Origin: a virus
Taxonomy: Duplodnaviria; Caudoviricetes
Strand: one strand, 5' to 3'
Virus record (IMG/VR): IMGVR_UViG_3300005573_000187
Coordinates: 1 to 36,702 of that record
DNA length: 36,702 nucleotides
Below, piece by piece: positions 1 through 36,702 of this stretch. The stretch's first letter is position 1; the number at the start of each line of letters is the position of its first letter. A program made the translations under genes and the position numbers. The notes beneath the pieces were generated by a model that made no database searches, was not told where the DNA came from, and saw nothing but the letters and a program-made list of their open reading frames with translations.

Positions 1-85
1 TTTTTAAAGTAATGGAGGTTTCGCTTGTTCCGTAATATCCTGAAACCTCTACTTTACAAAAATTTTTGACTGCATCTGCTGACAT
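1..85 (-). CDS. 5' end of a putative tail fibre/structural protein, truncated by the window edge
   Basis: Not in the ORF track. ATG at 85 reads MSADAVKNFCKVEVSGYYGTSETSITLK..., directly after the adaptor gene and clearly similar to the N-terminus of the fibre at 35492 (MLDPVRNFAKVIVSQGYNYNDTQITLV). Confidence 0.75.
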   Translation of the reverse strand, partial: MSADAVKNFCKVEVSGYYGTSETSITLK

Positions 86-91
86 AGTTTA

Positions 92-766
92 TTAAAGCCA
101 GCCCTTGTTAAAGTAATCAATGCTTTTCATTTTAATTGGCTCTATTACCTCTACTTTTAAATCATCTAACATTTTCTTTAAATAAAACTGGTATAACTCA
201 AATTTCCTATTGGCGTCTGGATGTCCAATTTGTTCTAAATATTTAAAAGCGTTTCCATAAACAAAGACATCATAATAAGTATCTAAAATTGCGGGGATTT
301 CATCTGATGTTGAGGTAAATTCTGGTTGTTTGGCAATATACCAAATTCTTAATCCGTTTGTCTTATTTTCTTCCGCTCTGGGAAAAATAAAAACTTGTCC
401 GCCAAATAAATCCATTAATGGCTTTGTTTTTGGTTGGGTTTTTAATAATTCATACCATTCATAGGGCAAATTTCCCAAATCTGCTTGGCTTATTTTCTGC
501 CATTTACTATCATCAGTTGGGTCATCATAGTTAATTTCTAATCTTAAAATGGTTAATAAATCACTTGGTAAAGCATAGTTTGTTTGTCCTGCTACTAAAT
601 CGGTTTTCTTCACCGTGCCGAATAATTCTATTTCTTCATTTGCTAAACTTCTTTGAATATCTAAATAGGTCTCGTTAGTAAGAGATAAAAGGTCAACATC
701 GGGTAAGGTCGTTGAATTCGTATTGGTTATTTTTCTTGTTTTTTCAAATATGGTGGATAATTGCAT
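92..766 (-). CDS. Podovirus-type head-tail adaptor / tail tubular protein A-like
   Basis: 224 aa directly downstream of the MCP; 'DLVAGQTNYALPSDLLTILRLE' and 'IFP...IWY...P' pattern typical of adaptor proteins in this position. Confidence 0.6.
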   Translation of the reverse strand: MQLSTIFEKTRKITNTNSTTLPDVDLLSLTNETYLDIQRSLANEEIELFGTVKKTDLVAGQTNYALPSDLLTILRLEINYDDPTDDSKWQKISQADLGNLPYEWYELLKTQPKTKPLMDLFGGQVFIFPRAEENKTNGLRIWYIAKQPEFTSTSDEIPAILDTYYDVFVYGNAFKYLEQIGHPDANRKFELYQFYLKKMLDDLKVEVIEPIKMKSIDYFNKGWL

Positions 767-777
767 TTTGGTGAAGC

Positions 778-820
778 GGGGGCGGAAGCCACAAGGAGCC
801 TTCCCTTGCCCATAGCCCCC
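778..820 (-). terminator. GC-rich stem-loop after the MCP gene (terminator or mRNA-stabilising element)
   Basis: Outer GGGGGC/GCCCCC stem and inner CAAGG/CCTTG stem in AT-rich context, between MCP stop and adaptor start; no clear U-tract. Confidence 0.45.
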
Positions 821-849
821 AATCAGGGTTTTAGCAATCTAATCAATCA

Positions 850-1791
850 TTAGAGAGAAGTAGCGGCACTTTCAATTCTCATCAATCTTTCCTCTTGAGT
901 CCTTGCAACCCCGATATTGGTTTTCGCACCAACCCAACCCTTTTGTCCTAATTGGTTGCTAACAGAAATAGCGTTTTCTGGAGGATAAACATAAGTATTC
1001 ACTTTTCTTGCCAGCCAGTAAGAAATTCTGTAAGCGTCAGCGGCAATTAAGGTAGTCGGATAAACAGTTACATTTGAAGTAAAGGGCTGGACATTAGGAG
1101 ATTGAACAATTCTTGCTCCACCAATAGCGCCAATCTCTCCACGAAAGAGATTTTCAGGTTGTGCGTATTTGTGCGCCTCCCAATAACTTGCTCCAGTTCC
1201 AGCAGAAATCATTAAATCATAGGCAACTGCTGGGTGCATCACACAAGCATATCCACCACCAGGATATTCAGGAGCAGAATTATTTCTTAATTTCTGGACT
1301 GCCTTAAAAATCAAACTAATAGTAATCAAATCAGACGAAGTAATAGAACCCCTTGCAGTATAGCTTGCATTAGGATAAATCACATTGTTCCCAGCATTAA
1401 CGACGGTCTGAATTACCTCATCAATCTTCCTTGCCATTGCTTTACCAACTTCAGTAAGGGTTATATTTACTAATTGAAAAACAGCGGTCAAAGCGACCAA
1501 ATCTGTCATTTCAACACTAACCCCATATTGAGTTGGCGTTCTGTCAACTGCGCTAACAGAAACAGCAATGGCAGTAGGACCAGCTCCTTCTGACAATTGG
1601 GCTACATTGCTGGTAGCAATCTTGTCAAAAGTGAAAAATCTGGAGGTGTAATTGCCTTCTGGAACGGTTTCCACTGTTCCAAACTGTTCAAAATAGAGAT
1701 AGGGTTGCAAACTTTCAATAACTCTCGTGTCAAAATAAATTCCCAGCGCCTTCTGGCTTGTCGATAGATTGGATGTTGTAGTCGTTGCCAT
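850..1791 (-). CDS. Major capsid protein, HK97 fold, N4-gp56-like family
   Basis: 313 aa; 'LSEG', 'QYG..V..TD', 'GGYACVMHPAVAYDL', 'YAQPENLFRGEIG.IGG.RIV.S', 'NQLGQKGWVG.K' motifs; follows portal and scaffold. Confidence 0.9.
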   Translation of the reverse strand: MATTTTSNLSTSQKALGIYFDTRVIESLQPYLYFEQFGTVETVPEGNYTSRFFTFDKIATSNVAQLSEGAGPTAIAVSVSAVDRTPTQYGVSVEMTDLVALTAVFQLVNITLTEVGKAMARKIDEVIQTVVNAGNNVIYPNASYTARGSITSSDLITISLIFKAVQKLRNNSAPEYPGGGYACVMHPAVAYDLMISAGTGASYWEAHKYAQPENLFRGEIGAIGGARIVQSPNVQPFTSNVTVYPTTLIAADAYRISYWLARKVNTYVYPPENAISVSNQLGQKGWVGAKTNIGVARTQEERLMRIESAATSL

Positions 1792-1792
1792 T

Positions 1793-1834
1793 ATAGGAAG
1801 TGGGTCTTTTTTAAGACCTTTATCCGCTTCCTAT
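1793..1834 (-). promoter_or_regulatory. Hairpin in the MCP translation-initiation region
   Basis: ATAGGAAG(1793-1800)/CTTCCTAT(1827-1834) outer stem plus GGTCTT/AAGACC inner stem; ends 1 nt before the MCP ATG. Confidence 0.55.
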
Positions 1835-1841
1835 TTAAACT

Positions 1842-2387
1842 CTATTCTATTCCGTAAATCTGTTTAAAGAGTTCTTTTGCTATTTTTTCTTGTTCTTCTT
1901 TCGGAAGTTTTAGGAAGTCGGGCTCAACAACTGTTCTTGAAGTTTGAGCAGAGCCTAAAGAATATCCCACTTTCTCTTCTTTTGAAGTTGCCTTTTTTTT
2001 ACCAATATATCTATAAATTGCCTCTTCCCAACTTTCTCCTTCTTTTCTTTCTTTCATTATATTTTCCGCATCATCTTTTAACTCTGGGAATTTCTTGTAA
2101 AGAATGTTTTCAAATTCTAACTTATCCACTTTTGAGAGCAACTCATCTACATTGGCAATCTTGGCAACCTCTTGAAGCGAAAGGAACTTTTCTTCTAATT
2201 CTTTTTTTTCTTTAAGCGCCTGCTCGTATTTCTTTCGAAGGATTTTTACAGCGTTTCCTTCAATTTCTTCTAACGATGGTTTTTTCTCTTCTGTCTTTGT
2301 TTCTTGTTTTTCTTGTTCTGCGGTTTTTAATTCTTCTGAAACTTGATTCTCGTTTTCTGATGTTGTTTGTTGCGTTTCTACACCCAT
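1842..2387 (-). CDS. Capsid scaffolding protein (putative)
   Basis: 181 aa, E/K-rich coiled coil with acidic disordered N-terminus, immediately upstream of the MCP. Confidence 0.7.
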   Translation of the reverse strand: MGVETQQTTSENENQVSEELKTAEQEKQETKTEEKKPSLEEIEGNAVKILRKKYEQALKEKKELEEKFLSLQEVAKIANVDELLSKVDKLEFENILYKKFPELKDDAENIMKERKEGESWEEAIYRYIGKKKATSKEEKVGYSLGSAQTSRTVVEPDFLKLPKEEQEKIAKELFKQIYGIE

Positions 2388-2437
2388 TTTTTTACGCTTT
2401 CCGCATCGGGGAATACGGAAAGGAAATTAAAGATATA

Positions 2438-2743
2438 CTATGGATTATAAAAACTTAAAATTTTCGGATTTGTATATCCGCCTCTCAATTCGGCCTGTTT
2501 TCGACAACCTTCTGAATTGCAAATCCACGCTTTCCATTCTGGAACATACATATAAATTGATTGCTGAAAAGAAGAAAGATTATTGCTTGCTCCGCACAAA
2601 CATCTAAACTTTCCTTCCGCAAACATTTCTTTAAAATGCGAACAATTCCTTGCTGGATGTCCACAAAATTCGCAAACTCCTCCAATAATTTTGGGATAAC
2701 TCTTTGTTTCTTCTTCCTTTTTTGCTCCAATTCCCCTTGGCAT
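2438..2743 (-). CDS. Cys-rich putative Zn-binding protein
   Basis: CEFCG..C.H, CLC, C...C; start more likely ATG 2743 (MPRG), 21 nt after an AGGTCG leader, than 2776. Confidence 0.65.
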   Translation of the reverse strand: MPRGIGAKKEEETKSYPKIIGGVCEFCGHPARNCSHFKEMFAEGKFRCLCGASNNLSSFQQSIYMYVPEWKAWICNSEGCRKQAELRGGYTNPKILSFYNP

Positions 2744-2772
2744 AAAATTATTAACTTTTAATTCCGACCTTT

Positions 2773-3102
2773 TCATTCTTCGCCCCTCGTTATCTCAATT
2801 TCTAAAAACTTCATTAGTTCCTCTGGCAAATTTAAAAGAAAATCTAATGCTGCTATTTGTTCTTTATAACTAATTAAAATCTGTTCGTCAAGGGGCGCTG
2901 ATTTTAAATTATCAATAACCTTTTCTCTTGTATCCTGAATTATCTTTTTAAGAATAGCCCACTCATTACTATTTCCGATTGTTCTAAAACTTCTAACCAA
3001 TTCCCTTGCCTTTTCTATATCTTTTCCAACATATTCTGCTAATTGTTGACCAAAATAATACTCCAATTTGGTTTGTTCCATTTTCTTTTTTCTTTTTAGC
3101 AT
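2773..3102 (-). CDS. Small helical protein of the head operon
   Basis: 109 aa with 'W.ILKKII' and 'LLNLPEE', in the post-portal position common in podovirus head operons. Confidence 0.6.
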   Translation of the reverse strand: MLKRKKKMEQTKLEYYFGQQLAEYVGKDIEKARELVRSFRTIGNSNEWAILKKIIQDTREKVIDNLKSAPLDEQILISYKEQIAALDFLLNLPEELMKFLEIEITRGEE

Positions 3103-3293
3103 TATTTTTTCTTTTTGTGTTTTCTTTGATAGGTTCTTTTCGCTTTTGCCAATTTTCCAGTTCCTTTTCCGTGAATTCCTTTATCTTTCAATTTTCCCTT
3201 AACCAAACTGGCATAAAATATATTCCTTCCTTTTTCTCCGTATTGTTCTATGAATTTTTTTAATAGTTTTTTTCCTTTGGGTGTTAACGGCAT
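3102..3293 (-). CDS. Small basic phage protein
   Basis: 63 aa MPLTPKGKK...QYGEKGRNIFYAS..KGK; AGGTCG leader 18 nt upstream. Confidence 0.7.
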   Translation of the reverse strand: MPLTPKGKKLLKKFIEQYGEKGRNIFYASLVKGKLKDKGIHGKGTGKLAKAKRTYQRKHKKKK

Positions 3294-3318
3294 AATTTAA
3301 AATAATTATTTCGACCTT

Positions 3319-5358
3319 TTAAGGCATCATACTTTTTCCCATTCTTTCTGTTCCCTCTGGGGGAGAACCAAATATTTGTTTAATAATATCTTGCGATGTT
3401 TTAGTTGGCATTCTTGCTTCTAGCGTATCTGCGGGCGGTCTTTCTTCTTCCAACATTTCTGGCGGTATTTGTCCTTCTGTTGGCAACGCTTCTCTTTGTC
3501 TGACAATGTTTGATTGTCCCATTTTCGCTTCTTTAACTTCTTTTTGCTTTCTCAAAATGTTAGCCATATGAGCGGCAATATGAAGTTCTCTTGTTTTTGT
3601 AGACGCAATTCTCATATGAACAGCAATATGTTGAGCGTCATCATCTTCGCTATCAATATAAACAAGTTTGTTGTCTTTTAGAATTTCATTTTCTTTTTCC
3701 GCTTTAATTTCGTGCGGTGTTGGCGGTAAAATTGCCTCAATCTGGTCTGGTGTTAAATCGGTAAGATAAAGCATATATCTTACTCCTTCTCTAACATTTC
3801 CGCCAATTTGCGGCAGTATTGGCAAAATTTCTGTTAAATCCCTTCTCTTTAAAATTCTTTCTGGCTCCGCTTCCAAAGAAGAAACAACTTTAATTTTTGG
3901 GTCAACCTCTGGGATAAAATCGGATTTTTTAACTTCAATAAATTCTTTTGCCCCCTGATATCCTACCAATTCGGCAATTTTGGTATCATCCTCGCTCATA
4001 AATCTTTGGTGTCTTTTTAACCAGCGATACCAGAAATCTTTTTCGCCATCAATAATATTTCTCATTAAAGAACTCATTAAAACATCTTCTTTTGCTTTTC
4101 TTAAAGCATATTCTGTTGCTGTCTTTTTTGTTGTCTTTGCCAATGATGTTGCCGCAGACAATCTTGAATAACTCGCCATTCCCAATGCTTCTGCCTGGAT
4201 TTGGTTCATAAAAACAAGGGTATCATTAGAAACAACATTTGTTTTAGGAAAAGGAACTATTTGATTTGCGGGATATCCTTTTACTGGAATTGATTTTCCA
4301 ATCTCTTTTGTTGAAAGATGACGGGGATTGATAATTGATTCAATATTATAAAGAAATGTTGGTGTAGCGTCTAATTTTATTCCTTGAAAGAGATAATTTT
4401 TTAAAACAACATCCGCCCTATGCAAATCTTCAAGTTTTTCTGGCAATCCTATACCCCAAAAGGATAGATTGGTTTTAATGTAATAAAAAGGAACGAAAGG
4501 AATTTTACTTTCTCTATCCCCCGCGTCTCTGTAATCTACTTTTTGATAACCCAACAAAGTGCTTACTGAATTATCAGTCCAAATAACATATAAATCTCCA
4601 CCAGCATACATATACCATTCCAAAATCTCAATATAAGCAGAAGGATGTATTGGCTCTTGATAATTTAAATTTCCAATGAGAATTCTTTTTGCTTCTCTTA
4701 CTAATTGCTGTTGTTCGTATGATTCTGAACCTGTTCTTCTGTTTATTATTTCTTTAACCTTACTTTCATCAAGGCGGGGGTCTTGTTTTAATTCGTATGC
4801 TGTTTTATAAATGAACCTTCCAGCATATCTTGCTTCCTCAATACAAGTTGCCTGCTTATCGATAAAAAAAAGCATTGGATTAACTGGTTTTACGATTAAA
4901 AGTTTTCTTTTTTTATCATAAAGAGAAACATCTAAAAGTCCTATACCAAAGAAAATAATATCCCATAAAAGTCCTCTCATTATTTTTCCCATTCTCATTT
5001 CTTCAAAATCAAAATTGGCTACTGCGTTAGTATATTTCATTTTCTTTACATCTGCGGGGGTTCTTGCTTCAAACTCTGTTCTTCTGTTATCGCTATCAAT
5101 CGCAGAAAAAGTTTCCTGAAACTGATTAAAAACCAAATTAGAACCCAAATAAATATCGTCAGAAATAGATTTTTTATACTGATTAAGATAAAGTTTAACT
5201 AAATTTACCCAAAGCAGTTTTTTTTGCGTTGTATCATAAGATGAATCAAAATGTTGAGTTTTTACAACTTGTAAAATTTCTTCTGGTTTCCAATCCGAAA
5301 GAGACAAAAAAGAAAGTTCTAATTGCCTATTAAGAGAGATTGTGTTCTGATTGTTCAT
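3319..5358 (-). CDS. Portal protein (P22-like podovirus portal)
   Basis: 679 aa after terL; 'PFVPFY.....SFWGIGLPEKLEDL', 'KTATE', C-terminal 'DDDAQHIAVH' motif. Confidence 0.85.
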   Translation of the reverse strand: MNNQNTISLNRQLELSFLSLSDWKPEEILQVVKTQHFDSSYDTTQKKLLWVNLVKLYLNQYKKSISDDIYLGSNLVFNQFQETFSAIDSDNRRTEFEARTPADVKKMKYTNAVANFDFEEMRMGKIMRGLLWDIIFFGIGLLDVSLYDKKRKLLIVKPVNPMLFFIDKQATCIEEARYAGRFIYKTAYELKQDPRLDESKVKEIINRRTGSESYEQQQLVREAKRILIGNLNYQEPIHPSAYIEILEWYMYAGGDLYVIWTDNSVSTLLGYQKVDYRDAGDRESKIPFVPFYYIKTNLSFWGIGLPEKLEDLHRADVVLKNYLFQGIKLDATPTFLYNIESIINPRHLSTKEIGKSIPVKGYPANQIVPFPKTNVVSNDTLVFMNQIQAEALGMASYSRLSAATSLAKTTKKTATEYALRKAKEDVLMSSLMRNIIDGEKDFWYRWLKRHQRFMSEDDTKIAELVGYQGAKEFIEVKKSDFIPEVDPKIKVVSSLEAEPERILKRRDLTEILPILPQIGGNVREGVRYMLYLTDLTPDQIEAILPPTPHEIKAEKENEILKDNKLVYIDSEDDDAQHIAVHMRIASTKTRELHIAAHMANILRKQKEVKEAKMGQSNIVRQREALPTEGQIPPEMLEEERPPADTLEARMPTKTSQDIIKQIFGSPPEGTERMGKSMMP

Positions 5359-5737
5359 ATTGTTTAATATCGTCTGGCGTTATGGGAACTAAATCAAACT
5401 TCTTTAAAACATTTAAACATCTTTTTTCAAATTCTTCTTGAGTAATTTTAGGCATTATCAGTTTTCTTAAACGCCACAGATAACCTTTTGGCTCTGCTAT
5501 TGTAAGTGCTAAAAAAGAGTTCTCTGTTTCTCTTATAACAATATCTTCTAAAATTTTATATTTTTTCTCTTTTGCCTGTTTGTAAATGCTTTTTAAAAGT
5601 ATTTCTTTTAATTTTTCTTTAACTTCGTTTTTTAAAAATTTTACTGGTCCTCTTTTAACTAACCAGTCGGGATGAACTTTTTCAAGTTCTTTTTTATCAA
5701 AACGAGCCAACAATAATCCCGTATAATCTGTTGCCAT
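5330..5737 (-). CDS. Hypothetical protein
   Basis: 135-aa ORF tightly packed between neighbouring genes of the operon. Confidence 0.6.
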   Translation of the reverse strand: MATDYTGLLLARFDKKELEKVHPDWLVKRGPVKFLKNEVKEKLKEILLKSIYKQAKEKKYKILEDIVIRETENSFLALTIAEPKGYLWRLRKLIMPKITQEEFEKRCLNVLKKFDLVPITPDDIKQYEQSEHNLS

Positions 5738-5741
5738 CTTT

Positions 5742-6413
5742 TCAAATTATAAAACCGTCTCTAATTGTACTCAACCAATACTTATCTTCCTCACTTAAAT
5801 CAATATTATTGATGTTTTTAAAAAAAGTCAAGACCTTAAATTTCCACTCAAGAAAAGGTAAAAAAACATTTAATAAAATTCTGATTGTTTTCCATTTTTT
5901 CTTCATCTGCGGGAATCTTTCCCTTGTTTCTAATTCTTTAAAAACTGCCAATAAATCTTTTTTATCGTGTATAACCTTATTATAAAGCACCCGCTGAAAT
6001 CTTAATCTATAAGCGCTGTCCAACTCTAAAATCATAAACATTGAATAATAAAAATCCCTAATATCATCAGAAAATTTCAGGCCAAAAGTTATAATAAAAG
6101 CGTCAATCAAACTTCTAACAAAGGAACAAAACTGAGGATAAGAAAATTCAAAGTATTTTAAACCCTTTCTGTATATTTCAAGATAAAAACTTTTAAAGAA
6201 TGGTAAAAGATAAGGATGGGAAATATAGAATAAAAAAATGTATTTTTGAATTGCGCAAAGAAATAATAACTGCGGATTTAAAAAGCCAGGAAATGGTTTT
6301 TCTTCGCCTTTAATATAAGTAAAAATGCCCTTTTCTCTTACTTCAATTTTTTCTACTTTAACATCTTCTCCAACTGGAAAATTAGGAAAAATGTTTTTTA
6401 TTATGTCTCCCAT
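5742..6413 (-). CDS. Hypothetical protein
   Basis: 223-aa ORF overlapping the terL stop; no recognisable family motif. Confidence 0.6.
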   Translation of the reverse strand: MGDIIKNIFPNFPVGEDVKVEKIEVREKGIFTYIKGEEKPFPGFLNPQLLFLCAIQKYIFLFYISHPYLLPFFKSFYLEIYRKGLKYFEFSYPQFCSFVRSLIDAFIITFGLKFSDDIRDFYYSMFMILELDSAYRLRFQRVLYNKVIHDKKDLLAVFKELETRERFPQMKKKWKTIRILLNVFLPFLEWKFKVLTFFKNINNIDLSEEDKYWLSTIRDGFII

Positions 6414-7732
6414 AATGCTTCATCATAAAATTTCAATTGATTTAAATCTTCAATAAATGTTAAAACAAAAGCATCCCAAACATTGGGAGAAGCAATGCCT
6501 TTTTTTAATAAACTTTCTTTTGATTCTATTTTAATTTTTCTATCTGATTGAATTTTGTATCTTATTGTTAAAGCCTCTTTCCACGCTTCGTCTTCAATTA
6601 ACTTTCCGCCCCTTAAAATCCATTCTCTGGCTTTCCAGTATAGTTCTGCTTTTTTGTTAAAAAATCTTTCTTGGTCATCTGCTTTTGAACCAAAAATAAC
6701 TCCGTGTGTTTTGTTAAAAAGCCCTGTTTCATTTAATCTATCATAAATTCCTTTTCCCACTCCTGTAATGTCAATAGCAATTATTCTAAAATTATAAATT
6801 GAATAAAGCTCTGTTATCTTCGGCAAAATTACCATTGTATCTGATAATCTCTGATTAAAAAGCACTTTTGCTGTTAAATGGTCTCTAACCACAATTGCTG
6901 TTGCGTCTCCGCCCGCTCCCACATCAACACCCAAAATACAAGGTTGAGATAAAGGATAATCAGATTGAACAATGGCTTCGTCTAATTGTTTTGAAGAAAT
7001 TAAAGCCAAATATCCTTTGTTGTCCATTTCTCCTTCAAAAGAATACCAATCGCCTTCTAATAATGCTTTTTTTAGTTTTTCGTCCATTCCTTTTGATAAT
7101 TCCTCATAATAGTTTGCTGGTAAATATGGATTATCTCCTATTTCTGCTTTCAAAAACCCCGCCTCTTTACATCTTTGGTCTTTTGATGTTTTTTCAACAA
7201 AAAATTCTCTCACCCAATTTGAAAATTCTCCAACTGGATTTGATACTGCTAAAAATTTAGGATTTTCTATGCCAGTCCATCTATTTCTCTGTAAAAGAAT
7301 ATCAAATGTTTCTTTTGGGATTTGTGTTATTTCATCTACTCCAACAATAGCCCATTCAGAAGAAAAATATTTTTCTGGTTCATCTAAATTCCTAAACATC
7401 AAAATTCCTCCTCCATAATCTTCTGATAAATGAAATTCGCTTTTTTGTTCATAATAAGTTCCAAGCCACAAAGGAAATTCTATTTTTATTCTTTTTAAAT
7501 GTCTATCATTTAATTCAGGATAAGTTCTACAAAATAATCCTCCTTGAACGTTTTTATATCCTTTTGCCCCCCAATAAAGAAGCCAATAAAGAATAATCCA
7601 TCTTAAAGCCCTACTTTTGCCTGTTCCGAGTGCTCCACTCCATAATGTATACCTATAAGTTTTTGTAAATTCTAAAAAGAGTTTCTGTTTAGGAGTAAAA
7701 TTTGCCAGTTTGAAAAAGTTTATTTTTTCCAT
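6401..7732 (-). CDS. terL: Terminase large subunit
   Basis: Walker A SGALGTGKS, Walker B IVGVDE, coupling motif SNP; RNase H-like nuclease LGVDVGAGGD, IDITGVG, SPNVWDA. Confidence 0.95.
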   Translation of the reverse strand: MEKINFFKLANFTPKQKLFLEFTKTYRYTLWSGALGTGKSRALRWIILYWLLYWGAKGYKNVQGGLFCRTYPELNDRHLKRIKIEFPLWLGTYYEQKSEFHLSEDYGGGILMFRNLDEPEKYFSSEWAIVGVDEITQIPKETFDILLQRNRWTGIENPKFLAVSNPVGEFSNWVREFFVEKTSKDQRCKEAGFLKAEIGDNPYLPANYYEELSKGMDEKLKKALLEGDWYSFEGEMDNKGYLALISSKQLDEAIVQSDYPLSQPCILGVDVGAGGDATAIVVRDHLTAKVLFNQRLSDTMVILPKITELYSIYNFRIIAIDITGVGKGIYDRLNETGLFNKTHGVIFGSKADDQERFFNKKAELYWKAREWILRGGKLIEDEAWKEALTIRYKIQSDRKIKIESKESLLKKGIASPNVWDAFVLTFIEDLNQLKFYDEALWET

Positions 7733-7862
7733 TAAATATTTTTATTTTCTTTCCACAATTCTGGATTTGATGTTATTATTCCTCCTCCACTTTCTATAAT
7801 TTTTTTAAAAAGTTCAAATTTTGCTTGTTTTTCTGGATTTTCAAATTCTTTTTTTACTTTTT

Positions 7863-8186
7863 TTATTTTTCTTCTTCTTCATCATCTGTTAAAACCAAAA
7901 TCTTTTTTTCTTCTGTTTCTATTGTTTGTTTTGCTTGTCCGTATAATCTATCAAGAATATCTTTGTAAAAAGAATAATTTCCTTTTAATCCTTCACGAAT
8001 TCCTCTTTTCACAAGTTCAATCTGGACCGCGTCTGGTTTTTTGCCTAATTTTAACGCTTCGGCGACCTGCTTTGTTGCCTCCTCGAATATCGTCTTAAAG
8101 TTTCTCGCTCCTTTCGGTCTTCCTTTTGGATTTCCTGACTGACCTGGTTTAAATCTATATTCTGCTGGAGGTAATTTTCTTGGCAT
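7863..8186 (-). CDS. terS: Terminase small subunit (putative)
   Basis: 'RFKPGQSGNPKGRPKG' and 'ILDRLYGQAKQ' motifs, upstream of terL. ATG 8186 (MPRK) preferred over the TTG at 8246. Confidence 0.8.
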   Translation of the reverse strand: MPRKLPPAEYRFKPGQSGNPKGRPKGARNFKTIFEEATKQVAEALKLGKKPDAVQIELVKRGIREGLKGNYSFYKDILDRLYGQAKQTIETEEKKILVLTDDEEEEK

Positions 8187-8211
8187 ATTTTGTCTGTTTT
8201 TTACCCTGTTT

Positions 8212-8313
8212 CTATTTTTCGTTTGTTTGTCTTGGGTTTCCTTCAAAGAATTTTAAATCTTTTAATTTCCTTTTTTCTGTTTTCCAAATTATTTTATTTT
8301 CTTTTAAAATCAT
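8212..8313 (-). pseudogene. 33-aa remnant resembling a ParB/Srx N-terminus
   Basis: Manual translation MILKENKIIWKTEKRKLKDLKFFEGNPRQTNEK*; 'L.DLK....NPR' matches the start of ParB-N domains that often precede terS. Confidence 0.5.
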
Positions 8314-8332
8314 TTTTAAAATTATCTAATAT

Positions 8333-8458
8333 TATTTTATTAAATCAATAAAGTATTTGTCAATAGTATTTAATATATCTGCGGGCGGAAAAGGTTGATT
8401 TTATTGTATTTTTTGCCTTTTTTATGGGTCTTAACAGAATTTTTATATTTGTTAAAAT
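8333..8458. repeat. Left copy of a ~125-bp inverted repeat containing a divergent promoter pair
   Basis: Aligns with the reverse complement of 15216-15335. Outward (minus) TTGACA 8363-8358 N18 TAAAAT 8339-8334; inward (plus) TTAACA 8431 N16 TAAAAT 8453. Confidence 0.9.
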
Positions 8459-8488
8459 GAAACTGATAAGGAAAAAGGGAAAAGGGTC

Positions 8489-8577
8489 TTGACAAAAATT
8501 TTTCAGTGGGTAAAATAAGAGTAGATAAAAACAAAGACAAAAAAAGAACTTGACAAAAAATTTATCCAGAGTAAAAT
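8489..8577 (+). promoter_or_regulatory. Two tandem sigma70-type promoters
   Basis: TTGACA(8489)-N16-TAAAAT(8511) and TTGACA(8550)-N16-TAAAAT(8572), upstream of the 8666 operon. Confidence 0.75.
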
Positions 8578-8665
8578 TAAAAATGATAACAAAAGAAAGA
8601 ATTAAAAGAAAATTAAAAAGTCGTAAAAAATAAAAAAGGTCGTAAAAATAATTAAATAAAAAAGT

Positions 8666-8908
8666 ATGTTCAATTCCTTCTATATACTTAAAAGTTTTTT
8701 AGAGGATTATGAGAGAATAAAAGAGTTAATAAAGAAAAATAATTTAAAAGAGGCAAACAGAATTGCTAAAAGATGGGGTTTAATCGTTATAACTTATAAT
8801 GAAAGCGATAAAAAAGACAATAAAAAAACTGATTTTTACCTTATGCCGATTGAGTGGGATTATAACGATGATAATCGTCCAAAAAAAGATGGTCTTTTAA
8901 TTAAATAA
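8666..8908 (+). CDS. Hypothetical protein
   Basis: 80 aa; AGGTCG leader at 8637. Confidence 0.65.
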   Translation: MFNSFYILKSFLEDYERIKELIKKNNLKEANRIAKRWGLIVITYNESDKKDNKKTDFYLMPIEWDYNDDNRPKKDGLLIK

Positions 8909-8938
8909 AAAAGGTCGCAAAAAAATAAGTAAAACACT

Positions 8939-9388
8939 ATGCCAGAAACAAACCAAGAAAAACTTCAAAAATACTTAAAAATTAAAAAAGAATTAGAAGA
9001 AGAAATTAAAAATAATGAAAACTGGCTTAAAGAAGCAAAAGAAAAAGATAATGAAATAGACATTGAGGTTGCTGAATGGAGTTTAGAAAGAAATCAATTA
9101 CTTCTGAATGCGGTTGAATTGGCCATCTCTGATATTAAAGAAAAGCGGGCTTATACTCTTATCTTGAAAAGTTATACAGAAGTGCCAGATTTTGTAAAAA
9201 CTATTGAGGCGGAAAATGTTATTAAAGCACTAAAAGAGTTTAAGAATTTATTGCCAGAATGGGATGATTTAGTAATCCTTAAAAGAATTGATTTTCCCAT
9301 AAATAATTTATCGGAAGAAGACAGGATAATTCTTAAATTATTGGACAAAATAAAGGAATTAGAAATTGAAAAATACAAAGCGGAATAA
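8939..9388 (+). CDS. Hypothetical coiled-coil protein
   Basis: 149 aa; AGGTCG leader at 8912. Confidence 0.7.
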   Translation: MPETNQEKLQKYLKIKKELEEEIKNNENWLKEAKEKDNEIDIEVAEWSLERNQLLLNAVELAISDIKEKRAYTLILKSYTEVPDFVKTIEAENVIKALKEFKNLLPEWDDLVILKRIDFPINNLSEEDRIILKLLDKIKELEIEKYKAE

Positions 9389-9421
9389 TTAAAAAAGGTC
9401 GCAAAAAAATAAGTAAAAACT

Positions 9422-10015
9422 ATGAAAAAATACAAATTAACAAAAGAAAAAATTGAACACAATGGTAGAACTCTTTATCGTATAGAAGCGTTAATTGATT
9501 TTAGTAATGTTAAAAAAGGACAAAAAGGAGGATTTATTGAAAAGGAAGATAACTTATCACACGAGGGTAAGGCGTGGGTTTATGATAATGCTTGTGTTTA
9601 TGGTGATGCTTGGGTTTCTGGTAATGCTCGGGTTTATGGTGATGCTCGGGTTTATGGTGATGCTCGGGTTTATGGTGATGCTTGGGTTTCTGGTAATGCT
9701 TGGGTTTCTGGTAATGCTCGGGTTTATGGTGATGCTCGGGTTTATGGTGATGCTCGGGTTTATGGTAATGCTTGGGTTTCTGGTAATGCTCGGGTTTATG
9801 GTAATGCTTGGGTTAATAAGCCAATAATGTTGGTTAGTGGATATTTCTATCATACCAAAAAAAAATCGGAAAAAATAGAAATAGTTGATACTTATGAAGA
9901 AGGATATGAAACACTGGCTTGTAATCCAAAAATAGAAGAAGAAAAACCAAGAAGTAAAAGGGTGAAAATCAGATTAACAGGAGGAGAAATTGTAGAAGGG
10001 GAAATTGTAGAATAA
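9422..10015 (+). CDS. Hexapeptide-repeat (left-handed beta-helix-like) phage protein, copy 1
   Basis: 14 x G[ND]A[RW]V[YS]-type repeats after 'TLYRIEAL...GGFIEKE.NLS'. Confidence 0.85.
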   Translation: MKKYKLTKEKIEHNGRTLYRIEALIDFSNVKKGQKGGFIEKEDNLSHEGKAWVYDNACVYGDAWVSGNARVYGDARVYGDARVYGDAWVSGNAWVSGNARVYGDARVYGDARVYGNAWVSGNARVYGNAWVNKPIMLVSGYFYHTKKKSEKIEIVDTYEEGYETLACNPKIEEEKPRSKRVKIRLTGGEIVEGEIVE

Positions 10016-10048
10016 TTAAAAAAGGTCGCAAAAAAATAAGTAAAAACT

Positions 10049-10642
10049 ATGAAAAAATACAAATTAACAAAAGAAAAAATTGAACACAATGGTAGAACTC
10101 TTTATCGTATAGAAGCGTTAATTGATTTTAGTAATGTTAAAAAAGGACAAAAAGGAGGATTTATTGAAAAGGAAGATAACTTATCACACGAGGGTAAGGC
10201 GTGGGTTTATGATAATGCTTGTGTTTATGGTGATGCTTGGGTTTCTGGTAATGCTCGGGTTTATGGTGATGCTCGGGTTTATGGTGATGCTCGGGTTTAT
10301 GGTGATGCTTGGGTTTCTGGTAATGCTTGGGTTTCTGGTAATGCTCGGGTTTATGGTGATGCTCGGGTTTATGGTGATGCTCGGGTTTATGGTAATGCTT
10401 GGGTTTCTGGTAATGCTCGGGTTTATGGTAATGCTTGGGTTAATAAGCCAATAATGTTGGTTAGTGGATATTTCTATCATACCAAAAAAAAATCGGAAAA
10501 AATAGAAATAGTTGATACTTATGAAGAAGGATATGAAACACTGGCTTGTAATCCAAAAATAGAAGAAGAAAAACCAAGAAGTAAAAGGGTGAAAATCAGA
10601 TTAACAGGAGGAGAAATTGTAGAAGGGGAAATTGTAGAATAA
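10049..10642 (+). CDS. Hexapeptide-repeat phage protein, copy 2
   Basis: Translation identical to 9422..10015. Confidence 0.85.
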   Translation: MKKYKLTKEKIEHNGRTLYRIEALIDFSNVKKGQKGGFIEKEDNLSHEGKAWVYDNACVYGDAWVSGNARVYGDARVYGDARVYGDAWVSGNAWVSGNARVYGDARVYGDARVYGNAWVSGNARVYGNAWVNKPIMLVSGYFYHTKKKSEKIEIVDTYEEGYETLACNPKIEEEKPRSKRVKIRLTGGEIVEGEIVE

Positions 10643-10691
10643 TTAAAAAAGGTCGTTAAATTAAGAAAAAATAAACTAAACATCTAAAAAA

Positions 10692-11213
10692 ATGGTATTA
10701 AAGACAATAGGAGCAATTTTAATAAGAGTTTCTATATTAGGTTTAATTTTCTTTTTTGTTTCTATTTTTTATGCAGATTATCGTTGGGAGAAAGAAATTG
10801 GAAATTATTGGAGTTTAGCAGATAAAAGTTCAACATTGGATGCTAAATCAGATTATATTGATAAATTTGTAGAAGCTCTTGAAAAAGCTAAACTTGCTGA
10901 ATATAATGCAATTTTCTTTAAAACACCTAATAATAATGTCAGAAAGAATATAGAAGCTCTTAAAACTCTTCAGGCTCGTTTGCACGAGATAAAATCAATG
11001 GATATTAATTCTTTTGCTTACCAGACGGCGATAGAACAAATTACTGCTCAAGAACAAGGTGAAGCAGATAAAATGTTAGAAGTAATTGAAGGAGGATGGG
11101 TTTTGGCAAATTATCCTTATGTATGGAGCTGGTTTGGTCTATTAATTTTGGGGGTAATTATTTTAATAGGAATAATTGGGATATATTCTTGGATATATTC
11201 TAAAGAAAGATGA
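10692..11213 (+). CDS. Membrane protein with N- and C-terminal TM helices
   Basis: Hydrophobic stretches at both ends flank a helical soluble domain. Confidence 0.75.
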   Translation: MVLKTIGAILIRVSILGLIFFFVSIFYADYRWEKEIGNYWSLADKSSTLDAKSDYIDKFVEALEKAKLAEYNAIFFKTPNNNVRKNIEALKTLQARLHEIKSMDINSFAYQTAIEQITAQEQGEADKMLEVIEGGWVLANYPYVWSWFGLLILGVIILIGIIGIYSWIYSKER

Positions 11214-11278
11214 ATATTCATTTAGATGAATATTAAGCCCCCAAAAGGGTCGTATTAAAAAAGAAAAAATAAAAAACT

Positions 11279-11665
11279 ATGATTCATTTTCGTTGTCCAA
11301 AATGTGGTAGTGAGATGAAACATACCGTTATTGCTACCAATCCTCCAATAGATTGTTTTAGATGTCCAAAATGTGGTTATCATTATGATTCTCATAGAGA
11401 AGAATCCGAAACTTGGATTGATATACCACTAGTAGAAAACAAATTCTCCCAACCAGAGGAAAAACTAAAAGGTTGGGGACTCTTTAAGGGAATAAAAATT
11501 GAAGAAGAAGATATAGAAAAAGCAAAAAATTTTGGAGACCCTGAAAAACAAGGATATATTGAGAAATGCAACCACAATTGGGTTTGGTATCCAGATGAAA
11601 CTTCTACTTGGAAATTTGCAGGATTTTGGAGGTGTAGTAAATGTGGACTATTTAGATTTAATTAA
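11279..11665 (+). CDS. Zinc-ribbon protein
   Basis: CPKCG x2 at the N-terminus; CNH...CSKCG at the C-terminus. Confidence 0.75.
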   Translation: MIHFRCPKCGSEMKHTVIATNPPIDCFRCPKCGYHYDSHREESETWIDIPLVENKFSQPEEKLKGWGLFKGIKIEEEDIEKAKNFGDPEKQGYIEKCNHNWVWYPDETSTWKFAGFWRCSKCGLFRFN

Positions 11666-11714
11666 CCCAATAATCCCAGCCAAAAAAAAGGTCGTTAAAT
11701 TAAGAAATAAAAAA

Positions 11715-12194
11715 ATGAATACATTAAAAAGTAAAATAATTAGGTTCTTTATAGTATTATTTCTAATAATGGGAATTGGCGTTTTTATGGGTTGGAAGTT
11801 ATACGATAAAACAAAAGGACAAAAAATTGTTAAAATTGAAATAGAAAAACCAGTTCAAATACCTGTTGAATGGAATGAGCCTGAATACATTGCGATGTGT
11901 TTTGAAAAAGGAGCCAGAGATTATGGAATAAATGAAGCGTTTTTTTGGGCAGTAAAAGAATGCGAGGGGTGCGAAACATTTAAAGTTTCTAATACTGGAG
12001 ATTATGGCGATTTATGTTTAAATTTTAATTGGGCCAAAAAATATGGAGCGAAAGATTTAAGCGATGTTCAAAATCCTTGTCAGGCTGTTAAATTTGCGGT
12101 TAACATTTTGAAAGACGGCGGGCTTCAAAGATGGACAAAATGGAGATGTATCCAAGAAAGATTAGTTTTTGAAGCGCCATCTCTTAAAAAATAA
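11715..12194 (+). CDS. Membrane-anchored lysozyme-like / lytic transglycosylase-like protein
   Basis: Start revised to ATG 11715 (20 nt after AGGTCG). N-terminal TM, then 'A.DYG......AVKECEG...DYG.L.LN..W...NP...W' resembling SLT/lysozyme-superfamily motifs. Confidence 0.5.
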   Translation: MNTLKSKIIRFFIVLFLIMGIGVFMGWKLYDKTKGQKIVKIEIEKPVQIPVEWNEPEYIAMCFEKGARDYGINEAFFWAVKECEGCETFKVSNTGDYGDLCLNFNWAKKYGAKDLSDVQNPCQAVKFAVNILKDGGLQRWTKWRCIQERLVFEAPSLKK

Positions 12195-12214
12195 TCATTA
12201 AAGCGGATTTTCAG

Positions 12215-12243
12215 AGCCAGCCATTTAGGGGCTGGCTTTTTTT
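12215..12243 (+). terminator. Rho-independent terminator at the convergence of the two central operons
   Basis: AGCCAGCC / GGCTGGCT stem, 7-nt loop, followed by a T-run; overlaps the stop of the opposite-strand HNH gene. Confidence 0.8.
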
Positions 12244-12620
12244 ATTTGTTCTAAAAGAAACTTTTTCTGGCTTTTCAACCAATTTAATCCATAATAACCC
12301 TTCATTTTCCTTCTTTCCTCATAAAGCATTGTTAATTTATCAAGCCATTCTCTGCCTCTTTTTTCAACAATTTTACCAGCAACAAGAGAATTTTGGCGAA
12401 TATGTAAATCAAAATGACAATTAGCGCACAAAACAACAAGATTTAGAGGTTCATAAGTAAGGCTTTTACATTTTTCTCTTGGAATAAAATGATGGACTAC
12501 CAATCTCCAATTCTTTCCGCATACTTCGCATTTTTTCCCGTATAATAAAAAAGCCAGTTGATACATTAACCTTTCGCATTCTTCTTTAATTAAAGTTTTT
12601 TCAGTTTTTCTGCGGGGCAT
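12225..12620 (-). CDS. HNH endonuclease (NinG-like)
   Basis: CEVCG...VHHFIPR...NLVVLCANCH...H. Confidence 0.85.
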   Translation of the reverse strand: MPRRKTEKTLIKEECERLMYQLAFLLYGKKCEVCGKNWRLVVHHFIPREKCKSLTYEPLNLVVLCANCHFDLHIRQNSLVAGKIVEKRGREWLDKLTMLYEERRKMKGYYGLNWLKSQKKFLLEQIKKASP

Positions 12621-13347
12621 TCGAATTAAATTTTACCGCCTGCTGATGATAGAAATAAAGTTTTTTCTTGATTTGTTCCCATAAATCAGGATTATATTCT
12701 ACATCAAATCTTTTTCTGGACAAATGCCAGCCAATCATATAAAGACGCATTTTATTTAGTTTTTTCGCTCTCATATAGGCAGTGCATTGATAAAGATAAT
12801 AAATAGGCAGGGTCTCATAAATTTCTGGCGTATCGTTTGTTTTAATTTCAATAATATCTCCGTTTGGCAATTCTAAATCTATCTTACAAACCAAAGAAAA
12901 TCCTTGTTTAAAATTAATCTCATATTTCTTTTCCTCAAAATTAAATAATTTCTGAATTCCTTGATGAATAATGGTTCCCCAATACATTCTTTTTAAATCC
13001 TCTAAATCTTTTAGCGGGGGTTCAAGAAACTTTTCTGGCGGCAATTGATTGGTAAAATACTGATAAAGTTCCGAAGCATAATAGCGACCTATTTTTCTTT
13101 CGTGCAATTCGTTTTCTTTAATAATGTTTTCCATTAATTTTTCATCTAACTCGGGAAAATCATCGTTAGAAGTTCCCAAAAACCAAGATTTCTCGCAGAG
13201 TTCTATTGCTTTTTGATAAAGAACTTCTGGTTCTGGCGGTTTTTTTGATTGAGAATATAAATTGCAAAGGCTACCAAAAAACATTGGTACCCTTGAAAGA
13301 TAAAAATCTCTTTTTTCGCTTATTCTTTCTTTTTTATTATAAAACAT
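12601..13347 (-). CDS. PD-(D/E)XK nuclease (Cas4/RecB-like exonuclease)
   Basis: 'ASEL', 'GTIIH', 'KID', 'IEIKT', 'YQCTAYM' motifs. Confidence 0.8.
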   Translation of the reverse strand: MFYNKKERISEKRDFYLSRVPMFFGSLCNLYSQSKKPPEPEVLYQKAIELCEKSWFLGTSNDDFPELDEKLMENIIKENELHERKIGRYYASELYQYFTNQLPPEKFLEPPLKDLEDLKRMYWGTIIHQGIQKLFNFEEKKYEINFKQGFSLVCKIDLELPNGDIIEIKTNDTPEIYETLPIYYLYQCTAYMRAKKLNKMRLYMIGWHLSRKRFDVEYNPDLWEQIKKKLYFYHQQAVKFNSNAPQKN

Positions 13348-13363
13348 TTATTTATTTATTATT

Positions 13364-13681
13364 TTATGACCTTTTTTTCCATACTATTCTTGCGATGGGT
13401 TGAATAAATGGTTTAATCCTTCCAATAACAGGCGAAACAAGGGTTTTAAGCACCTCATACATTCCAGAAGCCATTACCCAAATTTCTGCCAATATCTGAA
13501 AGAAATATCTCAATTGGTCAAGATGGGTTAAACTACCTCCAATCTTCACTATCGCATAACAAGTAGAAAAAGTAAACAAAAAAGCGTGGATTAAAAACCT
13601 ACTCGTTTCTAAATCAAACCTCTTTGATAACCATTTAAAAGCCTGAGTGGTTAACATTACAATAAAGGCGTCTCCAATCAT
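13364..13681 (-). CDS. Holin-like membrane protein
   Basis: 105 aa with 2-3 hydrophobic segments and 'ASG.YE..K', directly downstream of the amidase. Confidence 0.6.
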   Translation of the reverse strand: MIGDAFIVMLTTQAFKWLSKRFDLETSRFLIHAFLFTFSTCYAIVKIGGSLTHLDQLRYFFQILAEIWVMASGMYEVLKTLVSPVIGRIKPFIQPIARIVWKKRS

Positions 13682-13744
13682 ATTTTTTTAATGGTTATTT
13701 TGTTTGAATTATAGCGACCTTTTTATTAGTTTAGTATAATCCAT

Positions 13745-14230
13745 TTAGACCAATTTGTCCAATAATCCTTTAATTTGCTCTATAATTGCCTTCCTATCAA
13801 TGTTTTCACTGCTTACTCTTCGGTATATTTCAATCCAAACCATTAAATTATCGCCAGGACATAGTGTTTGCCATACTTCTCTATGACCTTTTATATTTTC
13901 TTTTTTAATGTTCCATTTTTTACAAAGATTATCAAGCAATTCTTTCAATGTTTTTAATTGCTCATCACTGGGTTTTTCTGTCATAAAATCTCCAGTTAAA
14001 CAAACACCGATAGATTTATCATTCCAGCCCCGAGCGTGAGCCCCCTCTTCATTTTCCGCTCTTCCCTGATATAATTTACCATTACTAACAATTAAATAAT
14101 GATATCCAATATAGTATCCCAAAGAACTTTTGAAATTCCAAAGTTGTCTATGATATTCATTTATTGATTCAAAAGTTGTTGTATCCCTTGGCGTGCCCGA
14201 ATGATGAACAATAATATAATCGGGTGTCAT
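13745..14230 (-). CDS. N-acetylmuramoyl-L-alanine amidase (Amidase_2, T7-lysozyme-like endolysin)
   Basis: IIVHHS, IGYHY, GR..GAHA.G.N..SIGVC..G, GHRE, CPG zinc-amidase motifs. Confidence 0.93.
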   Translation of the reverse strand: MTPDYIIVHHSGTPRDTTTFESINEYHRQLWNFKSSLGYYIGYHYLIVSNGKLYQGRAENEEGAHARGWNDKSIGVCLTGDFMTEKPSDEQLKTLKELLDNLCKKWNIKKENIKGHREVWQTLCPGDNLMVWIEIYRRVSSENIDRKAIIEQIKGLLDKLV

Positions 14231-14253
14231 TTTTTAATTATTTTTGGCGACCT

Positions 14254-14574
14254 TTATAAAATCAACCTTGAAAATGTTCTGGGGTCTCCCAAATCCTGCC
14301 TTTTGTATTTATCCCATTCAAAGTCAATTAGAGAATATGGTTTGCCATCTATTTTGCTTTTAAAAACATCGTTGCTTTTAACTCCTTCATTCAAACTCTC
14401 TGCGGGGATTATAATGTCCTCGTTTAGTTGCTCGCAGAATACCACCAAATCTTTTTTTTCTTTTTGGGCTTTTTCAACAATATAATCTCTAATAGAGGCA
14501 AAGAATTTTGTTTCTCCGTTAATTTTCTTTACAAATAATCTATTGATTTTTACTTTTAAACTTTCTTTTTTCAT
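14254..14574 (-). CDS. Hypothetical protein
   Basis: 106-aa ORF within the operon. Confidence 0.65.
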   Translation of the reverse strand: MKKESLKVKINRLFVKKINGETKFFASIRDYIVEKAQKEKKDLVVFCEQLNEDIIIPAESLNEGVKSNDVFKSKIDGKPYSLIDFEWDKYKRQDLGDPRTFSRLIL

Positions 14575-14579
14575 TTTAT

Positions 14580-14963
14580 TTATGATTCAATTACTGGTAT
14601 ATCATCAGAGGGTGAAACAAACCTTCCGTCTTTTTCAATCCAATCAGGGGGCGTTAAATAAACAACATCTTTTATTTTTCCGCTAATGTTAGATTTCACT
14701 ATCCAAACTTTTGCTTTTTTCCCCTGCCATTCACTTGTTTCCTCTCCATATCCGTCTATTAAACAATTCATTGTTGTTCGGTTAAATGTCAACAATCTAA
14801 CATCTCCCCTTTTTGTTTGAATTTTAAAAACATATCTCTCGCCATACTTTCCAGAAAGTAATTTTCCTTCATTTAAGATAATAATAATATCTCCGCTAAA
14901 AATATCTTTATTTGGTTTTGCCCATTCTATTTGAACAAAATTTTCTGTTTTTTGAACTTTCAT
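14580..14963 (-). CDS. Putative OB-fold ssDNA-binding protein
   Basis: 'GKYG...F', 'N.T....L...YG.E...W.GK' and acidic C-terminus DDIPVIES; ATG 14963 is 24 nt from the AGGTCG leader. Confidence 0.55.
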   Translation of the reverse strand: MKVQKTENFVQIEWAKPNKDIFSGDIIIILNEGKLLSGKYGERYVFKIQTKRGDVRLLTFNRTTMNCLIDGYGEETSEWQGKKAKVWIVKSNISGKIKDVVYLTPPDWIEKDGRFVSPSDDIPVIES

Positions 14964-14970
14964 TTTTTTA

Positions 14971-15153
14971 TTATTGTTCATTTTCTACGACCTTTTCTTG
15001 TTCATTAGAATTCTTTTTTAATAAACGAAAGAAAGTTGGTAAAGGAATGCCAATCACCTTTGATAACTCTTCCATTGTTAGTTTGTTCTTGTATTTCTCC
15101 CACGCATACTTAACTATATCTGATTTTATTTGAATTTTATATTTTCTTTTCAT
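14971..15153 (-). CDS. Small HTH DNA-binding regulator
   Basis: 'LTMEELSKVIGIPLPTFFRLLK' helix-turn-helix; start revised to ATG 15153 (25 nt after AGGTCG); first gene after the inward promoter. Confidence 0.75.
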   Translation of the reverse strand: MKRKYKIQIKSDIVKYAWEKYKNKLTMEELSKVIGIPLPTFFRLLKKNSNEQEKVVENEQ

Positions 15154-15215
15154 TTTATTTTTTTTATTTTGTTTTTTGCGACCTTTTATTTTTATTCTCA
15201 TCTCCATTTTAACAA

Positions 15216-15335
15216 ATTTTAACAAATTAAAAATTCTTGTCAAGGGGTAAAAAAAGATAAAAAATATAATAAGATCAATCCCCCGCAGATATATTAAAAT
15301 ATTATTGACATTTACTTTATTGATTTAATAAAATA
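15216..15335. repeat. Right copy of the inverted repeat / divergent promoter pair
   Basis: Inward (minus) TTGACA 15243-15238 N16 TAAAAT 15221-15216; outward (plus) TTGACA 15305 N18 TAAAAT 15329. Confidence 0.9.
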
Positions 15336-15350
15336 AAATCAGAATAAAAA

Positions 15351-15608
15351 ATGAAATACAAAATTGAAGAAATTAAAAATAAAATTTTGTGCGGGGACGC
15401 ATTGGAAGAATTGCGGAAAATTCCAGATAATTCTATTGATTGCATTATCACAAGTCCGCCCTATTGGGGATTGAGAGATTATCAAGTTGAAGGACAGATA
15501 GGATTAGAACCAACATTAGATTGTGGATTACAAGATTATGTAGTATTACGAGAAGATTTAACCAAAGAGGAAAGAGAATTTGTATTAAAAGAATTAGGTC
15601 TTTTATAA
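15351..15608 (+). CDS. DNA methyltransferase (N4-C/N6-A, beta class), N-terminal fragment
   Basis: 'ILCGDA...IPDNSIDCIITSPPYWGLRDY...QIGLEPT', containing catalytic motif IV SPPY. Confidence 0.88.
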   Translation: MKYKIEEIKNKILCGDALEELRKIPDNSIDCIITSPPYWGLRDYQVEGQIGLEPTLDCGLQDYVVLREDLTKEEREFVLKELGLL

Positions 15609-16108
15609 TGATGTCTAATTTTATAATGACAAGAACGGCAAAATGTAATTCCATTAGAAACATCAAAACGAAGTTCTGGAAAATTAGAAAAAGGTTTAAT
15701 ATGATGAGCCTCAATCCAACAATTTGTTTTTCCACACGCTTGACAAGTATATTTATCTCTTTCAAACACTGCTTTACGCCATTGTTTATATTCTTTACTT
15801 CGCCAAATTTTTATTCTTTCTTTGGTAATTCCTCCTTTCCAATTAAAATGTCTTTCTCCTTTTTGCCTACAACTTTTACAAAAATTAGATTTAAGCCAAA
15901 TGGGTTTACCGCAAATAGGACAAGGTTTTCTTTCTGTAAGAAGTTTTTTCCATTTTCCCCCCTTCCAATTCCAATGATTTTCTCCTTTTATAGTAGGTTT
16001 TCCAATACGGGAAAGAGAAATTTTTGCTTTAGTTTCAGGAGTATGTTTTTTGCCATAGAAGGGGTTATTTTTGCCAAAATATTTAAGTTTTTGAGTAGCA
16101 TATTTCAT
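15536..16108 (-). mobile_element. Free-standing NUMOD3/HNH homing endonuclease inserted antisense in the MTase
   Basis: 'NPFYGKKHTPETKAKIS' (NUMOD3), 'HWNWKGG' repeats, 'VFERDKYTCQACG...AHHIKP....PELRFDVSNGITFC.SCH'. Confidence 0.88.
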
Positions 16109-16124
16109 ATTCCCATTATAGAAA

Positions 16125-18728
16125 ATGTCTAAAATTATGTCAAGCCCAATTTATTTTTTAAAAAAAGATATTCCTCCACATTTAATGAAATATTTTAAAC
16201 CAGCAAGTTGTGGAAAGTGTTATATTTGCAAACTTTTAAAAATAACTGCCGAATTAAAAAGAGTTTTAAAAAAAACAGGAGTTTTCTTTTTGAATTGGGG
16301 AGATTGTTATGGAAGTTCTCCAGCAGGAAATAAACCTCAAAATGTTGAAGAATGGGGAGAAAAAGGAGATGGTTTGTATAAAAGATTAGGATTAAGACAC
16401 AGACAAGGAAATAGTGAAAACAAGCCAACTCCAAAATCAAAATTAGTTCGTCAAAAGTGTTTAACACTTCAAAATTTTAGAGGAATAATAAGAATGATTG
16501 ATGAAGGAGGCTGGATATTGAGAAACACAATTATTTGGTGTATAATAGAGGATACGAAAATGTTTGTTTTAAGAAACGGAAAATATTTACACATTCCCAT
16601 CAAAAAAGTTAAAGTAGGAGATTTTGTTTTAACTTTAGACAAGAAAGGAGAATTTAGATTAGTAAAAGTTAAAAATATTTTTAATAATGGTTTTGCTCCA
16701 GTTTTAAAAATTACAACTAAATCTGGTAGAGAAGTTGTATGCACAGAAGAACATCAATTTCCAGTTAAGTCATCTTATTATTATGGGAAATATCTTAAAT
16801 TGCGACTGAAAAAAGCAAAAGATTTAACAACTAAAGATTTTCTTTGGATAAATTATCATTTACCAACTATATTACCCGATGGGAACGAAAAGGATTATCA
16901 AAATGGTTATATTATAGGTTTTTATTTAGCAGAAGGTAGCTGGGGTGATAAAAGGAAAATAGGAATTTATAAAGATAATAAGCTATCTTTAGCGGCTCAA
17001 AAGAGATGGGGAAGATTGGAGAAACCTATTTTAAAAGCAAATCTTATTCAATTTTCTTGTGGCAGAAAAGATATTGAAGAAGGAAAAATTCCAGATTTTA
17101 CTGGATATAAAACAAGAATTTATATTTATGGAAATGATGTCCATATTAAAAGTAGAGATAAAAGAATTATTGAATTGATTAAAAAATATATTAAAGGAAA
17201 TAGTTGTGACACTAAATCATTAACACAAGAAGCGTGGAATACAAATTTAAAATTCATTAAAGGAATAATAGATGGATTTTTAGCGGGTGATGGTAGATAT
17301 GACAAAGAAAATAATCGTTGGCGAATAGGAATTAAGCCTAATCAAGAATTAAAAGATGATTTAATGCTTGCCTGTCGTTTGATTGGTTATGAATTTAGAT
17401 ATGAAGGAATAAGAAATAATAACTATGGAACACAGACGATGACTTTTGCTATTAGAAAAGAATTAAAAAGAAAAACCTTTAATTTCTTATATGCTGACCA
17501 AATAGATAAAATTGAAAAAATTGGAGAAAAACAAGTTTATGATATAGAAATTGAAGCAATTTATACAAGTTATTGTGGTAAAGGCAAAAGCGATAAACCT
17601 TCAAAAGAAATAAGAAAAAATAAATGGAATAATCTTTATTTTCTTGCTAATGGAGTTTGGACACACAATTCAAAACCTAATCATATGCCTTCTTCTGTCA
17701 AAGATAGATTTACTAATAGTTATGAGCCAGTTTTTATGCTGGTTAAGAGTAAGAAATACTATTTTGATCTGGATGCGGTGAGGATTCCACTAAAAACTTT
17801 TGAGAATAGACCCTATGGAATAGTTAGAGAAAGAGAATTTGAATATAATACGCTTTATCCAGAAATAAGAAAAAGGCAAAATTCGGCAGCATATAATTGG
17901 AAATTGCGCCGCACTCCAAATGTAATGGAATGGCGAAAGAATGCTTTTAATTATCGTGTCAGAGATGCTGAAAAGAAATCAGAACAATGCCCGCAATTTA
18001 AAGCAACAAAAGAAGAAATTGAGAGATATAAAGAAATTGAATTTTGGCTAAAAAAATTAGATGAAGGAGGAAAGCAGAGAGAAGCAAAAATATGGTTTTT
18101 AAATTGGCTTAAAGAACATCCTACTGGAACTTATGAACAATTTTATGAAGAAATGAAATCTAAAAAAGTAAGCAAATATGCAAATGAAGGATGGTCGCAA
18201 CTTCAAGATTGGGAAAGCCATTTTAAGAATTTTGTAGCTTATTTAGGAATGCCTCATCCTCTCGGCAAAAACCCAGGCGACCTCTGGGAAATCCCAACCC
18301 AACCATCCCCACCAGAAGTTAGAGGTAAACATTTTGCTACTTTTCCTGAAAAATTAGTAAAGCCAATGATTTTGGCGGGATGTCCTGCCCAAGTTTGTAA
18401 AAAATGTGGAAAAGCGAAAGAAAGAATAATAAAAAGACAAGGAACTTATGATTATTCTGAAAGGTCGGATTATGCTAAAGCACAACTACATATGAAAGAG
18501 CCACCCAAAAATTGGAAACCAATAGAACATCAAACTATTGGCTGGACCTCCTGTAATTGTAATGTAGGATTTGAGCCAGGAATAGTTTTAGACCCATTTA
18601 TGGGAAGCGGAACTGTCGCCGTCGTTGCTAAAAAACTTGGTAGAAATTTTATAGGTATTGAATTAAATAAAGAATATGTTAAAATCGCAGAAGAAAGATT
18701 AAAAAAAATACCAAATCCATTATTATGA
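16125..18728 (+). CDS. DNA methyltransferase C-terminal fragment with intein
   Basis: 'ELKRVLK..G.FFLN.GD', 'IIW/KPNHMPSSVKDR', 'HFATFPEKL', SAM-binding 'VLDPFMGSGT', 'GRNFIGIELN'. Confidence 0.9.
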   Translation: MSKIMSSPIYFLKKDIPPHLMKYFKPASCGKCYICKLLKITAELKRVLKKTGVFFLNWGDCYGSSPAGNKPQNVEEWGEKGDGLYKRLGLRHRQGNSENKPTPKSKLVRQKCLTLQNFRGIIRMIDEGGWILRNTIIWCIIEDTKMFVLRNGKYLHIPIKKVKVGDFVLTLDKKGEFRLVKVKNIFNNGFAPVLKITTKSGREVVCTEEHQFPVKSSYYYGKYLKLRLKKAKDLTTKDFLWINYHLPTILPDGNEKDYQNGYIIGFYLAEGSWGDKRKIGIYKDNKLSLAAQKRWGRLEKPILKANLIQFSCGRKDIEEGKIPDFTGYKTRIYIYGNDVHIKSRDKRIIELIKKYIKGNSCDTKSLTQEAWNTNLKFIKGIIDGFLAGDGRYDKENNRWRIGIKPNQELKDDLMLACRLIGYEFRYEGIRNNNYGTQTMTFAIRKELKRKTFNFLYADQIDKIEKIGEKQVYDIEIEAIYTSYCGKGKSDKPSKEIRKNKWNNLYFLANGVWTHNSKPNHMPSSVKDRFTNSYEPVFMLVKSKKYYFDLDAVRIPLKTFENRPYGIVREREFEYNTLYPEIRKRQNSAAYNWKLRRTPNVMEWRKNAFNYRVRDAEKKSEQCPQFKATKEEIERYKEIEFWLKKLDEGGKQREAKIWFLNWLKEHPTGTYEQFYEEMKSKKVSKYANEGWSQLQDWESHFKNFVAYLGMPHPLGKNPGDLWEIPTQPSPPEVRGKHFATFPEKLVKPMILAGCPAQVCKKCGKAKERIIKRQGTYDYSERSDYAKAQLHMKEPPKNWKPIEHQTIGWTSCNCNVGFEPGIVLDPFMGSGTVAVVAKKLGRNFIGIELNKEYVKIAEERLKKIPNPLL
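16539..17669 (+). mobile_element. Intein (377 aa) with LAGLIDADG endonuclease
   Basis: Starts CIIEDT after IIW; block B 'VCTEEHQF'; LAGLIDADG helices IIGFYLAEGS and IIDGFLAGDG; block F VYDIEI; ends ANGVWTHN followed by Ser. Splicing restores IIW-SKPN. Confidence 0.93.
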
Positions 18729-18970
18729 TAAAAATTTTTTGTGATTGTTGTGGAAAAGAAATAAATTCAAATGGAGATTATCAATATTTTTTTGGAATTA
18801 TAGTGGAAAAAAAAATATCAATGTTAGAAAATAAAAAGATTTTTGGAATAGATAAATTGGCCCAAAATTCTCCTGTTACTATTGTTGAGCAATTATTAGG
18901 AAAAGAGATTTATCTTTGCAAAGAATGTTTGGAAAAGTTTAAAGAGATCTTTACAAAAGAAAAAAAGTAG
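18725..18970 (+). CDS. Small Zn-finger protein
   Basis: CDCCG ... LCKEC; ATGA overlap with the MTase stop. Confidence 0.7.
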   Translation: MIKIFCDCCGKEINSNGDYQYFFGIIVEKKISMLENKKIFGIDKLAQNSPVTIVEQLLGKEIYLCKECLEKFKEIFTKEKK

Positions 18971-18989
18971 TTTAAAATTGAAAATGCCG

Positions 18990-19062
18990 TGCCTTTATGG
19001 GAGGGAGTAGTTGTTAGCAATTCTCTTTCTTGGGAGTAGCTTTACTCTCTCCCATAAGGGCA
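18990..19062 (+). other. Long RNA-type stem-loop upstream of the HTH/pPolB genes
   Basis: 18990-19010 pairs with 19042-19062: 21 consecutive pairs, 3 of them G-U on the plus strand. Confidence 0.7.
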
Positions 19063-19084
19063 TTGCAAAATTGTTATCAATTTT

Positions 19085-19903
19085 ATGGCTACTCCCAAGA
19101 AAGAAAAAAAAATAGATAGACCATTAGCAAAATCATTAAGAGATTTAAATCAATTTTTTTCTGCAAAAGAGTTATCAAAAAAATTTAAAATTAAACCTTG
19201 GCAGGTTTATTACTATAAAAAATATTCTAAAAGAAAACCTTTTGATCTTAAAAAAAGAAAAAAGATAATTGAATTTTGGGAATATCTTAAAAAAGCACCT
19301 AAAAGAGAAGATTTAATTTATCAATATCGTGTAATTAAAGGAAGATTAAAACCAAGCCCTTCTGTTTCTTTTGAAATAACAAAAAAAACAATAGATAAAG
19401 TTGGAATAGAAAAATTGACAAAGAAGTTGAAAGTAAGTCCAGAAACAATTAAAAAATGGGCAGAAAGAGGAACTTTATATTCAAAAAAAGAGATAAAGAA
19501 AAAACTTTTTAGAGAATTTGAAAAGCATTATAGACGCTGGGTAGGGTTATTTTTTATTTGCGAATATTTTAAGGAAAGAGGAAAAAAAGAACCAAAGGAA
19601 TATTGTAAAATAATTTACGCAAGACATTTTAATGGTTCAAAAGAAAATTTGATTGATTATGTTGTTTCTCAAAAAACATTTGGAAAAATAGACAGAAATC
19701 AATTAAAAAAATTTTCTTTAATTACTGATATTGGCAAATTTAAAGAAAAACAAGTTGAAAAATTTTTTAGAAAATATTTACCACAAGTAAGCCCAACTAA
19801 ATTAACTTCAAGTTTGAATGAATGTTATGATTTTCTAAAGGAGAACTTTAAAGGAAAAATTCTTGATAGATTAACTAAAATTTTAAAAGAATATGAGAAA
19901 TAA
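19085..19903 (+). CDS. Basic protein with two HTH-like segments
   Basis: 'SAKELSKKFKIKPWQVYYY' and 'GIEKLTKKLKVSPETIKKW'; overlaps the pPolB start. Confidence 0.6.
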   Translation: MATPKKEKKIDRPLAKSLRDLNQFFSAKELSKKFKIKPWQVYYYKKYSKRKPFDLKKRKKIIEFWEYLKKAPKREDLIYQYRVIKGRLKPSPSVSFEITKKTIDKVGIEKLTKKLKVSPETIKKWAERGTLYSKKEIKKKLFREFEKHYRRWVGLFFICEYFKERGKKEPKEYCKIIYARHFNGSKENLIDYVVSQKTFGKIDRNQLKKFSLITDIGKFKEKQVEKFFRKYLPQVSPTKLTSSLNECYDFLKENFKGKILDRLTKILKEYEK

Positions 19904-21386
19904 AATTAAATTCTATATAGGTGATTTAATTTATCAAGGATTTACCAAAAAGTTCATTTTGGGAGAAGTTTATAACGGAAAAAAACTCTGGAAATTTAAA
20001 AGCAAAAATAAATTTTTGAATTTTATTTTAAACATAAATTCCACAATTTTCTTTTATGATTTAGATGACATAATTAGAACTATTTTTGAATGGTGTCAGG
20101 AAAAGAAAATCAAAATTAAAAAAAGTCCATTTTTGAATGGAGATAATAAAATTATAGAATGGCAAATTCAAAATACAATTTTTAGAGATTGTTTTGTTCT
20201 ATTCCAAGATGATTTAAAAAAATTAAAAGAAAGTTTTGAGATAAATTATCAAGGTAAAAGTAAATCAATTTTATTATATAAGATTTTAAAAAAATTTTAT
20301 GATTTTGTTGGTTGGGATTGTTTTGATAAAAAGTCAATCTCTGCCATAGCATTAGAAAAATTTAAAAAATTTGACAAAAGTAATTATGAAAAAATTATTG
20401 AATACCCAATCTATCCAGAAAAATTTGATTTTATTAAAAAGGCATTTTTCCCAGGTTATTATTATACTTTTAAATATAGATTTAAAAGTCAAAATAAAAC
20501 AATTATCAAAATTGACTGTAATTCATTTTATGGATCAATGATGCGAGATAATCTTTTTCCTTGGGGATATTTAATAGAGATTAAAACAAAAAAAGAAATT
20601 ATAGAACATTTAAAAAAAGGAGAATTAGGAATTATTGAGGCGAAAGTAAAAGTTCCCAAAAATTTGCCAATGGGATTTTTGCCTAAAAAAGGAAAGGAAA
20701 GAATTTATTATCCCATTGATAAAACTATTAAAGGTTTTTGGACAACTCCAGAAATAGAAAAAGCAAAAGAATTAGGATATAAGTTTGAATTTAAAAGAGG
20801 AATATTTTGGCCTTTCAAAAGTTATTTATTTAGACGATACATAAAGTATTTGGCAAAAATAAAAGAAAAATCAAAAGGAACAAAAAGAACTATTGCAAAA
20901 TATCTTTTAGTTTCATTTTATGGTAAGTTCGCCCAAAGGAGAGAACTTTCGTTTTTCAAATATGTTGAAAAGCCGATTTTTGGCAAAATGTATTTAGATA
21001 AAAATTTAACTTTAATGGAAGAAAAAAAATATATGAGAGCTCCATTTTCCCATCCAGAAATATCTATTTTTACTACTGCTTATTGTAGAATTTTTATGTG
21101 GGATTTTTGTGAAAAAATTGGTTGGGATAAAATTTATAGCATTATTAATGATTCTTTAATTTTAGAAGTTGATCAAAATAATTTTAAAAAAATTAAAAAT
21201 TTTTTACATCAAGATAAAGTTGGAAAGTTTAAAATAGAAGCTCAAATAAAAGAAGGAATTGTTTTGGCACACGGAGTTTATGCTTTGAAAACGATTGATG
21301 GAAGAGATATAGTAAAATATCAAGGAATTCCAGAAGAATTGAGAAATTTAAAAACATTTGAAGATTTTCAAAGGGTCTTGACATAA
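19893..21386 (+). CDS. Protein-primed-type family B DNA polymerase, degenerate
   Basis: Motif A IDCNSFYG, 'G.WTTPEI..A...GY', motif B K...VSFYGKFAQ, 'IFTTAYCR', motif C YSIINDS, 'GKFK.E', 'KYQGI'. Confidence 0.85.
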   Translation: MRNKIKFYIGDLIYQGFTKKFILGEVYNGKKLWKFKSKNKFLNFILNINSTIFFYDLDDIIRTIFEWCQEKKIKIKKSPFLNGDNKIIEWQIQNTIFRDCFVLFQDDLKKLKESFEINYQGKSKSILLYKILKKFYDFVGWDCFDKKSISAIALEKFKKFDKSNYEKIIEYPIYPEKFDFIKKAFFPGYYYTFKYRFKSQNKTIIKIDCNSFYGSMMRDNLFPWGYLIEIKTKKEIIEHLKKGELGIIEAKVKVPKNLPMGFLPKKGKERIYYPIDKTIKGFWTTPEIEKAKELGYKFEFKRGIFWPFKSYLFRRYIKYLAKIKEKSKGTKRTIAKYLLVSFYGKFAQRRELSFFKYVEKPIFGKMYLDKNLTLMEEKKYMRAPFSHPEISIFTTAYCRIFMWDFCEKIGWDKIYSIINDSLILEVDQNNFKKIKNFLHQDKVGKFKIEAQIKEGIVLAHGVYALKTIDGRDIVKYQGIPEELRNLKTFEDFQRVLT

Positions 21387-21405
21387 TTTTTAAAAAGATT
21401 AAAAT
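21378..21405 (+). promoter_or_regulatory. Sigma70-type promoter
   Basis: TTGACA(21378)-N16-TAAAAT(21400), 11 nt before ATG 21417. Confidence 0.7.
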
Positions 21406-21416
21406 AAAGAAAAGAA

Positions 21417-23552
21417 ATGAATTTAAAAAAGAAAATAAAAAATAAATACAAAATAATAAAAAAATATCCAGAAACTTCAAATTCTAAAACTGGCGAAATT
21501 GTTGATGGTATCGCAATATACCCAGAAGAAATAGAAAAAGTAGCAAAACAAATGGAAGTTCCAGTTCATTATGTAAAAGATGGAGTTCTTTTACACGAAT
21601 ATATTCATAAAGAATATCCAAAATTAAGTCCAAAAAAATTTTCAAAAAAATTTAAAGAATTATTTTTAAAACTTTATCCAGATATCAAAAAAGAATATTT
21701 CAAAAAAATTTTAGATTTTAGCGGACATTTTTCAAAAGCAGATATGGAAATTTATAATAAATATGGAATGGTAAAAGTTGTTAATCCTGAAAATGATAAT
21801 CCAAAAAATCCAAAATTTAAAGAAATTTCTATTGTAGGAAAAGTATTAAAAGAACCAGACCCTACAGAATTTTTAATCAAACAATATGAGGATTATGAAG
21901 GCAATATAACTTTTGATCTTTTTTATAAATATCCTTATCAAAAAAAATTTAAGCTTGCTTTAGAAAATATAAAATCATTTGATTTTTTAAAAGAATTTCT
22001 TTTAAAAAACCATAATAAAAACATAGAAGAAGTTCCTATAATTAAATATGTTTGGGGTAAAAGAGGAACAAGAGGTTTTGGTTGGATAAAAGAAGATAAT
22101 TTAAAAGGTCAAGAAAATAATCTACAAAATCCAAATATGGAAGAAGAAAAATTACCAAAATTTGAAAGTTATTATCAGTTAGAAAGTTATTTGAGAGGCA
22201 AAGGATATGGTCATATTTTAGATGAAATTTATGATTTGGAATTTAAAATAAGACCAGAAGGATGGAAAAGAAAAGATGTTGAAGATATGATACTTGAATG
22301 GTGGAATAGTGATTTAGAAGAATCTTTATTAAAATCTGAAAGAATAGGTTATTTTTTAATGTGGCATTTAAAAAAAGAAATAGTAAAAGAAACTAATCCA
22401 AGTAATCCAGGAAATCCAAAAAGAAAATCATTGAAAAAAGAAGCAATGGAGTGGTTTAGAAATATTGCTTACAATTATAATCACGATATAGATATGGATA
22501 TATTGAGTCAACTAATTGATATGGCGAAAGACCTTGGGTTAGATGTAGATAAAGTTCAGGATAAATGGCAATATTTTTATCCATCAGAAAGTTGGAATAG
22601 AATATCTGCAAAAGAGCTTTATAATTTTTATGAAGATATAATAGAAGAGGCAGAAAATAGACAAAAACTTTACGAAGAAGAAAATCTAATCAATCCAGAA
22701 AATCCAAATATGAATAAAAAAATAGTATATATCAAAAAACCTAATATATTTGAAACTGGTTATAAAATTGTATGGATAGACGAATATGGACATAAGCACT
22801 CCACTTGGGAAGATAGATTGACACTTGAACAATTAAAAAAAGAAGCTCGTCGAGAGGGTTATCAAGTAAGAGTAGTTGATGAAATTCCAGAAAATTTAAA
22901 TAATCCAAACAATCCAAATATGAAAAAAGAAAAATTAATTACTTATGATATTGAATATACTGATGTTTTTGAATCAACTCCCGATACTCCAGTTGCAGTT
23001 CAAATAACAGAAGAAAAAGAAAATGAACTTTATGAAAAATATGGTTATAACTGGTATTTTATAAGCGATGATTTAATTAAATATTTTGATGATGAAGAAG
23101 AAGAATGGAAAATAGCCAAAGTAGTTCCCGATAGAGTAATAACAGCAAAAGAAATGGAAAAAGAAAATCCAAGCAATCCAGAAACAAAAGGAATAAGTTG
23201 GCTTGAAATTTATGATTATTTTCAAGGAGAATATGAAAGAAAAACATTAGATTTAGTAGAATTTAAAAAGAAAGCTCCAAAGGATTTTTATGAAAGGTTT
23301 AAAAAATATTGGGAAGAAGAAACTGGAGAAGATTTAGAAGAGAGAATTAAAACTGAGGACCCACTTTATACAACTTTATACACATTAGACGCATTAAAAG
23401 AAGAATATTTGGAAGTAGCAGAAGAAAGCGGAGTTCCAGAACCATATATTTCTTATTTGGACGCTGAAGCAATGATAGAGGACGATAGAATGTCTGGGTA
23501 TCTTAATTACATAGAATTTGGCGGAGTAAAGGTTTATTATAGGACATATTAA
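21417..23552 (+). CDS. Polyvalent multi-domain protein: N-terminal HExxH peptidase-like domain, NPxNP-linked modules, C-terminal ArdA-like domain
   Basis: 'VLLHEYIH'; six NP-rich linkers; acidic tail 'VPEPYISYLDAEAMIEDDRMSG' resembling the ArdA C-terminus. Confidence 0.6.
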   Translation: MNLKKKIKNKYKIIKKYPETSNSKTGEIVDGIAIYPEEIEKVAKQMEVPVHYVKDGVLLHEYIHKEYPKLSPKKFSKKFKELFLKLYPDIKKEYFKKILDFSGHFSKADMEIYNKYGMVKVVNPENDNPKNPKFKEISIVGKVLKEPDPTEFLIKQYEDYEGNITFDLFYKYPYQKKFKLALENIKSFDFLKEFLLKNHNKNIEEVPIIKYVWGKRGTRGFGWIKEDNLKGQENNLQNPNMEEEKLPKFESYYQLESYLRGKGYGHILDEIYDLEFKIRPEGWKRKDVEDMILEWWNSDLEESLLKSERIGYFLMWHLKKEIVKETNPSNPGNPKRKSLKKEAMEWFRNIAYNYNHDIDMDILSQLIDMAKDLGLDVDKVQDKWQYFYPSESWNRISAKELYNFYEDIIEEAENRQKLYEEENLINPENPNMNKKIVYIKKPNIFETGYKIVWIDEYGHKHSTWEDRLTLEQLKKEARREGYQVRVVDEIPENLNNPNNPNMKKEKLITYDIEYTDVFESTPDTPVAVQITEEKENELYEKYGYNWYFISDDLIKYFDDEEEEWKIAKVVPDRVITAKEMEKENPSNPETKGISWLEIYDYFQGEYERKTLDLVEFKKKAPKDFYERFKKYWEEETGEDLEERIKTEDPLYTTLYTLDALKEEYLEVAEESGVPEPYISYLDAEAMIEDDRMSGYLNYIEFGGVKVYYRTY

Positions 23553-23557
23553 AAATT

Positions 23558-24202
23558 ATGCCAGAAGAGACCAAAAAAACCTCGCCAGTTGTAGCAGAGC
23601 TTAAAAGATTAAAAGAAAAGCTCAATAGTTTAAAATTGGAAAAGAAAGAAAAACCAGAAATTAAAGAAAAAATTGAAGAAAAGATAGAAGAAACAAAAGA
23701 AAAGATTGAAGAAGTTAAAAAAAGAAAAGGTAATTATCAGGGATGGAAAAAATATTGGGAGGAGGTTAGAGTAGGTAAGAGAAAAACCCCCTGGGAAATT
23801 CACAAAGAAAGAATGAAAGAAAAGGAAAAACAAAAAAAAGAAGAAGCAAAGCCAGAAAACAAAACCCTTGATAAAGAGACAGAAAAAATAAAAGAAAAAC
23901 TTGAAAAAATACCAGAGACAGAATTTCTCAAGTCAAAAGAAATAAATAAAGAAGCAAAAGAAGAAAAGTCAAAAGAGGGATTTGATCTAAAAAAGTTTTT
24001 TCAAAAAAATGATACTTGGATTTTGGTTTTAGGAATAGTGATTATAATTTGGGTTGGAATAAAATTTTTAAATGGAAGAGGTTCTTCATCTAATCAATCA
24101 ATTTCTGGAAACAAAAAAGAAAAAGAACCAATAATTGAATGGGAAGAAATTAATATTGCGCCTCCAGGAGCGCCACCAAGGATAATTAGAAGATTAAGAT
24201 AA
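23558..24202 (+). CDS. Charged coiled-coil protein with a single TM helix
   Basis: K/E-rich N-terminus; TM 'WILVLGIVIIIWVGI'. Confidence 0.75.
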   Translation: MPEETKKTSPVVAELKRLKEKLNSLKLEKKEKPEIKEKIEEKIEETKEKIEEVKKRKGNYQGWKKYWEEVRVGKRKTPWEIHKERMKEKEKQKKEEAKPENKTLDKETEKIKEKLEKIPETEFLKSKEINKEAKEEKSKEGFDLKKFFQKNDTWILVLGIVIIIWVGIKFLNGRGSSSNQSISGNKKEKEPIIEWEEINIAPPGAPPRIIRRLR

Positions 24203-24375
24203 TGATAAAATATTTTCACAAAGCCCCAATTGGACGATTAAAAGGAAAACCTGCTTATTGCATAATAAGCCATCGCACAGGTAAAGTTCTCTCGTGTTAT
24301 AAGACAAAAAGGTCGGCAAAAAAGGCTTTAAAAAGAATGAATTATTTTAAATATGCCAAGAAAAAGAAAAAATAA
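24202..24375 (+). CDS. Small basic protein (57 aa)
   Basis: Not in the ORF track. MIKYFHKAPIGRLKGKPAYCIISHRTGKVLSCYKTKRSAKKALKRMNYFKYAKKKKK; TAATG overlap with the upstream gene. Confidence 0.65.
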   Translation: MIKYFHKAPIGRLKGKPAYCIISHRTGKVLSCYKTKRSAKKALKRMNYFKYAKKKKK

Positions 24376-24898
24376 AAAACAAAAAGAAGAAACGGAGGAA
24401 GAAGTAGAAAAAAAAGTAGCTCAAATTGGAGAGTTTGTTGTTCCTAAAGAGGAAGTGCCAAAGGAAATTCCATTAGAAGCAGAAGAAATTCCAGAAGATA
24501 AGAAATCATCAGAAGAATCTTCATCTCCAAAAGAAATAAGTTCAGAAGAATTAAAAGAAAAATTAATTTCTTTGCTTTCAGAGGCATTTTCAAGAGGATT
24601 GTCGGAAGAAGAAAAAAAGAAATTTGTGGATAATTTTAAATTTTGGAACGAATTGCTTTTTAATTTTTTAGATATCGGAGATAATTTAGGATCTGTTTTG
24701 GAAAAGGCAAAAGTTCAATTAACTCCAGGAAAGGCAATAGCCATTTATGCTATTGGCACGGGTGCTTTGTTGTTTGCTTTAAGGCCAAATTTATTGAAAA
24801 AAAATGGCAAAAAAGAGAAACCAGAAGAACAAAAACCATCAGAAACTCCTCCTTCTCCAAAAGAGGAAAAGGTTGAAGAAAATCTAGAAAGTAAATAA
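24353..24898 (+). CDS. Acidic protein with one TM helix (virion-membrane / packaging-pore candidate)
   Basis: TM 'AIAIYAIGTGALLFALRP'; lies shortly upstream of the packaging ATPase. Confidence 0.65.
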   Translation: MPRKRKNKKQKEETEEEVEKKVAQIGEFVVPKEEVPKEIPLEAEEIPEDKKSSEESSSPKEISSEELKEKLISLLSEAFSRGLSEEEKKKFVDNFKFWNELLFNFLDIGDNLGSVLEKAKVQLTPGKAIAIYAIGTGALLFALRPNLLKKNGKKEKPEEQKPSETPPSPKEEKVEENLESK

Positions 24899-24913
24899 TT
24901 AAAGTAAATAATT

Positions 24914-25099
24914 ATGACTTTTGATTCTTTAAATCTATTCAAAAAGATTTTTGGTGAGAAATTAATTGATGAATTTAAGATTGAATTAGAAAAAATTAAA
25001 AGAAGTTGGATTTTTCATTTAGATGAAAATGAAAAATCACACAAAGAAATTTTAACAAAATTAGATGAAATCTCAAAAAAACTTGAAAAAAGAAAATAA
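24914..25099 (+). CDS. Small hypothetical protein
   Basis: 61-aa helical ORF in the operon. Confidence 0.55.
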   Translation: MTFDSLNLFKKIFGEKLIDEFKIELEKIKRSWIFHLDENEKSHKEILTKLDEISKKLEKRK

Positions 25100-25250
25100 A
25101 ATAGAAGAAATTGATTGGAACGAGTTAGAAATGATTGATAGAGATAAGGAAAATTTTGAAATTGGAGTTTATACAGGATTTATTATTGTTTTGCTCGCTC
25201 TTATTTTTGCTTATTCTCTTTGTTTAATTTTGTTATCAGAAATAAAATGA
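25065..25250 (+). CDS. Small membrane protein
   Basis: C-terminal TM helix; ATGA overlap with the ATPase start. Confidence 0.55.
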   Translation: MKSQKNLKKENKIEEIDWNELEMIDRDKENFEIGVYTGFIIVLLALIFAYSLCLILLSEIK

Positions 25251-25921
25251 TTTCAAACATCATTTGTTTTTTATGTGGAAAAACGGGGTGCGGTAAATCT
25301 TATACTTTGAATTATATTTTGAATCGTGAATACGAATTAAAGAGAAGAAAGGGGATTGTAGTTTTAGATTTGAGAGATGATCACCTTTCACTTTTAAAGC
25401 TTTCAGATTTTCATTATCTTAAAATAACTCCATTGATTTTTAATTATTACGATTTAGATTGGGCAGGAATTTTACAAAAATATCCTTATTTAATCATTTC
25501 ACCATATAAACTTTCAAGAGAAGAATACGAAAAATTGGCCGACGATATTGCTAAAGGAATAACAGATATTGGAAATAGAATTTATGTTTTAGAAGAGGCA
25601 GGAATGGCCTTTCCAGTTTATAGTGGAATTAGAAGAAATTTATCAGTTTTAATTACGACGGGGCGAAAATTAGGAATTGACTTTTATTTTACAAGTCAGA
25701 GACCATCTTTTGTTTCAACTGTTGCTGTTTCACAATGTAATGTTAGAATTTCTTTCGCAATGGATGATGTTAATGATATAAATAGGGTAAAAACTTATTT
25801 TGAAAATGTTGATATTTCAAAATTAAAAAGATTTGAATTTGTTGCAAGAAATGAATTTAATCACGAGCAAGTAATTGGAAATACAAATAATTTAAAAAAT
25901 TTGGATAAAATTTTATGGTAA
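25247..25921 (+). CDS. FtsK/HerA-superfamily genome-packaging ATPase (P9/A32-like)
   Basis: 224 aa from ATG 25247. Walker A GKTGCGKS at the N-terminus, 'VVLD', Walker B YVLEEA, 'TTGRKLGI' arginine finger and 'TSQRP' sensor; no extra domains. Confidence 0.87.
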   Translation: MISNIICFLCGKTGCGKSYTLNYILNREYELKRRKGIVVLDLRDDHLSLLKLSDFHYLKITPLIFNYYDLDWAGILQKYPYLIISPYKLSREEYEKLADDIAKGITDIGNRIYVLEEAGMAFPVYSGIRRNLSVLITTGRKLGIDFYFTSQRPSFVSTVAVSQCNVRISFAMDDVNDINRVKTYFENVDISKLKRFEFVARNEFNHEQVIGNTNNLKNLDKILW

Positions 25922-25926
25922 AGGTC

Positions 25927-25956
25927 TTGACAAAATTTTATGACAAAAATTATAAT
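25927..25956 (+). promoter_or_regulatory. Consensus sigma70 promoter
   Basis: TTGACA(25927)-N18-TATAAT(25951), 8 nt before ATG 25965. Confidence 0.7.
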
Positions 25957-25964
25957 AAAATAAT

Positions 25965-26261
25965 ATGACAAAAGATTTAGAAATCCTTGAGAGAGCTATT
26001 GGTGTGGCTGGAAGTATTATTGCCAGCGAACACTTTTTTTCTACCTTACTTTCAAGTCCTTGGACAACTCAAAAATTTTGTGATACTTTAGAAGAACAAG
26101 AATTAGTTAGAAGAATGTTATTTTTGGCAAGCGGAATTTCATTAGTTTTTGCTGGAGGAGTTAGTTATTTAATAAAGGATAAATACCCTATTATATTTAC
26201 ATTTATACTTTGTTTATTTTATATTGTCGTGTATGAAAAGTCATTGAAAAAAGAATTATAA
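25965..26261 (+). CDS. Small multi-TM membrane protein
   Basis: 98 aa with 2-3 hydrophobic segments. Confidence 0.7.
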   Translation: MTKDLEILERAIGVAGSIIASEHFFSTLLSSPWTTQKFCDTLEEQELVRRMLFLASGISLVFAGGVSYLIKDKYPIIFTFILCLFYIVVYEKSLKKEL

Positions 26262-26266
26262 AAACT

Positions 26267-26524
26267 ATGGATTTAAGTCCAGAAATTGTAAATTTAGGAG
26301 CATTAGCAATAGTTTTTATATTTTTTATTGACAAACTTTTTTTATATTTGAAAAACAAAAAAGATAAAAATTTTAATGATCTTATCATTAAAATTTTAAA
26401 TAATTTGAAAAATAATGATCTTTCAGATATCACAAAAAAAATTGATAGGTTAGAAGATAAAATAGATTTTAAATTTAATGAAGTAATTAGAATTTTAATT
26501 GAAATTAGAGAGAAAGTTAAATAA
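26267..26524 (+). CDS. TM plus coiled-coil protein (holin/BhlA-like architecture)
   Basis: N-terminal TM 'LGALAIVFIFFI' followed by a heptad-patterned segment. Confidence 0.55.
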   Translation: MDLSPEIVNLGALAIVFIFFIDKLFLYLKNKKDKNFNDLIIKILNNLKNNDLSDITKKIDRLEDKIDFKFNEVIRILIEIREKVK

Positions 26525-26627
26525 TGATGATAAAACAAATAAATTTTAGTAATTTAAAAATTATTAGATGAAGTGATATAATAAAGTTAGACGACTTTAA
26601 AAGGTCGTAAAATAAAAAAATAAAAAT

Positions 26628-26810
26628 ATGAAATTTTTAGAAGGACTTAAAACTTATATTGTAGGGGTTCTTATAGTAATTTTTGCGATTTGCTATGCTT
26701 TGAATTTAATTGATGGAGAAACTTTTTCCAAGTTGCTTGGGGTTTTTTTGGGTTTAGGAGCAATAACAATGAGAAAGGCAATTGCAAAATTAGAACCAGA
26801 AAAAAAATAG
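26628..26810 (+). CDS. Two-TM holin-like protein
   Basis: 'L.G.KTYIV...LG...MRKAI.K'; AGGTCG leader at 26602. Confidence 0.6.
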   Translation: MKFLEGLKTYIVGVLIVIFAICYALNLIDGETFSKLLGVFLGLGAITMRKAIAKLEPEKK

Positions 26811-26826
26811 AAAATTTTAGTTTTTG

Positions 26827-26863
26827 TGGGGTTGATATTGATACTATTTGTCATATCAGCCCC
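26827..26863 (+). terminator. Stem-loop, probable terminator
   Basis: GGGGTTGATA / TATCAGCCCC arms (one G-U) in the intergenic gap. Confidence 0.5.
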
Positions 26864-26957
26864 TTATAATAAATTCTAAAAATTTTGAGTTCTTGACAAA
26901 GATTGTAAAAAAATAAAATAAAAAAAGGTAAAATTTAATAAAAAAATAAATAAATTT

Positions 26958-27176
26958 ATGACAAAATATAAATATGTAAAATGTAGATTTTGTGGAAAAA
27001 AAATTCGTTATAAAAGTCCTCCAAAATATTTAACTAGGAATGGAATAGATCCTACTCGTTTAAGAGCAGTTAGACAACATTATAAAAAAGCACATCCAAA
27101 AAAATGGAAGGTAATTGTTAAAAAAGCAATAAAAACAAGAAAAAAAAGGAAAGAAAAATTGAAAAGATTGAAATAG
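26958..27176 (+). CDS. Basic C2H2-type Zn-finger protein
   Basis: CRFCG ... HYKKAH. Confidence 0.7.
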   Translation: MTKYKYVKCRFCGKKIRYKSPPKYLTRNGIDPTRLRAVRQHYKKAHPKKWKVIVKKAIKTRKKRKEKLKRLK

Positions 27177-27179
27177 GTC

Positions 27180-27207
27180 TTGACAGAAATTTAAAAAAAA
27201 TTAAAAT
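27180..27207 (+). promoter_or_regulatory. Promoter of the jelly-roll capsid operon
   Basis: TTGACA(27180)-N16-TAAAAT(27202), followed by hairpin CCCTCAC/GTGAGGG (27231-27257) and AGGTCG at 27261. Confidence 0.7.
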
Positions 27208-27300
27208 AAGATAATGAACACACAAAAAAACCCTCACTTTCAAAATTATCGTGAGGGAAAAGGTCGTAAAAAAATAAAAAATTGAAATAATAGAAAAAAT

Positions 27301-27591
27301 ATGGCAGATGTTTTAAAAGAAGGATGGAGAGAAACCTTTAGAGTTGCTACTCTTGTTAAAATTTTAGTTGCTTTTATTAGTTATGCTGTTGCAAGATTGA
27401 TTCATACTTATGTAGTAAGTAAGATATCTACGCTTCAAAAATTTCCAGAGGTTTCTGACTTATTAGTGATGGTTGTTGGAGCTGGATTTACCAGAGGAGA
27501 TACCCAAGATGCAGTTTTAATTGGTGCTGGTTTATCATTGTTAGATAATCTTGCTACAAGATTTGGTGCTACTTGGTTAAAGGTCAGATAA
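27301..27591 (+). CDS. Hydrophobic virion membrane protein candidate
   Basis: 96 aa, three hydrophobic Gly/Ala-rich helices, immediately upstream of the paired capsid genes. Confidence 0.65.
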   Translation: MADVLKEGWRETFRVATLVKILVAFISYAVARLIHTYVVSKISTLQKFPEVSDLLVMVVGAGFTRGDTQDAVLIGAGLSLLDNLATRFGATWLKVR

Positions 27592-27619
27592 ATTTAATTT
27601 CAATTGAAAGTGTAAAATT

Positions 27620-28144
27620 ATGAACAGAGAGACAATTCACCAAAATTATTCTTATGTAACGAAACAAGCAAATGTTGCTAATGCCGATAGTCCAATAGCA
27701 ATTCTTACTATTCCTGCTGGAAGAATTTATAGATTAGCTCACGAAACTCCTTTGGTATTGAAACTTTATACTTCAGGCGGAACTGAAATTTCAAGAGCTT
27801 CAAAAGTTTATCTTGCTTGGCAAGCGCCAGTTGGTGAAACAAAATATCAAGTTGGGAGAACAATGACTTATGGAGTATTCGCAGATCTTTCAGTTGACCA
27901 GCAATATGACATCAATACGCAAGCAAAGAGAATGATTGAAATTACCGATGAAGAGATTGTTAGATATCAGAATAGACAAGAAAATTTAATAGATGGATTG
28001 GGTGCAGATTATAAAATTTTACTAATGCTGAATTCTCCTGATGTGGTAAGTTGGACACAATCTGGCACTCAATTTAACTTTGATGTGTTTGTTTTGACTG
28101 CTCAAGAATTTGAGGGAGAAAAGAAGGGTAGAAAGGTCGCTTAA
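27620..28144 (+). CDS. Small single-jelly-roll major capsid protein (P23-77 VP16-like)
   Basis: 174 aa, beta-rich. 'TIPAG.....PLVLKLYTSGGTEISRASKVYLA' and 'Y..F.DLS..QQ.D' match my recollection of VP16 (PVILKLYDTGGNQLP..TDVFLA; Y..YYDLTEAQLRD); paired with a larger beta protein. Confidence 0.82.
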   Translation: MNRETIHQNYSYVTKQANVANADSPIAILTIPAGRIYRLAHETPLVLKLYTSGGTEISRASKVYLAWQAPVGETKYQVGRTMTYGVFADLSVDQQYDINTQAKRMIEITDEEIVRYQNRQENLIDGLGADYKILLMLNSPDVVSWTQSGTQFNFDVFVLTAQEFEGEKKGRKVA

Positions 28145-28185
28145 TTTTAGGCCAATCTTTAAAATTAGATTGGTGTGAGAAAACT

Positions 28186-28935
28186 ATGGAAAAACAAATT
28201 ATTAGACAATCAGGAATTCTTACAAATACGGATTTTACTATTACTCCGAATCAAGTTGGATATGAAAGCGAGATAGCCACTTATAAAGTTCCACAAAACA
28301 GAGTTGTAGAACTTCCTGATAAGCTTATTAGATTAAAATTGATGACAAAGGAAACTTTCTCCTTTACCTCTCCCACTAATGCAACAGAGAAAAGTTGCGT
28401 TTTGACTTATCCAATTGTTCAAGATCCATTGGTATCTTTAGTTCGCAATGCTGTAATTGTTGTTCAAAGAAGTGCTGGAGGAAGTCCTACAAATGTTGAA
28501 TGGACAAATTTCACTGTTACCTTGCCAAACACTGTAACGATTAAGGGATTGACTCAAAGCACAGATTATGTCTATGATATCTTTTATCTCTTTTCAGATG
28601 GAAGCGTAAATATAACGATTGTTTCTGATGATGCAACCGTTAGAACAAAAATTTTAGAAAGTTCAATCGTAGGAATTAATCAATTGAATCAATTAGATTC
28701 AAGGAAAGGATTAAGATATGGAAAGATAAATATGATTCTTCCTGATAGGTGGCAAATTCAAGTTAGGGTTATAACTAGTGCTTCAATTGTTTTATATGAT
28801 CCAGTTGCAGATAGCGGGGCAAAAAGCAGGTTTGCAAGACATTCTTATATTGAATTGCCAGTAGATATTTCCAGTATTTTTCAATGGGGAGAAGAAGTTA
28901 GAGATATTGCTAAAGAAAGAGCTATGATTTACTAA
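28186..28935 (+). CDS. Large single-jelly-roll major capsid protein (P23-77 VP17-like)
   Basis: 249 aa, beta-rich. 'NTDF', 'IATYKVP', 'IFYLFSDG', 'NQ', 'HSYIELPV' correspond in order to recalled VP17 motifs (NEDF, LAQMKTP, IYYVHGDG, DQ, HYIQI). Confidence 0.75.
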   Translation: MEKQIIRQSGILTNTDFTITPNQVGYESEIATYKVPQNRVVELPDKLIRLKLMTKETFSFTSPTNATEKSCVLTYPIVQDPLVSLVRNAVIVVQRSAGGSPTNVEWTNFTVTLPNTVTIKGLTQSTDYVYDIFYLFSDGSVNITIVSDDATVRTKILESSIVGINQLNQLDSRKGLRYGKINMILPDRWQIQVRVITSASIVLYDPVADSGAKSRFARHSYIELPVDISSIFQWGEEVRDIAKERAMIY

Positions 28936-29013
28936 TTTTAACAAAGTTGGATTTAGGTTCTGAAAGCTGAAGATAAATATGAGAGCTGAAGATTTAATAA
29001 AAAAAATAAATAA

Positions 29014-29059
29014 AAGGCAAGTTCAACCACTTCCTCCTTGTAAGTGAGTAACTTGCCTT
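29014..29059 (+). terminator. Stem-loop after the capsid genes
   Basis: AAGGCAAGTT / AACTTGCCTT arms followed by ATTTT, about 10 nt before the next ATG. Confidence 0.55.
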
Positions 29060-29069
29060 ATTTTAAAAT

Positions 29070-29726
29070 ATGACAGAACAACAATGGGTAGGATGGGTAA
29101 GAAAATGGTTTTCTCTTACACCTCAACAATTAATAGCATTAACAGCAAGGGCAGAAGCCCAAGAAGATTGGGTTCGTATTGGAAATAGTGCCTTACAAGC
29201 AGTAATCAATGTTATTCATAATAGAAGAATTCATCCACCACAATACTTTTACAACAATCCACAAATTTTAGGAGCAAGTAGAATTTTACAAGAAACGAGT
29301 TCGCCTTATCACGCAATAATTTTAGGATATCAACAATTTAGTTGTTATTTGTCAGAATATTCAGAAATTACAGAACATTATACAGATCCAGATACTTTCA
29401 ATTATTATTTGAAAAATAATAAATGCTTGCAAGCGTGTATGAGATTAGTAGATGCATTAGTCAATGGAACTTTAATAGATATTACAGGAGGAGCAGATCA
29501 TTATGTAAATCCAAGAATAACTCAACCCTCAATCGTAGAAAATTTTAATAGAACAATGGTTTATAGAACAGATATAGGACAGCATAGATTTTGGTCAGCA
29601 CCGCCTCACTATTGGGAAAATCCACAAAGGTTTAAACCTCCTGAATATGTAGCAGGAAAACCACAAACAGAATTATTAAGAGTTATAGTTCCAGCTACTG
29701 GAATTATAATGGGAGGAGGGGTATAA
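29070..29726 (+). CDS. Cell wall hydrolase (SleB / Hydrolase_2 family)
   Basis: 'ALTARAEA', 'AVINVIHNR', 'QFSC', 'DITGGADHY.NP', 'IGQHRF'. Confidence 0.88.
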   Translation: MTEQQWVGWVRKWFSLTPQQLIALTARAEAQEDWVRIGNSALQAVINVIHNRRIHPPQYFYNNPQILGASRILQETSSPYHAIILGYQQFSCYLSEYSEITEHYTDPDTFNYYLKNNKCLQACMRLVDALVNGTLIDITGGADHYVNPRITQPSIVENFNRTMVYRTDIGQHRFWSAPPHYWENPQRFKPPEYVAGKPQTELLRVIVPATGIIMGGGV

Positions 29727-29799
29727 TAAATATGACAAAAATTTTTAAGACAAAGGTTGTAAAAATATTTTAAAGGTCAAAATAAAACAAAATAAAATA

Positions 29800-30804
29800 A
29801 TGGAAATAAGTTCATATCCCGCACAAGTTACCGCTAGTTCTTATGGAGCAAGGTTTAGAACAGGACCTGCAACTACCTATTCAATAAAGTATTCTTTTGG
29901 AGCTGGGTATAAATTTACGGTTGTAGGTTATGTCAATGGAGAAATAGTAGATGGTGAAAATAGATGGTGGAAAGTTTCAGATGGAACTTATGTTTGGGTA
30001 GGGGCAACGATAGAAAAACCAGCAACGATTTCAATTCCATCTCCGACTCCTATATCAACTCCCACTCCCACTCCCACTCCCACTCCTACTCCTACACCTA
30101 CTCCTACACCTACTCCTACACTTACTCCTACACCCACTCCCATCCCTCAAGAATATTGGTTATATGGAGGAGTGATTGATAACAGCACAAGAAATCCTCT
30201 TTCAGAAGTTAAGATAAATGCTTTTGGAATTGCCTCTACTACAACAAATTCAAATGGATATTTTGAGATTAAATTTACTCAAGAATATTCTGGCCAGGTA
30301 ACAGCAAGTAAAGATGGATATAAAACAGCAACCCAATATGTTCAACTTGGTTATCCATCAAAAGCAATACTTTTTTATCTAGATCCTATTGTGACTTCAG
30401 AATATCCAAAGCAAGTAACTCTTGGTTGGAATGCCAATGTTAGAACAGCACCAAATAGACAAGCAATAATTGTTAAGGTTTTGCCAGCAGGTTCTACATT
30501 TACTGCAGTAGCAATGATTCAAGGAGAAAATGTTGATGGCAATGCAAATTGGTATAAAACATCAGAAGGTTATTACATTTGGCAAGGAGCAGAAACAGAA
30601 AAAGAAGCAGAAATAGAAAAAGGGAATAAAGATAAAATTCCATCGCTTGAAAATTATGTTTGTCCTTGGTGTGATCAAAAATTTGGGACGAAAGAACAAC
30701 TTACTGAACATATGGAAAAATGTCCTAAAAAACCAATAACGAATAGTTGGATCATTCCAGCACTTATTATTGGTGGTTTGATTTTCTTAATACGAAAAAA
30801 ATAA
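29800..30804 (+). CDS. Membrane-anchored protein with two SH3b-like domains, PT linker, beta-sandwich and Zn finger
   Basis: Two repeats 'R..P......G..FT....GE.VDG...W.K...G.Y.W.G'; (PT)n linker; 'VTASKDGY' carboxypeptidase-regulatory-like domain; CPWC..H...C; C-terminal TM. Confidence 0.75.
   Translation: MEISSYPAQVTASSYGARFRTGPATTYSIKYSFGAGYKFTVVGYVNGEIVDGENRWWKVSDGTYVWVGATIEKPATISIPSPTPISTPTPTPTPTPTPTPTPTPTPTLTPTPTPIPQEYWLYGGVIDNSTRNPLSEVKINAFGIASTTTNSNGYFEIKFTQEYSGQVTASKDGYKTATQYVQLGYPSKAILFYLDPIVTSEYPKQVTLGWNANVRTAPNRQAIIVKVLPAGSTFTAVAMIQGENVDGNANWYKTSEGYYIWQGAETEKEAEIEKGNKDKIPSLENYVCPWCDQKFGTKEQLTEHMEKCPKKPITNSWIIPALIIGGLIFLIRKK
30040..30147 (+). repeat. Pro-Thr coding microsatellite (6-nt units)
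   Basis: CCCACT / CCTACA / CCTACT runs encoding (PT)n. Confidence 0.9.
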
Positions 30805-30805
30805 T

Positions 30806-31573
30806 ATGAGAGATTTTGTTAAACAGATTCAATCTGAAAGTTTTAAACTTGGGGGAAAAATTTTACAGTTTTTTTCGGGTTGCATTAATAGGGCAGAAAA
30901 TTTTATGAAAACTCAATGGAATGTTGATAAAGATGGAGAAAAAAATGGAGAATTGGATAACGCAACATCAGTTGAAATATTTTACATAATTTATAAGTTT
31001 CCTGATATTCTTGAAAAGCGAAATAGATATAGATTAAAAGAAGACGAAATAATTTCTGAAATCAATTATCTTTTAAATCACGAGGGGATAAAAGATTGGA
31101 AAATAAAAAAAGTTAGTGATTGGGTTTTTAATATAAGCACAATCCATTTTGGAGCAGTAAGACCAAAACCAACAATCACATTAGGAAAATCATCTTTGTG
31201 GGAAACAACCCAGATTGTAGGACAGTTATTGCTTTTAAAAGGATTTTTCATTACGGCAGTTGTAATTATTAGAAATGGAGTTTGGTTATATTACGCTTGG
31301 CACGATAATCCAACATCAACTGAAATTTTTGAAATTATGAATTTAATGAATTTTTATGAGAGAGAAAATGTAATTGATGATGTAGTAGAAAAAACGATTA
31401 TGAATATAGCAAAAGATGAGCAAAAAGGAGGATTTGTTGAAAAAATAGAAACTTGGGCAAAGATTGTTTTGGTAATTTTAGTTGTTTTGACAATAACTTA
31501 TATTTTGAGTGAATGGAGAAAAACTGGAGAATTTTTTAAAAAAGGTCTTGATATTTTAGACAAAAAAGATTAA
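30806..31573 (+). CDS. Hypothetical membrane-anchored protein
   Basis: 255 aa with a C-terminal TM helix. Confidence 0.65.
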   Translation: MRDFVKQIQSESFKLGGKILQFFSGCINRAENFMKTQWNVDKDGEKNGELDNATSVEIFYIIYKFPDILEKRNRYRLKEDEIISEINYLLNHEGIKDWKIKKVSDWVFNISTIHFGAVRPKPTITLGKSSLWETTQIVGQLLLLKGFFITAVVIIRNGVWLYYAWHDNPTSTEIFEIMNLMNFYERENVIDDVVEKTIMNIAKDEQKGGFVEKIETWAKIVLVILVVLTITYILSEWRKTGEFFKKGLDILDKKD

Positions 31574-31581
31574 AATAAAAT

Positions 31582-31941
31582 ATGGAAAAAGAACAAGAAG
31601 AAATTAAAACTTTAAAAGAAGAACTGAACGAGATTAAATCTCTTTTAAAAGATATTCTTGAAGAACTAAAAACAAGCGATGAAAATGAGGATTTTTTTAA
31701 ATCCTATCGTCTTTCAGATGTGGATGAGAGCGGAACTATTCGTTATTATGGCTATTTGAAAAAAAATGGAGATTGGATAATAGAAGCTTATGATACTTCA
31801 ACAGGGGAGAGAAGATTTGCAATTTCTGATAAATTAATAAAGAGGACAAAAGAAGAAAAAGGATATATAAATGCTTGGGAAAATAGACAAAAATTAACAT
31901 ATTTGTTATTTTATGAAATTTTTCCAGAAATACAACCTTAA
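31582..31941 (+). CDS. Hypothetical structural protein
   Basis: N-terminal coiled coil, then 'YYGY....G.WII' and 'AWENRQ.LTY'. Confidence 0.6.
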   Translation: MEKEQEEIKTLKEELNEIKSLLKDILEELKTSDENEDFFKSYRLSDVDESGTIRYYGYLKKNGDWIIEAYDTSTGERRFAISDKLIKRTKEEKGYINAWENRQKLTYLLFYEIFPEIQP

Positions 31942-31970
31942 TTTAAAGGTCTTATTAAAAAAATAAAATT

Positions 31971-32123
31971 ATGGAAAAAGAGGAAAAAGATATAAAAGTT
32001 TCTATCTACGATCCTTCAATTAATGCTTTTAGGGAAGTTCCTTTGGAATTGGCAGAAAAGTTTGTAGAAGAGGCAAAAAAAGTAGAAAAGGTTATAGAAA
32101 AAATAAAAAAAGAAGAAAAATAA
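31971..32123 (+). CDS. Small protein (50 aa)
   Basis: Not in the ORF track. MEKEEKDIKVSIYDPSINAFREVPLELAEKFVEEAKKVEKVIEKIKKEEK, preceded by an AAAGGTCTT leader variant. Confidence 0.6.
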   Translation: MEKEEKDIKVSIYDPSINAFREVPLELAEKFVEEAKKVEKVIEKIKKEEK

Positions 32124-32124
32124 T

Positions 32125-32661
32125 ATGGTTCAAGAAATTGCCAAAGGAAAAGATAATGTAGGAGTTGCTCAATTAAATAAATTAATAGAAAAGTTTACTG
32201 AAAAAGCAGTTTGGACTATTAGGAAATTCAAAAATAGAGAAGATTTTGAAAATAATAAACCTTATGAAATAAGTAAAATTGAAGGAAACATTCTTTTAAA
32301 CTCTGGAATAAATGAACTCTTTACAATCATTTGCTCTTCTGGTGGAACAAAATGGGATGCTACAAATGCTTATTTAGGAGTGGGAGATAGTAATACTACG
32401 GAAAATGCTACTCAAACTGATTTGTTAGGAACTAACAAAACTTACAAAGGAATGGTTTCTGGTTATCCTACTTATGGAACAAATCAAAAAGCAACTTGGA
32501 AAGCTCAATTTACAGAGAACGAGGCAAATTATGCTTGGCAAGAATTTGTTTTAAGAAATGGGGCTAGTTCTGGAACTTGCTTAAACAGAAAAGTTTATGA
32601 TCAAGGAACAAAAACTTCAGGACAAATTTGGGAATTAACTTTAGAGATTTCTTTAAGCTAA
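32125..32661 (+). CDS. Fibre/spike-associated beta protein, paralog 1
   Basis: 'N.LLN.G', 'YLGVGDS......TQTDL', 'F...EAN..W.E', 'K.S...W.LT.EI'; similar to 34899..35432. Confidence 0.6.
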   Translation: MVQEIAKGKDNVGVAQLNKLIEKFTEKAVWTIRKFKNREDFENNKPYEISKIEGNILLNSGINELFTIICSSGGTKWDATNAYLGVGDSNTTENATQTDLLGTNKTYKGMVSGYPTYGTNQKATWKAQFTENEANYAWQEFVLRNGASSGTCLNRKVYDQGTKTSGQIWELTLEISLS

Positions 32662-32708
32662 AAGCACAAATGAAATAGTTTGAAAATGTGCTTTTAGTAT
32701 AAATTTTG
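32659..32708 (+). repeat. 50-bp direct repeat, copy 1
   Basis: 45/50 identical to 35430-35479; this copy forms a hairpin (TAAAAGCACA/TGTGCTTTTA). Confidence 0.85.
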
Positions 32709-32712
32709 AATT

Positions 32713-34548
32713 ATGGCTTGGCTCCAAAATTGGACATACCGCAAAAAAATAACAATTTCAGGTTCAAGCGGTGCTGGAACGAATTACCAAGTTCTTTTAA
32801 AAGTTGGAGAAAGTTCAGGTGCTACTGGATACGATTTTCATTTAGAAGGACATTCAGCAAATTTTCCCTCTGGCAAAAATCAGGGTGGTGATATAAGATT
32901 TACCGCCGATGATGGAACCACTTTATTAGATTTTTGGGTAGAAAATGTAAGTGGAACTTCTCCAAATAGAGTTGCTCATATCTGGGTTAAGGTTTCAGCG
33001 GATTTAGGAACTGACAAGTATATTTATTGCTATTATGGAAATCCAAACGCTACAAATGCGAGCAATGGAGATAATACATTTTTGTTCTTTGATGATTTTG
33101 ATGATAACTCAATAGATACAAATAAATGGTATGAGGAAAATTATGGCGGGGCTGATTGTGTTGAACAAAATCAAAGAATGGAACTTACAGGAACTTCAGC
33201 AAATTCGTGGGCCCAACTTGTTTCGCAAAATACAATAAACATACAAAATACCGAACTAAAAGTAAGATTGAGAAATGCGGTGGCTGATAGAGTTGATTTA
33301 TATCTATCTTTAACCAAACCAGCATCTGGTGGTGGTCATATATATGATCAGCCAAATTATTATCGCTCATTTTTAGAGAAATATGAGGGACTTTATTTTA
33401 GGGTGGCTCGCAAAGTAAATGGTAGCGGAACTCTTCTTTATCAAGGAAGTTATCTTTCAAACGATGAAGATATAAAAGTTAGAGTCGCTGGAAATACAAT
33501 ATATTTTTTTGAACAAGACACTCAAAGATATTCAGAAACTTACCAACTTTCAAGTTATAATTGCTATATTGTATTTAATGGTGGTTTTGTTTCAGGCACT
33601 ACTGGAACTGATTGGGTAGATGAATTGCGTGTCCGCAAATATGTTTCCCCCGAACCAGCATTCAGTTCGGCAGATGCGGAGGAAAAATTAATAATACTTT
33701 CAGATTCTGGTTCAGGAATAGATATAATTGGAACAAAAGAAAATTTTTCATTAGCAGATTATGGAAATGGGCTAGATGTAATTACATTAAAACAATTGAC
33801 AGCAATTACAATTTCGGATTTAGGATTAGGAACAGAAACTGGATTAGAAGTAAAACCAACAAAATTAGTTCAAGATTTAGGGACTGGCCAAGATTTAGTT
33901 TTTCCAATTCAAGCAAAATTAACTCTTTCTGATTTAGGAAGCGGAGTAGATACAATTGGAATTTTATTAAAGTTTTTAATCCAAGATTCTGGAATAGGAA
34001 GGGAAACTTTATTAATTGGAATATCAAATTTAGTTCAGGATTCAGGAATTGGGATTGAAAAATTAGGAATTTGGGAAAGTATAAAAGTTTCAGATTCAGG
34101 AATAGGAAGTGATTTAATTTGCTCTATAATTTTAAATTTATTAGAAGAAATTGGAATAGGAAAAGAGTTTATTTACAAAAAAATTACTTGGAAACCTTCT
34201 ATTATAGATGATGAAGATTTCTCAAAACCAATAATTGTTCAAGAATACAGAACAGTTGTTCCTTTGCCTCTTTGGATAGATAAGCTAGTAGAGGCAGGAG
34301 AAACATCAGATGAGATAGATGTTTCAGAACTTGGTTCTTTTGGAGCTTTAATTGAAGTTAAAAGTCAAACAAGTGTAGAAATTCAAATTGAAACTGCTTG
34401 GGGATGGGAAACAATTGATACAATAGATTTTGATGATCCAAATGGTGGAAGCCAATTTTATCCATTTTGGTCAATTCAATTTGAAAAAGTTAGATTATTA
34501 TTTACAAAGGCTACAACTGTCTCCTTACAATTATATTGTAGAACTTAA
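32713..34548 (+). CDS. DUF2341-like / lectin-like adhesin with a repeat stalk
   Basis: 'WL.NW.YRKKITI', 'DIRFT..DG.TLL.FWVE', 'WVKV', 'YYGNP', 'FFDDF'; about nine DxGxGxD/E repeats in the C-terminal half. Confidence 0.75.
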   Translation: MAWLQNWTYRKKITISGSSGAGTNYQVLLKVGESSGATGYDFHLEGHSANFPSGKNQGGDIRFTADDGTTLLDFWVENVSGTSPNRVAHIWVKVSADLGTDKYIYCYYGNPNATNASNGDNTFLFFDDFDDNSIDTNKWYEENYGGADCVEQNQRMELTGTSANSWAQLVSQNTINIQNTELKVRLRNAVADRVDLYLSLTKPASGGGHIYDQPNYYRSFLEKYEGLYFRVARKVNGSGTLLYQGSYLSNDEDIKVRVAGNTIYFFEQDTQRYSETYQLSSYNCYIVFNGGFVSGTTGTDWVDELRVRKYVSPEPAFSSADAEEKLIILSDSGSGIDIIGTKENFSLADYGNGLDVITLKQLTAITISDLGLGTETGLEVKPTKLVQDLGTGQDLVFPIQAKLTLSDLGSGVDTIGILLKFLIQDSGIGRETLLIGISNLVQDSGIGIEKLGIWESIKVSDSGIGSDLICSIILNLLEEIGIGKEFIYKKITWKPSIIDDEDFSKPIIVQEYRTVVPLPLWIDKLVEAGETSDEIDVSELGSFGALIEVKSQTSVEIQIETAWGWETIDTIDFDDPNGGSQFYPFWSIQFEKVRLLFTKATTVSLQLYCRT

Positions 34549-34669
34549 ACTATGGCAACTCAAATTTTTATTTTTGATTCTGGACAAGAAAAAAAATTAG
34601 TTATAAAATTATCTTGGTATGTCATTAAGTATAAAAGGTCGTTAATTTGATAGATTTTATGTTAAATAA

Positions 34670-34894
34670 ATGAACCTAAACGAAAACAAGAATCTTCCGC
34701 CAAGAATTGAACAGAAAAAAAAAGAATTGGGCATCCCAGAAAATGCTGAAGTTCAGATTATTATTAGTGAGAACGAAGAACCACAATACAGATTTTACAT
34801 TTGGGGAGAGAGAGAAACTATTGGTGCCGATAGAAAGCCTGTAAAAGAAAAGGTTCCAATTGTATTAAAAACAATTTCAGCATCAGAATTATAA
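34670..34894 (+). CDS. Small hypothetical protein
   Basis: 74 aa; AGGTCG leader at 34636. Confidence 0.6.
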   Translation: MNLNENKNLPPRIEQKKKELGIPENAEVQIIISENEEPQYRFYIWGERETIGADRKPVKEKVPIVLKTISASEL

Positions 34895-34898
34895 AACT

Positions 34899-35432
34899 AT
34901 GAACGAAGTAAAAACAATAAAATTTGGCACAGACGGAAAAGCATCAATGGCATTTAGAATTTGGAGGGCAGATAAGCAAAGATGGGAAACTCCAGGATTG
35001 GTATGGAGCATAAAGCAAACCTTAAGAGAATTGGTGATTCAGTTTTTGAATCTCTTTAGGAAAGAGAAGAGATATGCCACAGTTTTAACTCAAGTAGGAG
35101 AAGAATGGATTGTAGATAAACTTGATGAAGTAGTTCAAACCACTGGAGATTATATTGGTTGGGGAAGTGGAAGCGGAACTGCTTCAAAATCAGATACCGC
35201 TTTGTTTACTGAAGAATCAGAATCAAGAGTTGTAGCAACAAGAACTCAACCTGCAGCCGATAAAATTCAGTGGGTAGGACAGTTAACTGCTTCTAGTTCT
35301 AAAACCATTACCAATGCTGGAAACTTTACTGCTTCTACTGGTGGAACTTTAATTGTTCACGGAGATTTTACTGGGATTAGTTTGAATGCTGGAGATAAGA
35401 TAGAATTTACAATTCAGCTTGAAATAACATAA
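34899..35432 (+). CDS. Fibre/spike-associated beta protein, paralog 2
   Basis: 'VLT..G', 'YIGWGSGSGTASKSDTALFTE', 'ITNAG.F....GG', 'L..GD.IEFT'. Confidence 0.65.
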   Translation: MNEVKTIKFGTDGKASMAFRIWRADKQRWETPGLVWSIKQTLRELVIQFLNLFRKEKRYATVLTQVGEEWIVDKLDEVVQTTGDYIGWGSGSGTASKSDTALFTEESESRVVATRTQPAADKIQWVGQLTASSSKTITNAGNFTASTGGTLIVHGDFTGISLNAGDKIEFTIQLEIT

Positions 35433-35479
35433 AAGCACAAATGAAATAGTTTAAAAATGTAATTTTGGCATAAATTTTG
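35430..35479 (+). repeat. 50-bp direct repeat, copy 2
   Basis: See 32659-32708. Confidence 0.85.
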
Positions 35480-35491
35480 GATTTTAAAAAT

Positions 35492-36702
35492 ATGCTTGAC
35501 CCAGTCAGAAATTTTGCCAAAGTAATCGTATCACAAGGTTATAATTATAATGATACCCAGATAACTTTAGTTACTGGTGATGGAGCAAAACTTCCAAATC
35601 CTGCAACGGAAGGTGCTTTTAATTTGGTTTGGTATAACGATACAGATTACAAAGACCCAGCAGATGACCCTTATGTAGAAATAGTCAGAGTTACGGCAAA
35701 ATCTGGCGATACTCTAACAATTCAAAGAGGGCAAGAAGAAACTTCAGCCCAAAACCACAATTTATCAGGTAAAACCTACAAGATGATTTTAGGTATGACA
35801 AAAAAAATGAAGGACGATTTGGAAAGAATTCACGGTGTAATCTATCCATCTACTGACTCAACTACTGCCATTCAAATAAACAAAGCTGATGGAACAACTA
35901 ATATAGTAGATATTGATACCATAAATTCAAGAGTTGGCATTTTAACAACAAGTCCAGGAGCGCCTTTTCAACTTGGTGCTACTAATATCACGGGAAATGT
36001 TAGGTGGGTAAATACTGGCGTAAATCCATATTTTGGAATTTATAATTCTGCTACTGGTTTATATTACGGGATTTCGGCCCAATTGCCTTCTCCTTCTGGT
36101 GTTTCTACTTTGGGAGGATATTTCAAGGGACTTGGTATAGGTGGGATAGTGGCTGGAACGGGCGACCCGATTTTTGGCGTCTTAAATTCCCAACAATCAG
36201 GACACGGGATAGGAGATATAGCTTTTACAATCTATGCGAACAATAAAGTAGTTACATATAATAACACCCTTGATGCTGGAGATGGAGGGGCAAATTTTGC
36301 TGGCAATGTTGGTATCGGAACAACAAGTCCTGCTTATACTTTAGATGTTGCTGGTAATTTAAGAGCAAGTCTTACTATTACTGCTGGAATAAATATTGAA
36401 AGTTTATCTGGTGATAAAACCTTGACCGTTGGAACTGATAAGATGTATCAGTATCTAAATCCGAACGGGGCAAACAGAATTATTACTTTATCCACAACAA
36501 ATGCTCGTGCTGGAGATAAATTTATCATCAGAAACAACGGTGCCTATAATACCAGTTATCGTCTTCAAATCAATCAAGGAGCAACTCCCTTAGATTATAT
36601 CTATAGCCAATCAATTAGAGAATATATCTTTGATGGCACAAACTGGGTTTCAGGTGATGCTGGAACAGGAATAAGTAGTGATCAGAATGTGGCAATAGGA
36701 TA
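35492..36702 (+). CDS. Tail-fibre-like protein, 3' truncated by the window edge
   Basis: Not in the ORF track (no stop before the edge). MLDPVRNFAKV...EIVRVTAKSGDTLTIQRGQE.T.A..H, then fibre-shaft motifs RVGILTTSP and GNVGIGTTSPAYTLDVAG. Confidence 0.8.
   Translation, partial: MLDPVRNFAKVIVSQGYNYNDTQITLVTGDGAKLPNPATEGAFNLVWYNDTDYKDPADDPYVEIVRVTAKSGDTLTIQRGQEETSAQNHNLSGKTYKMILGMTKKMKDDLERIHGVIYPSTDSTTAIQINKADGTTNIVDIDTINSRVGILTTSPGAPFQLGATNITGNVRWVNTGVNPYFGIYNSATGLYYGISAQLPSPSGVSTLGGYFKGLGIGGIVAGTGDPIFGVLNSQQSGHGIGDIAFTIYANNKVVTYNNTLDAGDGGANFAGNVGIGTTSPAYTLDVAGNLRASLTITAGINIESLSGDKTLTVGTDKMYQYLNPNGANRIITLSTTNARAGDKFIIRNNGAYNTSYRLQINQGATPLDYIYSQSIREYIFDGTNWVSGDAGTGISSDQNVAIG

Follow-up and report, generated by a model that had tools for sequence, protein, structure and literature searches.

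Virus realms are defined by the virion module, and the 36,702-nt stretch of DNA analysed here (the window) raises the question of how one hot-spring contig comes to hold head genes of tailed-phage type together with capsid genes that belong to an unrelated virus without a tail. Its left arm (15.2 kb) is that of a podovirus, with an N4-gp56-type capsid, portal, TerL, adaptor and early genes, and its right arm (21.4 kb) is that of a Singelaviria virus, with an SH1-like ATPase, a protein-primed-type PolB gene, membrane proteins and predicted jelly rolls of the VP16 and VP17 kinds. The arms are two viruses, not one design. The reading favoured here, at a probability of roughly 0.45, is a real but facultative fusion, in which two viruses of the same bacterial host recombined and were joined near 15.25 kb; the original prediction had also considered that two viruses sharing a host were fused or cointegrated, but in a stable form. 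The modules themselves, their separate kin, the junction and the sharing of lysis and fibre genes are demonstrated below. The element is present in three runs (X1, X2 and X3, of which X1 or X2 may be the contig's own source sample), GC ranges from 0.23 to 0.36 across the window, and both contig ends are open, each inside a fibre gene.

The podovirus arm begins, on the minus strand, with the first 28 codons of a fibre gene (1..85); this gene, interrupted by the contig end, is a paralogue of the gene at 35492-36702 and matches the start of the post-adaptor fibre gene of a podovirus relative (G001), the succession of adaptor and this fibre gene being found in 21 of 31 close podovirus loci. Next on the same strand come a head-tail adaptor of the SU10 type (92..766; PF24175, E 1e-14), the major capsid protein (MCP) of the N4-gp56 family (850..1791; phrog_1357, E 5e-50), which has the HK97 fold as judged by family profile (TIGR04387 at 150 bits for a cut-off of 60, PF25209 also above cut-off), a likely scaffold protein without family match (1842..2387) whose position before the MCP gene is kept in relatives, the portal protein (3319..5358; PF23899, E 8e-19; phrog_1216), TerL (6401..7732; phrog_2, E 2e-36) and a likely terminase small subunit (7863..8186; DUF5681, placed before terL). 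Since TerL, portal, MCP, adaptor and the small-subunit candidate are all matched by profiles, the HK97 podovirus head module read by the original prediction is confirmed. Early block A (8666..12194, plus strand) is syntenic in L002, L006, L031, L082 and L084 and contains an SLT gene and a 627-bp perfect tandem duplication of a YdcK-repeat gene, while early block B (12225..15207, minus strand; HTH, 133-aa protein, 106-aa protein, amidase, holin-like, exonuclease and HNH genes) has, except for the lysin, the gene order of the free podovirus G004. The tail apparatus is represented on the contig by the adaptor and the 28 fibre codons, the rest being off the contig and present in relatives.

These relatives are a group of uncultured, ~29-kb phages (31 loci at 58-99% MCP identity), including free podoviruses of 29.3-29.5 kb with capsid proteins 76% and 70% identical. 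The nearest named N4-gp56-capsid podovirus with an SU10-type portal and adaptor is Bacillus phage Pascal (26.5%), and the order TerL, portal, capsid, adaptor is common to N4-gp56 podoviruses and the left arm. However, the left arm differs from the free podovirus group in that the tailless arm starts where G004 (29.5 kb) has its replication initiator, a gene found in three of four free podovirus records tested and absent from the window.

The virion genes of the right arm are all on the plus strand. A 711-aa modular protein and six small or membrane proteins (21417..25250; hydropathy, synteny in L048 and L053) precede an FtsK/HerA-type packaging ATPase (25247..25921), whose Walker motifs are invariant across seven relatives and whose 13 matched phage records, at 21-28% identity, are all Halopanivirales (SH1, HHIV-2, PH1, HCIV-1, HJIV1 or NVIV1). 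Further small membrane proteins, a holin-like protein, a basic protein and a conserved 96-aa membrane protein follow (25965..27591; synteny, hydropathy). Eight right-arm proteins have a hydrophobic segment, which is only suggestive of the internal membrane that, with a pseudo T=28 shell, marks Halopanivirales and that the tailless virus is predicted to hold. Two adjacent genes then encode a small major capsid protein (27620..28144), a predicted VP16-like single jelly roll, and a large one (28186..28935), predicted to be VP17-like. The predicted model of the former (pLDDT 69) best matches in Foldseek, at E 6e-6, the small capsid proteins of P23-77, HCIV-1, HHIV-2 or SH1 (VIA Z 12.6, rmsd 3.6, 142 aligned; best unrelated Z 6.1), while for the latter (pLDDT 88) all seven Foldseek matches at E<=0.001 (best 3e-12) are large capsid proteins of these same viruses. 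These models predict a pair of major capsid proteins, each with a vertical single jelly roll. The ATPase, the small transmembrane proteins and the paired capsid-like genes, all recognized in the original prediction, were thereby upheld, as was, in the models, the jelly-roll fold on which it depended. A cell-wall hydrolase, an SH3 membrane protein and a two-TM protein (29070..31573; PF07486, PF08239; syntenic in L048, L053, L055 and L068) likely serve entry. The podophage-type fibre/receptor-binding genes of the tailless virus (31582..36702; phrog_23653, DUF2341, Gp80-like and a fibre gene within which the contig ends) have counterparts of the same types after the capsid block in L048 and L055.

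What the original prediction had passed over is a gene for a protein-primed-type family B DNA polymerase of 497 aa (19893..21386, plus strand; PF03175, E 2e-28), whose family profile matches the phi29 polymerase (E 4e-18) and which is 25% identical to the polymerases of tectiviruses Sato and Sole. PolB is present in all four tailless loci long enough to show one, the window included. In the alignment, its exonuclease motifs are degraded and ~47 C-terminal residues are absent by comparison with L048 and L053 (547 and 566 aa); the 497-aa form recurs in two 90.5% variants, and motifs and C-terminus are lost in three variants of this lineage and kept in L048, L053 and L064. Directly before PolB wherever seen (L048, L053) is a basic HTH protein (19085..19903, plus strand), a candidate terminal protein or origin-binding protein, for which the Atlas gave HTH leads only, all under 0.9. 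A long hairpin (18986..19066; z -6.9) stands before it, and L053 has a hairpin of different sequence at the corresponding place (z -5.1). Upstream, a small Zn-finger protein (18725..18970, plus strand), with a homologue at the matching place in L053 (27% identity, pairwise E 1e-6), is the first gene shown to be a tailless-virus property.

Among known viruses, the right arm most resembles in setting the Thermus phages P23-77 and IN93 (Matsushitaviridae, Halopanivirales, Singelaviria), which are likewise bacterial, from hot springs and endowed with adjacent VP16- and VP17-like capsid genes, an FtsK/HerA ATPase and small membrane proteins. However, their genomes are given as circular, of 17.0 and 19.6 kb (PMC5332951), whereas the right arm is at least 21.4 kb and a relative at least 28.4 kb (a contig of 28,380 bp), with ~28% GC, capsid identity of only 14-19%, a protein-primed-type PolB and podophage-type fibres; on size it thus falls outside the circular 16-20 kb genomes of Matsushitaviridae and Simuloviridae. 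The two vertical single-jelly-roll capsid proteins are also found in SH1, HHIV-2, PH1 and HCIV-1 (Sphaerolipoviridae) and in HJIV1 and NVIV1 (Simuloviridae), these viruses giving the best ATPase matches and Sphaerolipoviridae being similar in size (28-31 kb) to the right-arm group. These have haloarchaeal hosts, whereas the right-arm group has peptidoglycan hydrolases, and Sphaerolipoviridae, with 67-68% GC, encode no canonical DNA polymerase (PMC12643093), so that PolB, low GC and hydrolases all set the right arm apart. Chaacviridae (viruses of ANME-1) and tectiviruses, among them Bacillus phages Sato and Sole, are described as tailless and icosahedral with a protein-primed PolB (PMC9894754), a combination to which the right arm, known from its genes alone, would conform, but chaacviruses are there credited with double-jelly-roll capsids and 10-11 kb genomes. 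The partial account available of the proposed Huracanviridae describes single jelly rolls and makes no mention of PolB. No published account of this PolB-bearing jelly-roll virus group was found, and the right arm, which has a protein-primed-type DNA polymerase gene of its own, appears to represent an undescribed family.

How the arms are connected can be followed at two divergent promoter cassettes, PC1 (8325..8458) and PC2 (15216..15343), inverted copies that are 82% identical over 136 bp, so that the duplicated promoter of the original prediction is real. The PC1 core was found in the window and L001 and in none of the other loci compared. Of the links that had been drawn between the arms, this cassette stands, as a lineage-only feature, whereas the leader (AAAGGTCG, 18 occurrences vs 0.6 in shuffles) and the fibre paralogues do not tie the arms, because both also occur in relatives showing one module. 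The statement that there was no obvious junction fails. Inside PC2, near 15,225-15,254, one is placed by synteny and by the way in which the contigs of two runs lie, those of X1 and X2 breaking there. The homology of PC2 to PC1 holds to the left and to the right of this junction, and in G004 the promoter matching PC2 comes after the replication-initiator operon. Immediately to the right lies an N6/N4 DNA methyltransferase (15351..18728, plus strand), which is split by an antisense HNH gene (15536-16108, minus strand), holds an intein and in X2 tracks the right arm in depth.

Read depth was followed over 7.5-21.4 kb, a range outside which both capsid genes lie, and the even depth across the arms sought by the original prediction was found in X1 (29.2x and 27.9x, ratio 1.05) but not in X2, where 17-21x over 7,500-15,254 gives way to 9-11x (1.87:1), which reads as facultative. 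GC was rejected as a cause of this step (0.33 at 9.9x, 0.31 at 18.5x). All eight X2 contigs among the matches listed are identical to the window, letter for letter, and those flanking the junction share exactly 30 nt (15225-15254), which is what a node entered by one path and left by two should give, so that the podovirus early block would be the sole route into the right arm. This layout is best explained if roughly one podovirus molecule in two carries the tailless arm. In X3 (2025, another study), early-block variants (72-82x) and PolB variants (76-84x) are at equal depth, and a 98% variant bridges the methylase to the HTH gene. One X3 contig parts from the window at 15,252 and has 1,252 different bases beyond that point, again reading as facultative. 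Depths in X3 are uneven, with 38x at the Zn-finger gene and 48-66x at 9.0-9.3 kb.

The contig might instead be a mis-assembly of two free viruses of one host, a podovirus and a jelly-roll virus, that have the early block or just the promoter in common, the assembler having crossed over there; we consider this less probable. In X1 the early block (13.8-15.2 kb) doubles to 46-50x, with a second allele, and this being about the sum of the arms, a collapsed shared segment fits just as well as a fusion. The arm ratio varies by run, both contig ends are in fibre genes common to many relatives, and an 18,107-bp contig with an identical methylase is missing from the clusters of the two genes nearest the junction on its left side and seems to end or to differ beyond the methylase on that side. 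Another record, G003, joins two related podoviruses inside terL (100% to L011, the other part 98.7% to L006). Also against a fusion, no contig covers the whole stretch among 24 listed of over 2,000 pieces, and the search for further contigs with both modules, suggested by the original prediction, gave none in 84 loci, no tailless locus reaching the junction. Nevertheless, the early block in X2 stands at 16.8-21.5x rather than the ~28x expected of a collapsed repeat of two free viruses, promoter-only sharing would yield the observed overlap only at a length of exactly 30 nt, chance would have to account for equal arm depths both in X1 and in the X3 variants, and PC2 is continuous across the junction as one PC1 paralogue.

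Equal depth on both sides in X1 and X3 would also be expected of a single inherited replicon that encodes and uses both virion systems, i.e. a heritable molecule of ~50 kb with a Duplodnaviria head, a Singelaviria membrane shell, paired divergent promoter cassettes and a PolB trimmed after fusion, the second exit leading to a variant tailless arm. Variant Zn-finger alleles in all three runs provide more tailless variants for that exit, and the lineage-specific cassettes, the missing initiator and the three shortened PolB variants are in accord with it, as is a dN/dS of 0.06-0.34 for head and capsid genes against relatives, although such low values are equally expected of free viruses and the initiator may sit in the unassembled part. 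Head genes were found in none of 23 tailless relatives, all of which stop short of the junction where a podovirus arm would be. This reading is nonetheless improbable: at least ~47 kb is difficult to reconcile with podoviruses of 29.3-29.5 kb and with the 16.3-31.3 kb given for Halopanivirales (PMC5332951), and seven whole podovirus relatives are without the tailless arm. A dual-capsid virus that packages its genome whole in two kinds of particle, as the original prediction proposed, is unlikely because of this size, because jelly-roll genes are absent from all seven of these relatives and because of the 1.9-fold depth difference in X2; a single obligate virus of this kind would be at equal copy in every sample, while the arms are at 1.05:1 in X1 and 1.87:1 in X2. 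A second, variant tailless arm could account for the X2 ratio.

Equal depth in X1 and X3 would likewise follow from tandem proviruses, one copy of each per cell, with the podovirus opened by a host recombinase at the promoter before early block B. IMG/VR lists one relative (G005) as a provirus, inoviruses co-located with tailed prophages, two realms on one DNA as here, have been reported (PMC6813254), and integrase-less phages are described as using host recombinases at dif sites (PMC11630473). However, the reported inovirus/tailed pairs are prophages in chromosomes, whereas the window, open at both ends inside fibre genes, shows no host flank and its arms share a promoter cassette. Tyrosine integrase PF00589 was found in 0/5 records and 14/14 controls, in agreement with the original prediction, and the search for recombinases gave none, with no serine recombinase among 54 ORFs. 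No tRNA was found, no host genes are on the contig or in the G005 ends examined, and a protein-primed polymerase suggests a linear, non-integrated genome, all of which makes tandem proviruses very unlikely. As for a satellite and its helper, both partners carry their own capsid genes and packaging motor, and the shortened PolB is only a hint of such dependence.

The facultative fusion favoured here could have arisen in a coinfected cell, where a tailless genome would have attached at the promoter before podovirus early block B, at the site where free G004 has its replication-initiator operon. The tailless partner would have a VP16/VP17 shell around a membrane, filled by the FtsK/HerA ATPase, its DNA would be copied by PolB with the preceding HTH protein, and podophage-type fibres would mediate attachment. 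Fused DNA (at least ~47 kb) probably exceeds either shell and would therefore persist inside cells, spreading only by recombining apart or by partial packaging.

Lysis and fibre genes are closely common to the two virus groups: the lysins of the tailless L048 and the podovirus G001 are 85% identical, and the amidase of the window's podovirus arm has a 77% identical counterpart within the jelly-roll block of L049. If true, a natural molecule with two virion modules would show how genes and whole modules cross realms, and a fusion, even a transient one, would supply the missing step that led to lysis and fibre genes common at up to 85% identity. Independently of how the arms came together, a lineage of bacterial single-jelly-roll viruses with podophage-type fibres and a protein-primed-type polymerase is defined by the right arm together with its 23 relatives. 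Because Sphaerolipoviridae encode no polymerase gene although protein priming is assumed for them (PMC12643093), the PolB of this group bears directly on how Singelaviria replicate.

The two virion modules of two realms proposed for this contig are real and intact, and they belong to two distinct viruses. In the right arm, the AlphaFold models of the proteins encoded at 27620-28144 (VP16-like) and 28186-28935 (VP17-like) match, among the Foldseek hits listed at E<=0.001, nothing but the respective small and large capsid proteins of P23-77, HCIV-1, HHIV-2 and SH1, which supports the jelly-roll fold claimed for them. The ATPase (25247-25921) matched 13 phage records, all Halopanivirales, and eight right-arm proteins have a hydrophobic segment. 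While the original prediction was right about the capsid pair and the ATPase, it left out a PolB gene (19893-21386), whose family profile aligns with phi29 polymerase. Singelaviria, to which this module is assigned, has been created as a realm according to PMC12714852.

The same capsid pair was found on 22 metagenome loci and one MAG contig, and a VP17 profile scored E<=0.001 against 41 cluster representatives and E<=1e-30 against 10 of these; IMG/VR scans returned no relative of VP17, VP16, PolB, the ATPase or the 133-aa early protein, and the ESM Atlas no usable match for the HTH protein (19085-19903) or the 711-aa protein. PolB is present in all three tailless relatives long enough to show it (L048, L053 and L064), and podophage-type fibre genes lie 3' of the capsid block in L048 and L055. 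The window PolB retains the polymerase motifs, but the exonuclease motifs and about 47 residues at its C-terminus are missing; L048 and L053 keep both. Since two variants at 90.5% share its 497-aa form, the shortened polymerase is a trait of the lineage and no error. As L053 shows, the Zn-finger gene and the strong hairpin ahead of the HTH gene also belong to the tailless virus. Such hairpins directly precede the HTH gene in the window (18986-19066) and in L053 (405-465), and another precedes the cell-wall hydrolase (29015-29060). The pre-HTH hairpins differ in sequence, and one arm of the window's is complementary to the gene start; the hairpins may control translation, terminate transcription or mark an origin. 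Neither the window nor three loci matched any Rfam family. A modular protein (window 21417-23552, L048 2124-4013, L053 3136-5577) has NPxNP linkers between domains that differ among relatives, an HExxH motif in its first domain and a 264-bp piece that the window and L053, distant elsewhere, share at 95% identity.

In the left arm, profile searches identified TerL, the portal, the adaptor and an N4-gp56-family capsid protein, whose predicted HK97 fold follows from family membership; it has no sequence match among solved structures. This capsid protein has 31 close (58-99%) and 14 distant relatives in IMG/VR, and a fibre gene resembling that at the window's left end comes after the adaptor in 21 of the close ones. 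The genes at 8.7-15.2 kb are podoviral because they recur ahead of terS in L002, L006, L031, L082 and L084, the last of which joins genes of this type to another head module. The whole cycle is visible in the free podovirus G004 (29,473 bp): head, tail, an HTH_36/DnaD-like replication initiator, a promoter, then counterparts of the window's 15.2 to 14.3 kb genes. The initiator is found in three of the four free podovirus records tested and is absent from the window. Insertions of about 1 kb near terL codons 40 and 123 were seen in the related podoviruses L003, L006, L007, L025 and L082 (one in L082 is in-frame), and the window's terL has none of them. At 9383-10636 a YdcK beta-solenoid gene is present as a perfect 627-bp tandem duplication, either genuine or an echo of the assembly. 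L001, a separate assembly of the same left arm, stops here, and depth in the hot-spring run X3 is low across it.

Where visible, the kin of the two arms are separate. Head and jelly-roll genes occur together in none of 84 loci (a set in which some pieces of one record overlap and to which the right part of the window itself belongs). The seven podovirus records G001-G007, covered whole by their pieces, have no core gene of the jelly-roll arm, and the 23 tailless loci (123 kb), none of which reaches the junction site, have no head or early gene except an amidase in three. L053 reaches 470 bp upstream of its HTH gene, and in the 28,380-bp contig that holds L048 another 6.4 kb lie upstream of the part covered. 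Lysis genes are closely shared between the two groups, with 310 of 365 residues identical between the lysins of L048 and G001, and 77% identity between the amidase of the window's podovirus arm and that of L049. Interchangeable lysins occupy a slot after the ATPase block in L048 (6984-8084), L049 (3162-3647), L055 (1578-2069) and L064 (4866-6979); this slot is empty in L053 and in the window, whose tailless arm may therefore rely on the podovirus arm's amidase.

Three features had been proposed to link the arms. The leader AAAGGTCG is present in 18 copies in the window (0.6 expected), but it does not tie the arms to each other, since it also occurs in free podoviruses (9 in G001 and 11 in G004, vs 2 and 2 reversed; 5 in G003 and 2 in G005, no excess) and in tailless loci (6 in L048, 5 in L053, 7 in L055). 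Being common to both groups, it marks a shared host. The fibre paralogues fare no better, as they are general in both groups. The duplicated promoter is another matter: cassettes PC1 (8325-8458) and PC2 (15216-15343) are 82% alike over 136 bp, a likeness that spans both sides of the junction. The cassette core was found only in the window and L001, and a 17-nt scan added two chance matches. A second motif, GGTCTTGAC, was dropped as a tailless-specific promoter, a near-identical copy being present in G004.

The window is an entire virus record of 36,702 bp; it has no end repeats and is open at both ends, each within a fibre gene. Window sequence was found in public hot-spring DNA runs from three studies, X1 and X2 (2017) and X3 (2025), which hold 0.97, 0.92 and 0.27 of sampled window words; the record may have come from the sample behind X1 or X2. 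Depth and layout were read from contigs over 7.5-21.4 kb only (24 pieces listed and 2,034 others not, joints with sides of 20-25 nt left out). The even depth expected of a single element was seen nearly in X1 (left 29.2x, right 27.9x; 46-50x at 13.8-15.2 kb, where there is a second allele), whereas X2 shows a step (18.7x to 10.0x, a ratio of 1.87; 16.8-21.5x at 13.8-15.2 kb) for which GC bias was rejected. The first right-arm contig begins at 15,225 in both runs, and the contig before it in X2 runs to 15,254, giving a 30-nt overlap. The node would have a single entry and two exits: of the molecules that carry the early block, roughly half would run on into the tailless arm and the rest elsewhere. 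In X3, a relative about 92% alike departs from the window at 15,252 and continues with 1,252 bases of different sequence; depth is equal for its early block (72-82x) and PolB variants (76-84x), and a Zn-finger gene variant stands at 38x. The join could instead be an assembly artefact between two free viruses, as X1 taken alone is compatible with a collapsed repeat, the identical methylase also occurs on an 18,107-bp contig that does not figure in the clusters of the two genes on the left side of the junction, and G003 indicates that a record in this group can switch from one relative to another, there at a terL insertion. However, two viruses sharing the early block should give about 28x there in X2, and two sharing the promoter alone would have to have exactly 30 nt in common. 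A second contig across the junction was not found, a weak negative as identical proteins show only the longest contig. Over three readings taken together, we favour a real join (probability about 0.7) and regard the artefact as less likely; if real, the join is most likely facultative. The junction may resemble a Xer/dif site, but the sigma-70 promoter accounts for the pattern.

G003, a 40.9-kb record rated 100% complete (L024, L025 and L075), has two podovirus head modules, joined at the terL insertion. Next to the window's junction, a DNA methyltransferase (15351-18728) is encoded by two ORFs, between which lies an antisense HNH gene that has a promoter of its own (16144, minus strand), and its second part contains an intein; Rfam showed no intron, so the two halves may come together at the protein level.

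Packaging of the whole fused DNA in two particle types had been suggested. With a tail operon like that of G004 (about 10 kb) included, the fused genome would reach at least 47 kb, against 29.3-29.5 kb for free podoviruses with a 70-76% identical capsid protein and 16.3-31.3 kb for the Halopanivirales genomes given in PMC5332951. Judged from these genome lengths, it is therefore unlikely that the whole would fit either shell. Low dN/dS relative to relatives (0.06-0.26 for head genes; 0.06-0.34 for VP16, VP17 and the ATPase) is equally compatible with fused or free viruses.

Peptidoglycan hydrolases and sigma-70 promoters suggest that the host is a bacterium, and a member of the Patescibacteria would be a guess. 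The tailless relative L071 belongs to a 5.3-kb contig of a MAG assigned to Ca. Lithacetigena glycinireducens, but this bacterium was not accepted as host because AAAGGTCG is unenriched there (39 vs 123 reversed) and no podovirus MCP was found; a literature search on this motif turned up nothing of relevance. In the literature searched, mostly open-access main texts, no report was found of a single-jelly-roll virus with a protein-primed PolB, or of a genome with both virion modules; how new the former is may depend on the genome maps of Huracanviridae, Halicoviridae and Nanicoviridae. The firm novelty is a group of bacterial Singelaviria that bear both PolB and fibres.

Follow-up and report, generated by a model that had tools for sequence, protein, structure and literature searches.

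The 36,702-nucleotide stretch of viral DNA analysed here (the window) almost certainly carries a jelly-roll virus module of the Halopanivirales type (realm Singelaviria), and this module very probably represents a family-level lineage of its own. On balance, we favour a tailless dsDNA virus with a virion module of this type and a likely Patescibacteria host as the best explanation of the whole. The genes of the module all lie on the + strand in the ORF list of the window, and GC content is 0.30 over positions 19001–36702. A sequence-only reading of this DNA had described the module between 23558 and 31573. The virus overruns this range on both sides, with a polymerase gene upstream (19893–21386), which that reading did not mention, and fibre-type genes downstream to the window end.

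The range begins with five small conserved ORFs (214, 57, 181, 61 and 61 aa; 23558..25250), two of which have a predicted transmembrane helix; they likely encode internal-membrane or DNA-binding virion proteins. The proposed gene order of ATPase, membrane proteins, major capsid proteins (MCPs), muralytic enzyme and SH3b protein was recovered, except that the ATPase gene is the sixth ORF of the range rather than the first. It is followed by a block (25965..27176) encoding small membrane proteins of 98, 85 and 60 aa (ORF starts 25965, 26267 and 26628), which are holin candidates for which transmembrane helices are predicted, together with a basic Cys/His protein of 72 aa (ORF start 26958). At this position, relatives have an amidase or a peptidoglycan-binding protein. 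The hydrophobic 96-aa protein encoded at 27301..27591 has the position and size of SH1/HCIV-1 VP12 and HJIV1 ORF21. No significant match was obtained with the VP12, VP15 and ORF21 sequences, and its position makes it a candidate major membrane protein and VP12/VP15 counterpart. Downstream of the MCP genes lie a cell-wall hydrolase gene (Hydrolase_2, 29070..29726; PF07486, E 4.8e-7), whose product is likely virion-associated, and a gene for an SH3b–Pro/Thr linker–β-sandwich–SH3b protein with a C-terminal membrane helix (29800..30804; PF08239, E 5.2e-9, PF13620 and hydropathy). These matches and the GC content bear out the description of the region as AT-rich DNA encoding peptidoglycan-directed proteins. 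Next come a two-helix membrane protein of 255 aa (30806..31573; homologues in 5/23 related loci), a conserved 119-aa protein ending at 31941 (4/23 loci) and a variable fibre/spike region (31971..36700) with a DUF2341 protein, a gp80-like protein and a fibre-like protein whose ORF continues past the window end. Among the 23 related loci, many of which are short, the 249-aa MCP gene is directly 3′ of the 174-aa MCP gene in 22, the 96-aa gene is immediately 5′ of the latter in 18, and the hydrolase gene comes next after the large MCP gene in 13. Such conservation of gene order indicates that the module is not due to chance. An Rfam search of 21500–36702 gave no match and a tRNA search found none.

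The capsid genes carry the identification. The small MCP (174 aa, 27620..28144) is a VP16/VP7-like single jelly roll according to its predicted model, with weak sequence matches that span just 40–65 residues: PF22024 (VP16-like) at E 7.7e-4, below the cut-off, and 3zmo (VP16) at E 0.0035 in a PDB sequence search. The model has a pLDDT of 68.7 and is weak between residues 74 and 124 (pLDDT <50). Among the Foldseek matches listed, all those at E≤0.001 are capsid chains of HCIV-1, HHIV-2, SH1 or P23-77, and superposition on 6h9c_D (HCIV-1) gave a Z of 12.6 and an rmsd of 3.6 over 142 aligned residues. The large MCP (249 aa, 28186..28935) is better defined (pLDDT 89.5) and VP17/VP4-like, with a second β-barrel stacked in the model. 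All seven Foldseek matches at E≤0.001 are VP17/VP4 (best E 2.5e-12, TM 0.63), and the model superimposes on 3zmn_A (P23-77 VP17) with a Z of 18.1 and an rmsd of 3.9 over 212 aligned residues. The atlas's own model of this protein has the VP17 cluster in its first row (TM 0.64). Moreover, hhalign gave 97–98% to VP17 and the HJIV1 large MCP, and in a reference set of 17 proteins a 47-sequence large-MCP profile matched HJIV1 (E 2e-24), VP17 (2e-19) and also HCIV-1 and SH1 VP4. The large MCP had no match in 50,697 phage records and weak FN3/LRR noise alone in the PDB sequence search; a BFVD fold search gave no match at E≤0.001. Both proteins thus have the structure and profile matches by which the claim of single-jelly-roll MCPs was to be judged. 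As in Halopanivirales, two MCPs each present a vertical single jelly roll in the predicted models, and the small-then-large gene order is the one known from that order. Their pI is 5.7–6.6, compared with 4.1–4.4 for capsid proteins of Sphaerolipoviridae.

The packaging ATPase (224 aa, 25247..25921) is of the FtsK-HerA type, with a P-loop Walker A motif (GKTGCGKS), a Walker B motif (VLEEA) and an arginine finger (GRK). Its kinship to the ATPases of the order is seen in profile comparisons (E 4e-25 to SH1, 4e-9 to P23-77) and in a tblastn search of the 50,697 phage records, where 13/13 matches are Halopanivirales ATPases, P23-77 being absent from them. It is highly improbable that the locus is no virion module at all and consists of cellular or conjugative jelly-roll proteins next to a HerA/VirB4-type ATPase. 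The ATPase does draw HerA and TraG profile matches, and in searches of Pfam, NCBIfam and PDB sequences it best matches cellular HerA proteins, over partial stretches. However, it is far shorter than the matched HerA entries (560–700 aa), its phage matches are exclusively Halopanivirales packaging ATPases, the adjacent gene pair matches two different MCP classes in the small-then-large order, and no conjugation gene was found among the 52 window proteins. The sequence-only reading had made affinity to VirB4/TraG or HerA a test of itself, and it came through this test.

In the MCP tree, the window and 16 relatives form one clade with support 100/100 that includes none of the four reference MCPs. 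The phylogeny called for earlier thus confirmed a separate clade, but the trees, which have long branches, did not settle the deep branching, which family is closest or whether the proteins group with P23-77, to which identity is 17–20%. Best profile matches differ between proteins, with the large MCP closest to the simulovirus HJIV1, the small MCP to VP16 and the ATPase to SH1/HCIV-1. The earlier term "P23-77-like" therefore holds for the fold but not for family affinity, and we rejected it as a family label given 17–28% identity to all three ICTV families and the separate clade. The lineage shares with Matsushitaviridae (Thermus phages P23-77 and IN93) a bacterial host with peptidoglycan enzymes, the ATPase–membrane protein–small MCP–large MCP order, the best structural match of the large MCP (Z 18.1) and the best sequence match of the small MCP. 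Unlike P23-77, the yardstick of that family, which has a high-GC (0.68) circle of about 17 kb with strong Shine-Dalgarno use, a Thermus host and no annotated polymerase, it has a GC content of 0.30, few Shine-Dalgarno sites, a DNA polymerase gene and related contigs of up to 28 kb; MCP identity is 17–18% and ATPase identity 20%. With Sphaerolipoviridae (SH1, HCIV-1, HHIV-2, PH1) it shares the membrane protein–small MCP–large MCP order and its best ATPase matches (25–28% identity). Those viruses have genomes of about 30 kb that are thought to be protein-primed, haloarchaeal hosts, 67–68% GC and no canonical DNA polymerase gene (PMC12643093), whereas peptidoglycan enzymes, σ70 promoters, low GC and a polymerase gene are found here; MCP identity is just 20–24% and their capsid proteins are acidic. 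Two single-jelly-roll MCPs are also common to Simuloviridae (SNJ1, HJIV1, NVIV1) and the proposed "Nanicoviridae" and "Halicoviridae", whose hosts are archaea. Simuloviruses are described, in the available part of the source, as 16–19-kb circles with a rolling-circle RepA (PMC12642351); no match to their HUH RepA was found among the 52 window proteins.

The lineage probably replicates by protein priming. A protein-primed-type family B DNA polymerase (pPolB) of 497 aa is encoded upstream of the module (19893..21386, + strand; PF03175, E 2.4e-28), and the linkage of pPolB to the capsid genes, based on the window and three relatives, is found in 3/3 relatives' loci long enough to show it. One of these (L003) alone has 20.5 kb of collinear genes. 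In an alignment with three relatives (L003, L008 and L019), the window enzyme is degenerate, ExoI–III and about 45 C-terminal residues being missing while the two catalytic aspartates are kept. L003 and L008 retain the PF03175 core, polymerase motifs A–C and the 3′–5′ exonuclease motifs. Motif C, compared with the canonical pPolB motifs, reads IINDS or IMADS in all four aligned rows. The genome descriptions consulted for the three Halopanivirales families list no protein-primed polymerase. The lowest E values among the matches listed for the lineage's pPolB are to betatectiviruses (Bam35, GIL16, AP50; 25–27% identity), reaching 3e-29 to Bam35-like tectiviruses for L008. Betatectiviruses share the internal membrane and an FtsK-HerA ATPase, but have a single double-jelly-roll MCP and genomes of about 15 kb, and belong to a different realm. 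Overlapping the pPolB start, a gene at 19085..19903 (+ strand) encodes a basic 272-aa protein (pI 10.0) with weak helix-turn-helix matches, at the same position in L003 and L008; by its position it is a candidate terminal protein. Between pPolB and the module lies a 711-aa modular, polyvalent-protein-like product (21417..23552, + strand), whose domains are connected by Asn-Pro linkers and are shuffled among relatives; its last module is weakly ArdA-like (E 0.023, below the cut-off). Neither a genome end nor an inverted terminal repeat was seen for the jelly-roll virus, and relatives' contigs run several kb upstream of pPolB, so a linear, protein-primed genome of about 25–34 kb is put as likely only.

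The left part of the window belongs to a separate podovirus (TerS, TerL, portal, HK97 capsid, adaptor, early genes and amidase; 92..15243), and positions 1–15,250 show the same gene signals as the jelly-roll part. It resembles by description the CPR-infecting Roizmanbacteria podoviruses, which in the available part of their report come from hot springs and have genomes of about 31 kb with 33% GC (PMC6509639). Fibre and lysis genes common to the jelly-roll and podovirus groups are 63–77% identical, and the N-terminus of the window fibre has 63–68% identity to podovirus fibres. Such identities indicate that genes have recently passed between two realms within a single host. A single virus with both capsid types as its normal state was rejected. 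TerL, portal and HK97 capsid homologues occur in 0/23 jelly-roll loci (flanks ≤10 kb), and the capsid pair, ATPase and pPolB are missing from 4/4 fully read podovirus relatives.

The same absences weigh against the window's jelly-roll genome being a passenger joined to the podovirus (as a co-integrate, nested element or tandem proviruses) and copied with it. This reading is plausible though somewhat short of even, would explain the stripped polymerase, and concerns the window's copy; it can coexist with the best explanation. Two runs, X1 and X2, have exact-match contigs that tile the region, and those of X2 meet at 15225–15254 with 30 bases in common, which suggests a shared repeat, presumably too short to have misled an assembler with a longer k. 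However, this interval is unbridged among the 24 matches listed, and both runs may be source samples of the window. Depth is alike on the two sides in X1 (24–33 vs 26–31) but halves at the junction in X2 (17–18 to 9–11). In run X3, the podovirus variant (72–82x) and the pPolB variant (76–84x) have similar depth, while the podovirus contig follows the window as far as 15252, with its remaining 1,252 letters unplaced among the matches listed. A physical join is further favoured by positions 15216–15343, where the podovirus promoter block 8325–8458 recurs in inverted form (82%), and passenger status by the identity between the window and L003, which is 46% for pPolB and 92% for the ATPase. Alternatively, the join at about 15,250 may be an assembly chimera.

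That the host is a bacterium other than a Thermus, as first proposed, is well supported by GC content (0.30 vs 0.68 in P23-77) and by Shine-Dalgarno-like sites, present at 2/51 hand-picked starts compared with 26/35 genes in P23-77. From its gene signals, we consider a Patescibacteria (CPR) host to be the likely one, because peptidoglycan enzymes, σ70 promoters (TTGACA-N16-18-TA[AT]AAT, n=9), near-absent Shine-Dalgarno sites and AAAGGTCG leaders occur together. The AAAGGTCG motif (for example 26600..26607, + strand), which we take to be a sign of Patescibacteria, is present in 18 copies in the window (0.51 expected), five of these in 19001–36702, and in 48 copies in 18/23 loci of relatives, where 2.2 would be expected and every copy lies on the gene strand. 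The anti-Shine-Dalgarno is missing in a Parcubacteria subgroup, according to the available part of one study (PMC9297842).

It is possible, though rather unlikely, that the same virus infects another low-GC bacterium (Lithacetigenota, Bacillota, Bacteroidota or another hot-spring lineage). The only cellular records with relatives are a 5.3-kb contig binned in a Ca. Lithacetigena MAG (L024) and a contig of ≤2.5 kb labelled Syntrophomonadaceae/Bacillota that encodes a distant VP17-like protein (P0121); neither is labelled Patescibacteria. The link of the motif to Patescibacteria, moreover, was checked against 13 genomes of the Lithacetigena phylum alone. Yet in 13/13 of these, AAAAGGTCG falls under its reversed control (13 vs 49 in the MAG concerned), while the viral contig of that MAG has three AAAGGTCG, which fits mis-binning, and the capsid gene occurs in 1/4 genomes of the class. 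Lithacetigena as host from binning alone was rejected. Bacillota have strong Shine-Dalgarno sites and Bacteroidota non-TTGACA promoters, which argues against either. Other searches were uninformative on the host: PF22024 was found in 0/13 Lithacetigena-phylum genomes and 0/14 controls, a 20-base motif scan gave three loci, and TerL and HK97 capsid had no CPR-labelled match among annotated phages. Looking up the clusters of 30 proteins yielded a single organism name.

In the favoured tailless virus of Patescibacteria, the small and large single-jelly-roll proteins from neighbouring genes would pair around an internal lipid membrane. By analogy with the known order, whose MCP heterodimers form a pseudo T=28 lattice, heterodimer capsomers would be held on the membrane vesicle by small transmembrane proteins, and vertex fibres would mediate attachment. 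The FtsK-HerA ATPase would pump in the likely linear, protein-primed genome. Their domains suggest that, during entry, the SH3b protein and hydrolase would attach to peptidoglycan and open it locally, and that a holin/amidase pair would cause lysis.

To our knowledge, two-MCP single-jelly-roll tailless viruses have been cultured solely from salt-loving archaea and Thermus. Metagenomic members have already been reported for the archaea Nanohaloarchaeota and Thermococcales, so the host-range extension claimed earlier stands on the bacterial side but not for archaea. Singelaviria is the smallest jelly-roll-based virus realm, with Thermus as the host of its bacterial members in culture. Undersampling of the realm is evident from this separate lineage of at least 23 loci and its more distant large-MCP relatives (41 matches with clustering at 50%, of which about 30 have the length of a capsid protein). 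In IMG/VR, no relative came up in scans with the small MCP, with the alignments of the two MCPs or with that of pPolB, nor in scans with the SSB-like and methylase genes, in a record set from which near-identical entries may be missing. Standard virus catalogues may therefore miss the lineage. The capsid type and the pPolB gene together give a handle on the copying of linear sphaerolipovirus genomes, known without such a gene. CPR phages known in 2019 were Podoviridae and Siphoviridae, with none tailless in the available part of that report (PMC6509639). More speculatively, and with low confidence, a protein-primed single-jelly-roll family on Patescibacteria would comprise the first tailless internal-membrane CPR viruses and the first bacterial Singelaviria outside Deinococcota, exchanging genes for fibres and lysis with podoviruses from a different realm; the copy in this window would be stably co-integrated with such a podovirus and have a streamlined polymerase that lacks proofreading. 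Patescibacteria cells are thought incapable of their own lipid synthesis. If they are the hosts, this would be a membrane-containing virus of such cells, parallel to the "Nanicoviridae", whose hosts are ultra-small symbiotic archaea in the available part of the source (10.1101/2025.02.15.638363), and the AAAGGTCG leader would be a practical marker for CPR viruses.

The window, an entire virus record of 36,702 bases, is identical in sequence to metagenome contig Ga0078972_1004683, and 0.96, 0.89 and 0.39 of the words of its stretch 17001-27000 recur in three hot-spring sequencing runs, the first two of which may be its source samples. The open reading frames and gene order of the jelly-roll module (23558..31573) are as the sequence-only reading had stated. 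Pfam recognised a cell-wall hydrolase at E 4.8e-7 and an SH3b protein at E 5.2e-9; the 174-aa protein, the small major capsid protein (MCP; 27620..28144), gave a weak VP16-like match (E 7.7e-4) that lies below the cut-off. Protein searches returned 22 close relatives of the small MCP and 17 matches to the large MCP (249 aa, 28186..28935). Metagenome and genome scans provided 23 related loci, the window's own being excluded and the near-copies L002 and L003 both being counted. The small MCP gene directly precedes the large one in 22 of them, a 96-aa hydrophobic gene lies directly 5′ of the small MCP gene in 18 and a hydrolase gene is found 3′ of the large MCP gene in 13, while the ATPase gene is present in all seven loci long enough to reach its position. 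The Halopanivirales-type module is thus real and conserved. The hairpin at 29014-29060 (z -4.9), which lies between the genes for the large MCP and the hydrolase, is likely a terminator or attenuator; z falls below -4 at this place in 5 of 14 loci.

The 249-aa protein was modelled confidently (pLDDT 89.5). All seven Foldseek matches of the model at E<=0.001 are P23-77 VP17 or VP4 of HCIV-1, HHIV-2 or SH1, the best having an E-value of 2.5e-12 and a TM score of 0.63. An independent structural aligner superimposed the model on VP17 over 212 residues (Z 18.1, rmsd 3.9) and on HCIV-1 VP4 with a Z of 15.8, compared to at most 6.9 for unrelated folds. The model of the 174-aa protein is weaker (pLDDT 68.7, residues 74-124 being poor). 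It has 22 Foldseek matches at E<=0.001, and among the matches listed all are capsid chains of HCIV-1, HHIV-2, SH1 or P23-77; it reaches Z 12.6 with HCIV-1 and 10.4 with VP16, the next fold being at 6.1. Aligned large MCPs found 41 matches among 1.84 billion representatives, about 10 of which are long repeat proteins or fragments. A 47-sequence profile made from the capsid-length matches was compared with a set of 17 proteins and recovered each of the four reference large MCPs (E 2e-24 to 4e-15). Predicted structures of both proteins and profile matches of the large one therefore support their proposed identity as a pair of single-jelly-roll MCPs. About 20 more distant VP17-like proteins (P0089-P0120, 218-255 aa) fall outside both the window's clade and the ICTV families, and are further undescribed single-jelly-roll lineages.

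The 224-aa ATPase (25247..25921) carries Walker A, Walker B and arginine-finger motifs. Family libraries place cellular HerA at the top for this protein, these matches being to partial stretches of far longer proteins. By contrast, its 13 matches among 50,697 phage records all belong to SH1, HHIV-2, PH1, HCIV-1, HJIV1 or NVIV1, so that sequence comparison favours a Halopanivirales ATPase over a cellular HerA.

The MCPs share 17-24% global identity with the references, and the ATPase 20-28%. In a tree of 38 large-MCP sequences from the searches and four references, the window falls in a 17-member clade (support 100/100) that contains no reference; the ATPase tree (22 proteins and four references) likewise separates the lineage, with weak support (82/89). 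The module behaves like that of a Halopanivirales virus and shows two testable hallmarks of the order, the predicted pair of single-jelly-roll MCPs and the related ATPase; for each of the three families, some of the features examined are absent from the lineage. The earlier description of the module as P23-77-like holds for the fold, but not for a special affinity to P23-77. The literature covered on Halopanivirales, Singelaviria, Matsushitaviridae and tailless CPR viruses, which included few subscription papers or ICTV proposals, gives no account of this lineage, and it mentions (PMC12451622, PMC10848233, PMC8328091, PMC6509639, PMC6563490, PMC12934983 and 10.1101/2025.02.15.638363 being among the papers covered) no bacterial member outside Thermus-related hosts. 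In two further sources, one fumarole vOTU is sister to Hukuchivirus (10.64898/2026.04.06.716669) and groundwater vOTUs carry the label Laserviricetes without detail (10.1101/2025.05.30.656956).

Upstream of the module lie a basic 272-aa gene (19085..19903), a terminal-protein candidate, and a family B DNA polymerase gene of the protein-primed type (pPolB, 19893-21386). Of the related loci, L003, L008 and L019 extend into this region, and all three carry pPolB. The exonuclease motifs are retained in L003 and L008; the window copy has lost ExoI and ExoII, has a 19-aa deletion at ExoIII and misses about 45 C-terminal residues, all in frame. A 90%-identical variant that aligns without gaps over 19725-21127 occurs in hot-spring run X3 at 76-84x, which suggests that the stripped form is being maintained. 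Among the matches listed for the L008 polymerase, the lowest E-values belong to Bam35-like tectiviruses. We infer a linear genome for the jelly-roll virus; none of the sequences analysed shows an end of it. A strong hairpin (18976-19075, -52.4 kcal/mol) is located just 5′ of the terminal-protein candidate, and L008 has a smaller one in the corresponding position. Sphaerolipoviruses have terminal proteins and no canonical polymerase gene, according to PMC12643093 and PMC5332951; simuloviruses replicate by RepA (PMC12642351), and P23-77 has no annotated polymerase. Main texts on pPolB with single jelly rolls describe no Halopanivirales member with this polymerase; the supplements of papers on Thermococcales, nanohaloarchaea and groundwater may contain single-jelly-roll viruses with pPolB or members of the lineage. 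The lineage is apparently an undescribed one of family level, with a protein-primed polymerase gene.

Between pPolB and the module lies a 711-aa modular protein (21417-23552; L003, 2124-4013; L008, 3136-5577), in which modules of 60-130 aa are connected by Asn-Pro linkers; Met frequently comes next after a linker. The three copies have the first and last modules in common, the middle ones being shuffled. In L003 and L008 the first module bears an HExxH motif; the last module is weakly ArdA-like. The protein resembles the polyvalent proteins described in PMC5512222, and is perhaps self-cleaved at the linkers. Further left, a DNA methyltransferase gene (15351-18728) is interrupted by an opposite-strand NUMOD3-HNH gene (15536-16108) and has an intein-like insert in its C-terminal part.

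The left part of the window (1-15,243) is a podovirus with an SU10-type portal and an HK97 capsid. Its TerL is carried by 17 IMG/VR loci, including a provirus and two of 29 kb that are rated complete, and the podovirus relative G005 has its early genes in the window's order as far as the ORF whose end is at 15,243. A conserved 480-500-aa protein without Pfam match lies 3′ of the large putative ejection proteins in podovirus relatives (L054, 7425-8870; L056, 8978-10477). The window's YdcK beta-solenoid gene is duplicated in tandem (9383-10642, 627-base spacing), giving two identical proteins; this is either a real duplication or an assembly artefact. At both ends (1-91 and 35477-36702) the contig is broken within or at a fibre gene; the two genes are homologous, and each virus has one of them. 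The jelly-roll MCP, ATPase and pPolB are absent from all four podovirus relatives analysed in full.

Contigs of runs X1, X2 and X3 were compared over 10001-21300. All three runs bridge the interval between the ORF at 18725-18970 and the polymerase operon. Positions 15225-15254, on the other hand, are bridged by none of the 24 pieces listed (there being 1,327 further pieces); read depth falls by half there in X2, though not in X1, and the podovirus contig of X3 departs from the window at 15,252. An assembly chimera at this point is somewhat more probable than a co-integrate of the two viruses. A divergent promoter block occurs as two inverted copies, 82% identical, at 15216-15343, by the podovirus boundary, and at 8325-8458.

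The two groups share a peptidoglycan-binding protein (68%, L003 and G005), an amidase (77%, jelly-roll locus L004 and the window's left part) and fibre N-termini (63-68%), and their tetranucleotide profiles correlate at 0.79, compared to 0.24-0.29 with P23-77; this is consistent with one host for both. The leader motif AAAGGTCG, which we take to be a motif of Parcubacteria, has 18 copies in the window, where 0.51 would be expected, and 48 over 18 of the 23 related loci, always on the gene strand. Of the 27 genes right of 15,300, 6 have its relaxed form at most 50 bases 5′ of them, as do 11 of the 24 to the left. As the podovirus has the same motif and genes free of Shine-Dalgarno (SD) sites, its host group is likely the same. 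A simple 4-mer test places SD-like sites before 2 of 51 gene starts picked by hand, compared to 26 of 35 for P23-77; the anti-SD is found in just 48% of Parcubacteria, according to PMC9297842. Peptidoglycan enzymes and nine sigma-70-type promoters indicate that the host is a bacterium, as in the sequence-only reading; as to which bacterium, the gene signals point, with reasonable probability, to Patescibacteria. Binning of relatives would name other taxa: a Ca. Lithacetigena MAG includes one relative, and a Syntrophomonadaceae MAG another, distant one. However, AAAGGTCG is rarer than its control in all 13 genomes of Ca. Lithacetigena's phylum.

MCP heterodimers over a membrane have been shown for HCIV-1 and HHIV-2 (PMC6414509). 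By analogy, the small and large MCPs would form heterodimers tiling a membrane vesicle that bears the small transmembrane proteins, and the ATPase would package the genome into the procapsid. Fibres common with the podovirus would bind the same cell surface; the SH3b protein and the hydrolase would grip and open the peptidoglycan of the host or of a larger cell on which it lives. The 711-aa protein may act early against restriction, pPolB with a terminal protein would replicate the genome, and a holin with an amidase or peptidase would release the progeny. Predicted folds, homologies and gene linkage are the basis of this scheme; the remainder we infer. The jelly-roll module would thus represent an apparently undescribed, family-level lineage of Halopanivirales type, equipped with pPolB and likely infecting Patescibacteria.
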